Below are positions 1-64,000 of a DNA stretch of 64,000 nt, piece by piece. The DNA lies in assembly GCA_965178125.1 (NCBI GenBank), contig OZ237736.1, positions 1,612,001 through 1,676,000 of the forward strand, given 5' to 3'. How positions within the stretch are numbered: the stretch's first letter is position 1; every line of letters starts with the position of its first letter. Origin of the DNA: Bilabrum cf. latius (Eukaryota). The notes under the pieces are model-generated. The model was not told where the DNA came from, did no database searches, and worked only from the letters and a program-made list of their open reading frames with translations. Position numbers and translations under genes: made by a program.

Positions 1-3000
1 CCCCCTGCCTACGCGTCGGCCCCCTCGTCAGGGCCCGTGGCGGCGGACTTGCCCCTGGACGCCCCGCTCTGCGTGTCGCTGGTGCCCTCTGCCTGGCCAG
101 GCAACCTCGCCCGCATGCCGGCCTCGGCATCAGCCGCGCTGGGCTCCCGCCCGGACCGAGGCACCCGCTCCGGCACGGGCTCGGCGGCCGACCCGGAGTG
201 AGACCTCTCCGCGTCGCTGATGATCCCGGTCGCAGGCACCACCTCGTCCTGAGACACGTCCTCCTGTCGGGCGGAGGAGCCCCCTGCGCCGTCCTTGGGG
301 GCACCTGCCCCAGCTCGCCGGGCCCACGAGAGCCGGGACTGCATCTCAGGCCGCCAGCTCTGCCCGTGCTCCATCACTGAGGTCGAACGACGGCGAGACG
401 AAGAACCGGCTGCGGGACCGCTCGACTCATGCACGGATCCAGACGCCTGCGACACCTGCAACGAACCGCTCCCAAACGCCGAGGACTCTGCCCCGGGCTG
501 GTCGTGCGCGGAGTGTGCGGACCCATGGGCTGGCACCCCCTGCTGGCTCCTAGAGTGCCCCGGGGTCTCGTCAAGCAGCGACCGCCGCGAGCCCGAGACG
601 AGTGCTTCCACTTCTCCGCTGGGTCGCCGCTCACGCCTGCTCCTTGGTTTCCCTTGAGTCACCAGAACCGCCAGCCGGGGGGCCCGGGCGGACCCAGATC
701 TCACGTGCGTTGTCCCTTCATTGCGGCCCTGGGGCTGCTCCACGCGGTCCCCTGGGTCAAGCGGAGGTGTTGGAACGACCCCGATAGGCCCTCTGACGTC
801 AGTTCCGCTCGAGTCAGAGCTCCCATGTTCCACAGAGGGTGGGGCCGCTCGCAGACCGACGGAGCGCCGTTCCGACACAGGACTTGCAGCCCCAACCGCG
901 CTCCGCACCCGCGGCGGAGTGGCCACTGCATCGAAGGTACGCCTGCGGCCAATAAACGCACCCCTTGCACCGGGAGGTCCGTCGGCATCGGAGGCTGACG
1001 TCGGCTCCGTCTCGGATCCGCCAGTGGCGAGCCCCCTGCCCATGTCCCTGTCGACCGGCAGGTCAACGGATCCGAATCGGCTCTTGCGGTTGCCCCTTGC
1101 GCCCCGGGTGGAGGGCATTCCGCCCATGCTGCCGCCGCCTATGCCGTGCGATGTGCTCGACCACCCGCGGCGACCGGCCGGGCCGCCCCACGGCCGCTGT
1201 CTGCTCTGCGGCTGTGGAGTCCTGGACTCGCCGGGCCCGTGCCTGACCGCACGACCTGCCCCCGCGCTGATAGACAGACCCCGCTGGTGTGGCGAGCCTG
1301 CGAAACCTGCGGGAGACGCCGCCAGCGGTGAGCTAAAAGCATCCGCGGGAGACGTCATGGCCGCGGCGGCACCCATGAGTCCGAAGGAGAGGCCCGGCAT
1401 GGGGCCACCCACGGGTGTGCTGGCCGCATGAATCCTGGGAGACGGCACTTTGGAAGGCACGCGGCGGTGCCTCCGACGACCAGACAGCGTGCTGCTGTGT
1501 CCTGCCACGCTCCCGGACCGATGACTCCTTGTGCCTGCGGGCGAACCCAACTCCATGGGGCCACCGCCCCCGCCCCCGCCATCGCCATCTCTGCCACCAG
1601 TGCCTCTGCCCCCACTCGCGGCGGTAGCAGCGTCTCGGGTGCCGACGATCACAGACCGGCTGCGGCTGCGGGTCGCAGATTGTGACGAGTGCGATGCTAC
1701 TCCTGTCGTCGAGGCCGCAGCACCTCCAGCGGCCCGCCTCCCGCCCTCCGCGAGCATCCTGCCCTGCGAGGACCTGCGGCGGCTGCCAGGGGCCCTGTGC
1801 GTAGGGGTGGCCTGAGAGCTGGCAGCCATGTGCGTGTTGGTGATGCTGCGGTTCGAGTCCCCGGATTCTAGGGCCCCCCGGCTGTCCTTGCGACCAAACC
1901 CCGCGGTGGAGGCGCCACCGGTCGGTGTGCGCTGCCCCCTGGTCAGCTGGATCTCGGAAGCCGGAGGCAGGGCAGAGTCGCACCCTGTGACCCGTGGCAC
2001 CTCTCGCCCATCCCCGCGGGAGGAGCCTGCAGCCACTGATTGGGACCTGTGATCGCGACTGCTGGTGACTCGCACCCCAGTACCCGCGTCTTCCCCCGGC
2101 AGGGATGCGTCGGCGTCGGCGTCGCCCCCTTCGAATGGTGTGTGGGACTGGGACTGGGACCTCGAGTGGGGGTGCGGGTGAGGAACAGACCCCTGCATCT
2201 GCATGCTCAGCTGCTGCTGCTGCAGCATCTACTGCTGCTAGAGCATCTACTGCTGCATCTGCATCTGCATGGCCATGCTGTATCTCGCCAAACTGCCCAT
2301 CACCCCTGCGCCCACAGGCCCCTGCAGCGCCTCGGACGCTGGCAGCACGCTGCGACTGCCACGCATGTGCGACCGCCGTCTCCCTGCACCGCCGGCTCCG
2401 CCCGGTGTGCTGCCCCCTCCACCACTAGTCCCATGCCCGCTGAAAAACCACCCATGATGGCCTCCTGAGCTGCTCGTAGACCCCCCAGCGATCGCCCCCA
2501 GCTGGGGGGATCTCCCAGAATGCACCGGGGCCCGAGCTGCACCGAACATTCCGCCCATTCCGGCCCCAGGTGTCAGTGTACCGCCCATTCCCATCCCCAA
2601 CATGCTTCCTGGGCTTCGCACAGCGGACGGCATGGTGAAGTGTGACGAGGGCGACTCCACAGCCACCGACCTGGAGCGGCCTCTGGTTTGGGGCAACTGC
2701 AGTCCGCCCATGCCCAAGCCCACGCCCATCGGCTGTCGATCAGCCGCCCAGTTTTGCCCGCTGTCCTGCCTGCGCCTTCCCGCCCTAGACCCACCCCCAT
2801 CTCGATCTCGACCTCGATCTCGACCTCGGTCTCGGTCGCCCGTTCCCACTCCCCGCCCGCTGCCACCCCAGCCCCCACCCCCACCCCCGGTCTGCTCCCG
2901 GCCCAGCCGCCCCGCCGACGACCGGCGCCCCTCCGGCCCCCCGTGCCCAAGCCTGCTCCCGCTGCCCCCGCGCCGTGGGGCCTCTCTCTAGCTAGACCGG

Positions 3001-3644
3001 CCTCCCACCGAGTGCCCCGCCACACTACCCCCCGCAACTCCACCCCCTCCCCCCGGCGGCCGCCGCCTCTCTCTCCCCATTGCCATGCCACGGCTGCCCG
3101 CGGAGCCCTAGCGGTCCAGGCGAGAGGCCGGGGACAGCGCGCCCCTCTCTCCCGCCCGATCGGACTCGTCGCCTGACCCTCGCGCCCCTCGGTGGGGGAT
3201 GCCGCCCGAGCCGCCACGCTCCAGAATGCCGACGCTGCTGATCGAGGCACCGGTGGCAGAGGAGGCAGCTCGGCGATCCCGCACTCTTCCGTGCCGTGGC
3301 TGGTCCCTATCAGGCGTATGTGCCCCTGCCATTGCTGCAAATACCTAAGAGGATGACCGGGCGGCAGCGCCACTGCCACTGCCGTCGTCGGTGCCTTGAC
3401 CTGGTTGCATCGAGGCAGATCGAGAAACCATGGAAGGAATTGACATGGACGAGACGCGCCTACCATCTCTATACGATGCAAGCTACTATCGCGGTGATCC
3501 AGTATCGCCCTGTTGCACCATTCCGCTCCCAGTAGCAGATGCATGCGCATTCCGACCCGTGGATTCCAGCATGGCTGTGTGGACTGTCGAAGCCACCGAC
3601 CCACGACGCCGATCACTTTGCTGGTCCTGCTAGGGCGACGACAT
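1..3644 (-). CDS. Hypothetical low-complexity S/G/R/Q-rich protein, >1200 aa, 3'-partial (runs off the window), 10 in-frame TAG
   Basis: One frame runs from ATG 3644 (upstream in-frame TGA at 3720-3722) to the window edge. It joins ORFs 3108..3332, 2247..2849 and 9..2228. The only interruptions are TAG at 3630, 3486, 3483, 3345, 3108, 2988, 2247, 2238, 2229 and 9. No recognisable domain. Confidence 0.75.
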
Positions 3645-4260
3645 CACTGTATGTATTGCAATGAGGATTCGTGCGCGCTGACACACAACAGCACTGCGAA
3701 CGGCTAGGGTCGCTCCAAATCAGCAGTGTTCGGTGGGCCTCCCTGGCTGGTGTTCGAACCAGCTGCTGCAAGTGCGCAGCCGCCAGACCCGAGATAGCCA
3801 GTATTCAACTTGTATCGGCTGGCCTTACGTCCACAAAACGGGCCAGACGACAGGTTCTTGTGGAGGTAGACCTTGGCCTCGACTTCGCAAGCGGTTGCAA
3901 CCGGTTATCACTCGATTCGTGGTCGCAACTGAGTTCACGGTAGATCTATAGTAGGGGCAGCACTGCCTTGGCAAGTTGCCTTTGTGGAAGTTTGGGGGTT
4001 GTGGCCAGTAGAAGTTTGCAGCAATACGTTGAAAGTGCATCGAGGTGGGTGAGGCTTGGGGTGGCACTCGAGCTGGGCAACATGGTGAGTATCACCCACG
4101 TGGCGCGCCCGGCCGAACGTGTGCAGGTGTGTGGTATGGTGTTCGCAAGCGGCGCAATTTGCCTTGTATATCCTTGTTGCCGTGCGGGTGACGGTACCTC
4201 GTGGCCCCCCGCTGCCCCCTATCTTCATCTTCATCTACACCTTCATCTTCCACACTGTCT

Positions 4261-5898
4261 TCATCGTTTCTTGCCGTACACGGCGAGCAGCTTGTCCTTG
4301 TGCTGGGGAGGCACGACCTGCTGCTTGAGCATCGCTGCCGTGGGTGGGACCACATGGATCACGCGGCGGCCAGGGGCCTCCACAACCCCTGCACGGTCCC
4401 TGTCCAGCAGGTCCTGCCTCAGCTTCGCGAAGGCACCTGCGCTGGCGGCATCTCGCGGGTCTGGCTGCACGACGAGGAAATGCCTGCCCTCACGCATGGG
4501 GAACCAGGCCTGAATCTTGTCCAGGTGGGCGCGCGCATGGATGCGGTACTCGGTGGGACTGCGGGGGCAGGGCTTGGGCAAGGGGACTCGCATGCGGAGG
4601 ATGGGACACTCGACACTAGAGAAGCAGCCAGGGATAATGGGCATGCGTGGGACCGGAGCAGTGCCTACGGCGCGACAAATCCAGCACAAAAGTCGATCGG
4701 CGGAGCACGGGGGAGCATGGAGACAACAAGAAGCATCTCACAGCTAGACGCCGACGTAGTCATCGCTTGAAGAGGCCCGAGCTAACTGCACCTGGAGCTC
4801 GCACAGCCCCGGCATGATGAGCTTGCCGCTGCCAAGCACATCTGCGGCGCTTACGTCTCCGGCAGCCCCGGCATCGTTACCAGACGCGTGGTCTGCAACA
4901 CCGGATGAAGATGAAGATGCAATAGCCGATGACGATGATGATGATGATGTACCACTGGATACGGCAGCTGCTGGGTTGTACGCATCTGATGATGCGGCAG
5001 CAGCTACTTGATCCGAAGAGAACGCGGCCCTCAGATCTGATGCCGCTGCAGCCCTCGGATCTGATGCCGCTGCAGCCCTCGGATCTGATGCCGCTGCAGC
5101 CCTCGGATCTGATGCCGCTGCAGCCCTCGGATCTGGTGCCGCTGCAGCCCTCGGATCTGATGCCGCTGCAGCCCTCGGATCTGATGCCGCTGCAGCCCTC
5201 GGATCTGATGCCGCTGCAGCCCTCGGATCTGATGCCGCTGCAGCCCTCGGATCTGATGCCGCTGCAGCCCTCGGATCTGATGCCGCTGCAGCCCTCGGAT
5301 CTGGTGCAATCGGCAGCGTCGGTGGCGCAGACGCCTGTCTCGGGTCCTCCACTGCGCCAGGCTGCATGCCCGCTGGTGGCAACCCCCCTGACTAGTCTAT
5401 TCTAGCACGTTTCGAATCCGGCATGTCATGGCTGCCCGCCAACCCTGGTGCTAGTGCACCGGGTGCTTGTCCCAACAAACCACCCCCACTCGGTGGAGGC
5501 GGGGCAACGCGCTGCCCAAGGCTAGGGGCACCCATCTACGGCAGCGAGTTAGATAAGTTTCCGGCAAACTATGGCTGTACATTTGCTTCTCCAATTGGTC
5601 GCTTCTGGCCAAGCGCTGGAGCGGACCCGCCCCATCTCGAAGCTGTCGGAGCCACGGGGACCTGTGCTTGACCAATCTGGGCTACAGAACCAGCTTGGGG
5701 GCGTTGTATGTTACTTGGATGCTGTTTTCTTTCATCAGACGAGATAAATTTCACCCCGGCTGCGGTTGGGCCTGAATAGAAGGAGCCTGATCCTGCAGGA
5801 TTCTGAGCCGGAGCTGGGAGAGATGACTGCGGCCCAAGACCAACCTCCTTCACGCCAGCACCCCAGCCACCATCTCCATCACTATCTGAATCACTCAT
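4261..5898 (-). CDS. SPOC-domain protein with a central (SDPRAAAA)n repeat, about 484 aa, 4 in-frame TAG
   Basis: Exons 5898-4742 and 4558-4261; intron 4741-4559 is GTGAGA...CCGCAG. TAG at 5569, 5536, 5392 and 4744. The spliced C-terminus SGKLIMPG...GV*LPTEYRIHAR...AFAKLRQDLLDRDRAGVV...IHVVPP fits the SPOC pattern (LP..L.I..R; F..L...L....RAGV; PP). Ends TGA. Confidence 0.7.
5028..5308. repeat. Coding 24-bp tandem repeat, 11 full copies plus a partial (unit ccctcggatctgatgccgctgcag)
   Basis: Directly visible near-identical units. Encodes (S/P)DPRAAAA on the minus strand within the SPOC gene. Confidence 0.95.
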
Positions 5899-6051
5899 AA
5901 TCTGCGTTACGATGTCCTCTATTCGCGACTACAAAGAATATATTTTGTTGAGGCAAATGTCTGTAACGTGCAGTTACCGAAATCCTCGCGAACCAAAATC
6001 GCCAATGTTCAAGCCAAGTGTTCTACGTTAGAACGCAAACTATTGCCCACC

Positions 6052-9000
6052 ATGGCAGCTCGTCTGGGGGTGACGGCTATTATGGCGACTTGGGCTGCGA
6101 CTAGATACTTTTCAGCCTCATCAAATGGTCCCAGAATGCGTGGGTCGCAGGTGTCCGGTGCTTAGGGTGCCGATGAAAATGAGCTCTCTTCCATTGAAAC
6201 CGACAGCGCGCTGGATGATTTGCGTGACTTGGTGATGCAGGCCGGTATCACTCGTGGACAGTCTCCGGCAATATCCTATGCAAGCGGACCGGCCTGGTAC
6301 GTGGTTGCGACGCCAGCTTCACGAGGCTTTCGAAGCAACAGTGATCGATAGGGCTCTTTCACGGGCACTGTCGGATCTAACGTGGAACCCGGTCAATTAG
6401 TAGGCGGATACCGGTCTCGATCTCCCTCTTTTATATCGTTTGTTGCTGAATTGCAGGCAGACAGCAGCAGGAAAGGATCCGACCAGTTCGGTATGCACGG
6501 CAGCGCTTTCAGGCATTCTTCCCAATTATCGGCAATCGGTATGTTAAGGGACATTGTTGCAGACCTTGATGCAGCTCTGGTTCCTGCATGGTCGGCGTTC
6601 CACGAGCCGAGCCCCCCTGGACTGGTTCCCGATCATCGCGGCTTTGGGCCATCGAAAGAGAGAAGTATCGCGGATGAAGGTATTCAATAGAGTACTCTTT
6701 TTCATGCCACTGCTTGGGCTGCACTGGAAGCCGCGGCAACTGGCACTCCCATGGATGCGACGGTTGGGCAAACGGAGGCATCCGCCCCGGACGACTCGGT
6801 GCCTGGGGGGGAGGCACCTGACCCGATCCTCGCCGAGGAGGCACCCAAGGGGTCTGCCCCTGCCCCAGTTGCCGTGGACCCATTGGTTGGACTTGCATCA
6901 TCGGCGAGCAGCACCGAGCAAGAGGCCGCCGGGGAGGCCCCCCCCCCCATGTCGGAGCTGACTCCGTGGGGCTCCTCCATGGCCGCCCAGCTGTCGCAGT
7001 GGACCTTCGGAGACCCCAGCAAGGAAACCGTCGCCTGCCTGCGTCGGGTGGAGAAGAAGTACGGCTGCCAGGCCGTGGGGTGTGACGACCAGGTGCAGGG
7101 GTTCATCAACTACCTGGCCACGCACGAGTGCACCATGGGGGAGGTGAACCTCAAGTGGCTCTCGTGGATCTGCATGATCGTCTGGCTCGTGTACCTCCTA
7201 TTCATGCTGGGAGACACGGCGGATGAGTTCTTCTGCCCCGTGCTGGACCAGATCGTGATCGTCACGCAAATCTCTCCAAACCTGGCGGGAGTCACCTTCC
7301 TGTCCCTCGGTAACGGGGCGCCCGACGCGGCCGCCTCCATCGCCGCCACACTCTCGGGGCAGCTGGATGTGGGCGTCAGCGCCGTCATCGGGGCCGGTGT
7401 CTTCGTGACCACGGTGGTGATCGCGGCGGTGATCCTCTCCAGCGAGGTGACCCTCAACCGGCGGCCCTTCCTGCGGGACACCATCTTCTACCTCGTGGCC
7501 ACGCTCTACCTCCTGGTTTGCTTCTCGGACAAGAAGGTGCACCTCGGGGAGGCCCTCGGCTTCCTCGGCATCTACGTCGTCTTTGGATCCGTGGTGGTGG
7601 TGGGCCGGCAGCTGTACCAGGGTTGGAAGGGCAAGGAGGCTGAGGAGCAGGGCGATCTGCTCGACATGGGGGCAGCGGGTGGCAAGGGTGCCGGCGCGAT
7701 GGTGGTACCTGCGAAGGGCAAGGTGCTCACGGCAGGTCCCGGGCCTAGCCCCCTGGGGACCAGCCGGCGGTCGCTGCTAGGCGACGGGCCGGCTGGCGGC
7801 AGCGGTCGAGCAGGAGCAGGTGGCGGGAGGTCGCGCGCCTTTTCGGACGAGTGGATGGCTTCGGAGCGGAAGACCGAGGTGGCGGCTCGGCTGCACGACG
7901 TCATGGAGGAGGAGGGCGATGAGGAGGACAGCGGGGCCGAGGGCGGGGAACAGGGACAAGGACAGGGACAAAGTCAGGCGGGCGAGTCATCGAGCGGGGC
8001 CGGGGTTGCTGCTGCTGCACCTGGCGCCGAAGACCGCAGCCCCAGCGCTGTCCGTCGGCACGCGAGCTGGAAAGACGCCAAGAACAGCGCCATGCGGTCG
8101 TCAGCCCGCTCGCTGGTCATGGGTAAGAAGCGCAGGTCGCTGCTGCCGGGAGACAAGGTGTTTGCCGAGGCGGCCGTGGAGGCGAGGACCGAGAGGGAGG
8201 CAGAAGTGGGGGGAGGCGCGGCGTCTGCCAGGAGCGGCCTCTCGCCGAGCCTACGCGAGGGGGGTGGTGCGGGCGCCCCGTTGCGGCTCCGCAGCGGCAG
8301 CCTGGTGGAGCGGGGTGACGGCTCCGGCGTGCACGGTGCAGTGGCGGCTGCCATCTTCGGTAGGCGCAAGAAGGGCCGGTCCCACAAGCACGCCAAGCAC
8401 GGGAAGGACGGGTACCACAAGCCGGCTGGGTTTTTCCACACGCATGAGAGGAGGGCCCGCATGTGGATGCGATTCGTGGTCGACGAGGAGAAGTCCATCC
8501 ATTCGGCGCGGGAGCGGGCTGCCAGGGGGCGCCAGTTGGGGGGGGGAGTCAAGGGTAGCTTGAACGTGGAGCACTCCGATGTCGCGAGCGACCGCCAATC
8601 GGACCAGGGCCCCGCCAAGTGGGACGAGAGCGGGGTGCCTCTGCTGCCCAGCTCCGACGGAGAGGGCGACGGCAGCGACGACGACGGAGAGGAAGAGGAG
8701 GCGGACATGTGCGATGCGTTCTGCGGAGACGACACGCTGCTGGGCAAGGCCCTCAACATGATCTTGTTTCCCAGCAACTTGCTGCGGCAGATCACCGTGC
8801 CAATGCTAGACGAGGACAGCTACGACTACCGATTCGTGGCGGTTACCACGTTCTTTGGGCTACCGTTCATGGCAGTGGTGGGGTACCAGACCATCGGGGC
8901 CGACCTCAGCGGTCTAACGGGTCCCATCCTACCGGGGGCCCCGGCGGGCGTGTGCGTGCTGCTGGTGCTCGGCCTCGTTGGGCTAGCCAAGAGCGTGGCC

Positions 9001-9615
9001 ATGTTCTTCACCCTTCCACGGGACGAGATCCCGCAGAGCTTCTTCATCGTAATCCCGCTACTGTTCCTCGGCTTCTTGACGAGCGTGTGCTGGATCATCG
9101 TTATTGCCAATGAGATCGTGGGGCTGCTGGAGGCTCTCGGCCTGCTGCTGTCAGTGCCGACCAGCGTGCTGGGGCTCACCGTGCTGGCCTGGGGCAACTC
9201 GCTGGGCGACCTGATCGCAGACATGACCGTGGCCAAGGAGGGCAAGCCCGAGATGGCCATCGCAGGCGCCATCGCAGGGCCCGGCTTCAACCTGGCGATC
9301 GGGCTGGGACTCAGCCTCGTCATCGGGGTGTCCAACCGCGTGGCTCAGCACGCGACCGACCCCTCCATTCCCCCGTACATCGACCTGACAAACCCGGACA
9401 ACACCACTCCGCTCCCGCCATCCTAGATCCGCGTGGTATGGACGCTGTTCGGGTTCTTGATCCTGAGTCTCGTGTCCATGCTCGTGATCGTGCCTCTGTC
9501 AAGCGACTCGTCCACCGGCAAGTACACCATGCCACGGTGGCTGGCCTACTACCAGCTGGCGTGCTACGCGGTATTCATGGTGCTTGCTTTCACCTTCACC
9601 TTTGCGGAGTTTTGA
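6052..9615 (+). CDS. Cation/Ca2+ exchanger (CCX/NCLX-like, CaCA superfamily), about 1187 aa, 4 in-frame TAG
   Basis: Alpha-1 repeat AGVTFLSLGNGAPD and alpha-2 repeat LGLTVLAWGNSLGDLIAD. The frame is open from ATG 6052 (cccaccATGG) except for TAG at 6163, 6349, 6688 and 9424. The last two TM helices (ORF 9433..9615) follow TAG 9424 in frame. Ends TGA. Confidence 0.9.
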
Positions 9616-9850
9616 GAAATGGAGAATCTGGCGAGGTGGCGCCAGAGCTCCGATTTATTTGGCCCGTGCACCGGACGGTCACCCTTGCATGGGGGGCGGG
9701 GGCGGTCTTGCTGCTCAGCAATGCCACCGACCAGTCCGAGTGTCCGGCTCGCCTCGGCCAAGAAAATAGATGATGCGAGCAGGGTGGCCAGGAGTCTGGT
9801 CTGCACTAGGCTGGTGGGTGCGTGTCATAGGGCGCGCTTGCGACAGCTGG

Positions 9851-10687
9851 ATGGCTGACTACCAGATCATGTTTCCAATCTATGTTTTGAATCGTCCCGC
9901 AGACATGTACACTACTCCACGTAGGTTACGTAGCGGGGCGCCCTGCCTGGAATGTATGCCCTGCCTCCAGTCGCATGGTCTCCCCTGCCTGCGATGTATG
10001 CCTTGCCTCCAATCGCATGGTCTCCCCTGCCTCGGCCGCTCTGTCCTGCGCTGCCCTCACCATCGCGTCCAGCTTGCGCTTCACCACGTCCCTCCGCTTC
10101 ATGCCTCTTCCCTCTCCATTGACAGCAGCAGCACGACGTGGAAGACCAGCTTGCTCCCATGCAGCAGGAGGGCCATGGCCTTGCTCACCGCCCCCACCAG
10201 GATCACAACGGTGCTACCCTCCCCGCCCACCTGCTTGGCGCCTGCCACGGCGACCGTGTAGCCCTCATCCAGCATCACGATCTCCACGGTGCTCACCGGG
10301 GAGCGGAGACAGGGACAGGGGTCGGCCCCACATGCTTTGGGGCCTGCTGCTCCGTCCACCGTTGGCGCACCCGCTGGAATTACCGCCACCGGCAGCTCAC
10401 CCGGGGGCGGTGTAGCGGCGCCTGTCCTAATGCCCCAAGCAGGGGCAGGCGGTGCGCCGCAGGTCCAGCCCCAGCACGGGCTAGTGGCCGCCTCCACAGC
10501 TGGTTCCAAGCGATCGAGGTCCCGAGAGGTTCACGGCGCCGGCGGTGAGGCTCAGTGCTCGCAGGGGGCCGGCGGGGGGGAGCCCAGCGGACAGGACTCA
10601 GCGGGCAGCACGGAACTTCCCGACACTGCGGTGGCAGCAGCCGACGGCGATCGAAGCTCGAAGCGAAGGCGGGTGGGTCGCGGGTGA
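9851..10687 (+). CDS. Possible hypothetical protein or gene relic (one in-frame TAG at 10259)
   Basis: ORFs 9770..10261 and 10289..10687 share a frame and are separated only by TAG. The C-terminal part has the host-typical A/G/S/Q-rich composition. No homology recognised. Confidence 0.3.
9941..10032. repeat. 42-bp tandem duplication (about 2.2 copies)
   Basis: ccctgcctggaatgtatgccctgcctccagtcgcatggtctc followed by ccctgcctgcgatgtatgccttgcctccaatcgcatggtctc and then ccctgcct. Confidence 0.85.
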
Positions 10688-11722
10688 GGTGGGTCCTCTT
10701 ACCTGCGCCCCCGATGGCACGCCCACGACAGGGAAAAGAGAGGTGGGGGGAGAAGGGGTGAATGTGTGAAAGTGTGAAGGTGGAGAAATGGGTGGAAGTT
10801 TAGTTTTGCTTTGATTTGTGTACGCATGAAAGACCTGTCCTGTACAAGTAGCCCCTTTATCACCAGTTTACATACGCACAACACTCGCCATGCCTCAGAG
10901 GCTTACTAGGCAACACACTCAACTGGAGGATTCATTGCCGGGGACACTGTGGCTCGTAAAAGGCCACGAGAGAGCGGCCATACCGTGAGCGTCTCGTCAC
11001 AGCGAATACCAGCGCACTCCCGAACCAATTGAATGCGTGTTATATACATGACCCAAGTCAAACCAGCTGGCCACAGAGAAGGGCACATAGCCTGGCGGAA
11101 CGTGACCTGTCAGAGCGATGCAGTCCTTTCTTCAACAGCGTCGGGCGGTTGATGGAATGCAGACCACGGACAAATCCATCTGAAGCATGGGTTCATCTCA
11201 ATAGAACATGCCTCACTGTGGGAGTTAGTTGTTGGGTCGCACTCGTTCGTAGCCTACAGACATGCAAAGCAATGAAACAAACAGCAAGTTGCTATAACGC
11301 CAAACGATATTACTTCAAATAGGCAGGTTTCTAAGACTTAGACCACCCGCTCGTAGGCTCTCTTGAAGAGTCTCTTCGTCATGTGCGCCCGCAGGCGCCC
11401 GCAGGCGGTTTTAATCTTCTTCTTGAAAGTTCAACACGCTACAAAGGACCTCTTGCAAACCCCCCGCCCTAATCAGTCATTTCGCGCACGTTTCGCAGGC
11501 CTGGTGTCAGCACTCTACTGAGAAACCTTAACCACTGCATGCTCCGCGTTCACGACATTCCTGAAGTTCGCGGGACTAAGTGAAATTGACGGCATCACAC
11601 CATCCTCATCTCGATCATCATCCTTTAGCCCGCAGGCGGTCGCAACTGCAACTTCAACTTCTCATCAAGTTGTTGAGGTCGCAGCGTCAAACCCCCACCA
11701 CTGATAGATTTCTGCCTTTGGC

Positions 11723-14568
11723 ATGAAGACTTCGAGAATGCCGCACCCCTACGGCTTGAAGGCTCTTGTTTGGGTGGCAATGACTGGGTGCTTCATGCCT
11801 GGAGTGCAGGCTGCTGCCGGCAAGCCCAACATTGTATTCATCCTGCAGGTTAGATAGAGTCGGGATGCATTCCAACCTGTGCTTGCTGTATCAAATACCC
11901 CAACGTTGTAGGAATGGCCTTTCACGTACCCTGCAGGATGACCTCGGGCACTTTGACACTGGGATCTACGGCTCGCCCACGGAAGCCTTTACTCGAAATA
12001 TCACTCAACTAGCTCGCTAGGGGGTGATCTTGGAGAGATCTTGGACCCACTGGCACTGCAGCCCGACAAGGCGCAGCATTCTGACTGGTAGGTGGCCGAT
12101 TCATCACGGGGAGCAGCTATCAGGCGTTCAGACCGATGACATCGACCTGCGGCAGACCACTCTTGGGAAAAAGCTCAAATCTGCCGGGTATTCCACTGCT
12201 TGGGTCGGTAAAGGGCACACAGGCTACCAGTCGATGCATCAATTGCCAAACGGGCTTGGCTTTGACTTCCATATGGGTTTTTTGACGGGTGCGCAGAGCT
12301 ACACATCGACCGATCGGTGGGAGAACCAGCACCCTGTGCACGACGATGCCGAGTTCGTGGACCCTCCCACGGGGTGCAACAGCTCTGCCGTGTCGGTTTC
12401 GCGGCCCGGCGAGGACCCGGCAGCAGCAGACAGTTCGGCCTCCTCATCGGGGTGCAGCGGGACCCGGCTGGATCACACCAAGCTGCCGTGCGGTAGCGGA
12501 GTGCGGTTCACCAAGGCGACCAGCGCGGACGATTGCTGCTCGCAGTGCACGGCAGACCCCAGCTGCACGCACTGGGTGTACGCGCCGAACGACCCCCAGG
12601 CAGAAGGCCCCTGCCACCTCAAGCAGGGCACGAGCGACTGCGCCGCACCCGAGGACGGGTCCACCGCCGGCGTGGTCCGGAGCACCCCCCCGGCGCCTTC
12701 CCCCGGGCCCACCGAGTGCGCGTCGCAGTACTCGTCCGACCTCTACGGCGAGCTGGCCCTCCGGTTTGTTGAGGAGCACGAGGGACCCAAGCCGCTCTTC
12801 CTGTGAGATGAGTCGACTCGCTCTGTCTCATGCTTCATTCTGATGCTGGCTCGCTGCCACAGCCTGCCGCTTTTGAATCGACCAGCTGATGCAAAGACGC
12901 GAGCCGCCAACAGAGCCACTGACATGGCGCCCCCCTGACCATCTATCTCTCTCGCACTCGGCCAGCCCACCTCCCCTTCTCTACTTCCCTCCGCTGGGTG
13001 CACTTCTTTCTCGCAGGTACCTGCCCTTCCAGGCGGTGCACACCCCGTACAACCCCGTGCCCAACCCCGCCCCGATCGTGGCCAACAGCACGTACCACGC
13101 CATGATTGAGAGAGCAGACGAATGGATCGGCAGACTGGTGACCGCGCTGCACGCCAAGGGCATCTGGAACGACACGCTGATCGTGTATAGCTCTGGTGAG
13201 CGACAACGCATGTGTACCCGAAATTTGGCTGCCCTTGCACTTGCTTTACGTGATTGCAGCCTGTTCGGACGCGCCCAGTCTCTTGACATTTCGCAGATAA
13301 CGGCGGTGTGGAACAAGGGTGAGCTCGCTGTCTTGTACCTAGAAGGGCTCGTTGCCCGGTCTTGCGGTGCGCATGGCCTCACCCCATCTCGTTGTCGGAG
13401 CATCAACAATGCAGTTGTCTCGTGCTACATGCCATTGTCCCGCCCTTTCGCACCGCAGGATCAATTACCCTCTGCGGTGAGCCGTTGCTTGGCACCAAGT
13501 GCACAGCCCTCCCTTTGCCGCCGCCGCTTTGCTTAGGAGCGTTGCTGTTCGTTCACCCCAAGCACCCCACACCCCGATTCGATTCCCGCCGCAGCGGAGA
13601 GAAGCACTCCAACTGGAACGGCGGCATGATGTCCGCAGCCTTCATCTCGGGGGGAGTGGTGCCTGCCGCCGTGCGAGGCACCCGCAGCATGGTGCAGACC
13701 CACGTGGCCGACTGGTACGCCACCCTATCTGTGCTCGCCGGCGTGGATCCCACCGACGATCCCCCCGTGCCTCCGCTGCCGGTGGACCCCTCGGACCCAG
13801 GGAAGAACATTTACGGAAACAACTCGGTGAGGTGCCCGACAACCGTGCCCAGCGGCGAGTCCAGAGGATTTATCGCTCTTGCTCGCTCTCTCGATTGGCT
13901 CTCGTTGCAGCTTGCGCCGCGCCCGGTTTGAGTGCGGCGACCCTATCGCTCGCGCGCATCTGCCTACCGTCTTCTCCCCGCAGTTCCCGCCCGCGGATGC
14001 TAGAGATGTATGGGGGGCGCTGACAGACCCGTCACACCCTGGCTACAACAAGACTGACGGCGTGCATGAGAGCATCACGCTCTCTCGTGAGGTGATGATC
14101 CAGGGGGACATGAAGCTGCTCGTGTCCCAGCCCCTCTTCAAGACGCAGAACAACGGATGGAAGATGCCGAACGGCACGTGGGAGGAATCCGATGACTCTG
14201 AATGGCCGTGCAACCAGCAAGACCACGCGCCCAAGGGATAGTACTACCCGGGGGCGGGGAGCTCCTCCTCCACGGGCCCCATGCCGTGCCTCTTCAACGT
14301 CACGGAGGACCCAGAGGAGCGGCACAACCTCGCGGCAGACCTTCCTGCGGTGGCCCAATCGATGTGGGTGGATCTCAACCGCACCGTGCTAACCTTCAGG
14401 GACTGCCAGGGCTGGATGGGTCCCGTCCCAGGGCCAGGGGGCTCCTGCTCCCCTGCGGCGCTCAAGGGGCCGTGCGACCAGGAGTGCTCCACGGAGTACT
14501 GGAAGAGCAAGTACCCCGGGGGCGGGTCCGACCAGGGGCCCGTGTGCGCGGTGCCCACGTGCAGCTGA
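11723..14568 (+). CDS. Secreted FGly-type sulfatase (arylsulfatase B-like) with an inserted PAN/Apple-like domain, 7 exons, about 675 aa, 2 in-frame TAG
   Basis: Exons 11723-11848, 11937-12802, 13017-13195, 13297-13318, 13459-13476, 13595-13826 and 13984-14568 (2028 nt, in frame). Motifs: KPNIVFILQDDLG, CSPTR (CxPxR), LTGRWP, VGKGH, YLPFQAVHTP, SSDNGG, NYPLRGEKHSNWNGG, HVADWYATL, CLFNVTEDPEE. TAG at 12018 and 14239. Ends TGA. Confidence 0.9.
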
Positions 14569-14859
14569 GTCCGGGGCATTCATGCCGCAGCCGCACGGAG
14601 ACACGATCCGGTGTTGTCCTGGAGGCCAATCAGATAGGGTCGCAGGTTCTCTCTGCATCAAAACGATCTGGAGATGCTGCCTATCCCGGATCTTGCTGAC
14701 GAACGGGTCGAAGAGGCGGCCCAATTCGTGAATGCAGAGATGGATGCTTCGCTACAGCAGCCAAATCAAAATATACGCTTATACCAAGGGAATGCGTGCA
14801 AATAACAATCGCGTGAAATGACCCGAGCCCCGGGGTAAAGACCGCCCCTCCCTCCTCCT

Positions 14860-17485
14860 TCACACGGCGTCCATCCTGATGTCGCGCTCGTCCGCCGACG
14901 TTCCAGTCTCGGGGTCCACGGATGCGGCAGCTGCTCCTGCCCCGTTGCCGCTGCCCCCTCCATCGCTGCTGCCGGCGTTCGCTGCCGCCCCGGCCTCGGC
15001 CAGGGCATCGATGTCCCCTGCCGCCGCCGCCAGCAGCACCGCCGCAGCCGCATCGGGGTGCGCAGAGGCCGGTGCGGACCGCCTCCCCGCGCGCACCATG
15101 TCGGCTGGGCCCGGCTCGGCCCCTTCTTCCCTCTGGTACCTAGACATGAGACCCACTCCCCCGGGAGCCTCCAGGCCCTCCCGCCGCTGGGCACGGACTG
15201 TGCCGCGAGACTCGAGGCGACCCACCACACCGCCGGAGCCGGCCGCTGGAGGCGCCGGGGGCTTGGGCCCGCGCATGGCGTGCAGCAGACCAGAGCCGGT
15301 CAGGCGGCCCGTCTTGCGGCCGCGGGAGGACATGGCGCTGATGGCGATGCCTCCGTCCTCGACCCCGTCCTGGCCCTCCCCCGCCTGGTGCTTGGAGTCG
15401 CCCGCACCAGCGCCCCCTCCTCCCAGTCCCAGCACGAGAGACGTGCGCTCCTCCGACGCGCCCCCCGCGAACGCAGCAGCGCCGCCCCCGTCGTCCACCG
15501 ACCCCTTCGAGGCGGCGGAGCTGCCCCCCTCTCGGTCCGCCTCCTGGCTCGCCCTCCGAGAGCGCCCACCCTGGTCCTCGGAGGCCAAAACCTCCGCGGC
15601 GGCATCCCCGCCCTCCTTGAGCGCCGCCGCCCGCACCGCCGCGGCGATGGCTCTGGCCGCCTGCGCCGGGTCGTCGAATTCTGCGAACCTAAAGGCGGCC
15701 TTGTAGGCCTGTCGGGGCACGAGCAGCACCCGCATGCGCTGGGAGATGGGCCTCGCGCTGAAGTCCGCCTTGTACCCCTCCGTCAGGAGCGCCCGCTCGG
15801 CCACCCAATCGTAGACGCCCTTCTTGGCCATGATCTCGTCCTCCCCGGCGAGCACCTCCAGCTCGCCCTCCAGCACAAGGGCCATCGAGTGAGCGGGTGC
15901 ACCCCGCTGGAAGAGCCACGGGATCTCCGCCTCCTCCTGCTCGTCCCGCTTGGACCGGAAGAAGTGGTACACCCGGGAGGCGCGCACCAGGGCCTAAACC
16001 GCGTCCACCGACAGCGCGCACTCCTCCGGGGGGCTGCTCCCGTCCGCCCCCGCGGGTGGCTGCCGGAACACCTTCACGCTGTTGATCAGGTGCGCCGCCA
16101 CCGCCCGCACCGTGGACGAGTCCAGGTCATTGAGGCCCTTGCCCAGCTGGGCCAGGCGCCGGAGCTCGGCATCCGCGTACACGGCCCTTCCCGCCACGGG
16201 CTTACCCTCGTCGTTGTCCTGCACCTGGTCGTACTCGTCGACCATCTCCTCCTGCAGGATCTCTTCGATGAGGTCCTCCATCGTGACCAGCCCCGCGATG
16301 CGCACCACTGGGTCCTTGGTGTCGTCTTCATCGTCCACGTCCTCCACGATGGCGAAGTGCTGCCTGCTGGCCAGCAGCTGCTTGAGCACCTTGTCGAGGG
16401 GGTCGCTCGCGTCCACGCGCTCCACCTGCTCGCGCCTGAAGAATGCCACCACCGAGGCGACGGGGGTCCGGTTGGCGGGCACGATCAGCATCAGGTCCTT
16501 GGCGAAGAGGAGCCCATCGCACCTGTCCTTGTCCCCTGGCCTGTCCCCGTCCGCCATCACGGGGATGCGAGAGTACCCCTGACGGAAGATCTCGCACATG
16601 AGCGCGTAGTCCAGGCGCGCCGAGGCCTTGATGGTGAACATCTTGTCCCGGCTCGTCATCACGTCCCGCACGGTCTTCCTGTCGAGCCGCAGCGCGCCCT
16701 GCATGATCCTGGCCTGGTCCTCGCGCACAAAGTCCTGCACCTTGTGCTTCTCGATGAGCGCGTCGAACTCGGCCTTGTCGTAGAAGTCGCCCACCTCCTT
16801 GCCCAGGAGGCAGTCCAGCGCCAGCGAGAGCGGGTATGTGATGGGCAGCAGCAGGTACAGGAAAACGTACACGATGGGGATCGAGCGTGAACCAATGTAC
16901 AGCGGGTACCGGGAGCAGAGCGCCTGCGGCATGATCTCGCCAAAGATCACGATCAGTGCGGTCGAGGACAGGAACCCCACGATACCACTCGTTGCGTCAG
17001 CAAGTAGGATGGAAAGCAGGGCATTCACTGCTACGTTTCCGAGGAGCAGCGTGCACAGCAGAAGATTGCCGCGCTCTCTCAGGGGCATGATAGCCCTGGC
17101 GTCGCGCTGCTTCTCGGGCTCTCCGGCTTCGCACACAATCTGCGGGTGAATAGGCATGATCGGGTGCTTGTGGACAAGTGACGGGGAAGGCACGAGTGGA
17201 TGCCCCGCTCGTGTTCAAGGTGGGACCCAGTCGCCTCGGTCGATGCCACCCGCACAACGGCAGCGCAACTACGAGGCTCACCTGCAGCTAGTTACTGTCT
17301 AGTCCTAGCAATCCGAGCGTGAGTCCAGAGAATAGACCCGACATGATAATCAGGACGACGACGCCCGCCCACCGACCGATCTCTCCCCACACGTTCGAAC
17401 CGCCGTCTCCGTCGCTCTGCGCGGCAGCAAATGCCATAATTCCGACCCATAGCGATATTCTTGTTATGCCATTATTCCTGATCAT
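14860..17485 (-). CDS. CNNM: CNNM/CorC-family metal transporter (DUF21 + CBS pair + cNMP-binding homology domain), about 827 aa, 2 in-frame TAG
   Basis: Exons 17485-17282 and 17139-14860; intron GTGAGC...CCGCAG. Motifs: SGLFSGLTLGLLGLD, GNLLLCTLLLGNVAVN, VIFGEIMPQALC, GYSRIPV, GLVTMEDLIEEILQEE, and CNBH-like LFQRG...LVLEGELEVLAG. TAG at 17288 and 15994. Ends TGA. Confidence 0.93.
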
Positions 17486-17637
17486 CCAGATAGACTAGCG
17501 AACTGGCCCCTTCCAGAGCTCCTGTTAAACTGGAATAGACGGGGGCCCGTCACGGGCACAATCATCGGCGCCGCGCATCGGTTCCGCACAGCACCGAGTG
17601 GATTGGTGCAACTGGTTGCGGTCACGCAGCGTCAGAA

Positions 17638-18204
17638 ATGGCCTGGGCCCAGAAAGTATTCAGGCTCAAAGGCAAGTCAAGGGGTTGCCACCTTGTCACT
17701 GATGAGATCGTCAGAGGCATTGGAAAGGACCTAGGAAAGTTCGAAATAGGGATTGCCAACGTGTTCCTGCAGCATACGAGTGCTTCCTTAACATTGAATG
17801 AGAATTGTGATCCTGATGTACGATTAGACATGGAAGATACGCTTAACGATATCGTTCCGGAGGACAAGGAGGGCAAGGGGCTGTACAGGCACGCAGATGA
17901 AGGTCCTGACGACTTCCCGGCTCATGTTAAATCAACGCTGGTTGGAGCCAGCCTCACAATCCCCATTAGATCGGGTAGATTAGCACTGGGAACGTGGCAG
18001 GGAATATGGATGAATGAACACCGCGACCGAGCTGGTGGTCGAAGCGTTGTTGTGACGCTGCAAGGCCAGCTCAAACCGAGCCGAAGTGCAGCTTCGGCAG
18101 CGTCTGGCGGTGCTGGGGGCAGCAGCAGAGCTGAAAAGGCCACTGGGCACGATGTAGTGCTCGCCACTGGAAAATTAAGCGGGGCAGGAGACGGTCGCTC
18201 GTGA
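17638..18204 (+). CDS. YjbQ/UPF0047 family protein (secondary thiamine-phosphate synthase-like)
   Basis: Motifs RGCHLVT, FLQHTSASLTLNENCDPDVRLDM, HADEGPDDFPAHVKSTL and LALGTWQGIWMNEHR. Intronless, ends TGA, no TAG. Confidence 0.93.
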   Translation: MAWAQKVFRLKGKSRGCHLVTDEIVRGIGKDLGKFEIGIANVFLQHTSASLTLNENCDPDVRLDMEDTLNDIVPEDKEGKGLYRHADEGPDDFPAHVKSTLVGASLTIPIRSGRLALGTWQGIWMNEHRDRAGGRSVVVTLQGQLKPSRSAASAASGGAGGSSRAEKATGHDVVLATGKLSGAGDGRS

Positions 18205-18321
18205 TGTCCTTACGCGTGCACCAGTAGCACTGGGTCTATCATGATGCGATCGCACCTTGCAGACCATTTGACCGACCCATTCGTGATTGACTACAATAAG
18301 TGCATGTCACTCTTGCAGGGC

Positions 18322-19397
18322 TCATGTCCCGCCCCCATCGCCCTCGCCGCCCCCGCTGCCTCCGCCAGCACCCCCGCGGGCCGCTTTGCCCTTGGCCGCT
18401 GCCCCTGCCGCATCACCAGCCGCGGGATCGGGCGTGTCCCCACCGCCGCCCTCCTTCCCGGCAGCGCCTTCCCCTGCGCCCGGATCCGCAGCCTCTGCCC
18501 CTGTAGTGCCTGCACCGGCCCCTGACCCTGCACCTGGCCCCGCCCCCGCTCCTCCCCCGGCGGTCGCTTCCTGCTGCATCAGAAGCGCCTTCTTATACTC
18601 CAAAAGGGGTTCGCCGGCCTTCTTCTTCTCTTTCACAGACACTGGGAGCTGGAAAACGCTGCAGAACACGAGCTTCATGAGCTTCTGCACGTTGATGCCG
18701 TACGAGCTGCTCGTGAACACGAGGGGTGCGCGCATGGCCTTCGCGTACCGCCGAGCTTGGGCAGTGACACTGGCCTGCTCCTCCTTGTCCATCGTATAAA
18801 ATTTGTCGAACTTAGTGCCCACGAGGAACGGGAGGGCCGTAGCGTTCAACTCCCTTGCTTGCCGGTACCACTCCTTGACACCAGCCAAACTAGACTAATC
18901 GGAGAGATCGAACGCAAAGCAAATAGCAACAGCTTCCACGCAAACCATGGGAAGCAAATCCAAGAAGCTCTTGGAGCCCCCCAGGTCCCAGATAGACATG
19001 ACCACTTCGGCTTGCGGTAGTTTCACGACTTTTTCCATCCAGCTGACGCCAAGAGTCTCGTTATAGCTCTAATCGAACTTATTCTCAACATAGCGAACCA
19101 TAAGAGAGGTCTTTCCCACGCCTGCATTGTTTGGACGGCAGCAGTGTAAGCGACATGAAATCGAGCGACGAGTGCCAACGGTTGCTGGGCATGCATGCAG
19201 CTGATTGCTCTCACCTGGATCCGCTAGCAACGCAACCTTGACTGCACAAATACAAATACTACCAATGAGCGACCACGTACTTTCGAGAGACGACTGTGAA
19301 TCCACCGGGTGCAGTTCTAGCAAGCCTTACCGATTAATTTATCGCCATCTCCCCCGTCCGCCTCTTCGCCCGGACGCTTCTCCGCAGCACCTGCCAT
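18322..19397 (-). CDS. SPG1: Spg1/Tem1-family small GTPase, about 297 aa, 2 in-frame TAG
   Basis: Exons 19397-19331, 19241-19215 and 19121-18322. Spliced protein: VKVALLADPGVGKTSLMVRYVENKFD*SYNETLGVSWMEK...SIWDLGG...LPMVC...FDLSD*SSLAGVKEWYRQAR...FLVGTKFD...QARRYAKAMRAPLVFTSS. TAG at 19069 and 18895. Ends TGA. Confidence 0.88.
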
Positions 19398-19559
19398 GTT
19401 TGTATGCTAAAACAAGACCTGGGTGAGTTCTTCGATGTATGTAAACTATTAGTAAGCTCCAGGGTTGCCGGTCAGCTTTGCGGTTGCAACCATCCAGCGG
19501 TGCATTTGTAGCGTGCTGATTATTGATAGATCGATCACGGATCGATCATTCCTGACAGT

Positions 19560-21683
19560 ATGGCAGCCGTCGGAGGAGCAGTAGCTGCGACAGCAGTAAA
19601 AGAGTATGGTGCAGACGTGTTGAAGGCTTCTGAGGCGGAAACGAAGCCCATTGAGGGACAGAAGCCTGGTGAGTAGCCATGATTCGTTTGATCCATTCTG
19701 TGATCACCGCCTGTGCGCTTTTTGTGTCTCCTAAGCGGCACATAAAGTGACATCCAGGGTTGGGCTTGTAAAGGCATATGTACATCAGCTGGGACTGACG
19801 AGGCCCCTGCTCTCAATCAGTGCTGACAATTGTCGCCCAACTTGCTCCGCAATTGGGCGCAAGCACCTGATCGCAGCGAACGCCTGTACCCTTCTCTGTA
19901 GTTGCACGCAGGAACATCGGGTCTAAGGAAGAAGACGAAGGTGTTCAAGGAAACGCCAATGTACCTTGAAAACTTCGTGCAGGCTCTCTTCGATTCCGTC
20001 GACCTTAAGGGCAAAGCAATTGTCGTGGGAGGGGACGGACGATATTACAACGACGTAGCAATCCAAACCATTCTGCGACTTGCTGCTGGGAATGGGCTGC
20101 GCAAGGTGTACGTGGCTCACAACGGCCTGATGTCGACCCCGGCCGTGAGCGCCTGCATCCGAGCGAGGCGAGCATCGGACGGGAGCCAGGAGTGCGCCGG
20201 CGGTATCATCCTCACGGCCTCTCACAACCCTGGTGGCCCCGAGGATGACTTTGGCATCAAGTACAACGGCGAGAACGGCGGCCCCGCCAGCGAGAAGATC
20301 ACGAACGCGATCTACGAGCGCACGCAGAGCATCGACAAGGTGCGGCAGTGCAGTGATCTGCCCGCCGTGGACCTGGCCACCAAGGGGACCGTGCACCGTT
20401 TCGGCGGCGGCACCTTTGAGGTGGAGGTGATTGATTCGTGCGAGGACTACTGCGCGGTTGTGCTGCCGTGCTTCGACATGGAGGCCATCAAGGGCCTGCT
20501 GGCCAGGAAGGACTTCTCCTTCGTCTACGACGCCATGCACGGGGTGGCGGGGGTGTACGCCCAGCGCATCTTCGTGGAGGAGCTGGGGGCAGACCCCTCG
20601 AGCCTCATGCGCTGCGACAGCAAGGCCGACTTCGGTGGGGCGCACCCTGACCCGAACCTGACCTACGCCCCGGAGCTAGTCAAGAAGATGGGCCTGCAGA
20701 GGGACGGGACCCCCCTCCCGGCCGGGGATTGCAAGCCAGAGGAATGCCCCGTGTTCGGTGCCGCAGCCGACGGGGACGGGGACCGGAACATGGTGCTGGG
20801 GCGGCAGTTCTTCGTGACCCCCTCCGACTCGGTGGCCGTGCTGGCCGCGCACGCCTCCTCCATCAAGCAGTTCCGTGAGGGCGGGGGGCTGCGCGGGGCC
20901 GCCCGCTCGATGCCCACCTCGTAGGCCCTGGATGCGGTGTGCGCGGCGCGCGGCATCCGCTGCTTCGAGGTTCCGACTGGCTGGAAGTTCTTCGGGAACC
21001 TGATGGATTCCAAGGAGGTCTTCGGGAAGGAGGACTACACGCCCTTCCTCTGCGGAGAGGAGAGCTTCGGGACGGGCAGCAGCCACATCAGGGAGAAGGA
21101 CGGCCTCTGGGCGGTGCTGGCCTGGCTCTCGGTGCTCGCAGACGCGAACAAGGACACCAAGGAGGGCGAGCTGGTGGGTGTCGGGGACGTGCTGGGAGCC
21201 TTCTGGGGCGAGTTCGGGAGGAACTACTACAGGCGATACGACTTCGAGGGGGTCGAGTCCGAGGGGGCCAACTCGATGATGGAGCATCTGAGGGGACTCA
21301 TCGGGGCCGAAGGCAAGCCTGCGGGGGCGGCGGCCGAGGCGGGTGCTTCCTTCGCGGGGTACAGCGTGACGAGTGCGAGCGAGTTCGACTACACGGACCC
21401 GGTGGATGGGTCCGAGAGCAAGCGGCAGGGGCTGCGTTTCACTCTTGTTCCCTCGGGCGCCGCGGCAGGGGACAAGTCCTCGGAGGCTCGGGCGGTGTTC
21501 CGCCTGTCTGGCACCGGCAGCGCGGGAGCAACGATCCGGCTGTACCTGGAGTCCAGGCGGGAGGGGAAGGAGGAGCTGGGGCTGGCCGTTGATGGGGTGG
21601 TCGGGGAGGTGGCCAAGGCGGCGCTGGAGCTGTCCAAGCTCACCGAGTTCACAGGGCGGGAAGAGCCCACAGTGATCACGTGA
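19560..21683 (+). CDS. PGM: Phosphoglucomutase, about 626 aa, 1 in-frame TAG
   Basis: Exons 19560-19668 and 19912-21683 give GQKPGTSGLRKK. Motifs: catalytic ILTASHNPGG, metal loop DGDGDRN, ARSMPTS*ALD (TAG 20922), CGEESFGTG, FRLSGTG and C-terminal EPTVIT. Ends TGA. Confidence 0.97.
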
Positions 21684-21917
21684 GAGGTGAGCGGCGGTTG
21701 CGAGATAAGGGAGATGTGCCCATGCGGTTCAAATTCACCGTAATGCTTCACTGATAGACTGGTATGCGCTGGAAAGATCAATTTATGGCGCCAATCAAGC
21801 AGCAGCAGTTGTAAGCGCAGCATGGCCACTACTGTTGCGCGGCGCCATTAAGGTTCCGTAAAGTGTGCGGCCACCGCCGGCCGCCTTCGCTTTGCATCCG
21901 AAACCTGCTTCAACGCC

Positions 21918-23747
21918 ATGTCTCTCGTGTTCGATGAGTATGGACGGCCTTACATTATCATTAGGGAGCAGGGCTCCAAGACTAGGTTGAAGGGGATTGA
22001 GGCGTAGAAGGTGAGGCACCAGAGGACCGATGTTTGAGCAGGAGGTTCAAGCGAAAGGATGCAACCACAGTCCTTTTGAGCTATCTTGCGGTATTTTTTG
22101 CTTTACGCAGTCAAATATTTTGGCCGCTAGAACAGTTTCCAATATCTTACGAACATCGTTAGGACCGAAAGGTAAGGCAACGCTGCATGGCTTCGTTTGA
22201 GATTTCAGCCAAACCGCAATGGCATTCCTGTGCCTCTCCGATCTCCATGCGCCGATCAAGTCCACGCAGGAATGGATAAAATGTTAGTTTCACCTGATGG
22301 GGACGTAACCATTACAAACGATGGAGCTACGATTCTGTAGAAGATGGAAGTTGAGCACCAGGTAGCGCACCTGATGGTGGAGCTGTCGGCTTCTCAAGAC
22401 GATGAAATCGGGGACGGCACAACTGGTGTGGTAGTTCTCGCTGGCGCATTGTTGGAGCAGGCGGAGCACCTGTTGGACCGGGGAATCCACCCGATTCGCA
22501 TCTCGGAGGGGTACGAGCGGGCGTGCGATGTTGCCGTGGCTCGCTTGGACGAGATCAGTGACGAGGTAGCCTTCTCCGCGGACGACGTGGAGCCCCTGAT
22601 CAAGACCGCCATGACGACTCTGTCCTCCAAGATCGTGAACAAGAGCAAGCGCCACATGGCCGAGATCGCCGTGGGCGCCGTACTCGCCGTGGCGGACGTG
22701 GATCGCCGGGACGTCAACTTCGACCACATCAAGCTCGAGGGCCGGGCCGGCGGCAAGATGGAGGACACCGCCCTGGTGCGCGGCATCGTCCTGGAGAAGG
22801 ACTTCTCTCACCCCCAGATGCCCAAGGAGATCAAGGACGCCAAGATCGCCGTGCTGACCTGCCCCTTCGAGCCCCCCAAGCCCAAGACCAAGCACCGCCT
22901 CGAGATCACGAGCCCCGAGGCATACAAGGAGCTGCAGGCGCAGGAGGAGGCCTACTTCAAGGACATGGTCAAGCGGGTCAAGGACAGCGGGGCCAACATG
23001 GTCATCTGCCAGTGGGGATTCGACGACGAGGCCAACCACCTGTTGCTCACCAACGGCCTCCCCGCCGTCAGGTGGGTCGGCGGCGTAGAGCTGGAGCTGC
23101 TGGCCATCGCCACCGGGGCGCGCATCGTGCCTCGCTTCGAGGAGCTCGAGGAGCGCAAGCTGGGCAGCGCGGGCAGCGTGCGGGAGGTCTCGTACGGGAC
23201 CACGGCGGACCGCGCCATCATCGTGGAGGAGTGCGCCAACTCCAAGGCCGTGACCGTGTTTGTGCGCGGGGGCAACGCCATGGTGGTGGAGGAGGCCAAG
23301 CGCTCCCTGCACGACGCCATGTGCGTGGCGCGCAACCTGATCAAGGACAACCGAGTGGTGTACGGAGGGGGCGCCGCCGAGGTGGCGTGCGGGCTGTCCG
23401 TGGCGCAGGCCGCGGACAAGGTAGGTGGCATGGAGCAGTATGCCATGCGCGCCTTCGCGGACGCGCTGGAGGACATCCCCATGGCCCTTGCGGAGAACTG
23501 CGGCCTGTCGCCCATCGAGACCCTGTCCGAGGTGCGCAAGCAGCAGGTGGAGACCAAGAACCCCCGGCTGGGCGTGGACTGCATGGGCAAGGGCACCGAT
23601 GGGGCGGCCAGCGGCACGGCGGACATGAAGGAGCAGAACGTGTTCGAGACGCTCATCGGCAAGAAGCAGCAGCTGCAGCTCGCCACGCAGCTCGTCAAGA
23701 TGATCCTCAAGATCGATGACGTGATCGCCCCGGCCGAGTACGTCTGA
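21918..23747 (+). CDS. CCT5: T-complex protein 1 subunit epsilon, about 543 aa, 2 in-frame TAG
   Basis: Exons 21918-22010, 22111-22171 and 22270-23747. Reads [18 protein letters not shown]...KGIEA*KSNILAA...[11 protein letters not shown]...[10 protein letters not shown]...[14 protein letters not shown]...[14 protein letters not shown]...[13 protein letters not shown] at 22005 and 22338. Ends TGA. Confidence 0.97.
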
Positions 23748-24097
23748 GTGTTGAGCACATACCATTCTATCGGTTCCATTCGTTTTACTGTGCGATTTGG
23801 TTCGGGAACTGGGACATTGAGTTTCCCGGTGCGACGGAACGGCTGACGTTCCGGACTCCGGAGTGGTGGTGCCTCGACGGCGACGCTCAGAGCAAGCTGT
23901 ACAATCAACGGAGAAGGGTCCCTTTCATAGCTACAATCACAACAGTCATGCTGCATCCTCGCGAATGCCAGCAGTGTGCGCGACAGCTCCAATCCTCCAA
24001 AAGGAAGGAGACCGCCATTCCGCGAACCCCACGCCGGCGAGGGGCAGTGTGCTCGCCGCACACGCCCCTGAAACCCAGACGGATTGAACACTCATGT

Positions 24098-24570
24098 TCA
24101 AGCCTCGGCCTCAGCCTCAGCCTTCTCGCGGCGCTCGATGAGCTGATCGCGGAAGATCTTGTTGTTGGGGCCAAGCTCCCGGCCGCCAACGGTGTGGATC
24201 TGCTGAACGAACTTGCGCAGGTATTGGAGGCGCTTCTTAGCGCGGCCGGTGAGGGCCTTCTTCTTCTCCATGGGTGCCTGCTTCTGCGTCTGGCCGCGCA
24301 CCTTACCGGCACGAGCAAGAGAACCGTGGACCTTTCCTGCGATTCGAGAAATCGAGCACGCCCTTGAAAGCGGAATTACCAAAGCCCTCAATGCTTCAAC
24401 AACAAAATTCATGCATTCAAATACACTGTGACGTGATTCACGCTGCCCATCCTGTCCTCGGCCGCAAGCTATGCCAGCCTAGAGCTAGGGGCAATTTGGA
24501 GCGCAAGCACTTTACGCCCAACCAAACAGGCAATTTACGCCAAAACCGCGTATCGCACGTACTCACCCAT
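24098..24570 (-). CDS. RPS30: 40S ribosomal protein S30 (eS30), 80 aa, no ubiquitin-like fusion
   Basis: A 4-nt first coding exon ATGG (24570-24567), intron 24566-24337 (GTGAGT...TCGCAG), then [17 protein letters not shown]...[10 protein letters not shown]. Ends TGA. Confidence 0.93.
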
Positions 24571-24904
24571 TGTTAAACGAGTTTTCTTGCTTTGGCAAAA
24601 ACCTGGGCTGTACAGCGAGCAGTAGGACCGTAGCCACCTTCCGCAATATGGGGGCACGACCGTTCGTGGTGAATGCAAGAGAATCGATCCGATCATTACC
24701 GAACGTTCGCTCAAGCAACTGATGTGGATTCTTACATCACGACCTAGCGGCTCAGCATGCTGCCACTTCGAACACTTCTGACTGGAAATCCATACTTTGT
24801 ATATTTTTCCATTGGTCTGGTTGCGTGTGTAGTCCCTGCGTTCATTTATGGATCAGTTGCTGGGCCTGACGAAGAGGAGCGGCGCAGACGAAGCGTGAGA
24901 AGAG

Positions 24905-25618
24905 ATGCCCTGCGTTGAAGCGGCCCGTATGCAGGCTTTGCTAGACATTACAAACTCATATGCTTACCGATCCGATGCGCAGCAAGCAATGATAACGAAT
25001 CCGGAGGAAGCCAGGAAGAAAATGAAACGCTTTGCAGCCATGCGAGCGCATTCAATGCAGCGTTCCGCTGAAATTCAGGGAGTGGAGGACGAACTTTTGC
25101 GTGGAGGTTCGCGTGGTAGAACCAAGAAGCGGCTTGGGCACGAGTACACGGGATAGCTGAGGCAAGTCGAGGAAGAGAAGAAGGATGCAGTTGCAGAGGA
25201 GCAGCTGCGCGGACTTGTCGAGCAAGTGGTTCTGTCCTCCGACGCTTCAGAGGAAGAATCACCTGCACGTTCGACCACTGATGCCAGAGCAGGCGATCAA
25301 TCATTGACAATAGAAGCACAGGTACGCGCCGCTGGGGAAACGATCGCACCGGAAGACGGTCCGATGCCAGGGGCACGAAACGTGCTGGTGCGGAAGGGGC
25401 TCAGATCAAAAAAGAAAAGAAAAAGTAAAACGAAAGCAGTTGCTATGGAATGTGACAGCGGAGAAGCTGGATCGGGCGCATAGCAGGCACAGAGTAGCTA
25501 GACAGAGCAAGGCAGTCCGACTGCCAGCGCAGGGTGGGGCTCGTGGCTGGGCTGGAGCCAGGGGGCGGCGAGCGGAGACGGCAGCTCTGGCGCCGAGAAT
25601 GAACAGAGTAGGTCTTGA
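24905..25618 (+). CDS. Hypothetical protein (start uncertain), 3 in-frame TAG
   Basis: ORFs 24905..25156 and 25226..25483 share a frame. The only interruptions are TAG at 25154, 25481 and 25499 (context A*QAQSS*TEQ). First TGA at 25616. Confidence 0.55.
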
Positions 25619-25745
25619 ACAGGCATGCTTCGATTGTACACATAGTCTAGTCTTCATGATTCAAGCACGTTCTCTTCTCACACTGGTTTGCAATTGTATT
25701 CTATCATCGGAGCAGAGCAAAGAGCAGAGCGCCGCCAGACTGGGT

Positions 25746-28700
25746 TCAGACCCCTTCGGCCGCCCCTGCTGCACCGCTGGCCTTCTCCACGCGCGCACGC
25801 TTGCGACTGCCCGCCCCCACCCCCGCTGCCTTGCTCGCAGCAGCCCCTGCACCTGCTCCTTCCCTGGCTGCCCCACCGGCCGCGGCGAGGGCAGGTCTCC
25901 CCACTGTCCTAGTCACGGTGGAGACACCGTCTACGAACTTGGTCCGGAAAATCACGTTCGCGTTAGAGAACATCCCCTGCTTCAGCGAAACCACAATAAA
26001 CTGGGAGTGCGCGAAGTGGGCCTTGAGCATGCGCCCGATGTTCTGAGTGTGGCTCAGGTCTAGGGCGGCATCCACCTCGTCCAAAATGTACATGGGCGCC
26101 GGCTTGAAGAGCAGCAGCGAAAGGATGAGGCTCAGCGCCAGCAGAGACCTCTGCCCCCCCGACAGCTCCGAGAGCCCCTCCTTCCAGACGCCCCCGAAAG
26201 CCACCCGCACTTCGAGTCCCTTGAGCACCTCGCCGTCCACGGGGTCCAGCTTGGCCGAGGCACCCGGCAGCAGGGTGGAGAAGATGCTCCTGAAGTCCCC
26301 GTTGACCTTGGCCCAGGTCTTCTCCAGCGCCTCGGCCTTCTTGGCGTCTAGCTCCGCGATGGCCCTCTCGATCTTGGTGCGGTCCGCGACGATGACCTCC
26401 CTCTTGCTCTTGAGCTCGTGGTACTTGCTCGTCACTGAGTCGATGAGACCCATCACCTTCTTGTTCACGCTGCGCTCCAGCGAGCGGCTCTTCTGCTGCA
26501 GGGACTGCAGGCGCTTGGCCGCCTCCTGGGGGCTCCTGCTCTCGAAGTCGAAGGTCGTCGTGGGGTCGCCGAAGAACTGCTTCTGGCCTGCGATCCACTC
26601 GTGCTTGCGGTCCAACGCTCCCATCCGAGCCCGTGCGGCCTGCGCCTCCTTGCGAGCCGCGTGCCCCACCCCGGCCAGCCTCTTGGCCTCGGCCTGGGCG
26701 TCTCCCTCCAGCCTGGCAAGCTCCCGGCGGGCCTCCTCCCGGCCCTCCAGCGCCTTGCGCACGTCGTCCAGCGCCGCTTCGAACTCGCCCAGCCGCTCGG
26801 CGGCCTCGTCGTGCCTCAGCCGGAGCGACTCAGCCGCCGCCGACTCGTCCTCGGCCTTGCCCGCAGACACCTCCGCCGCCTTGCTCGCCGTTTCGAGGGC
26901 CTTGCTCGTCGCCTCGGCCTCCTCCCGCGCCGCCGCGAGCTCGCCCCTGGCAGTCTCCAGGCGCTCGGCCGCCTTGCCCGCCCCCTCCTCGGCGCTGGCA
27001 AGAGCCTCCCGGGCAGCGGCCAGAGTCTTCTCAGCCGCCTCCACGGCTCGCTGGCGGTAGGCCTCCGCGTCCTTCGCCTGCTCCGCGAGCTCGGCCGCCT
27101 CTTGCTCTGCTTCCTCAGCGGCTCGAGCCTTCTCGGCGGCCAGGTGCTCCTGCTCCTCTGCCTCTTTGCCGGCATCTACCAGGGCCTTGTGGGCCGCGCC
27201 AGCCTCGGTGGCCTCTGCCTGCGCCCGGGCCAGGGACAGCGCGTGCGCCGCCACCTCGGCCCCCGCCTTGGCCTTGGAGTGTGCCGCCCTCGCCCTCTCC
27301 GCCTCCTTGGCCGCCCCCTCCGCCTGGCTCAGCGCCTATGCCGCCTCGTCCCTCCGCTGCTCCACCTCCGAGAGGGCCGCCAGCTGCTCCAGCACGCCGC
27401 CCGCAGTGGGCCTCGAGCCGCCCTCCAGCGTCCCCGCCGGGTCGAAGATGTCGCCCTCCAGAGTCACGGCCTTGGCTTGCACGCCCTTGTCGAACGCCGC
27501 CCGCCGAGCCGCCGCCGCGTCCTCGCAGACCAGGTGGGACCCAAACACGTGCTCCATCGCGGGCCGCACATCGCTCCCGAAGGACACCAGCTCGATCGCG
27601 GGGTACGCCCGCCCGCCCGTGATCTCTCTAGCCCGCTGCACCCGCGCCGCTGGCAGCGTGCCCCTCCGGATCTTGGCGAGCGGGATCACGGTGATGCGCC
27701 TCCTCAGCTTGCCCTTGGACAGAAGGGCCCCGCCAACCTTCTCGTCGTCCACCACCACGTTGAACAGTCGCCCCCCCGCCGCCATCTCCACGGCAGTGGC
27801 GTGCTTCCCCTCTGGCACGCGCACCAGGCGAGCCACCACCCCGTGCACCCCGTCGCCGTCCGCAGCGCTACGCCCCGCGGCTCGCTGCACGGCCGCGCCG
27901 TCGTATTGCACCTGCACCCGGGCTCGCACCTGCGCCCCCACCCTCTCCGCCTCCTCGGCCAGCGCCGCCACCCTGCCCTTGGCCTCGTCCCGCGCCGCGA
28001 TGGCCTTGGCTGCAGCCTCCGGGTCGAATTCCAGCGCGTCCAGCTGGGCCTGCGCCGAGTCAGCCGCGGACTGCTTCTTCTGCAGCTCCGCCTCGAGCTT
28101 GGCCACGGCCTTGGCGGCCTTGCCTGCCTCCTTCCTGAGCTTGCCCTCCCGCTGCCGGGCGGCCTTGGCCCGCATCGTCGCGGCCTTCGACTCGGCCACG
28201 CCCGCCGCCGCCCGGGCCTTGGCGCGCATCAGACGGTCCTGCACGGTACCCCCGGACTCGTCCCCGGAACCGTCCGCAGCAGCGTCGGCGCCCGCGCCCG
28301 AAGCAGCGCCTCCAGCTGAAGACGATAAGGACGAGGACGAGGATGAGGCCATACCGGCAGCAGCTGCCCGCAGCCCGCCGTGAGCGGCCTCCACGGCCTG
28401 CCCCGCGCTCTCCGCCTCCGCCCTGGCACTGGAATCCGCCTCCACGGCCTCCTTCTCCGCCTCCTCCCTCTGCCGCACCGACGCCTCCGCCGCCTCGAGG
28501 GCCTTCTGCGCTGCCTCCACGGCCTTGGCGTCCCGTTGGGCGGCCTCCCGCCGGTTGGTGGCGCGGGTGTCTGCCTGCACGAGCAGCTTCGACAGGCGTG
28601 CTGCCTCGTCCGCTGCCAGCTTGTGTTCCCCCGTGGCCTCCGCCGTGGCAGTCGCCCTCAGCTCGTCCACCTCGGCCTTGCTCGCTGCCAGCTGCGCCTT

Positions 28701-29510
28701 GAGGTCCGCCGCCTCCTGCTCCTTGCCCTTCGCATCGGCCAGGGCCTGTTCCGAGGCCTCTGCCTTGGACTCTGCGGCCTGAGAGGCACTGTGGTACTGG
28801 TGCGCCACCACAAACCGCTCCAGAGTGGCGATCTCCTCCGCGGCTGCCGTGTACTCGAGGTAGGCGGTCTGGTCGTTCCGGAGCTTCTCGATGGTGGGTG
28901 TTATTTCCTTGCTGAGGATGTGGTTGATCTCCTGCACCTTGGCGTCCTTCTTTTCGATCGTGCGGATGGCTGCCTGCTTGCGGGCCTCGTACATGCGAGT
29001 GCCCGCGGCCTCCTCCACCATGCCTAGGATCTCGATCGGCCGCATGTTCAGCACCTTCGTGATGCGACCCTGCATGATCAAGAAATGCGGATTATCCACA
29101 TTAAGCTGCACCGAGTGGAACAGTGTCTGCACCCTAGAAGCCTGGGCGACATGACCATTGATGAGATACTTGTTCCGTCCGCCAATTGCAATTTGTCTGG
29201 TTACAGTGATCGTTGTCATGTCCTAGTACCCCAAAGGCGACTGCTTCGGGTCGCTGTTATCAAAGACAAGCGTGACAGAAGCCTTCGTGACGCCGGCTTG
29301 GCCCTGCTTGTACACGAGCTCCTGCAGAGAGGAAGCACGGACCTGGCTCAGGTTCCGGATGCCTAGCACAAAGCAGATCGAATCCAGAATGTTCGATTTA
29401 CCGCTGCCATTCAAGCCAGTAATAGCATTGAAGTGCTTGTCGAAGCCAGAGATGACTGTTCTCGTCGCATAGGACTTGAAGCCGTCGATAATAATTTCTC
29501 GAATGTGCAT
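25746..29510 (-). CDS. SMC2: Condensin subunit SMC2, about 1254 aa, intronless, 2 in-frame TAG
   Basis: Motifs: IIDGFKSY, Walker [50 protein letters not shown], hinge [17 protein letters not shown], signature [12 protein letters not shown] and Walker [12 protein letters not shown]. Three same-frame ORFs are joined by TAG at 29223 and 27336. Ends TGA. Confidence 0.97.
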
Positions 29511-29917
29511 CGCGGCTGTGGCACCTCAGAGCACACTGATCGAAACACCAACAACGAAACGCTGCGGCAGAGAAGAATTCACAAGTAGCTTGGAAGTATC
29601 TGTGGTCCAAGTCTGGCACGGGGGTCCAGATCTTGCGCTTCGAGTGGTGGCTTCGAATTCGCGAGCACAAACGGCCGGGAACCGGTTGCAACCAACAGCC
29701 CTGCACCGATCGTTTCGGCAAATGCCTCACATCTCGCAACACTGCAATTCCGGTGTATTTGCCCGCGAGAGGCCAGATAGTTTCTGTATTGGCTTACTAT
29801 TTTCATTTCGGTTGGTATAACTGAATGATAATTTGGCTGCTACCAATTTTCTACCAAGATATCTGCACTGGGGCCGCGTGCCACCGAGGCTGAGACGGCT
29901 TGCGGACATAGTCGACT

Positions 29918-32900
29918 ATGGCAGAAGCAATGTAGGGTCTTGACGATATTCTAGGTGGTGGAAGTGATAGTGATGACGATGTGCGGCTGGAGGGGGCCGA
30001 TGATACCGTCGCCATGGATGACCATGGTACGCCTGCTCGCCAAGCTCTTGACGCCCAACCTAGTGGCGGCGACCAGTCAAGCCTCGACAAAGAATAGGTC
30101 ATGCAAGAGCTTGAAGCAATGCTGGCTAGTGATAGCGATGAAGATGCACCGGGTGCTTCTCCCGCTAGCGCTACGCAGCTGGAACCGCGTACCGACGAGC
30201 TGTCCGCCCTCGGATCCGTCGCTTCCCCAGCCCGCCCCAGCCACGCAGTCCAGTAGCCCGGACACTCCGCAGCACCCCCGGGATCTGGAAACGGGATTGC
30301 TTCTGGAACAACCGCTAGAAGGCGAGTGGGAGCCGCGCCTACTACAAGCGCTGCCTCCACCACGGACTCGGGCTCGGGTGTAGCTCACGGCATTGCAGCA
30401 GCGCTGGGTGGCTGGAGCTTTGGCGGGCTCTTGGAAAGGCGCGCGGGACAGGGTGAAGCCAAGCCCTCTGGTGGCGGGGACGATGGGGGGTCGTCCGTGG
30501 GGGGTGCCAGCCGAGGTCTGGGGGGCTTGGGTGCCTTCTTCCGAGGCGGGGATGTGGACCGTGACAGCGTTGGTGGCAGCGTGGTGTCTGGGCAGCAGCC
30601 GACGCGCAGTCGCGCGGGCACCTTCGATGACGGTGTGTCTGTGGCTGCCTCGGCTTTACTGCAGGCCTCTCCTCGGCTGCAGGCGGCCAAGGAGGCCATG
30701 AGACTGCCCGAGGATGCCACGGCCCTTCTGGCTTTCGCAGGGCGAGCCGCTGCTGGGCAGCGGGGCAAGAGGGCAGAGGCAGAGGCAGGAGATTAGCCCC
30801 TGGCGATGCCCTCCTTTCCCCCGCTGCCTCGTGCCATCGCGCTGCGCAGGCTGGCGGCACACTTCGGGCGAAGCACGCGGAGGGTCCCAGCTAGTGGAGG
30901 GGCAGGAGCAGGAGCGGGCCACAGCGGTCGGGCAGCCGCAGACTCGGGGGGCGCCGGTGCCCTGGATGACGTGGAGCTGAAGGAGTGCCTGGGCTCGGGT
31001 GGTCTGGTGCGTCCCTCGGAGGTTGGCAGCATGATGGGGCTGGCTGCTCCTGCCCCGCTGGCCGAAACAGAGGATAGGGCGGAGTGGGCATCGGCGGCGG
31101 GGGCGGCGATGGGGGGCAAGGCTGGGCTGCAGCTGCTGCTGCATCTGGCCGCGGGCGGGGCCTTGGCAAGCGTCCATCTGGACCCATGGAGTGGTGTGGT
31201 GGGCACCACGAAGATCGGTAGCGCGGCCGTCGAGGCACAGGAGGCATCGTGGGTGGACGTGGCAATCGAAGTCGCAGGCAAGCTGGGAGTGCAGGACGGC
31301 GACGGCGATGGGGGCGCCAGCACCAGCGGCAGCAGCAGTCATGAGGGCGCGGGCCCGGGACTCACGCTGGATGCATCGGCAAGCACAAAGCGCGAGCTGC
31401 AGCGGCTGCTGAGCGCTGACCCAAGCGCAGATGAGGACGAGGCCGCCCCAGTGGCCCGGGCCGTGCAGCGCGCCTGCCGGAGGGGTACGTTCGAGTCGAT
31501 CGCGGCGGGGGCAATCGGTGGGGTCGCGCTGTCTCTAGGCCGATTGGCAGGGGCCACAGACGGCGGCTCGGAGGGTAAGGGCTGGCTGGAACCGGCTTGG
31601 AGGGCAGTCGAGCAGCTGGTGGTGCCGGCGGTGTTTCCCAGTGCGGGCGGCGACAGGCTGGCCCAAGCAAAGACGCAGCTTGAGGCGGCCCGGTCTCGCA
31701 GTGGAGGCGCTGCGACCACTGGTGTGCCCACTGTCTAGGATAGGAGCGGCGTGGCAACTCTGCTGGCCGGGGCCCGATCCATTGGGAGGCCCCTGTTTCC
31801 GCTGCTTCGAGGCTTGCTGGCGGCGCACGACCCCTAGCTTGCCGCTCACCTCGATGCGGTGCGGCCGGGTTGGCACAGAGCGTCGGCAGGCTGGGCGGAG
31901 GGTGGAGCAGCCGACAGAGGTGGTGGAGCAGACAACGGGTGCGTACCAGCCGGGTGGCTGTGTGCCGGGATGGCGGGGTCGTTGCCTCCACCGGCTCTGC
32001 TGGCGCTGTGGGTCGCCCTGGTAGCGGCAGATACGGGGTCGGCGCGCCAAGTCGCAGTTGCATCCACGTGCAAGTTGTCTAGCAGGGCCGGGCAACACTC
32101 GAAGCCGGGTAGTGCGGCGGTTGAGGACGATGGCGATGACGATGACGATGACGAGGACCTCGAGTGGCTGAGGGAGTCACAAGCTCCGGCAGTGCCGTCT
32201 CCTGCTCGGTCGGTGGCCTCGTCTCCACCCAGGAGCAGGAAGCATAGCTTGACGGGCGGGGCTCAGGCCGCAGCTATCGGAAATGGTGCTGATGCTTGCG
32301 GTCCACACGAGCCGGAGCCGCCCGCGACCGCGTCAAGCCAAGGCAGACGAGTGCCCTAGGCCCAGGCACACGTCGTGTCTCCCTCCTACCTCGCTGCCTC
32401 TGCCCTGGGACTACCATGGCCACCCGCCGCCCCAGGGCAGGGCGTCAAGGCTGCGGCTCAGCCCAAGGCAGAGCAAGGGCGCGAGCCGCGGCTGCCCAAT
32501 GCCAGGATGGCGGGGGCGGCATCGTATGCAGCTGCTGCCCGCTTGCAGGCGTCAGCCTAGGCAGCCAGTGATGCCGTCCCGCTGATGGGCGAGGGGCGCC
32601 CGGCGGCTCTCAGAAAGTTCAGGCGAGCCCAGGCGAGGGCGGCGGCGGGATGTGCGGCCCACTTTGTGCCTCCAGTGGCGCCGGCTGTGCCCCTTCCCCA
32701 GCTCCGGGGCGGGATGGCCGGACAGCCGTCTGCAGCTCCGGCGCTGCTAGTCGCGTTTGGCTGTGCCATCCTTATCCAGTAGCGAGAGCTCCTGCTGGCG
32801 ATTGGGCCAGTCAGTGCACCCGATGGCAGCACAGAGCCCAGTGGTGGCACCGGCAAGGCCCCACCCAAGTCCGACGCGCTGTCGGCCCAGATCAAGAACG

Positions 32901-35287
32901 TCGCCAGATTTGCCGTGGCAGATGCCCTAGAATCGTGGGCGCTGGACCCAGACACTCCGGACGCTGTGCAGCAGGCTGCAGGCGCCCTAGTGCTGGTGGA
33001 GGAGGCTTCGGCCCTCCTGGCAAAGACTCCCGCGTCCTTTGCTGCCCTCTGCGCAGAAGCCGCGCGGCCCTCGGTGCATGCGTGCGGTGCTGACGGCATG
33101 CGACTAGCTGCTGATTGGCTCAAGCTGAGGGCCGTGGCCCCCGTGAGCCTGCCCCCGAGCATCCCCTCGGCTCTCAGGGCAGGAGTGCTCCCGGTGCTGC
33201 CGTAGGAGGTGATGCCAGTGCTGCTGCCCATAAATGGCCCAGGCGACTAGAAGGACACGGATGCTGGTACTCAGGCTAGTTCCGCTGGCGCGGGCAAAGG
33301 TCCCTGGAGGCGCGCCGTGGGGCTGTGGGAGCCGTGGGCAGCGTGGTGCGGAATGTATGACGACAGCAGCCTCGGGGCATCCGGCGGCCTGTTGCATGTG
33401 CACGGTGTGGACGCTGGCGGCACTGCTGCAGGACCGACCCCCGGCGATGTGCCCGTGCCTCCAGCGGGTCCCAAGGTACCTCTGCTGGTGCTGGACGTGC
33501 GGACCGAGGGACACAGGGCCAGGGGGCGGTTCGGGACGGCCCTCCATTTGGACACGGCTACCGTGCCCGGTGGTGGCCAGACCGGTAGTAGTGCTGCTAC
33601 GGGCGAATCGGCAGGAGCTACCGGGGCGGACACTACTGGGCAGAACGGTCCCGACGCAGCCTCCACACTGAGGGCGCTGCGCTCTTCTAAGGGAGCTGCA
33701 TGGGCCGATGTGCTGGCTCTGCTGCGCCCCTTACGAGGGCAGGTGGGTCTGTGCGTGATGGGTATCGGTGCAGAGCTTCTGCAAGCCTTCTATCCAGCAG
33801 ACAAGTGGGGCCCCGCCGTAGATAGGGACAGAGCGCGGGTCACGACGGCGGCTCGAGGGCTGCTCCAGGCTGATTTCCCAGGCGTATGCATCATGCAAGG
33901 TGGGTATGCCGCGGCTCTAACGCTGCTGATGCGTGGGGCAGGGGAGCGGGCCCCTCGCGCGCTCCTCGAGTCGCACGCGGGCGGACGCTGTCCGGTGACC
34001 GCGGCTCGGGCTGCCGTCCGTCTGCAAGTGGCAGGCCGCGGCAAGGCTCTCTCGGCTCAGCACCGTGCCGGGGTGCTTCTGATGGCGCTCCGGTCGCTGG
34101 CTGCTGCGTCTTCGGACTAGCAGAGCGCAGGGAGTGGCAGGTTGACCAGTGCGGCCGATGGCTCCGCGGGCGCTCGTGGCTCGGTGGCGGTGGAGCAGGA
34201 CGAGTAGAGTGCTGGAGAAGAAGGGGTCGCAGGCCGTGTGGGCGCGATGCTGAGAAGGGTCGTGGCGCCACCCCCCTTGCAAGCGGCCGTGCCTCGCGAT
34301 GGGGCGAGCGCAGGCGATACCTCCACCAGCAAGCAGGACCGGGCGGTGCAGCCTGGTGCCGCAAGCACCGACGATGGTGCGGGTCAAGGGGGCGGTTTCT
34401 TCGCGAGACTCAGGTCTGCGGCAAGCTCTGCCTCGGGGGCGGTCAGCAGCCGCCTGGCAGCTGCTAGGTAGGGCATGGAGGGCATGGTGCAGGCAGCGAG
34501 TGGGGCCGGGGCCTATGCGGGCTCCTCGGGGGCCGGGTCAGAAACAGGCACTTCAGTGACTCCCGGCGGGGACGGGGGCCGGGATGGGGATGGGAAAACG
34601 AAGGCAACGGTGGCGGCGGGTGTAGACAGCAGTGCTGCTGCAGCCTCGAATGCACCGGGGAGTGATTGGCCAGCCGCTGCTCCGGGTGCTCCCACTGCCT
34701 CGCTGCTGCAGAGGCTCAAGGCAGCAGCCAAGGCTGGGTCAGCCGTTGATTCTGGGCGGGACCCTGGCTCGGTTGAGTTGAGAGGAGTCGAGTGGGGTGG
34801 CAGTGGCTCGGATCAGCAAGTGGGGCGGGCGGAAGGAGACGCAATTTGCTTGTTCGCGGGCGAAGGCGAGCTGGCAAGCGAGGAGCAAGGTGCAGGTGCA
34901 CGCAGCGCCGTGGCTGGGGCGGGGGCAGAGGCCGAGGCGGGGCGCGTGTGGGTGTGTGTGGCGCGGAGCCACCTCGTGTTGGTGCAGACCCCCAAGCATT
35001 GGGGCGGGGATGCTGCAGGTACAGGTGCCAGCGCAACTTGCCTGATCCTCGGCGCAAGTGCTAGCAACCGCATGAGGCGGCTCGAGCCAGTGGGCGGTGG
35101 GCCTAATGCAAAGGGACAACTGGAGTGGCTGCTGCATCTGCGGGCAGCCAAAAAGGGGACAAAGACTCCCCGTCCATGGCGCCTACGGCTGTCGGAGCGA
35201 GTGTCTCGGCTGCTGCAGCAGTGCCTAGCCGGGCTAGTCCAGGGATTGCAGTCGGCTCGAAAAGGGCGAAGCAAGGGCACAAAATGA
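29918..35287 (+). CDS. TBC1D23-like protein (degenerate TBC + rhodanese-like + C-terminal PH-like), about 1789 aa, 14 in-frame TAG
   Basis: One frame interrupted only by TAG at 29933, 30095, 30254, 30794, 31736, 31835, 32357, 32558, 32780, 33203, 33248, 34118, 34205 and 34469. TBC-like LLAAHDP*LAAHLD. Rhodanese-like LVLDVRTEGHRARGRFGTALHLD, GLCVMGIG and FPGVCIMQGGY resemble TBC1D23 motifs recalled from memory (VVDCR...GHLSTAFHLD, HLCFMGSG, VSIASGGF). Ends TGA. Confidence 0.72.
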
Positions 35288-35583
35288 GGTGCTAGCGTGA
35301 CGCGGCTGAGCGTGGCAAACGAGACGAGGCGAATGGTCTATCAATATATCAAGACGAAACACAATCACAAGAGAGCTACCAGCGGCTAGCTAGGAAATCC
35401 TCCCATCCCCGCCACCGCTGGCTACCGCAAGTCCCAACACCGGATACTTGCGAGAACCCCAACCCAACTGTGCCTTGCGAGTAGCTCAACTAGCACAGCC
35501 ACCTGGAGCAGCATATCCTGAGGAAGCTCAGGACATTCAAATTAAAATTACACGCCGACTTCGCCGCTGAATGCCAGGAGGTC

Positions 35584-35865
35584 TCAGCCGCTCTTGAACA
35601 GAAGGACTGCAAGCTGCCCGAGGTAGAAGTAGATGAAATTCTTAGTCTCATGGGTGACATAAGAGCCAAAGTTCCTTCCAACGACACAGTGCCATGTTGG
35701 CCCGTACTTTCGGTCGAATTCCTTCTTGATAAAGGCAGCGATCTCCCTCTCCACTGCGTACTTCTCAAACGCCTGGGCAGCGACGTCGATGGAGTCCTGC
35801 TGCATATCTTCAGTCATATCAGCATTCTTGATGACAGCTTTGCGCTCCGTGCTTGCAGACGCCAT
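35584..35865 (-). CDS. DYNLL: Dynein light chain LC8
   Basis: KAVIKNADM...DSID...[52 protein letters not shown]. Ends TGA, no TAG. Confidence 0.97.
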
Positions 35866-35994
35866 TGCACAAAGTGGTGCGCGTCCGTTGAAACTATCGG
35901 TCTGGTATTTCGGCAGCACACAAATATCAACACGTTATAATCATGCCATTTGTCCAGGTCTTTGCAAGCATAATCCACACCTGCATTGATCCGT

Positions 35995-38900
35995 ATGTTT
36001 AGAACAGAGACGCTCACGTAGAGTATTATTTCTGTTCCTCGCGTTCTGATCGAATGTGTTCCGAATGTGTTGTGGTGGATGGCTGAGCTGCTCTGTGATC
36101 TCGGGATGCCTTTCGTCGAGCTTTTTGGGATCCTTCGGCATCGTAGCGACCCCAACTTGCCTCGGGAAGGGTTTCAGTACTTTCCAGAAGAGTGGTTGTA
36201 GGCATGGTTCATAGCAAACGTCTTGATATGTCTGGGCTTAACGCTAGTGTGCATAGCAATCCTAAGAACGTACCATAGCCACATTCTCCAGGTCGCATCG
36301 AGGCTGCTTATTCGAGATCGCTTCTCATAGCATCTAATTTAGAATCTTGGACAGTATGCAAGTGGGTCGGCAGCTGTGCCAGCCCTCGTAGTGTAGATCG
36401 TGGCGGCCCTGCTGGACAACCTCGTGGCCCCCACGTCGGTGATAGAAACCAATGACCAGCTCCAGCAGTACCGAACAGACGCAATGAACTACACTGCTGG
36501 TGGCAGAGCGTGGCACGAGCTCATGCAGCAGCAGTCCAAGGGTCCTGCTATTTCCACACATGAGCTCGGCGACACTCGCTGGGAGTAGATCCCTCCCATC
36601 CTCGGGCTCGACTACGACCTGTCAACCAGCGCCAGGTTTGCAGAGGGGTGGGCCTCCTGGACCAAACATTTTACTATGGTCCTTCAGGGGCTCGGGGTGG
36701 CGGGCGTGTTCTTCTACTCCCTGCTTTCCCTGCAGCCCGCGTGCAACCGCGTGGGCAAGGACGCGCTGGGAGAAACCTGCGATCCGTGGTGCAAGTGGTT
36801 TGCGCAAGCACCGGAAAAAATCACCAATAAGGAAGAACGGAAGGCCGTGAAAAAGCACCTGGCGTAGAATGCGGGTGGCTATCCCTTCGAGAGGATGTGG
36901 CCAGTTACCTGGGTCCTTGTGTGCATCGCGGCATGCTTCGTGGGTCCGTTCCTACTGAGCTGGATGCTCAACGGAATGGAGGGTTTCTTCGCCTTCCTGC
37001 TCTGGCTTGGTTGCACCCTGCTGTATTACGAGGGCATGCTTCCCACCGCCCAGCTGGACCCAGCCCTTGCCATGGGGGTGGTGACGCTGCTCTGGGGGGC
37101 TGTCGTCGTGGTAGACGTGGCCTTCATCAATCCGCTTGGGCACATCTTCGAGCTGTTTGTGGTGGCATCTATCTACTTTGTTGTGCTGAGCTCGCCCACG
37201 TTTCGATGCGTTGCCATCCCCACGTGCTCGAGCCAGGGGAAGCGCTAGGCCTGCGCCAAGCTATGCGCGCCACAGCCCACTCCCAAGCACATAGTGCAGT
37301 GGCTGCTGTTTGGACTGTTGTGCCTCGCTAACGGATTCACTAGGATTTCCGATCCGTGCATCGCGGGCAGCAACTTGCGACTCGTCGATGTGCTCTACGT
37401 GGCGCTGCATCCCCGGCAGATGCTGTTTCTGCAGATCGTCTTGTTGGGCTTTATCGAGCTCGGCGTGGCTGAGCTGGGGGCGGAGTGGGGGGAACAGGCC
37501 GCCGGCAAGTTCATGACATACATAAAGAAAGGAGCCAAGGATGCGAAGGAGTTGCACAGACAGCAGCAGGACTTTGAGAACGAAGAGGACATGCAGCTCA
37601 ACGAGGAGGACAACCAGCTCAAGAAGATCATATAGCGTGCGATTGGCAGCTGGACGGACGGGAATCATGAGCTTTTTTCTCAATTCTGCGGTTCGTTCGT
37701 GGAAGTCTCAGTCGTCATCCTTGTGGGCCTGTATGCAGTGGCCGTGGGCAGGGGCGTGTCGCACCGTCTGGCTGGCCATGCCCGTGCGATGGGTCTGGAA
37801 TCGGCCGTAGAGCGGTGCAACTACGCCATTCGGTAGGTGGAATTCGATCTCGATGAATATGAGCGGTATGGACACAGCAGAGAGAAACACCCGAGATATA
37901 CCGACCTCATGGAAGTCCGCTCAGGCCGTGCATTATGTGACACTTTGGATGATAGCACTGGGGAACTGCCGGCCGGTCTGCCCTGGGGCTCATATGCTCT
38001 GGACGCGCTGCTGGATGGGAAAGGGCCTTCGGTGGTGCTACTCAGCTGGCCCATGGCACTCGCAGTCAACGGACTCGCGCTCATGATCATCGTATTCGTC
38101 GCGTTGCAAGGGTATTACGCTGGCACAGCTGTAAGCGGGCCGCTTGCGATCATGCACAGCGTGTCCCTCGAGAGCAAGCAGCTTACTAGGGCAAGTCTGA
38201 GACGAGTGAATCAGATCACTGCAAGCGCAACGAGCTAGCGCGCTCGTCCAAGCCTCGCTGCCGTTGGAGGCAAGGCCACCTGCATGCACCCTGTCATCGA
38301 CGACGACGATGTCGTCGCTCCTGCACCGGACGGAGATCGAAGTCGTCGAATGGCCTTTACGTCAGCATCAAGGGGCCTTCGTGAGCTAGTTCAATCGATC
38401 GGTGAAGTATCTGGAAGTGTAGAGAGCGCAGCCAGAGTAGTTGCCCGCACTGCCTTAAGATCGGTTGGTCTTCGTGAAAGTGATATCAGTACCGCCATGG
38501 ATGCCGTCCAAGCGGCGTCGCAGCACCGTGAGGCCCTCTAGAAGCGCCGGGAGGACAGCTCAGACGAAGATAGCTCAGAGAAAGAGGAGCAAGCCCCACC
38601 GAGCGACGATGGCGTAGCTTCGCGCCAGTATTTGGCTGGCCCCCCTAGTGGTGGGGATGCTGACGGGGGTAGCGTCGTTGCTTCTGGCAGCAATGCGGCC
38701 GCAGCTATCAGGCGGCGCCGACATTAGAATACTGCCTCCGAAGCGAGCTCGAACGGCTCGATATTAGCCAATTTCCTACGTCCAGGCACCGAGGCAGAAA
38801 GGAGAGCCGAAGACTGCCTGGTGGGTGCAACAACCGCTGCGATCCACAGCGGACAACTTGCTCGCCAAGATAGCCCGAGCGGTGAGGTACCGTTGCCTGA

Positions 38901-40833
38901 CAAGACTGCTACAGATCCATATGCATTGCAGAATGTCGGTGTCGACATCGTGCGAGGAGATCAGTCCCTCATGAAGCTCCTCGTTGCGGTGGCTGACAGT
39001 CAGCCCCCTCAGGTAAGCCTCGGTTAGCTTGAGGCCATCTTCCACGTCGAAGTTCCAGTCAGGAACAGCGGCAAGCGCCCACTGTGGGTAGATCATATGC
39101 AGTTACGAGTCGAAGCGCACAGTCACGCCGATGGGGGCTCCATTTCCGCGCATCAAGATGGGTGCTGCCGGTCGCGCTTGAAGGACCTTCAGAAGTGCTT
39201 CCGAAACGAGGAAGGCTCTCCATTGAGCCAGAAGCTCGAAGATGTAATTGACATATTGCATGAAGCTATCACTCAGTTCAGACGGTACTTGCAGTACGAC
39301 TGGCTTGGCCACTCCAGCGGCTAGAGATGCTTGGGCGTCCTGGCTGCAGTGGAGTCAATGCCGTTTGACGGCGACGACTAGGACGGGCGTGAAGGAGGAC
39401 CTGGAGGAAAGCGCGAAGGAAGCTCCTCTGAGCAGCACAAATCGGCAGCAAGCGGCGCAGAGCCAACTCAGCCGTCACCTTCAAGTTATCGCCTACGTGG
39501 TGCCTAGATGCACCCAGATGCGGGGCGAAACATGATGTGGCGAAGGACTCAACACATTGGAATACCACCGGTTCGGAGAAAGCATGATAGGCGTGATCCT
39601 GCGCGCGGCCCTGCTCATTTCGTGGAGCCGACCCATGTTCGAGTTCGTGTGATTCTGGACCTTGACTTGTTGCACGTGGTGATTTCCAAGAACCCTGCGC
39701 TGTATAAGGGTGCTTTAATGTGGGTGGATCGAGCACGGGCGATTTCAGGGCTCGTGAAGGATACTATATCTCAGGTCAAGGCTGCTGGTGCCCGGTTCTT
39801 GTAGTGGACCGGATTCACTACGTCAGGTACAGGCTCAGATGCCGACAGTGCCGAAAGTAGTGAGCAATAGGATGCAGTTTAGGGACCGAACCATCTCATA
39901 GAGCGCCTTTCCGGGCTCCTTCACTCGCTCCATGTCTCCATGCATTCAACCGGAGGCAATGATTTGTGTGGACTGCGGCGATGCTTCGGTGGACCAGTGC
40001 ATGGCAGCACCGTGACCGAGCTGGCGCGCATCGTGCTTGCAGGCGAAGGCCAGGACGTTGAAGTTGAAGATCTTGGTGAAGGAAAACGTTTTCTCCACAC
40101 CTTGATGGTGGAGGCGTCCCAGCTGTACATGCAGTCAAGCGTCGATACAGAGATCGACGAGATTTAGGGGCTGGTTGGCATCCATGAGCAGCCTCATCTG
40201 GAGGCAGCTATGCTGCTGAAGTAGTTGCAGCACGGACTTACCGACCGATACGCGGCGGAGGCGAAGAAATCATTTGGGGTGGTGATGGCTGCTAACTAGT
40301 GGAGACGTCATGCATCAGTGCAAGGCTGCAACGTGACTAATGCAGCGTCTCACATGCAATGCATTCGAAGGACCGCCAAAGTGTCGTCGAAGAATGCGAG
40401 TGGAGTCGAGCGGCAGCAACCAGGCTCCACCATGTCGCGTGACTGCTACAGTCACTTGAGGCATGCTACGGAATCTCTATTGCTTGTGTATGGATCCTTG
40501 ATCATCATGCGCCAGGACGTGCTGACCGCATGGCCTGATGTCGCTCAGGACGACGCTGGTTTCACAGAAGGTGAAATTGCAGGTGCCAGAGAAGTCTATG
40601 ATGGTATCAACAGGCAGCTGGCCAAGGTCGAACGCGCACTGCAGGCTGTGATATGGCAAGGTGCGATCGTTTTCCTTCACAGCGGTGCCGTTCATAGCGC
40701 ACACGCCTTCTTTCGAGGGAGTCGCGGCGAAGCAGATGACTAGTCTGAGTTGTTGGCGTGGGTAAGAGCACTGGGTCTCGTTGTGCTGGCAGCCAGCAAG
40801 TACGGACTGAGGATCACCAACCCGGATGGGTAA
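35995..40833 (+). CDS. Large orphan multi-pass membrane protein, about 1600 aa, 24 in-frame TAG
   Basis: Eleven short ORFs (36400, 36676, 36895, 37294, 37837, 38284, 38821, 39097, 39508, 39940, 40318) lie in one frame. I read the gaps and found only TAG, no TAA or TGA, between ATG 35995 (or 36079) and TAA 40831. That TAA could instead belong to a GTAAGC intron donor. Several hydrophobic segments in the N-terminal half. Confidence 0.75.
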
Positions 40834-41204
40834 GCCATTCGTGGCGAGCATGCGCGGATGCGAGAGAAGCTTGTGGACTGCAAGAGGCTGATTACGGACA
40901 GGACAACGAGTGTGGGGGTGGTAGGGAATGCGGCTTGTGGAGGCTCTTAATTGTGGGGGGCACACCGGCAGGCGGTGCCAAACAGTGGCATTCTAAAATG
41001 ACGAGGAGCCTTATCAGATAAATCATTGGTACACAGCGGGGAAGATGCGCCAAGGAACAAGCAGGATCCGGGTGGGGGAAATCCATCCGTTCAAGGCTGT
41101 GCGATTACGGACGCATTTTTAGTATTGTTGGGAGGAAGGGAGATGCTGTAGCAAATTATCTTGGATGGTACGGTTATAAGCACGGTCAGACACAGTCAAG
41201 AGTC

Positions 41205-44200
41205 TCAGGACTGCCCCTGAATCACGTTGAGCTCCACCCACACGAAGAACAGCTGACCCACACCTGCAGCACTGCAGTACCCCATGGAGCCACCGTGAAC
41301 CTGGGCAGCCCTCCCGCCAGCCTGGAGGGCATCCAGAAGCTCCATCGGTGCCCCTGCAGATACCTCATCGGGAACCTCGCCGAACGAATCGCGGTCGCCT
41401 GCCACAGCGTGAGATTTTGGCTGTCGGCTGACGCCACCCTTCCAATCACTACCAGGCACCGTCTGTTCCGCCGTCAAGCTCCCCCAGCCGACGTAGTCAG
41501 CCCCTTCTCCAGCGGACGTGGAGTCATCACGCCCGTCTCCAGCCATAGATTCGCCATATTCAAGGCCCATCCGCCGCCGTTCTGACGCCTCGAACGCGCG
41601 CAGCATTGATCCCCAGTCATCAGGGGGCACACAAGCCCCCTCTGCAAAAACCCACAAGCACACGAGCTGTCTCTGCGGCTCCCGCCTCTGCCGTGCAATT
41701 CGAGCAATTGCCTCTACGCTGGGGCCCTACCCTAGACCAACTGCCAGACCATCGTGCCGTGTGCTCGCGGGAATCGTGGCACCACTAGCTACTGATTGCG
41801 GACCAGATGGACCCATGTCCCAACCTCCAAACCCCCTAGTGCTCATGAGGCCCTGCTCCGTGCGATCTACAGCACTGCCTGTATGGTCAAGCTGTCGAAG
41901 CAGCCGTGAGTGCGCCGCACTAGTCACTGGCAAGACTAAACCAAAGCTGCGGCACAAGTTTAGAGCTGGAATGCCCACCGGTGGTTGGGCGTTAGTGCGC
42001 TTGGTACTGACACGTACTCGCGGTGCAGTTGTTGGAGGGTTCAAATCAGACGGATGACTTGGCCTTGTGGCCACCTTTGCCGCTGAAGATGCCTCAGCTG
42101 AAGTGTCCCGATCCGACGCGCTCGGCTTGACAGCTCCATCGGCTGTGCTAGCCGGTGGACCCGAGCGCGTATCACTGCTGCACTCTTGTGAAGCTGCTGC
42201 CACTGCTGCTGCTGCTGCTGTCGCTGATGCGCCGCTAGGCCCACGTGCTGCAGTTGTGGCAAGATCTCCAGTACAGTTCGCTGCAGGAGACAAAAATCCT
42301 CTTCGATCACGGCTGGTTAAGTGTTGAACGCCAAGGGCACTCGTCTTGACGCGTTTTGATGGATCCAAATGGGGAGCTTGGATGCGGTCACCAGAGCCCT
42401 CCGCTAGGACCTGTTGAGCCATGAGCGATGGCTGAGGTGCGGACGATTCAGCGCTGCTATCTCTGCCCCGTTGCAGCGCAGCTCCCCGGCTGAGCGCGCC
42501 TCCGGACTGATGCTCAGCTGCATCTCCAGCTGTAGTCGAAGTGATAGCTCGCAGTGTGCTCAACTGAGAGCTGCTAAGCGCAGTGGCCATCAACGTGCGC
42601 GACGACCCAGTGCCAGCTTGAGAGGTACCTAGGGTGACAGGCACCAGACCCTCGAACACCACATCCTGCACGTCAGGGGCCACTGTCTGGAGAGAAGCAC
42701 CACCAGGCGCTGCACCTCGCGCGTGGCTAGTCCCTCTGCGAGAAATCACCTACGAATTCGCGTCGTTGCCAGAGTGGGACGTCGCGTCCATCTCTGCCTC
42801 TCCGACGCTCTCGATGCGTCCGAGCATGGGAACAAGTCCCGTTGGACTCGGAATCGTGGGAGCTGGCGCCACTGGTCCTGCCTGCTTGGTGCGCGCATGA
42901 ACCACCTGCAGCATGCTCCCTGCAGTGGCTGCCCCGAGACTGCGCCGTGCTGCCTGCCAGTGCTCATTGCCCCATAGGTACGGGGGTGCTTGGCTGCATC
43001 CCACCACCACGCTAGTCGAGCCGGACTGGGAGGCAAGAGTGGGGTTCACCTTGCGTCTGCTTCCGTTACGATCGTCAGATTGAACGAGGGTCTCGCTACC
43101 CGGCCCGAATTTGCTCGGCACCCTCCCCCCTCCCCCAGGCTCCCCAGCTTCTTGCGAGGAGCCAGCGGCGTGCAGCGCAGCCGCTAGGAAATGCATGAGG
43201 GCCCCACGCAGGTCTAGCCGACTGCACTGCATGTTGCTATGCACCGATACTGGCGATCGACCGAGTCGTGATGGCTATAGCTGTGTGGGGCTGTTGTCCA
43301 CAGGGGCCATGACCTTGAGCCGAATCCCTTGCCCGAGGGCCTGTGCACCGAACGTGAGCTCCGTCTCTCTCAGCAAACTGGCGATGGAGACTGCATCATG
43401 CAGCGGCGTGCGGATGGGGTCCAACGTGGTGCTCCCAGCCCCGTGCGCCCCTCGCGACTGGCGCTGCTGCTGCTTGGCCATGGCAATACCATGCGTCACT
43501 GCCTAGTCAACGGCTGCAGCTGCAGCTTCCAGAGACGGTAGCGCAACTCCAAGACGGTCCAAGTCGGCTTGCATGCGGCTGCGACTGCTGCTGGCCTTGC
43601 CCTTGCTGCCACCTCGTGCTGAGGCAGACCCATCGCCTTCACCGCCCTGAAGGGCAGACATGGTAGTGGAGGTCACACTTCCGACGGACTGCCTTCCCGC
43701 ACGCCGCACACCGTGAGCCCCTGCCCGTGCCGAGCTTGGGCTGGCGGGGACCACGGAGCCAGGGCGCGGCGCCTGTCCGCCAATCAGGTCTGCCGCGGGC
43801 CTCGTAGAGCTTACCTCGGTGGAGCTTTCCGTACCCCTGGTCTCAGGCTCTGACCCCCGCCGACAGGGCACCCCGCAAAAGCGACCTTCATAGTTCGGCT
43901 TCGCGCCGTTGCTGGACTTGGTGGTCGGCGGCGCAGCGATGCCAGACGCAGGTACCTGAATGGCCCTGACAGGCGGGCCATTGCGGGTGTTGCCTGCCCC
44001 TGTTGGCTGACATGCCGAATGTACCACATTGATATGCAGCTTTGTCGTCTACGCAGCACCCGCGTCTCCTCGCTCGGACTTCTACACGGCAGGCTCAACT
44101 TCCTGCTCGGTCTACTCGAAATCGCTCAGGCCCGAGAGCCCGCCTTCTGGACGAAGCCGACTGCTGCTCATGCTACCAGCCATGTGGCTCCTGCCGCTGC

Positions 44201-47200
44201 GGTTTGGAGCTTGCCTGAAGGCAGCCGAGCCGCTCGTCCCACTTCCAGACCGCATCAGCTACCTGCGCCGGAGCAGGGCAGTGAACCTCTCCCTCATCTC
44301 AGTCACCTGCGCCTCCACAAACCCTATTCCTGACTGCAGCGTGCGAAGAGGCAGGAGAGTCTCTTTCCTAAGCTCCCGCAGTCTAGACCACAGCCTCCGC
44401 TTCCTGGTCTCCGCTGCCTCTACAGCGTTCTCGAGCTTCCCTGAGTGTGATGCGAATCGGTACAGCAGCAACAGCACTACCAAGTACATGAACTATGCAA
44501 TTAGTACGATTAAAACGTACGCATGCTGGGTACGAAGCAAAGCGTCTGGCCAGGTGTCCCGCTCCAGCTGGTCGGCGGAATACGCCCTGTACTCTTCGGG
44601 ACAGTCCTCTCGGGCAGTGCCCAGCCCAGTGCGGTCGTAGTAGGCACACGTGCAGATGTTCTCGAATTGGCGCAGCACAACAGTTCGAATCGTAGGGGCC
44701 ACCACACGCAGAGTGCAGTACAGGATGCCCGTGGTCTTGATCCAGCTTGCCAGCGCCACCGCCTTCTCGTGCTCCTTCTGCAGCAAAGAGGCTGACTCGC
44801 CTTCGTACCGCTTCAAGTACAGCGACGCAGCACCCTGAGTAGCCACCTCAGCAGCTCTCTTGCCGCAGCACGCATGCACCCAGTGCGTTGGCATGCTCAT
44901 TGCAAGCAGCCCAGCCCTTGCAGCTCCTGCCAAACCCATCGCAAGCACATGCAGCTACTTGTCCTTGCGGGGACTTGGTTGCCGCCACCTGAGCAGCTTT
45001 CGACGAGTGAGCGAATCGATTTCTGGGTCATATCGCGCCGAATTAGGCTGCGTGGTTGGTACAGACGCTTCGGTGCCGCGCTGATGGCTGCTCGACTAGC
45101 CATGTGCTGCAGTCGCATCAGCGTTGCGTTCTGTGCGGAGCTGGGCCCGGGCTATCTCCGCCTTGACCTCGAACACTTCTACTGCATCTCTGAATAGCTG
45201 CCTACGCTCCTCAAGCTCGCTCTTGGGTTTAGGATCGCCATTAGCGCGCTGAACCGCCCCGCTATCTCCGTTCTTGTCGAAAATACCACACATCGATATG
45301 TCCTCTACACAGCACGAGCAGCCGCAGCGAAGCCATCGAGCGCAGCCAAGAGACCAAGCTTCCACGCTGTACCTGCCGCAGCAGTAGCAAGTGCCAACGC
45401 AGCACCCAGTGTCTGGCTGCGCTTCTTCCGCCAGGCCAGGCATACCTCGACTGAGCCAGCGCGCGTACTTCCTGTACCCCGCGTCCTGGCTGTCAGAGAG
45501 CCCCACAATCGGAGTGAAGAAGTAGAACACAGCCGTCACCGGCATGCACAGTAGAGCAGCAAGAAAGACCAAACCCGAGATACCAATCATGATCTTCGAG
45601 AAGGTGCTGGCCTCGTGGCCGAACACCGCTTCTGAGTCCTGGCCCGTGTGCCAGGGCTCGTCCAGGACGGGACCGCCATTCAGCTCGGGGCTCATCTCGG
45701 ATGCACCCCTGTACCACTCTCGCAGCTCCTCGATTGGCATGGGTATCGAGACAGACCCTAAGCCGCCCTCACGATCCGCCCGAAGCCTTGCAGCTGCCAT
45801 GACAGCTAGGCTTGCCTCCACCGCTGCTGCCTGGGTCAGGCACCAGTTGGCTAGCCTACAGGTTGTGACCTCGTTGAGCATTATCGGACCCCAATCCATC
45901 CGCCCGTGCTCCTCAGCATACGTCGAAAGGTGCACTAGAGCCTGGTCAACATAACCAGTGACATTCAGCTGCCTGGTCTGCGCATGTCGGTGCATAGCAA
46001 GGAAATACTGCGGCTGCCCATCCAGCCCCACCAGCATAGGAATATGCGGGGCTACCCCATCAGGCCGGAGCTTTTCCATCTCCTGCATTGCCTCCAGGCC
46101 CATGTCAATGGTGACAGAGCTGGCACCCAGTCCAGCGTAACCATACGCGGCGCAACCGAGGATGTATCCCACGAAGCCGAAGATGAAACCACCTACTATC
46201 ATCGCGGTACGAGTGCGCCCGCGCGCCATCTCCCTGGAGGGAGTTTTCGCCAGCGAGGCACCTACGAGCACCTGTCCCACGTATGCCACGGCAAGGAAGA
46301 CCCCGGTCACCCATGGAGCAGCAGGGGAGGCCAACACGAGGTGGGGCACTGCACGCCGGATGGCTCCAACTGTGAGGGGCCACCCGCGCATCCAGCGGAG
46401 CATCAATTCGATGTATCCCGCCATGTAAGAGCCCATTGGGGCCAGTGGTATCACCACGGGGCCCTTCCCGAAAGTTCCTCCCTCTGGGCTGGAGGGCACG
46501 TAGTCCAGCATGGCGATCGAAGCGCCGAGAAATGCCACGAAGCACACCAGGCCCATGAACAGGGTCCTCCGAGACAGCGGTCGCCGAGACGGCACATAGT
46601 ACACGGGGCACATCTGGCATATCCTATTCTCAGGGCGGACTAGCCCAGCTATGGATGCGTGCCAGTCGGACCCCGTGATGGAATCGCTCGTTGACCCTGC
46701 GCGCAGCCTTCGGGGAGCGCTTGCACCAGCAGATGATCCATGTATTGCCTCCATTCCTATTGGAACTACTCTAGATGACCGATCGTCGATAAGTCTGGAC
46801 GGCACGCGGTACTTCGTAGGTCTAGAGCGTTTCGCAGATACGCAGCACAGTACTGCTGGGCATTCTCCACGTCTGCATGCATGCATCCATGCGACAACCG
46901 AAAAGGCTGCAATAATTATAAGCGTTATCCACACGCAAATCTCTGTAGCGAGCGCGATGGCACCCTGCGCCTGCCACACAGCAAGCATCGAGCTGTGGTC
47001 ATCGTCAATGGTCCAGTCAAATGCAACCCCAAGCCTTGGAAACGCGACGGCGGGCGCAATAGAGTCCGAGCTGGTTCCTAATATGTTCGAACCCAGTATC
47101 TGGGCGATGTAGCTCAGCAACAGCAAGCAAATAATGGAGATGATGAAGACCACAGCAATCGTGCAAAAGCCTGGGCTGTACAGGGCCTCCCAGAGCATCG

Positions 47201-47237
47201 TACGGACTACTTCGGAGCGGTCCGCATACACTCGCAT
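41205..47237 (-). CDS. Large orphan multi-pass membrane protein with a long disordered C-terminus, about 2010 aa, 11 in-frame TAG
   Basis: ORFs 45096..47264, 44493..44948, 44259..44489, 43503..44027, 43275..43499, 42750..43244, 41727..42749 and 41205..41663 share a frame. They are separated only by TAG at 45096, 44955, 44493, 44259, 44112, 44082, 44049, 43503, 43275, 42750 and 41727. First ATG at 47237. Ends TGA. Confidence 0.75.
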
Positions 47238-47396
47238 ACTACTTTGATATGAAGTCGCTTTCACAGCACAGCAATCAGCACCATGGTCGTGAAATGAATC
47301 GATGAAAAGGTTCCGCTATCCATCATTCGCATATCTTCATCTTCTAGAAACAACTGGTCGCAAATGTAAATGACCGTGCATGCAGAAGCGCTCCGA

Positions 47397-50300
47397 TTAA
47401 TACTTTGACTCTTGCTCGACACCGGTGCCTTCCATCGCACCGCCATCCACCTGGCGAGTTTGCTTCCCGCTGGCACCCTCCTCCCCCGCGCCGAGGAGGT
47501 CCTCGACCGAGATCTCTAGCTCGCCGCAGAGCGCCTTCCGCAGGGCCTCGTAGGCCTTCTCTTCCTCTTCGCGCTGCAGATGCAGCTTCAGGCCGAGGAT
47601 GGCATCGTCATCGATCACCTCCGCACCCGCCTGTGCCAGCTGCTGGGACAGCTTCTGCGTCTCCTGCTGCCTCGCGGCGGCCACCTTCTCGGCCGCAGTG
47701 GCCGCCTGCTCGTCTTCCTTGGCGCGCACCTCCTCTTCGTCCGCTCGCTTGGACCAGCGGTGGGCCTCGTTCCCCGCACGTAGAGACTCCCGATAGAGCA
47801 GGGCAGCCACCCGGGCAGCCTCCCCCGGCAGTGCTCTCCGCAGCGCGGGCGGCACCATGTACACCCTCAGCTGGCCCTTGCCATCCCCTGCCGCCAGCAG
47901 CTGGTACCTAGTCGACGACGACGTGGAGGATGAGGAGGAGGCAGACGATGACGACGACGCGCCTGTCCCCGACGATGCCTGCCTGGCCGCATCCGACGGT
48001 GCCCCCGCCCCTCCTGCTGCACCCGAGGCCCCATCCCCGGCCCCACCACCGACGGATTGCCTCTGGGGCTCCTGTCCAGCCTCCGGTGCCTCGGACCTGC
48101 GGACCAGGGGCGTGCGGAAGGCCAGGCAGCCCACGGGTGTGGAGAGCGCAGGTAGCACCATGGATGGCCGGAGCGTGCTCTCCGAGAGGTCCCATGCCTC
48201 GATGGCCCCGTCTCGCCGTCCCAGCAGCACTACGCCCGCCCGGGTGGGACTCAGGCAGCCGCACGTGTAGGGCTTCTCTCCGGGCGGAGAGCGCATGAGG
48301 GGCGTCCCGAGGCCCTCCTTCCAGAGGGAGAAGCGCCACTCGCTCACGGCAAGTACCACGCCCTCCAGGTGAGGCGATCGCTCCAGGGAACACACGGGAC
48401 GGCTGAGGTCTTGGTGCAGCGCGAGCACCCGGCTCGTCCCCGCCACGGCCCCGTCCGCGCCCCCTTCCCCAGCAGCGGCCCCCTCCTCGCCGGCCCCGCT
48501 CGAGGCAGCAGCGGCCGGCGCCCCGCCGAACTCCCCCGCGACGGAGGCCCTGCCCTAGTTGGTACCCAGCCCGGGGGGCAGCCAGTCCACGCTCGCAAAC
48601 GCGCCCTCCTCCGTGCCAACGGCGATGCTGTCAGTCGGCAGCACCGCAGCCGCATCTGCCGAGGACGAGGACGAGGACGAGGCGCCGTCCTGGCCCTTGG
48701 AGGCGGAGCCGTCCGCGGCAGATTGCCCCCCACTGGCCCCTCCTTGACCCGATGCATCGCCTGAAGATGCACCGCCATCCGCACCGCTGTCTCCTCGCGC
48801 GCTCTGCACCCCGCTCCCTGCAGGCAGCGTCAGGGGGTGCGCTGCCGGCGGCGCTATGCTTGCGATGCATACCGGGACCGACCCCCTCTCGATGGGCAGC
48901 ACCAGCTGGGGCAGCCACGGGATGTCCGGAGGCAGCGCACCCGCGAGCTTCGAGGCCCCGGGGACGATCCCTTGCTCGGCGGCCTCGTCCTCTTCCTCCT
49001 GAGTCTGCGACCCCCCTGCATCGCCCAGCCCCTGCCTCTGCTTGGCCAGCACTCGCTCCCTGTACCGAAGGTCCCAAACCCGCAGCGTGCCGTCGCTGGA
49101 GGCCGTCAGAACCTGCCTGCACCTCCCATCCATCGCAGGCTTGAGCGCCTCGTTCCTGGCCGAAAGCTGGGCCGCTGGAGGGGGCCACCACACCGCGCTG
49201 ACGGGCCGCATGTGGGACTGGTCCCCGTGGCTGATGCTTGTGGGCTGGAACCTCCGGGGGCGCATGCTTGTGCCCGCGGCCGCAGCGGCAAGGGAGGCCA
49301 CAGGGTCTCCCGCCCTGCCCCTCCCGCCGCTCGAAGAGCCCCCACTCCCACCCCCCTGGGCCCCCTTGCGCTTGCGGGCCTCCCTCGCCAGCCTATCCAG
49401 GGCCTCCCGGATATCCCACAGCACCACCTGGCCAGAGGCACAGCCAGCCGCGATCAGGTGGTGGTCACTGGGGCACCACGCAAGGCACGTAGGCTCCACA
49501 GGGGTCTCCAGCACTGCCACTGGGGCCGAAGCCGAGAGAGAGAACACGAGCACCTGGAAGGTCTGGGAGCGACAGGCAGCCGCCACCGAGTCCTCGAACG
49601 AGCGCGTGGGGACGGGGGCACACGCGACGATGGGGGCATACCTGGGGTGCCACGCCACGAGCCGCACGTCCACGGCCTCCTGCTTGCGATCCAGGTCGGC
49701 CATAGTCTTCACCTCACGCAGCTGCGCGTCGCCGCTCGTGAGCAGCGGCGCGCTGTCCCTGACACCGGAGCTGTTCCAGGAGCTAGCCTCCTCCCGGAGA
49801 GCGTCCGAGGTCCCGTTCTCGGCCAGGGCGGCCTCCATGGGCGCGGCCACCCTCCGCAGCACATCCAGCACGCGGCTCAGCAGCGAGCCCGCCTCCTCCT
49901 GCCCCGACAGCTTGTCCGCGTCCAGAGCAGCCACCGCCCGGGCCTTGAGGGCTGCCGTTGCCGCGGCCGTGGCAGCATCCTGCGCCGCGTCTCCGCTCTC
50001 TGCCGCGGCGGCAGCGGCAGCCGCAGCGGCAGCAGCCGCGGCCCCTCCTCCGCTCGTGCCCCTGCCTCCGAACGACGCCCGCCGATTGCGCCGGCCGCCA
50101 GTCGTTGTGCCAGTTCCTGCGGACGGCAATCCCGCCCCCCCTATACCGCTCGTCCCCACTGACAGACCCCCCGGGCCGCCCCCCCCCGTGGCCCCGGGCC
50201 CTTCCTGCTCCCCAGCCCTGGAGCCGATCAGCCGCTGTACCCCGCCCCGGCCGGGTACCGCCGCGGGTCCCTTGCCGGCACGCAGCAGCAGCGCCAACGA

Positions 50301-51916
50301 GGCCGGTCCTAGCCTCCTTGCAGCCGCAGCCGCCCCCACCTGCCGCATCGGATCGAGGTCCTCTCCGCTGCTGGCCGCGTGCCTCCCCAGGTCCTCGTCC
50401 TGCTCGTCCACCTCCGCCTCTAGGGCAGTCACCGCGACAGGGGGCACGACCGCGCCGTCCAGAGCCCCCGACGCACCACCCTGACTCTCCTCTATGCCCG
50501 CATCCTACTTCTGTCCCCGCCCCTGCCGCTCCTTGGCCATTGCCATGCGCCATGCAGCGGCGAACACGCCCGGCAGCAGTAGGGTCCCCTCCCGCGCGGC
50601 CAACACCACGTCGTCGGGAACAGCACCCTGGGACTCCACCGCGGCGTTGGCTCTCCTCCGGCGGTCCGTCTGGCACCCCGCGTCTGCCCTGTGCGCAGCC
50701 AGCGTGGGCGCAGAGGCCTGCAGCCCCGCGTCCAGGGTCTGTCTCCTCTCTGGGAAGCCCGGCTCCTTCCTCAGCCTGAAGTCCGCCCCCTGACCCTCGT
50801 TGTCGTTCAGCGCGAACCGGCCCCCCAGGTCGCGTCTCCTCCTGCGCAGCCGCATGCGAATGGGGGGCCTGCTCGGGGGCGGCAGGAGGGCTCGAACCGC
50901 CTCGTGGGTGGATTCCTGCTCCGGGTCCGTGTACGCCCGCGCCACGACCGGCTCGTCGCTCCGCTCCACCGTCTCGTCCTCCTCCGGGAGAGGCTCCTCG
51001 CGGGGAGAAACAGCGCCGCTGCCCGCCCCCGAGGCGGCCTGAGACCCCCCTGCCGCCCCGCCAGCGGCCGGGTCAGGCCTGGGCGCCTCCGCCCGCAGCA
51101 GTGCCTCCATGGCGGCCCTGGCCTGCGGGCTGGGGGCCAGCACCCAGCCGTCCGGGGTGATGCGCTCGTTCGGGTCTGCCAGAAGTAGCATGGTCTCGGT
51201 GCCGCCCGCCTGGATCTGTTCCTTGAGCGGCTTGAAGGGGGACATGCTTCCCTTGGCGCGGATGTCCTCCAGCACTGCGGCCGTGACCAGCTCCTTGGAG
51301 CCTACCAGATCGAAGCTGCCGGGGCCAGTCTGCAGGCCCCACTCCTTCTGCTGGTGGCCGGACAGGATCAGGGAAGCGCACCCGGCTGGCATGGGGAGCG
51401 GCCCGCCCTCTGGCAGTCCCTCTGGCACGTCACCAGTCTACGCCCCGGCGGAAGCTTGCGCCTCAGCACCCGCGGCGCCGTCACCGGCAGCCGCATCGTC
51501 AGCCCCTTTCCAAGCCAGCATTTCCTGTTTGGCTTCATCGCTGACTGCGAGCAGCCAATCGTCTTCCCCGTACTCTTCATCCATATCAGACACGAGCAGC
51601 ACCTTGTCGGAATCACATGCCTGCGAATAAATCATGAGCAGTACCGCTGTTCCAGCCTTACGATTGCGCCCCAACTTGGAGGAATAAAAACAAGATGCAC
51701 GCGTCTGGGTTGACTCCTCACCTCGAGTAAAGCCTTCGCTTTGTGAAACGGAGAAATCGCCCCCTGTCGCCCAATATCGCTCAGCAGATCATCTCGTAGC
51801 ACCTCCTTGTAAGGAACTACATCGAACATCGTGTCCCCTGTCTTTAAGCTCCATAGATCCATCCACTGCTGGGTCAGGAGGACTGGAACCAGCCCATTCG
51901 GACGGGTTTTCGGCAT
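47397..51916 (-). CDS. WDR63: Axonemal dynein intermediate chain WDR63/DNAI3 (IC140-like) WD40 protein, about 1472 aa, 3 in-frame TAG
   Basis: Exons 51916-51722 and 51620-47397; intron GTGAGG...TCGCAG. N-terminal PVLLT...PYKEVLRDDLLSDI...ISPF...VLLVSD...YG resembles the WDR63 N-terminus. WD40 motifs: VAWHP, IAAGCASGQVVLWDI, SHMRPVSAVWW, LTASSDGTLRVWD, VGTEEG, SLERSPH, CLSPTRAGV and LLAAGDGKGQL. TAG at 51438, 50505 and 48555. Ends TAA. Confidence 0.82.
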
Positions 51917-52358
51917 CGCTCAACCGAGCAGCCAAACACGGTCGGAATTTGTAGTGCGCAACCAGAGAGGCGGTATCAGCTATAATACACGCACAATTGA
52001 GATCGGTAGTTTAATAAAAGGCTCGGGTGCTGGGCAATGAGCCACGTTTGAAAATGCCCGTTGAACGGAAGTTCGGTTTATGCAAACTATACATTACAAA
52101 CAAACCCCACGTCGCCAACCAACTGTTTCACTCATTCCACTGAATCCTGTGAGCTTTCCGAAGATCGCAGAATTTGGTACAATTGATACTTACTGCACAA
52201 ATTGTTTGAACGGTCTGAATGAACTGTTTTATCCCATTTAGTCCAGCATTTCGAGCACTAAAGTTGCGCATGCGAAGTGCAACTTGAGTTAGTTTGTGCT
52301 TTACCATTCGAGCCGGATTGTTCCGCACGCGTGTGATTGAATTCTTGTATCGCAGACA

Positions 52359-54250
52359 ATGCGGTCCATTACGCAGATGCTAGGCACTGTGGCTGCGCTT
52401 GCCATGGCAGCGTTCGCCTTCCCTGCAGAGGACGAGGTGAAGTCTCTGCCTGGATGGGATGGCCCCCTCCCCTCTCGCATGTGGGCCGGGTACGTGAGCG
52501 TCGGACAGCAGAAGGACAGGCACCTTCATTACATCGCGGTTGAGTCGCAGAGCAACCCCGAGAAGGACCCCGTTACCATGTGGTGTAAGCTATGGATCTT
52601 GTTCGGCGCGCAGCTTGAAAATTAGTGACGCGAGGAACGCTCGTGCAGAAATATTCGATACACGTTGATACCTCGCAGCGAACGGCGGCCCCGGCTCGGA
52701 CTCGAAGATCGGCTGGCTGACGGAGCTGGGCACCTTCCAGGTGGACGAGCGCTCGCTCGATGAGAAGACCGGAGCCCCCAAGCTCTTCAAGAACCCCAAC
52801 GCGTGGAGCACCCTGAGCAACATGGTGATTTTCTCGCACCCCGCCCCCGTGGGCTACAGCTACTGCGACTCGCAGGAGGACTGCTACTCGAACGACGAGC
52901 GCGCCGGAGACGATCTCCGTGACGCCCTGCAGGCCGTCATGGACAAGTTCCCCACCTGGAAGGGCCGCGACCTGTACCTCACCGGCGAGTCCTATGCCGG
53001 CATCTGTGAGACACAACCGCTTCGATCCGTGGCCTTGCTTCAATCTCTTAGACGAGGTGGACGGCTACTCGTGCAAGACACCATTGAATCCTGCCCTTGC
53101 CTCGCCCCCGTGCTCCCATCCATGTGTGTTCTCTCTTTACTCGCCCCCCCCACCCCCTGCTCCGCCCCTCGCAGACGTGCCCCAGACTGTACTCTCGATC
53201 GAGGCCCGGCCCTCGCCCGACCTGAACCTCAAGGGGTTCGCTGTGGGCGACGGATGCAACGGTAACGTGAGAAGACATGAATGAATCGATCACGAGGGGA
53301 CATAACCCATCGCTGCGCACAGCCTCGCTTGCAAGCCCGACCCGTGGCCCCTGCGCGCCATCGTGTGTCAACGCATCGCTGCATGATATCGAGCACAAGC
53401 TTGCACCCCTAAAGCCTCTTTGGCCGCCTTGCTGCTGTTGCTTTTCTCGCAGACGGTCGGCACGTGCTCTCCCCAGGGCACCCGCATCAACGCGGACTTC
53501 TTCTACCAGAAGGGCTTCTACACGGCCGAGCTGCGCGCCCGCCTCCTCAAGGCGTGCCCCGACTTCGAGAACCCATCCCAGGAATGCGAGCAGCGCCTCG
53601 CAGAGATGCAGTCCCAGATCGGGAACGACGTGTACGTGTACAACTACGTGGACGAGTGCCCCGAGAACCACAACAACGGACAGAAGGGACTGGGAGCCCG
53701 CGTGGGCGACATGTTCGCCAGGGACCCCGCCACTGGCAGCCTCGTGCACCCCCTGTGGCACACCAATCGCGAGGCAGACGTCTCGGCGGACCACCAGGCC
53801 ACGGGCCAGTTCGGCTACTACTGCGGCGGCATGACCGCCATGGGTGACTGGCTGGGCAACAAGGATGTGGCCACCGCGCTGCACGCCAACCTGGACCGCC
53901 CCCGCCAGAGGTTCAACTACACCCGCACGCAGCCGAGCCTGCTGCCCCACTACCCCGGGTGGGCGCAGAAGTACCGCGTGATCGCGTACTCTGGGCAGTT
54001 CGACGCGTGCGTGCCGTACGTGGACACCGAGTCCTGGGTGTACGGGCTGGGCCTCAAGGAGCACAAGCCGTACCACCCGTGGGACGCCAAGATCAACGGC
54101 ATCATGCAGCCCGGCGGGCACGCCGCCAGCTTCAACGCGGGCAACTTCACTTACGTGACCCACACCGCCGCCGGCCACATGGTGCCCCAGTTCACCCCCG
54201 AGAGCGCCCTCGAGATGGTGCGCAAGCTCATCAACGGCGAGGAGTTCTGA
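52359..54250 (+). CDS. Serine carboxypeptidase (peptidase S10), secreted, 4 exons, about 480 aa
   Basis: Exons 52359-52584, 52679-53005, 53175-53266 and 53453-54250. Signal peptide, then WAGYV, WSNGGPG, NPNAWS, PAPVGYSY, catalytic GESYAGIYVP, YSGQFDACVP and AGHMVP. Ends TGA, no TAG. Confidence 0.92.
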
Positions 54251-54646
54251 GTTGTCATCTCGCATTCCAAGGCGAACGGCCGGGACTTCCCTGGGATTCA
54301 TTGCCGTTCGTGGGATCGAGAACCTTGCGTGTTGCAGTCTCGCGGCTCTTGAGTTGACGTCCGGGTAGCATGGCTGCTTCGGCGCCCCGCTCCATCGGAT
54401 CGTCCCGCGCTTTGCTTGACTGTGGAAACCGAACGAATCATTTTGCTCGCGTATCTCGGACACAACTTATTTCGCGCATCCATCCTGGCGTCGATGGCTG
54501 CATGGCACTGCTGCGATTGCGATCATCGGAGCAATTGTACACTGCTGGCAATACGATCAATGGACATATTGGGTGAAGCATAGCGCCATCTAGCATCCGT
54601 AGCTACAGCTCAGGTTGCTAGCACCGGCAAGGACAGGGGGAAGACG

Positions 54647-55825
54647 ATGGCAAGTGCGTCTGCAGCACTCTTCGAATCCCTGCGAACCAGATGCGCAAGT
54701 CGCAAGCGCAGCAGGGATACAATCCGAGAAGCTGCACTAGAAGCTGTGGCTGCTCTTCGCATAGATGCCGTGAGGTCAAGCTTGAGGGCGGCGGCGCGAT
54801 CTCGAACTCGGCGGGAGCAGGAGGTTGTGGCGCTTGCGGCAGAGGCCGCGGAGCAGCTAAGCAAGGCACAGAACGTGCTGGCCATGCACGCCGATGGCTC
54901 TTTATTTAGCGAGCAAGCGCTTGGGATTGCGAAAAGAGCGGCGTTTTCCACAATACCTGTGAAGGCTCGCCTTCGGTCAACAGCTGTTTCGCAGCTCGCG
55001 GAGAGTAGCAGCGAAGATTCGAACAGGCAGGCACCAAAGTTACCGCCGGCACCTACGTTACCGATGCTGCAGGCGTCACGCTTGCGTCGCCTTGCCGTGA
55101 AGCCTCCAGCAGACGTAGACCTCGGGCCTGATGCAAACCTTGAGGACACCTTGCTGCGGCCGGGAGGACTCGCTGGCGCTGGGTCGGCAGCGGCAGCGGC
55201 AAAGGCAGCATCACAATGGCTTGGGATCGAGATGCCTCACGGGGCTGCCCGAGCGGCATCAGGAGACGAAGCGTCTCACGGGTCCTCCTCTGCCAGTGGA
55301 CCCTCTGACTAGTCGCCTGAGGCTCGGGCAGTCGATAACGTGCTGTCCTCCATGCGACTCAGGGCGGAGCAGGAGATCGCGAATGAGAAGGAGAAGGAGA
55401 AGGAGAAGGAGAAGGAAAAGGAGCGGCGGGAGAGAAGCGGCGCAGCCACGTCAGGCCCCTCCAGCATGTCGACTGCCAGTGGAGCAAGTGCTGGAGGTGG
55501 GGAGGCAGCCCCGCAAGTTGCGTCAGCACAGGAGGTGCACACGGCCGTGATGGCGCTGGATCCTGCTCCCAGGAAGGCCCTCAGGAAAGCCCTAAAGCGG
55601 CTATTGAAGGCGGGGTGGACTCCCGGGGCTCCTCTGGGCGCCGGGATGGTGGGTCCCAGGCAGAGTGTGGCCCCTGAGGTGTGGAGGGGGCTGCCGGCCG
55701 GTGTGCGGGCCGCTCTTGGCGGAGGGGAGGAGGCCATGGCTCCGGATGGCGGAGGGGGCGGGGGTTGCGATAAGGAGGAAGAGGGGGAGGCCGAACCTGC
55801 CAGCAAGCGGAGGCGAACCGAGTGA
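54647..55825 (+). CDS. Hypothetical protein with a (GAGAAG)n EK repeat, 1 in-frame TAG
   Basis: ORFs 54647..55312 and 55340..55825 share a frame and are joined by TAG 55310. The C-terminus has an NLS-like KRRRTE. Ends TGA. Confidence 0.6.
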
Positions 55826-55934
55826 ATTGAACTGTGCTTGCTCGTGTCGTGCAGTGTAGACTTGTGTGCACAACGGACCGCGTTGCAATGTTGCTGGCGC
55901 TTCCTGACAGACACAGACACATGCGATATCTCCA

Positions 55935-57131
55935 TCACCCGAAAGGCAGCAGGCGCTCTTTGGCCGCATTGAAGGCCTCCCTGGTCGCGAATCGCTGGCC
56001 CGTCCTTCGCTCCTTGAAGCGAGCAGGGAGGCCAGTCACCACGCAGCGTCGCCGCGCCGGCCGGAGTGGAGGCCCGGCTGCCGCCGCGATGTACGCGTTC
56101 CTGCTGCTATCATCAGGACCATGGGCGCCTCGGCCGCTCTGGAAGTCCTCGTCGCCCTCGTCACGCATGGCGCTCTGGCCAGCCCTGGCAGAGGCAGAGG
56201 CAGAGGCAGAGGCTGCAGAGGCACCGGACGTGCCCTCCGTGCCAGCGACCTGGACACGGCGGCCTGCGAACGCATCCCCGAAGACAACCGCACCCAGTGC
56301 AGCCGCGCTGCCGTGCTCCGGCGGTCGTGCTGCATCCCCAGCGCGGGCGGCCTGCCAAGCGGCCAGGCCGGCAGGGAGGCATGAGCTGCCCGTCGGCAGG
56401 GGGGCAGAGGGGGGGCGGTGCAGGCGCCCCGATGCATGCTGTGCAGCTGTGGCGGATGCACGCTGCAGGTCGTCTAGTGTCGGACCCAGGGGCTGGTCTC
56501 GGTCGAGAGCGGCTCCGAGTGGGACCAGCGGGCGCGAGCCGAGGGCGAGGGCGTGGTGGGCGGGGAGCGAGGCGCTTGCCGTCGGGCCTCCCCGCCGTTT
56601 CGGCTTTCTCCGGGTCTTTGCTCTGGATTTACCCTTTCGCTTACTTCCTTTTGGCCCGCGCTTGGCGCCTTTTCCGCCCGAAGCCCCAAAGTCGGCGTCA
56701 GAATCTGAGCCGTCGCTGTCCTCAAGGCTGAACTCGTCGTCGTCATCAACCGCATCGCCTCCCATGCCGGTACCAGCATTACCATAACCTCCCATTTCTT
56801 CAACTGCCGCTTGGGTAATTGCCCCCCGCATGCGAACCATGTCTGCTTCCAGGGCGCTGGTTCTTGCGTCTGCTCCAAGCCCCAGCCAAGCCGGGACCCT
56901 CTCCACTCCTCCGACGGCATCGACCCAAGCCCATCCTGCGCCAGATGTGGCAGCAGAGTCAGCATCTCGAGCTCTCTGCGAGGCTCGCCTTGCCCTCTGT
57001 CCTGCGCCCTTCTTTTGAGCAGCGATGCCTCGATTCTACCCAGATCGTTCTGTCAGCATCTTCTGCGCCCCTTTATGACCCGATGCAGCCATTGCTTCGT
57101 CCCATGCCCTCCGTGCAGCCTTTCCCGACAT
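55935..57131 (-). CDS. SWR1/INO80 chromatin-remodelling subunit (SWC6/ZNHIT1-like region with a YL1_C-type C-terminus), 1 in-frame TAG
   Basis: ATG 57131, TAG 57036. RTSALEAD, an acidic tract and a basic tract are followed by YIAAAAGPPLRPARRRCVVTGLPARFKERRTGQRFATREAF. Ends TGA. Confidence 0.7.
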
Positions 57132-57306
57132 GTTTTTCGAGTGCCAATCCTTGTATTAGCTTGTCTAGCATCTGTCTGCGGAGGGGTCCACTGCAACGGG
57201 CAGTGCGCTGCAGGTGCACAAGAAACGTGTGTTGTTTTGCAGGAAGCCGGACCACCTCACCAGCATGCCGTGAAACTATTATCTTGGTTATATTGAGATA
57301 CCAGCC

Positions 57307-58476
57307 ATGGCACACGGGGACTAGCTCAGCACTGCGGCTTCAGCAACTGGCCGAATGAATTCTGATTCAACCACTAGCGTAATCTACAAGTCACTGGATG
57401 AATCGTTAGAACTAGTAATTCGGTAGCGACCATCAGAGTCCAGTAGCCATGGATTTAGCGTGTGGGATTCTTCTGTAGTGATGTGCAGATACCTGGAGAC
57501 CACAAAGCGACGCGAGGCACTTGCTGGCAGGACTGTGCTCGAAATCGGCAGTGGTTGCGGTCTAGGAGGAATATTTGCAGCTCGTTATTTAGGCGCATCA
57601 GTTATAATGTCTGATTTACCTGAGATTTTGGATATTCTGCGGCTTAATGCCGCTTCAAGCCGCTCTGCTGGCTCTAGTGATCATGATGAGGGAGGTGCCC
57701 TAGCAGATGGCAGAATAGCTTCGATCTCCGCCCTTGACTTCGATGACCCGAACGGGCCCTCGGTAGCAGTAAAAAAAGCATTGGCTCTGAAGCCACGCTC
57801 GTCCAATTTGAAAGCGGAAGCATCGTCTGATGCGGCAACTGCTGAGGCGGGACCATGCCACAAGGTCGACCTGATTATCGGAAGTGACATTTTGTTTAGC
57901 GAATCGCTCGTTGTTCCATTGCTCGAGACTGTTGGAGTCACCATGCAGGAGCACGGTGCTCGCCGCGCTGTGATCGTGCACGAGACGAGGTGCACAGACC
58001 TCACCTCTCGCTTCGAAAGGGAGGCGCGCTCGAGGTTCGCACTGTCGAGGGTGCGCAGGAAGAAGCTCCCGCCCGAGTGGTGCCCTGCCAACATAGATGT
58101 GTACATCTTGTCGCCACCTATCCGGGGGTGGGCCGAGGCACGCCCCGCAGAAGGACGCGAGGGCGAGGGTGAGTGCGAGGGCGGGGAGGAGACTGAGGCA
58201 CTTGGAGCAGCGACCGGCGGTGCTTCGGGCGTGTCAGCCAGCAAGGGCGCAGCTGCTCCGGCTGTGTCAAGGGCCACCACGGCGGTTGACTAGTGCGCAG
58301 AGCCTGTCGCACGTGACCCTCCGGCCGGGTCCGGGGCAGTTGCACCGTCGGAGTCGCAGGGGGCACCACTGGCAGCAGCTGCGGGCAAGGCGCGGCGCAG
58401 CAACCGGGCAGTGGTGAGAGAGATGCTGCGAAGGAAGCGGGCCACCGATAAGGATCATGATGCTACATTGAAGTGA
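57307..58476 (+). CDS. METTL21/VCPKMT-like protein-lysine methyltransferase (Methyltransf_16), 3 in-frame TAG
   Basis: LELVIR*RPSESSSHGFSVWDSSVVMCRYLE, motif I VLEIGSGCGLGGI, SDLPEIL and DLIIGSDILF. TAG at 57322, 57424 and 58291. First TGA at 58474. Confidence 0.85.
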
Positions 58477-58598
58477 CCAGCGAGAGATTGCCGGCAGGCG
58501 GGGCAATGCCTCGAATTGATTACCTCGACAAGTCATGTATGGACCTGCACTCTGTTTCAACCGATCCAATGGATCGAATCCCTCTCTGGGCGTGTCGG

Positions 58599-61500
58599 TC
58601 ACCCCTTCCTTCTCTGGGCCTTGGTTCGACCCGACCCCCGACCCCCGTACGAGCCCTTGGATCCGATCCGAGGGGCCCTCGCCTTGTTGCCTGCCCTCCC
58701 GCTGCCACCGCCGCGGGCCAGGCCCTCCCTGGCTGCCTCGTTGGCCTCCGTGGACTGCCTCTGCATGAACGTGAGGAACTCCTTGTACTTGGCCGTCTGC
58801 TCCGCGGATCGAGCCGCCTGCTCCCGGTCCTTCTCCTCCGCTAAGAAGGCAGAGTCCTGCCGCAGCTCCCGAGCCACAGCTCGCTTCTCCCGCTGCAGTT
58901 CCTTGCGGAGCTTCTGCACCTCCACGGCCTCCCTCTGCGCGGGAGTCGCATCCCTGGGCAGCCGCCCGGGGTTGTACGCCCGCATGCCATCTCCCTCCAG
59001 CTCGGGATCCAGCTGGGCCAGCTGCTGCGGCTTGGCCGCCCGGCGAGCCTGCATGCGGAGCTCCCCGCGGTCCATGCGCTCGGACCGCAGCATGCCACGG
59101 GCCAGTCTGTGAGCAGCGGCAAGCAGGTCCGTAGCGCGCCTAGACCCGCAGACCGCACCACCGGACCAGTCCACCAGCTGCGTGAGCAGTTGGAGCGCAG
59201 ACAGCACCGGCGCCAGCAGCTCAGGACCGTGCCCGCGCCCCTTGCATGCAACCACAGAGGCAGCCGCAGCCTGTGCGGCCTGACACACGAGACCTGCGCA
59301 ATCCGAGCGGCCCTCCCGAAGCCCCCGCGCCCACATGCCCCAGCATCGATCCGCGGCGGGCAGGTCTCCGATGGCACCTGCCGCCGGCGGGGCCGAGACC
59401 AGGGCAGCACCGAGGCTCCTGGCCCACTTCTTGCTGACTGCAGACCGGCCCTCCTTGTCCTGTGCACGGAACACGGCAGCTGTCACGGCTAGCAACACGC
59501 AGGACACGCCGTGCACTGCCTCTAGAGCAGCGCGCCGAGCCGGCACCGCCGCGTCCTGCGCCGCGGTGGCAGCCTTGAGGCAGGCCCACGCGTCGGCAGG
59601 GGTGCTCAGAGGCAGCATCCCGCCCGGTGCGCTGGCCCGCTCCCCGGCGTGCGCTGGGCCCGGGCTGGCGAGAGATGCCGCCGCCCTGGCCAGCACTGCT
59701 GCTGCCGGGGTCGCGATCACGTGCTGGAAGTCCGAGGCGGGGAACACTCTCAGGCACAGACGCATGATCCGGATGTGTCCCGGGTGCATGCGCCGGGGAT
59801 GCTGGCACGCGAGACAGACGCTACGCGCCACCTATTCTGCTCTCGTCGAGTCCTCACCGTGCATCTCCTCGACGATGGAAGCTGCCTTTGCAGCGGCTAC
59901 AGCAACGGCCTCTGCGTGCTCTGCTGGCATGCACAGGCTTGGAAGCGTGGTTTGAAACAGGTCTACGGGGACTGCATCCCGCACCTCGGCATCCAGCTTC
60001 GCGAGCGCCTCATCGGAGAGCTTGCTGGCAGCTGTGGCAGAGCCGCTCTACTTGCCTCTCTTCCTCGCCAGACCCTTGGCGGCACGGCCAAACACCTGCC
60101 GGGCATGCGCCGCTCGCACCTCTGCTGCGTCCTCCTGCCGCGCCACTGGCCCTAGCAACGCCGCGCGCAGGCCATGCACACCGCCATCATCGGAGGCATC
60201 AGAGTCGGTGCTCTCAGCGTCGCTGTCACTAGCATCAGTGGGCTCGTCCATCGCACCCTTCTCACGCCCCGCGGCACCGCCAGAGATCCCCTCCAGCGCC
60301 CTCCACCAGACACGGACGGCACCAGCCCGCAAAGCTGGCATCGCTGTGAGCGCCGCAATGCACGGAGCGGCGGCTTCCGAGTATTCGCTGCTCATCCATG
60401 CGCAGTTGGCCATGCGAGGAGGCTCGCGCAGCATCGCAGAGACCCTTGGTCCTGACGCTTTACCAGCTCCTCGGCTGTCGGACCCCGCGGCATCTTCCTC
60501 GTCTTCCGATGGATGCAAAGGGGCTGGTGCCATCTCGAGCAGGAGCAGAGCGAGCAGGCGCAGCAGCCGGCCTACGTTCGAAGCCCGTAAATGGGGCGAA
60601 TAAGCCGCAAGGATTCTCCTCAGGACTTCTTTCAGCGCGGCGGCGCTCAGCTGGACCCTGTCTCCTTCGGCACTTTCCAGAACAGCACACAGCGAGAGGA
60701 TCATCTGCCTCAGAGCTTCTGGGGTGGAGGGGCAGGGGAGCACGAACGGGAGTCTTGCAATCAACGATCGCTCCGCCTTGGATTTCACCGATGAAGCCAG
60801 CCTCCCGCTCTCAGTTGCTGCTGCTGCGCTCGCTGTTGAACTAGCACTCCACGATGCAGCTGCCGCCTTCGAAGGCTACGGTGCTGGCAGGCGCAGGTAC
60901 TCGCTGGCAGACGATTGAGCATGCAGCGGCACCGCCTTGGGCTGTAAGGTGCCACCACCACTGCCGCTGCTGTCCTCTCGGCCCTTCGCTGCCTGCATGC
61001 TCGCTTGTTGTTGCTCCCTCGCCTACGCAGCCCTGTCGAACTCACGCGCCAGCAACTCGATGGTGGGCGGTGTCCAGTCCTGCGGCAGCCCAGCCCCGAA
61101 TGCGAGCTCTCTCCAGTGGAGACGGTCCAGAGGCACGGCGCTCCACGCCCCGCGGAACTGAAACGCAGCGGAAGGATCCCAGGACGTGCTCTTGCCACCA
61201 GAGCTGATCCGAACGGTAAGCAGCTGTGGCCGGACTCCGGCGGCCAGCTCAAGCAATCGATCCGAGGAGATGCGACCCAGGGCACCATCCGCGGGACCCA
61301 CCGCGTTCTGGCCAAGCGCTGGCTTCCCTCGAGCGCCATCCGCACCTGCCGCGAGCTGCATGGAGCTCACCAGTGCATCCCCGTCACCTGCACGCCTGCT
61401 GGACCCCCTCTCGCGGCGGGTTTTGCCAGCACCTTTGGTGGCTCCACCAGGCTGGTGCGCTGCTGCTCCTCCATCAAGATCTGATCCGATCGCATGCCCA

Positions 61501-63035
61501 GACCGCAGGCCGGGACGCACAGCCTGGCCTTCCAATCCGCCAGCCAGCACGACTCGCCCGTCCTGGCCCCAACCTGCACCCTCCGCGGCAGCTGCAGACT
61601 CAGATCCTCCGGCCATACGCGCCCGGCGCATCTTCTCTGCCTCCAGCAGCGCAGACAGCTCCTACTGTGCGGTCTCTTCCTCGGTGCGGGCCCTGTCCGT
61701 GGCGATGGCGCGCGTATGCTGCGCAAGTGCACCCAGCAGCGACTCAAAATCGTCGTCATCGTCATCGTCATCAGCGGGTTGAGAAGCGGGGCCAGGTTTG
61801 CCGTTCTTCTTTGCTCGACCTCCGGCCTGCTGCTCCTGCTCCTGCTCCTGCTCCTGCTACCCACCGGTCTCGTGGTCGTCATTCCCATCATCACCCCCAT
61901 CCGAGCTGTCGCTGTCACTGTCGCTGTCGCTGTCGCTGTCACTGTCGCTGCCACCACCACTCTCGCTACCACCAGCGTGTGCCTCAGGCCTACCAGTGGC
62001 GGTGCGAGCAGCCTTGGCTGGCCGCTCTGCGTCCTGCCCAGCTGAACCCCCCCCTTGGGTACCCTATGCAGTGGCTTCCTCCGAGCAGCCACCGCCAGTC
62101 TCAACTGCACCTGCTCCTGCTCCTGCCGCTGCAGCCGCCGCCGCCTCTGCCCTCTTGCGTTTCTTGCCGATCCAAGGCCGGCTCCCCTCCCTATCATCTG
62201 CCGTGTTCCCCACAATGGCCTTGGCCCTAAGCGTGGCAAGCACATCGTCCGCCTCCTGGTCCAGCCTGCCGAGGGCCTCATCCATGGCCACCTTCTCGCG
62301 GCGGGCCAGTGCCTTGCGCTCCTTGTCGCGGGCGATCACCTCTGCGATCACCTCGCTGCGGCTCTTGCGAGGGGCATCATCTTCCTCCTGTTCATCGCTG
62401 GGGCCCCTTTGAGAGGCACCTGCAGGGCCACTGCTGGCAGAAGCGGCCCCTGCACGCTGTTGTCGTTCCATCCAAGCCGGGAGCGGCTTCACACCACGCA
62501 TCGGGGCTGCGCTCTGGGAAGCAGCCTGCCCCCCACCGAAATGAAGATTCGCAACCCAATCCGCACTGAGACCCTCGCGGTCGGTCTCTGCTGCTTTGTC
62601 GTCAAAATCGAATCGATCGGCAGCTCCCCGCCCCTCCTGCTGCATTTTCCCGTAGTCATCGTCCCGCAGAGCTCTCCCAAAATGCGTCAATGGCTCCGCA
62701 GGTCCACCTTCAGTGTCATCATCCAGCTAAAATTTCTACTTTTTCTTGCTGCGTCTTGCTCGCTGCAGTTGCCGCTGCCGTTCCCTCTAGGCTCTTGCAA
62801 GCATGATCTCTTCCTAATCTGCGGCGGCATCGTCTGCTTTCGCACCAATCCTCCTATCATCAAACTGGTTTGATTTGCCAAGGGCGCGGTATTCCGGCAG
62901 AAGCTCCCTCTTTCTTTTCTTGACAGCCTTGTCCCTAGCTGCAGCGACATTGCGGGACGACCCTCGAACTCTACGATTCAAGACATCAAATCGCTAATGC
63001 TTGTTGGCACGCGATTCAAATGGATTGGATGACAT
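58599..63035 (-). CDS. NOP14: Nucleolar protein 14 (SSU processome), about 1478 aa, intronless, 12 in-frame TAG
   Basis: MSSNPFE...KSNQFDDRRIG...EEIMLARA*RERQ...LTHFGRAL, NLHFGG, KSRSEVIAEVIA, ATDRARTEEE, LPFVLPCP, FPASDFQHVIATP and REKRAVARELRQDSAFLA. TAG at 62994, 62814, 62787, 62736, 62727, 62064, 61857, 61662, 61023, 60876, 60048 and 59832. Ends TGA. Confidence 0.92.
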
Positions 63036-63572
63036 AGTTTCTGGGAAGTTTGGCAGGTTTACTCGAGCGATTCAAGATAAATCCCCGGGAAAGGCAAGTG
63101 CCTAGCGGGGCACACCACGCGCGAGACGAGTGTGAGGAGTGCGCTTGTGATGGCACCAGATCAGATTTAGATGGAGTCCAGTGGCACGGTGGGCTGTCTT
63201 GTTGCATCCAGTGGACCCTGTACAGAGCCAATCATTACGAGACAGCAGGCAAGCGCGGTGACTGATATATTTCTAAATAGACCCCCGTTTCGATTGCATG
63301 ACCACGCTGCCACCACATTCTGGTACAGCCCATGGCCCTACACGGCCACCCAAATCAAACTGGCCCAACTCCCGTGCGACCTCCGCACGAGCTTGAACCA
63401 GCCATCACTAACTGAACCCGACTCGACAGTCGGATCCCCCCCATGACACCACAAGAGGCAACCCCCCAGCTGCCTCGCAGCCTGTGAACCTGGCCCGACT
63501 GTTAGGCCAGCTTCGCAGGCTCACAGAAACACTGGACTGGACCCTCCTCATCAGTTGCACAGCCTAGATTGC

Positions 63573-63988
63573 TCAGATGTGGCTAGGGTAGAGCATCACT
63601 CGCAGCGACGCGCCCATGGCGGCAGGCGGCAAGTTGCGGCGGAACTTAGCCCGAACAATGCCAGAGGTACCATGAGAACGAACAACCTTGCCCCAGATGA
63701 CCCTGAACTTGGTGCCATCGCGCTCGGCCTTGCCCTTATAGATGTACGCTACGCGCTTGCCAAGGTAGAACTTGCCCTCCTCGGTCGTCTCTACACCCTC
63801 TACCTTCACGAGAGCAGTGTGGGAGTACTGGTTCACCTTGGAACTGCAGAACGAAAAAGGCGCAAGTATTTATACATGCTGTGCATCAATGCTTTCTGGA
63901 ACAGCTGCATTGTAAAGGCTAAACTCAACAGGCAGTCTCACCCCTTGTATCCCACAAACTTCCCACGCACGTACAAACGAACGGGCTC
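63573..63988 (-). CDS. RPL35A: 60S ribosomal protein L35a (eL33), 5'-partial
   Basis: Exons 63988-63942 ([15 protein letters not shown]) and 63843-63573 ([17 protein letters not shown]...[12 protein letters not shown]...[24 protein letters not shown]...RVMLYPSHI). The first exon lies outside the window. Ends TGA. Confidence 0.96.
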
Positions 63989-64000
63989 CTGCGATAAAAC

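What the first reader, a model, noticed from the sequence alone, without database searches (positions are those of the whole stretch)
1..63988. Non-standard nuclear genetic code: UAG is a sense codon (Gln) across this window of a GC-rich eukaryote
Seen in the sequence: about 100 in-frame TAG codons (hand count 101) in 18 genes. The frame and homologous sequence continue seamlessly across them, with no frameshifts and no internal TAA or TGA. Affected genes include SMC2, CCT5, NOP14 and PGM, which are unlikely all to be pseudogenes. No gene ends at TAG. Established knowledge: UAG=Gln with UAA/UGA as stops is the assignment of NCBI table 15. Decoupled UAG/UAA nuclear codes are rare, reported in the fornicate Iotanema (UAG=Gln), an uncultured rhizarian (UAG=Leu) and a few ciliates, and most recoded nuclear genomes are AT-rich. 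Inference: this GC-rich flagellate with 90-240 nt introns looks like none of those lineages and may be an independent, undescribed reassignment.
Basis: partly seen in the sequence, partly recalled or inferred. Interest (0 to 1): 0.97.

Follow-up and report, generated by a model that had tools for sequence, protein, structure and literature searches.

The report
UAG read as glutamine, stramenopile nucleus
This GC-rich nuclear DNA comes from a protist, probably a stramenopile, that reads the stop codon TAG as glutamine while TAA and TGA still end genes; this rare genetic-code change has apparently not been reported from that group.

Summary
With TAG read as sense, eight ORFs of 1239-2043 aa open; the longest standard-code ORF is 911 aa. 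I count 99 in-frame TAG, 0 TAA and 0 TGA in 16,201 codons of 18 genes. All 20 ORF ends are TGA (18) or TAA (2).

Spliced, polyadenylated transcript contigs from other public runs match the DNA without a single difference across 18 of these TAGs. Splicing and editing are therefore excluded for those sites.

A metagenomic relative (L001, SMC2 81.6% identical) uses TAG the same way. Nine of its 11 SMC2 TAGs align with CAG in the window. One lies at the Q of the SMC signature motif LSGGQ, which is Q in 146 of 147 homologs. A window TAG aligns with CAA in L001.

TAG therefore means Gln, and TAA and TGA remain stops (NCBI table 15 pattern).

Single-gene trees place the organism among stramenopiles. 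Eight literature searches found no nuclear code variant reported for that group.

The suppressor tRNA and eRF1 could not be examined because no genome is held.

Verdict: this is a real new lineage carrying a known, rare kind of code.

The parts
25746..29525 (-). SMC2 (condensin subunit), intronless ORF, 2 in-frame TAG (nt 29223, 27336), ends TGA
   Evidence: Pfam SMC_N and SMC_hinge. An X5 transcript contig covers 25764-29635 with 0 differences. The TAG at 29223 aligns with CAA in L001.
19911..21683 (+). Phosphoglucomutase main exon, 1 in-frame TAG (nt 20922), ends TGA; intron 19668-19910 lies upstream
   Evidence: Pfam PGM domains I-III and C. GT..AG joint, and contig 19911-21783 with 0 differences. 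In PDB homologs the TAG column is G or Q.
22268..23747 (+). CCT5 (TCP-1 epsilon) last exon, 1 in-frame TAG (nt 22338), ends TGA, poly(A) at 23781; introns 22009-22108 and 22170-22267 lie upstream
   Evidence: Pfam E 3e-159. PDB CCT5 E 6e-227. Contig 22268-23781 has 0 differences and a poly(A) tail. TAG column in 118 aligned homologs: E 32, Q 31, A 23.
58599..63071 (-). NOP14, 12 in-frame TAG, ends TGA
   Evidence: Pfam Nop14 E 1.5e-68. The TAG at codon 14 aligns with Q of human NOP14.
14860..17139 (-). CNNM-type metal transporter (CNNM, CBS, cNMP domains), 1 TAG (nt 15994), ends TGA; intron 17140-17281
   Evidence: Pfam; CT..AC joint.
18322..19120 (-). Ras/Rab-like GTPase last exon, 2 TAG (nt 19069, 18895), ends TGA; introns 19121-19213 and 19242-19330
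   Evidence: Pfam Ras; joints. The TAGs align with D/P and E in Rab structures, at variable positions.
5890..9615 (+). Na/Ca exchanger family membrane protein, 4 TAG, ends TGA
   Evidence: Pfam Na_Ca_ex E 3e-42.
47397..51788 (-). WD40 protein, 3 TAG, ORF ends TAA
   Evidence: Pfam WD40.
29894..35287 (+). Unknown protein U2 (1797 aa ORF), 14-15 TAG, ends TGA; divergent neighbour of SMC2, with synteny kept in L001
   Evidence: X5 contig 30547-35306 has 0 differences across 11 TAGs. A window TAG aligns with Q in the L001 homolog.
35974..40833 (+). Unknown membrane protein U3 (1619 aa ORF), 24 TAG, ORF ends TAA
   Evidence: No homolog at E<=1e-5 among proteins of 890-2834 aa.
41205..47336 (-). Unknown protein U4 (2043 aa ORF), 11-12 TAG, ends TGA
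3..3719 (-). Unknown low-complexity protein U1 (runs off the window), 10 TAG, three of them inside a Gln-rich tract (nt 2247, 2238, 2229)
57274..58476 (+). Methyltransf_16 lysine methyltransferase, 3 TAG, ends TGA
55935..57155 (-). YL1 C-terminal domain protein, 1 TAG, ends TGA
24983..25618 (+). Unknown protein U6 last exon, 3 TAG, ends TGA; intron 24895-24982
   Evidence: GT..AG joint, and X5 contig with 0 differences.
4738..5973 (-). Unknown repeat protein U5, 4 TAG, one at the second-last codon before TGA
11784..12806 (+). Sulfatase plus PAN domain exon, 1 TAG
54353..55825 (+). Unknown protein U7, 2 TAG, ends TGA
35584..35934 (-). Dynein light chain LC8, no TAG, ends TGA at the conserved ...LLFKSG C-terminus; highly covered
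   Evidence: poly(T) loose end at 35330. The family name is recalled from the sequence and was not searched.
24098..24570 (-). Ribosomal protein S30-like gene (two exons, intron 24336-24565), no TAG in the coding part, ends TGA; the highest contig depth in the laid stretch
   Evidence: CT..AC joint and depth. The family name is recalled from the sequence and was not searched.

Best explanation
The window is nuclear DNA of a GC-rich protist, most likely a stramenopile. In its cytosolic translation UAG is a glutamine codon, and UAA and UGA are the only terminators (the pattern of NCBI table 15).

TAG behaves as a minor synonymous Gln codon. It makes up about 14% of Gln codons. It is rare in strongly biased, highly expressed genes and common in weakly biased ones.

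The trait is shared with at least one other species seen in metagenomes, so it belongs to a lineage and not to one genome.

Inferred, not shown: decoding by a tRNA-Gln with anticodon CUA derived from tRNA-Gln(CUG), together with an eRF1 that no longer recognises UAG. This would have been made easier because TGA already ended about 90% of genes.
For: Shown:

1. ORF statistics. Only TAG-as-sense opens eight ORFs of 1239-2043 aa. The TAA- and TGA-as-sense controls do not.

2. Codon counts. There are 99 TAG against 0 TAA and 0 TGA in 16,201 codons of 18 genes. These include the essential, conserved SMC2, CCT5, PGM and NOP14.

3. Transcripts. Contigs of runs X5, X7 and X8 carry GT..AG joints and poly(A). 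The X5 contigs listed cover 18 TAGs with 0 differences from the DNA.

4. Relative L001 (L002 and L003 are identical to it). Its SMC2 is 81.6% identical and has 11 in-frame TAG.
   - 9 of the 11 align with window CAG (Fisher p 1.6e-11).
   - One is at the Q of LSGGQ, which is Q in 146 of 147 non-gap homologs. Another is at a column with Q in 77 of 146.

5. Window TAGs against homologs.
   - SMC2 nt 29223 aligns with CAA in L001.
   - A U2 TAG aligns with Q in L001.
   - NOP14 codon 14 aligns with human Q.
   - Three TAGs sit in a Gln-rich tract of U1. 14 of 103 TAGs neighbour a Gln codon, against 8.3% of other codons.

6. TAA is not sense.
   - There are 0 TAA among 12,744 codons of ten genes that hold CAG 390, CAA 88 and TAG 75.
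   - L001 has 0 TAA against 37 TAG in about 3,090 codons.
   - Reading TAA through does not lengthen the conserved genes.

7. ORF ends: 18 TGA, 2 TAA and 0 TAG of 20.
Against: Several window TAGs lie at columns where homologs mostly have another residue:
- SMC2 codon 96: E in 101 of 143, Q in 7.
- CCT5: E 32, Q 31, A 23, and the two nearest sequences have E.
- PGM: G in four of the five PDB alignments shown, Q in one.
- Ras-like GTPase: D/P and E.
- U2 codon 2: D in L001.

The decisive LSGGQ site is in the relative, not in the window organism, where that codon is CAG.

No tRNA was found in the window or in the three loci scanned (L001, L004, L005), and no genome is held. So no CUA-anticodon tRNA and no eRF1 were seen.

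'No gene ends at TAG' is partly built into how the ORFs were defined. U5 has a TAG two codons before its TGA.

There is no protein-level evidence.
Confidence: 0.9

Rival explanations
1. UAG is sense but ambiguous. It encodes Gln inside genes and also terminates some genes depending on context, as in ciliates with context-dependent stops.
For: The ORFs were delimited without TAG, so a TAG terminator near a 3' end would be read through unnoticed. U5 has TAG-CTG-TGA at its end.
Against: 0 of 20 ORF ends need TAG. PGM, CCT5 and LC8 reach the conserved C-terminus and stop at TGA. The CCT5 poly(A) follows its TGA by 34 nt. One TAG within two codons of an end among 17-20 genes is close to the chance expectation (about 0.2).
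Confidence: 0.05
2. UAG encodes another amino acid in the window organism, with glutamate the most likely, and not glutamine.
For: Homologs mostly have E at the window's SMC2 codon 96 (E in 101 of 143). The two nearest CCT5 sequences have E at its TAG column. A (QE)n repeat in NOP14 would be perfect with E.
Against: The 81.6%-identical relative certainly reads TAG as Q (LSGGQ), and none of its 11 SMC2 TAGs aligns with a window GAG or GAA. At the window's TAG sites L001 has CAA, Q, A and D, and never E. NOP14 codon 14 aligns with human Q. TAGs also sit in a Gln-rich tract. A different meaning in the window organism would need two successive reassignments.
Confidence: 0.03
3. Both UAG and UAA encode Gln (the UAR=Gln code, table 6), and TAA is simply too rare in a GC-rich genome to be seen here.
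For: UAG and UAA usually change together. GC3 of 0.63-0.89 disfavours A-ending codons.
Against: A-ending synonyms are still used: the ratios CAA/CAG 0.23, GAA/GAG 0.24 and AAA/AAG 0.13 predict 10-18 TAA beside 75 TAG. Observed are 0 in 12,744 codons, and 0 beside 37 TAG in the less GC-rich relative. Two ORFs end at TAA. Reading TAA through does not lengthen any conserved gene.
Confidence: 0.02
4. There is no code change. The TAGs are real stops in pseudogenes, assembly errors, or sites removed by splicing, editing or occasional readthrough.
For: None beyond the standard-code expectation.
Against: 99 TAGs and no TAA, TGA or frameshift occur in 18 genes, including single-copy essential ones. The same TAGs stand in spliced poly(A) contigs of three runs from at least two other studies, with 0 differences. 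An independent species shows the same pattern.
Confidence: 0.005

Closest known systems
Iotanema spirale (Fornicata): nuclear UAG=Gln with UAA and UGA as stops (Panek et al. 2017, PMC5304391: listing and start of abstract seen; cited in PMC11687900 passages)
   Same: The same codon table: only UAG is reassigned, to Gln, and UAA is kept as a stop.
   Different: An unrelated supergroup (an anaerobic metamonad). Here the organism groups with stramenopiles and the DNA has 63% G+C.
Ciliates with UAG-only=Gln: Protocruzia tuzeti and two phyllopharyngean lineages (PMC11687900, Discussion passages)
   Same: UAG=Gln with UAA not reassigned; these arose independently several times.
   Different: Ciliate macronuclear genomes. 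The window has ordinary GT..AG introns of 88-243 nt and long multigene DNA, and its CCT5 and SMC2 do not group with ciliates in my trees.
Other decoupled UAG codes: uncultured rhizarian exLh (UAG=Leu) and Scotinosphaera (UAG=Ser) (PMC11687900 passages)
   Same: UAG is reassigned while UAA stays a stop.
   Different: A different amino acid. Here the LSGGQ site and the TAG/CAG/CAA interchange point to Gln.
UAR=Gln codes (table 6): many ciliates, Ulvophyceae, Hexamita, Streblomastix, Amoeboaphelidium (PMC11687900 passages)
   Same: A stop codon captured for Gln, presumably by a mutated tRNA-Gln.
   Different: Here TAA is not sense: 0 in 16,201 codons, and two ORFs end at TAA.

Membership tests
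Nuclear code of the table 15 pattern (UAG=Gln; UAA, UGA stop) | In-frame UAG in conserved, expressed genes with the frame and homology continuing across it | tested here: met
   99 TAG in 18 genes. Pfam and PDB homology span the TAGs in SMC2, CCT5, PGM and NOP14. 18 TAGs are kept in spliced poly(A) contigs.
Nuclear code of the table 15 pattern (UAG=Gln; UAA, UGA stop) | UAG positions correspond to Gln in homologs | tested here: met
   Relative: LSGGQ column Q in 146 of 147; 9 of 11 TAG align with window CAG. Window: TAG aligns with CAA, with Q in U2, and with human Q in NOP14. Several window TAGs lie at variable or E-rich columns.
Nuclear code of the table 15 pattern (UAG=Gln; UAA, UGA stop) | UAA and UGA are not used as sense codons | tested here: met
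   0 TAA and 0 TGA in 16,201 codons. 10-18 TAA would be expected if TAA were a Gln codon. L001 has 0 TAA beside 37 TAG.
Nuclear code of the table 15 pattern (UAG=Gln; UAA, UGA stop) | UAG is not used as a terminator | tested here: inconclusive
   0 of 20 ORF ends are TAG and conserved C-termini end at TGA. However, ORFs were defined by TAA/TGA, and 20 ends is a small sample.
Nuclear code of the table 15 pattern (UAG=Gln; UAA, UGA stop) | A tRNA-Gln-derived tRNA with anticodon CUA | not testable with these tools
   No tRNA in the window or in the loci scanned (L001, L004, L005). No genome is held.
Nuclear code of the table 15 pattern (UAG=Gln; UAA, UGA stop) | eRF1 N-domain changed so that UAG is not recognised | not testable with these tools
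   eRF1 is not in the window.
UAR=Gln code (table 6) | UAA is also a Gln codon | tested here: not met
   0 TAA in-frame; two ORFs end at TAA; TAA read-through does not extend conserved genes.
Ambiguous stop/sense codes (Condylostoma, karyorelicts) | The same codon both encodes an amino acid and ends genes near the 3' end | tested here: inconclusive
   No gene here needs TAG as its end. One TAG lies two codons before the TGA of U5.
Stramenopiles (taxonomic placement) | Conserved proteins branch within stramenopile sequences | tested here: met
   CCT5: a 99-sequence clade (support 0.941) whose named members are all stramenopiles; the nearest named is Bicosoecida sp. CB-2014, inside a 28-sequence clade (0.978). 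SMC2: a clade of 5 (0.989) with Pelagophyceae sp. CCMP2097; Saprolegnia is among the best hits. These are two single-gene FastTree trees and most tips are unnamed. The position within the group is unresolved.

The most novel reading that the evidence does not exclude
This may be the first nuclear genetic-code change in stramenopiles. It would be an independent capture of UAG alone for glutamine in a deep, poorly sampled, GC-rich lineage with at least two species. The nearest SMC2 among 1.84 billion representative proteins is below 50% identical. TGA-dominated termination under GC pressure, and not AT pressure, would have freed UAG. Because the organism appears in transcript-bearing runs of several studies, it could become a tractable system for studying how UAG and UAA are decoupled at eRF1.
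Probability: 0.55. Interest if true: 0.8.

Novelty: new member of a known kind. Interest (0 to 1): 0.72.

Why it matters
Nuclear code changes are rare. Changes that separate UAG from UAA are rarer still. The passages of the 2024 paper I read list one fornicate, one rhizarian, one green alga and a few ciliates (PMC11687900).

A further, independent case in a GC-rich stramenopile would have three consequences:

1. It would add a supergroup to that list.
2. It would test the idea that stop-codon capture needs AT-rich genomes. Here TGA ends 18 of 20 ORFs and TAG is about 14% of Gln codons.
3. It would give a second non-ciliate system for asking how eRF1 discriminates UAG from UAA.

There is also a practical point. 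Any annotation of this assembly and of its metagenomic relatives under the standard code will truncate or split most long genes. Under the standard code the SMC2 ORF is cut in two, and the L001 SMC2 has no ORF above 473 aa.

Tried and rejected
- **Whole genome:** not held. Codetta-type analysis, tRNA, eRF1 and paralog searches were therefore impossible.
- **tRNAs and RNA families:** none found in the window, L001 or L004, and no tRNA in L005. L002 and L003, which are identical to L001, were not scanned.
- **U3 homolog search (24 TAGs):** nothing at E<=1e-5 among proteins of 890-2834 aa.
- **NOP14 full-length search:** only 1 hit, probably swamped by low-complexity words.
- **The look-up of sequencing runs:** no listed holder is on record as RNA. 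The RNA nature of X5, X7 and X8 is my inference from spliced joints and poly(A) tails. For X5 the tool itself guesses 'probably DNA'.
- **Run X13:** a 90-95% identical relative. Only 40 of 471 differences were printed, none at a TAG, so it gave no codon evidence.
- **Joint 22337 to 22818:** a joint in all four runs that begins exactly at the CCT5 TAG. It has TA..AG ends and only 24 letters on the short side. I treat it as a cross-match at the conserved NDGATIL motif, not as an isoform, but I could not inspect the contigs.
- **L004:** 41% identical SMC2, standard code, 68% G+C. It is not a close relative, so it does not date the change.
- **Literature:** eight full-text searches found no nuclear code variant in stramenopiles. 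The passages read in PMC6733595, PMC4217694, PMC11412368, PMC12152300 and PMC6657734 were irrelevant. Subscription journals and paper supplements were not visible and may hold a report.

Full report
**What is in the window**

The 64-kb window has 62.8% G+C. It is densely packed with eukaryotic nuclear genes.

Pfam identifies the following:
- SMC2 (25746-29525, minus strand)
- phosphoglucomutase (19911-21683, plus)
- CCT5 (22268-23747, plus; Cpn60_TCP1 E 3e-159)
- NOP14 (58599-63071, minus)
- a CNNM-type transporter
- a Ras/Rab-like GTPase
- a Na/Ca exchanger
- a sulfatase with a PAN domain
- a Methyltransf_16 enzyme
- a YL1-domain protein
- a WD40 protein

There are also seven long ORFs with no family. 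I recognised two short, highly covered genes from their translations only (names recalled, not searched): dynein light chain LC8 and ribosomal protein S30.

**Check of the observation**

Under the standard code the longest stop-to-stop ORF is 911 aa. If TAG alone is read as sense, eight ORFs of 1239-2043 aa appear. The controls behave differently: TAA as sense gives a maximum of 911 aa and TGA as sense a maximum of 1023 aa.

The 18 ORFs hold 103 TAG from stop to stop. Counting only downstream of the first ATG, or of an exon start proven by a transcript joint, leaves 99 TAG in 16,201 codons, with no TAA and no TGA.

The in-frame TAG frequency (6.1 per 1000 codons) is about the same as the frequency of the trinucleotide in the whole window (829 in 128,000 positions on both strands). 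TAG is thus not avoided in frame at all.

One detail needs correcting. The first TAG of the PGM ORF is the last three bases of an intron (19668-19910), not a codon.

**Are the TAGs in the mRNA?**

Public runs that hold this stretch were found. The contigs of four of them were laid on window 17001-37000.

Runs X5, X7 and X8 contain contigs that skip eight introns with GT..AG (or CT..AC) ends: 17140-17281, 19121-19213, 19242-19330, 19668-19910, 22009-22108, 22170-22267, 24336-24565 and 24895-24982. These introns are 88-243 nt long. The runs also carry poly(A): 25 A after 23781, which is 34 nt past the CCT5 TGA, and a poly(T) before 35330 for the minus-strand LC8 gene. The runs are not on record as RNA, and the tool guesses 'probably DNA' for X5. 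I infer that these contigs come from mRNA from the spliced joints and the tails.

The X5 contigs printed in the table cover 18 TAG codons with zero differences and no gaps:

| Contig (window nt) | Gene | TAGs covered |
|---|---|---|
| 19911-21783 | PGM | 1 |
| 22268-23781 | CCT5 | 1 |
| 24746-24894 joined to 24983-25564 | U6 | 3 |
| 25764-29635 | SMC2 | 2 |
| 30547-35306 | U2 | 11 |

In the whole 20 kb, X5 and X7 each differ from the DNA at 2 places and X8 at 3. Removal by splicing and systematic editing are excluded for these sites.

**Which amino acid?**

A scan of JGI metagenome contigs with the SMC2 protein found a relative, L001 (10.5 kb, 58.6% G+C). L002 and L003 are 100% identical pieces of the same sequence. 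Its SMC2 is 81.6% identical to the window's over 1252 aligned residues.

This SMC2 is open only if TAG is sense, as an ORF of 1306 codons with 11 TAG. A neighbouring ORF of 1185 codons holds 13 TAG. The divergent upstream neighbour is a 35%-identical homolog of the window's U2, so synteny is kept.

The codon alignment shows:
- 9 of the 11 L001 TAGs face CAG in the window; the other two face TCT and CGC. Window SMC2 has 55 Gln codons in 1254, so this gives Fisher p = 1.6e-11.
- One L001 TAG is the Q of the SMC/ABC signature motif LSGGQ. The window and the standard-code contig L004 have CAG there.

I then aligned both sequences with the best 150 of 27,901 SMC2 hits from the 1.84-billion-protein representative library:
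- The LSGGQ column is Q in 146 of 147 non-gap sequences.
- Another L001 TAG column is Q in 77 of 146.
- Two more L001 TAG columns have Q as the commonest residue.

For the relative, TAG=Gln is as good as proven.

Evidence for the window organism itself:
- Its SMC2 TAG at nt 29223 faces CAA in L001, although most other eukaryotes have E there (E in 101 of 143, Q in 7).
- Its other SMC2 TAG faces GCG, in a variable coiled-coil column.
- A U2 TAG faces Q in L001, in a block with 7 of 15 identities. Another faces D.
- NOP14 codon 14 faces Q of human NOP14 in the solved structure's sequence.
- The CCT5 TAG column is E 32, Q 31, A 23 among 118 aligned homologs.
- The PGM TAG column is G or Q in solved structures.
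- The two TAGs of the Ras-like GTPase face D/P and E in Rabs.
- Three TAGs lie inside a Gln-rich tract of U1. Overall 14 of 103 TAGs touch a Gln codon, against 8.3% of other codons.

The only serious rival residue is Glu. Against it:
- None of the window's TAG sites faces E in L001.
- None of L001's SMC2 TAGs faces a window GAG or GAA. One L001 TAG in the weakly aligned U2 homolog does face a window E.
- A different meaning in two species this close would need two successive reassignments.

I put Gln at about 0.93 for the window organism.

**TAA and TGA**

Ten well-defined genes (12,744 codons) use CAG 390, CAA 88, TAG 75, TAA 0 and TGA 0.

A-ending synonyms are used at 0.13-0.24 of their G-ending partners. 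If TAA were a Gln codon, 10-18 would be expected.

Reading TAA through does not lengthen SMC2, NOP14, PGM, CNNM, the exchanger, U2 or U4 at all.

L001 has 0 TAA beside 37 TAG in about 3,090 codons, with CAA:CAG of about 0.37.

The 20 ORF ends are 18 TGA and 2 TAA.

This is the table 15 pattern, not the commoner UAR=Gln code. Whether TAG is ever also a terminator cannot be settled from 20 ends delimited without it. Conserved C-termini (PGM, CCT5, LC8) stop at TGA. U5 has a TAG two codons before its TGA, which is within chance.

**How TAG is used**

TAG is 13.6% of Gln codons in the ten genes. Its use varies with codon bias:

| Gene | TAG per codons | GC3 |
|---|---|---|
| CCT5 | 1 per 492 | 0.85-0.89 |
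| PGM | 1 per 590 | 0.85-0.89 |
| SMC2 | 2 per 1254 | 0.85-0.89 |
| LC8, S30-like genes | none | (not computed) |
| U3 | 24 per 1612 | 0.63 |

In the less GC-rich relative it reaches 20-42% of Gln codons across the three L001 ORFs. This is the behaviour of an established, non-preferred synonymous codon.

**Mechanism**

Shown here: UAG is translated, as Gln, in a lineage of at least two species, and UAA and UGA are not.

Inferred from established knowledge of other UAG/UAR=Gln lineages: a tRNA-Gln with anticodon CUA, plus an eRF1 that has lost UAG recognition while keeping UAA. The heavy use of TGA as terminator (18 of 20) suggests that few genes depended on TAG when it was captured.

None of this could be tested.

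**Who is it?**

CCT5:
- The best named relatives are stramenopiles: Bicosoecida sp. CB-2014 at 75%, Phytophthora at 72%, plus diatoms. The top unnamed metagenomic hits are at 77%.
- In a FastTree tree rooted on frogs, the window sequence sits in a 28-sequence clade (support 0.978) whose only named member is the bicosoecid. That clade lies inside a 99-sequence clade (0.941) whose named members are all stramenopiles.

SMC2:
- The window and L001 are sisters (support 1.0). They join P0216, P0189 and P0159 (0.989). P0159 is named Pelagophyceae sp. CCMP2097, and Saprolegnia is among the top hits.
- The best SMC2 in the representative library is only 48% identical.

The lineage is therefore a stramenopile by two single-gene trees with mostly unnamed tips. 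Its position inside the group is open, and it looks poorly sampled.

**Comparison with what is known**

The following comes from passages of PMC11687900:
- UAG-only reassignment is known in Iotanema spirale (Gln), Protocruzia tuzeti and two phyllopharyngean ciliate lineages (Gln).
- It is also known in an uncultured rhizarian and a ciliate (Leu), and in Scotinosphaera (Ser).
- UAR=Gln is known in many ciliates, Ulvophyceae, Hexamita, Streblomastix and an aphelid.

The code found here is therefore a known one.

Eight full-text searches found no nuclear code variant in any stramenopile. A 2024 review of stramenopiles mentions codon reassignment only in a mitochondrial reference. The library lacks most subscription journals, and supplements were closed, so 'undescribed' remains provisional.

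**Verdict**

I file it as a new member of a known kind: an independent, lineage-level UAG=Gln code, probably the first nuclear code change seen in stramenopiles, in an unusually GC-rich setting.

Noticed in passing
window 22337-22818: All four laid runs show a contig joint that starts exactly at the CCT5 TAG codon and skips 480 nt in frame. It has TA..AG ends and only 24 letters on the short side. It is probably a cross-match at the conserved NDGATIL motif of another CCT subunit, but the contigs could not be inspected.
   Followed up: partly
L001 1-10507 (L002 and L003 are identical pieces): A metagenomic relative has lower G+C (58.6%) and heavier TAG use (20-42% of Gln codons across its three ORFs). 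This includes a (TAG GGN)n run that reads QGQGQGQG in its U2 homolog. The same sequence occurs in three separate metagenome records.
   Followed up: yes
window 19800-29600 (runs): The stretch is held, fully or in large part, by runs filed under several different organism labels and studies, including algal and protist metagenomes. The organism may therefore be a frequent companion or contaminant of other cultures. Run X13 holds a 90-95% identical relative.
   Followed up: no
window 4738-5973 (minus strand): Unknown protein U5 carries about eleven tandem copies of an eight-residue unit (DPRAAAAS).
   Followed up: no
window 32120-32160: An acidic GAT/GAG-rich stretch inside U2 attracts many unrelated contigs, with depth spikes up to 1142 and several false long-range joints. 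Depth there is meaningless.
   Followed up: no
window 23905-24570 and 35584-35934 (minus strand): An S30-like ribosomal protein gene (start codon split from the rest by a 230-nt intron directly after ATGG) and dynein light chain LC8 are the most deeply covered genes. They contain no TAG, which fits TAG being a non-preferred codon.
   Followed up: partly
window 35974-40833 and 41205-47336: Two very long membrane or low-complexity proteins (1619 and 2043 aa) have no Pfam family. For U3 there is also no homolog at E<=1e-5 among proteins of similar length. They are lineage-specific genes and carry the highest TAG load.
   Followed up: partly
L004 9683-13588: A 68% G+C metagenome contig has a standard-code SMC2 (1301-codon ORF, no TAG) that is only 41% identical to the window's. 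It is not a close relative despite its similar base composition.
   Followed up: yes

Follow-up and report, generated by a model that had tools for sequence, protein, structure and literature searches.

A short repeat on the minus strand of the 64-kb stretch of DNA analyzed here (the window) raises the question of whether UAG is a sense codon in this organism and, if so, which amino acid it encodes. Between positions 2270 and 2211, three ATG CAG pairs are followed by CAG TAG, then by the unit ATG CTC TAG CAG CAG TAG, and then by ATG CTG CAG CAG CAG CAG. The three in-frame TAG codons (2249-2247, 2240-2238 and 2231-2229) correspond to codons 491, 494 and 497 in the frame 3719..3, and NCBI table 15, which reads them as Gln, translates 2211..2270 as the M/L/Q repeat MQMQMQQQMLQQQQMLQQQQ. 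Our analysis indicates that UAG is very probably a minor Gln codon, with UGA and UAA still serving as stops as in table 15, and that the TAGs of the repeat are ordinary Gln codons.

TAG codons in the repeat of gene LC1

The repeat was detected by Tandem Repeats Finder as an 18-base tandem repeat of an M-L-Q-Q-Q-Q unit, with its core at 2214-2256 (2.4 copies, 92% matches, score 72). The two adjoining units given above differ at 3 of 18 bases, including two T/C exchanges that turn CAG into TAG. The first-pass annotation had remarked that TAG occupies CAG positions in a poly-Gln repeat. This is real, with three in-frame TAGs standing where the next unit has CAG, and the string quoted at the time is exact, except that the actual run begins one ATG CAG earlier than the quoted start at 2264. 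The further claim that the repeat by itself points to the amino acid is weak. A C-to-T change inside a CAG repeat gives TAG regardless of what TAG means, and the repeat therefore fits Gln without proving it.

The repeat lies in a low-complexity gene, LC1 (3..3644, minus strand), which has at least 1214 codons from its first ATG and runs off the left end of the window. The LC1 frame contains TAG 10 times, but neither TGA nor TAA. Two other features reported earlier were also found in the LC1 frame, namely the TAG in SP*QDQQ (3630..3632, minus strand, codon 30) and a tandem TAG TAG (3483..3488, minus strand, codons 78-79), where the frame is less secure. By codon usage, the LC1 frame was best or tied in 12 of 12 sub-windows; in its upstream part (about 3419-2820), a second open frame was equal by this measure. 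No Pfam family matched LC1, and a search among proteins of 667-2125 aa gave no homologue.

We propose that the three TAGs at 2249-2229 would serve as ordinary Gln codons in a long low-complexity protein, within its poly-Gln/Met/Leu repeat. These TAGs were most likely derived from CAG through C-to-T transitions, which would be synonymous in the proposed code. A different reading also takes UAG as a sense codon, but has the gene begin at the ATG at 2228-2226, with these three TAGs untranslated. The repeat would then be 5' untranslated sequence, and the local TAG/CAG pattern therefore uninformative about the code. Such a start agrees with the standard code alone leaving 9..2228 open (739 aa), and there is no LC1 homologue or domain to fix the start of the gene. 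In addition, the codon-usage scores of LC1 are low throughout and tied with the other frame at 3419-2820, and an overlapping open frame of 356 codons indicates that this GC-rich stretch does produce long open frames. However, the LC1 frame continues without TGA or TAA for 497 further codons upstream, up to 3719, and tops the TAG-bearing sub-window (0.04 bits per codon, compared with -0.35 and -0.11 for the other frames). The 18-base repeat also crosses the supposed start in frame, and RNA-type contigs extend past 2228 in the upstream direction, one of them without a break to at least 2738, which would make for a very long leader. We regard an untranslated repeat as unlikely, and retain the reading of its TAGs as translated Gln codons.

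UAG is a sense codon across the window

This organism uses UAG as a sense codon, but not UAA or UGA. Freeing TAG produced eight open frames of at least 1000 aa (2043, 1797, 1619, 1490, 1463, 1259, 1241 and 1239 aa), compared with none under the standard code, none when TAA was freed, and one when TGA was freed. Fourteen genes, comprising 14,977 codons, contain 88 in-frame TAGs and no in-frame TAA or TGA; had TAA:TAG tracked CAA:CAG (98:454), about 19 in-frame TAAs would be expected. The 13 complete frames terminate in TGA (11) or TAA (2). CCT5, PGM and Nop14 end where their homologues end, and none of these three homology-defined C-termini in the 64 kb ends in TAG. The share of TAG among Gln codons drops as GC3 rises (rho -0.72, p = 0.004), which is the pattern expected of an AT-richer synonym.

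Ten of the TAGs fall within Pfam domain envelopes, in eight genes: CCT5, PGM, SMC2 (two), Na_Ca_ex, CNNM, Ras-like (two), Methyltransf_16 and sulfatase. The intronless SMC2 gene (25749..29510, minus strand) has two in-frame TAGs between the N- and C-terminal ATPase halves, and its residues 1-1202 align to solved SMC2 chains end to end across both of them. The main exon of CCT5 (TCP-1 epsilon; 22272..23747, plus strand) has one in-frame TAG and ends in TGA, and that of phosphoglucomutase (PGM; 19911..21683, plus strand) has one in-frame TAG in an SMPTS-x-ALD motif. The Na/Ca exchanger gene (6052..9615, plus strand) has four, one of which lies inside the second Na_Ca_ex domain. A gene with a YL1_C domain (55935..57155, minus strand) has a single TAG (57038-57036), and Nop14 (58599..63035, minus strand) has 12; comparison of Nop14 with solved structures gave no match at 1e-5. 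The largest number, 24, occurs in g9 (35995..40833, plus strand), which encodes a membrane-like protein of 1612 codons and ends in TAA.

TAG codons are retained in RNA

Sequencing runs X5-X7 contain nine GT..AG or CT..AC joints that are absent from the DNA run X1, and because of these missing intron joints we take X5-X7 to hold RNA. Since their RNA nature is inferred from the joints, the X5 contig that covers the repeat could in principle be DNA. The TAGs are kept in RNA: the X5-X7 contigs listed cover at least 11 TAG codons in five genes, the three of the repeat included, unspliced and with no changed letter. Three TAGs of the Na/Ca exchanger gene are covered unchanged by X5 record 11. At the repeat, the sequence has no differences from either the DNA contigs of X1 or the RNA-type contig X5 record 9 (window 1-2738), so the TAGs in this region are not assembly errors. 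X5 record 9 spans all three TAGs without gap or change, and is unbroken over 1-2738. Two joints in this region (2239>4431 and 2238>2208) were rejected as introns, being repeat artefacts. The read depth at 2002-2668 is inflated by cross-matching of the CAG repeat, and depth was left aside as a measure of expression.

These data bear on the alternative in which the TAGs are genuine stops, or are lost before translation takes place; the genes would then be pseudogenes, or the TAGs would lie in introns, be edited from UAG to CAG in the RNA, or stem from sequencing errors. One TAG (19899-19901, upstream of PGM), first taken as in-frame, did prove to be intronic and was dropped from the counts. True stops would, however, break the essential single-copy genes SMC2, CCT5 and Nop14 together, and g9 has its 24 TAGs without a single TGA or TAA among 1612 codons. 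The DNA contigs agree with the RNA-type ones, and the 11 or more TAG codons in the RNA-type contigs listed show neither a joint nor a changed letter. We give stops, or removal before translation, next to no probability, and proceed with UAG as a translated codon.

Amino acid encoded by UAG

The identity of the amino acid was examined by comparison with relatives, for which g9 is the chief source of TAG/Gln pairs with close relatives. A metagenome scan with fragment P0133 yielded a contig, L001, from a relative; an earlier scan with g9 fragment P0123 found nothing. Gapped sites and sites with fewer than eight identical flanking residues were left out of the tally, and ORFs of L001 that matched window ORFs out of frame were removed before counting. 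Among the 15 well-aligned pairs of a TAG and a residue, the partner was Q in 8, S in 3, and E, N, A and L in one each, with CAG and CAA together making up only about 3.7% of codons. BLOSUM62 sums over the pooled TAG sites were 39 for Q, 17 for E and 12 for S, with all others listed below 10.

In fragments from close relatives (88-95% identical), the window TAG was paired with Q in 5 of 8 cases and with E, N and S once each; in fragments this similar, the most frequent partner is expected to be the residue that is encoded, and here it is Q. Two of the stops in these fragments fall on a window Q, and three on a window TAG. Exchange in the opposite direction was seen in L001, which has in-frame TAGs of its own, four of them paired with a window CAG, three in well-aligned sites. 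In Nop14, two TAGs correspond to Q in a 95%-identical relative, and the CAG at 59027-59025 corresponds to TAG in L001. The CAGs at 56999-56997 and 56978-56976 of the YL1_C-domain gene likewise correspond to TAG in L001. Weaker pairs outside the tally comprise an L001 TAG with a window Q (flank 6), an L001 TAG with N (flank 5), Q of P0127 at g9 site 291 (flank 6), E of P0131 (flank 3), a window TAG in the g16 leader with Q (flank 4), and five gapped pairs.

Within the same alignments, conservation is lower at TAG sites than at ordinary Gln sites, with Q found at 5 of 8 TAG sites compared with 49 of 53 CAG/CAA sites. At deeply conserved columns, which are variable at the TAG, Q is outnumbered by another residue: the column aligned with the CCT5 TAG has E 34, Q 27, A 24 and L 0 of 120, and four distinct solved sequences have G, Q, G and G at the PGM TAG. 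The first-pass annotation had also expected CAG and CAA to be enriched next to in-frame TAGs. This was not borne out in the 13 genes without LC1 (7 of 156 flanks against a baseline of 3.6%, p = 0.34); inclusion of LC1 brought the count to 11 of 176 (p = 0.06), leaving an enrichment that is not significant once LC1 is set aside.

Other variant codes read UAG as residues such as Glu, Ser or Leu, and a sense UAG that encodes an amino acid other than Gln, for example one of these three, has to be weighed. The partner is not Q at 7 of the 15 well-aligned sites, E leads the CCT5 column, and G dominates the PGM column. Against this stand the excess of Q over its codon frequency at the other 8 sites, its position as modal partner in the most similar fragments, the four TAGs of the relative that fall on window CAGs, and the lead of Q over E and S in the BLOSUM62 sums. 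A residue other than Gln thus appears very unlikely, and Gln is, as judged from the aligned sequences, by far the best-supported meaning of UAG. The earlier assignment to Gln is therefore upheld, chiefly by evidence outside the repeat: it is proven because of homology (Q at 8 of 15 sites and four relative TAGs on CAG), and not because of the repeat.

Organism, proposed mechanism and significance

In a single-gene tree of CCT5, the organism was placed among the stramenopiles, adjoining a bicosoecid, and the window is nuclear DNA from a eukaryote with few introns and a high GC content (63%), probably a bicosoecid-related stramenopile. By analogy with established knowledge of such codes, UAG may be read by a tRNA-Gln with the anticodon CUA, derived from tRNA-Gln(CUG), and eRF1 would no longer recognize UAG. 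PMC5304391 discusses eRF1 positions 32 and 69 (human numbering), and Iotanema has a T32G change. No tRNA genes were found in the 64-kb window or in L001, and the window contains neither an Rfam family nor the eRF1 gene.

In the literature, we found no report of UAG reassignment in stramenopiles or bicosoecids. The proposed TAG-using clade would consist of the window organism, the relative at 95% identity, and one further removed, represented by protein fragments that are 88-89% identical and by the metagenome contig L001. Whether this clade would represent the first variant nuclear genetic code in stramenopiles is, in our estimate, nearly an even question, with the balance slightly against. 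If true, it would provide a young, GC-rich and intron-poor system for watching the capture of a stop codon, in which TAG and CAG still swap freely within the clade, and TAG occupies less constrained sites. Reassignment of UAG alone bears on the uncoupling of release-factor recognition of UAG from that of UAA, and another independent example would widen the comparison beyond ciliates and metamonads. Since close relatives share the code, and both DNA and RNA data are public, the predicted changes in the tRNA and eRF1 would be open to direct test. There is also a practical consequence, as standard-code gene calling fragments genes here, and annotation and phylogenomic use need table 15. The database relatives of g9 are present as pieces of 33-263 aa.

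Comparison with known variant codes

To our knowledge, variant nuclear genetic codes occur in only a handful of eukaryotic lineages, and reassignment of UAG while UAA remains a stop is rarer still. A code of the Blastocrithidia/Condylostoma type, in which all three stops are reassigned or context-dependent, was rejected on the basis of the complete lack of in-frame TGA and TAA among the 14,977 codons. The excerpts consulted from PMC11687900 list UAR to Gln codes (table 6 type) for many ciliates, Ulvophyceae, Hexamita, Streblomastix and Amoeboaphelidium. These have UAG = Gln in common with the present code, and may well share its mechanism, a mutated tRNA-Gln anticodon. They differ in that UAA is sense there, whereas here TAA is absent from the 14,977 in-frame codons and terminates two genes. 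A UAR to Gln code was rejected here, given no in-frame TAA against about 19 expected, and no long frame lengthened by freeing TAA.

Portions of PMC5304391 and PMC11687900 describe UAG to Leu codes in the rhizarian exLh and in some ciliates. There, as here, UAG is the sole reassigned codon of the two and UAA still terminates, but the amino acid differs. Leu was rejected for the window organism, being the partner in 1 of 15 pairs compared with 8 for Gln, and in none of the 120 sequences of the CCT5 column.

Nuclear codes in which only UAG is reassigned to Gln are noted, in the parts of PMC11687900 and PMC5304391 consulted, for Iotanema spirale, Protocruzia tuzeti and two phyllopharyngean ciliate lineages. 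The closest match is NCBI table 15 ('Blepharisma nuclei'), which is the same as the code described here, with UAG = Gln and UAA and UGA as stops, and which reads the window repeat as MQMQMQQQMLQQQQMLQQQQLS. The known hosts of table 15 are ciliates or fornicates, whereas the CCT5 tree puts the present organism among stramenopiles. The present case further differs from the known table 15 systems in its GC-rich (63%) genome, and in that at least three sequence-distinct relatives share the code.

UAG as a sense codon

Read with the standard code, the window has no open frame longer than 911 aa. With TAG alone freed, eight frames reach 1239-2043 aa; with TAA freed there is none of at least 1000 aa, and with TGA freed a single one of 1023 aa. 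Fourteen genes (14,977 codons) contain 88 in-frame TAG codons, and no TAA or TGA. Ten TAGs lie within the Pfam domain envelopes of eight genes, and residues 1 to 1202 of SMC2 align with solved SMC2 chains, spanning both TAGs. The 13 complete frames terminate in TGA (11) or TAA (2), and the frame ends of CCT5, PGM and Nop14 match the C-termini of their homologues. These results show that UAG is a sense codon, and that UAA and UGA are stops.

TAG codons in RNA-type contigs

Most genes of the window consist of a single long exon. Over 1-20000, nine joints with GT..AG or CT..AC ends were present in the RNA-type runs X5-X7 and missing from the DNA run X1, and therefore short introns exist and X5-X7 include RNA-derived contigs. 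The introns are 88-243 bases long, and mostly close to 5' ends. The TAG at 19899-19901, upstream of PGM, was found to be intronic by read joints and was dropped as an in-frame codon.

In five genes, the listed X5-X7 contigs run across 11 TAG codons, all of them unchanged and uninterrupted by joints, which rules out splicing, editing and assembly error for these sites. The data show that UAG is kept in RNA; the RNA nature of X5-X7 is read from the joints, and any one contig could come from DNA.

Several other read features were observed. One X7 contig carries 13 differences at 7266-7350, in the Na/Ca exchanger gene, of which 12 are spaced by multiples of three bases; the pattern resembles that of a second allele, or of a closely related strain, with synonymous differences. 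An 82-base skip at 7133-7216 (ends CA..AC; not a multiple of three) was rejected as an intron, and is a length variant or assembly overlap, because all four runs, including X1, show it. X1 contig depth reached 287.1 in the bin 11340-12006, compared with about 8-15 in most other bins. The region 11400-11640 shows many loose ends, with a 17-base stretch replaced at 11424-11481, and is probably an intergenic dispersed repeat or mobile element.

The poly-Gln repeat

The first-pass annotation had reported that TAG interchanges with CAG in a poly-Gln repeat, and this observation was confirmed; the repeat lies in LC1, a low-complexity minus-strand gene. The minus strand at 2270-2211 reads ATG CAG ATG CAG ATG CAG CAG TAG, followed by ATG CTC TAG CAG CAG TAG and then by ATG CTG CAG CAG CAG CAG. 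The last two units are identical at 15/18 bases, two of the three mismatches being the T/C of TAG/CAG, and Tandem Repeats Finder detected an 18-base period at 2214-2256 (2.4 copies, 92% matches). The three TAGs of the repeat (2249-2247, 2240-2238 and 2231-2229, minus strand) are codons 491, 494 and 497 of the LC1 frame, which, with TAG as sense, is open from 3719 to the left end of the window. The same frame contains the other TAGs named previously, a single one at 3632-3630 (-) and a tandem pair at 3488-3483 (-).

A Pfam search found no domain in LC1, and a search among proteins of 667-2125 aa found no homologue. The gene might instead start at the ATG at 2228, with the repeat as leader sequence. 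We consider such a start improbable: the LC1 frame lacks TGA and TAA for 497 codons upstream, and has the top codon-usage score in the TAG-holding sub-window (0.04 vs -0.35 and -0.11 bits per codon), the 18-base repeat stays in frame, and RNA-type contigs extend upstream of it. Together these indicate that the repeat is most likely translated. An X5 contig (record 9) matches 1-2738 completely, without gaps, and thereby spans the repeat. Over about 3419 to 2820, a second open frame ties with LC1 by codon usage, which makes the TAGs upstream, the tandem pair among them, less certain than the three repeat TAGs.

Because a C-to-T change in a CAG run gives TAG whatever TAG means, the repeat alone demonstrates no more than tolerance of such changes, in sequence that is most likely coding. 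The expected enrichment of Gln codons beside TAG did not appear in the 13 genes other than LC1 (CAG/CAA at 7/156 flanking codons, baseline 3.6%, p = 0.34), and was weak in the window with LC1 included (11/176, p = 0.06). The interpretation that UAG encodes Gln was nevertheless supported, with the proof coming from homology rather than from the repeat or this neighbour test.

The amino acid encoded by UAG

Standard-code gene callers have split the relatives' proteins at TAG, and the resulting database fragments are thus a direct test of what TAG means. For g9, a gene at 35995..40833 (+), six window TAG sites are matched by fragments 88-89% identical to the window, with Q at three of the sites and E, N and S at one each. 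The fragment ends mark the relative's stops; two of them coincide with a window Q and three with a window TAG. A 95%-identical Nop14 relative (729 aa) covers two window TAG sites, and its residue at both is Q.

A metagenome contig of a more distant relative, L001 (5242 bases), has the gene neighbourhood of the window (Nop14, a g16-like gene and a YL1_C gene). Its proteins are 55-62% identical to those of the window (38.9% for the g16-like gene), and it carries in-frame TAGs itself. Four of these are opposite window CAG (59027-59025, 56999-56997, 56978-56976 and 55661-55663), and others are opposite CTT, TCG and, in a weaker pair, AAC. In the reverse comparison, one window TAG is opposite TCT in L001. 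The three genes lie together at L001 1-5242 in an order and orientation unlike those of the window, and L001 seems to lack the methyltransferase gene found at window 57274-58476.

Sites were pooled only if ungapped, in true coding frames, and flanked by at least 8 identical residues. The partner of TAG was Q at 8/15 sites, S at three, and E, N, A and L at one each, with BLOSUM62 sums of 39 for Q, 17 for E and 12 for S. CAG and CAA make up about 3.7% of codons, and 8/15 is therefore not chance. Judged from these alignments, the data show that UAG means Gln, and the reassignment is common to at least three distinct relatives.

In close alignments, Gln was kept at 49/53 ordinary CAG/CAA sites vs 5/8 TAG sites, and TAG therefore occupies more variable sites, which suggests that TAG codons build up at weakly constrained positions. 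In the deep CCT5 column (n = 120), Q is common, not dominant (E 34, Q 27, A 24, others 35), and the PGM column has G, Q, G and G in four distinct solved sequences. The lower conservation and the mixed columns favour no other single residue, and fit a young codon arising where substitutions are tolerated. Across genes, the TAG share of Gln codons declines with GC3 (rho -0.72, p = 0.004), which is the behaviour of an AT-richer synonym in a GC-biased genome.

Gene content and host placement

The window (63% G+C) contains eukaryotic housekeeping genes, coding for SMC2, CCT5, Nop14 and phosphoglucomutase, a YL1_C and a WD40 protein, a serine carboxypeptidase, a sulfatase, a Ras-like GTPase, a CNNM transporter and a Na/Ca exchanger. 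A FastTree phylogeny built from CCT5 and the 120 top-ranked database hits placed the window protein in a 29-tip clade (support 0.96), of which the sole named member is Bicosoecida sp. CB-2014. This clade is nested among stramenopiles, in a group that includes oomycetes and diatoms (support 0.92). This single gene, with few named tips, points to a bicosoecid-related stramenopile as the probable host. At 22176-22271 (+), the CCT5 frame begins with a position that corresponds to human residue 57, and its first exon must therefore sit upstream, past an intron.

No Pfam family matched three other frames. An open frame at 4738-5973 (-) repeats the peptide SDPRAAAA in tandem about a dozen times and has five in-frame TAGs; 4559-4741 (CT..AC) is spliced out in RNA-type contigs. 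The genes at 35995-40833 (+; 1612 codons) and 41208-47237 (-; 2010 codons) are very large, with membrane-like N-terminal parts. Residues 1-1200 of g9, searched exhaustively against 1.84 billion representatives, matched only nine proteins, all fragments, mostly from TAG-using relatives.

Mechanism and comparison with known codes

Reading UAG without UAA is possible only for a tRNA with anticodon CUA, according to PMC5304391. By analogy with such codes, the simplest origin of this tRNA would be a duplicated tRNA-Gln(CUG) with a single anticodon change, and eRF1 would have to lose UAG recognition. No tRNA genes were found in the window or L001.

The code is of the NCBI table 15 type. In the texts reached by full-text searches, no such code was found for stramenopiles, bicosoecids, labyrinthulomycetes or MAST lineages, and this is apparently a lineage with no earlier report of a UAG-to-Gln code. 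PMC11687900 lists UAG-only reassignment to Gln in two phyllopharyngean ciliate lineages, Protocruzia tuzeti and Iotanema spirale; UAR to Gln in many ciliates, Ulvophyceae, Hexamita, Streblomastix and Amoeboaphelidium; and UAG to Leu in a rhizarian and some ciliates. The window differs from the UAR-to-Gln codes in their tested features, and from the UAG-to-Leu codes, with a Leu partner at only 1/15 sites, whereas it shares the tested features of the UAG-only codes. It is a real UAG-to-Gln reassignment, of a type already known.
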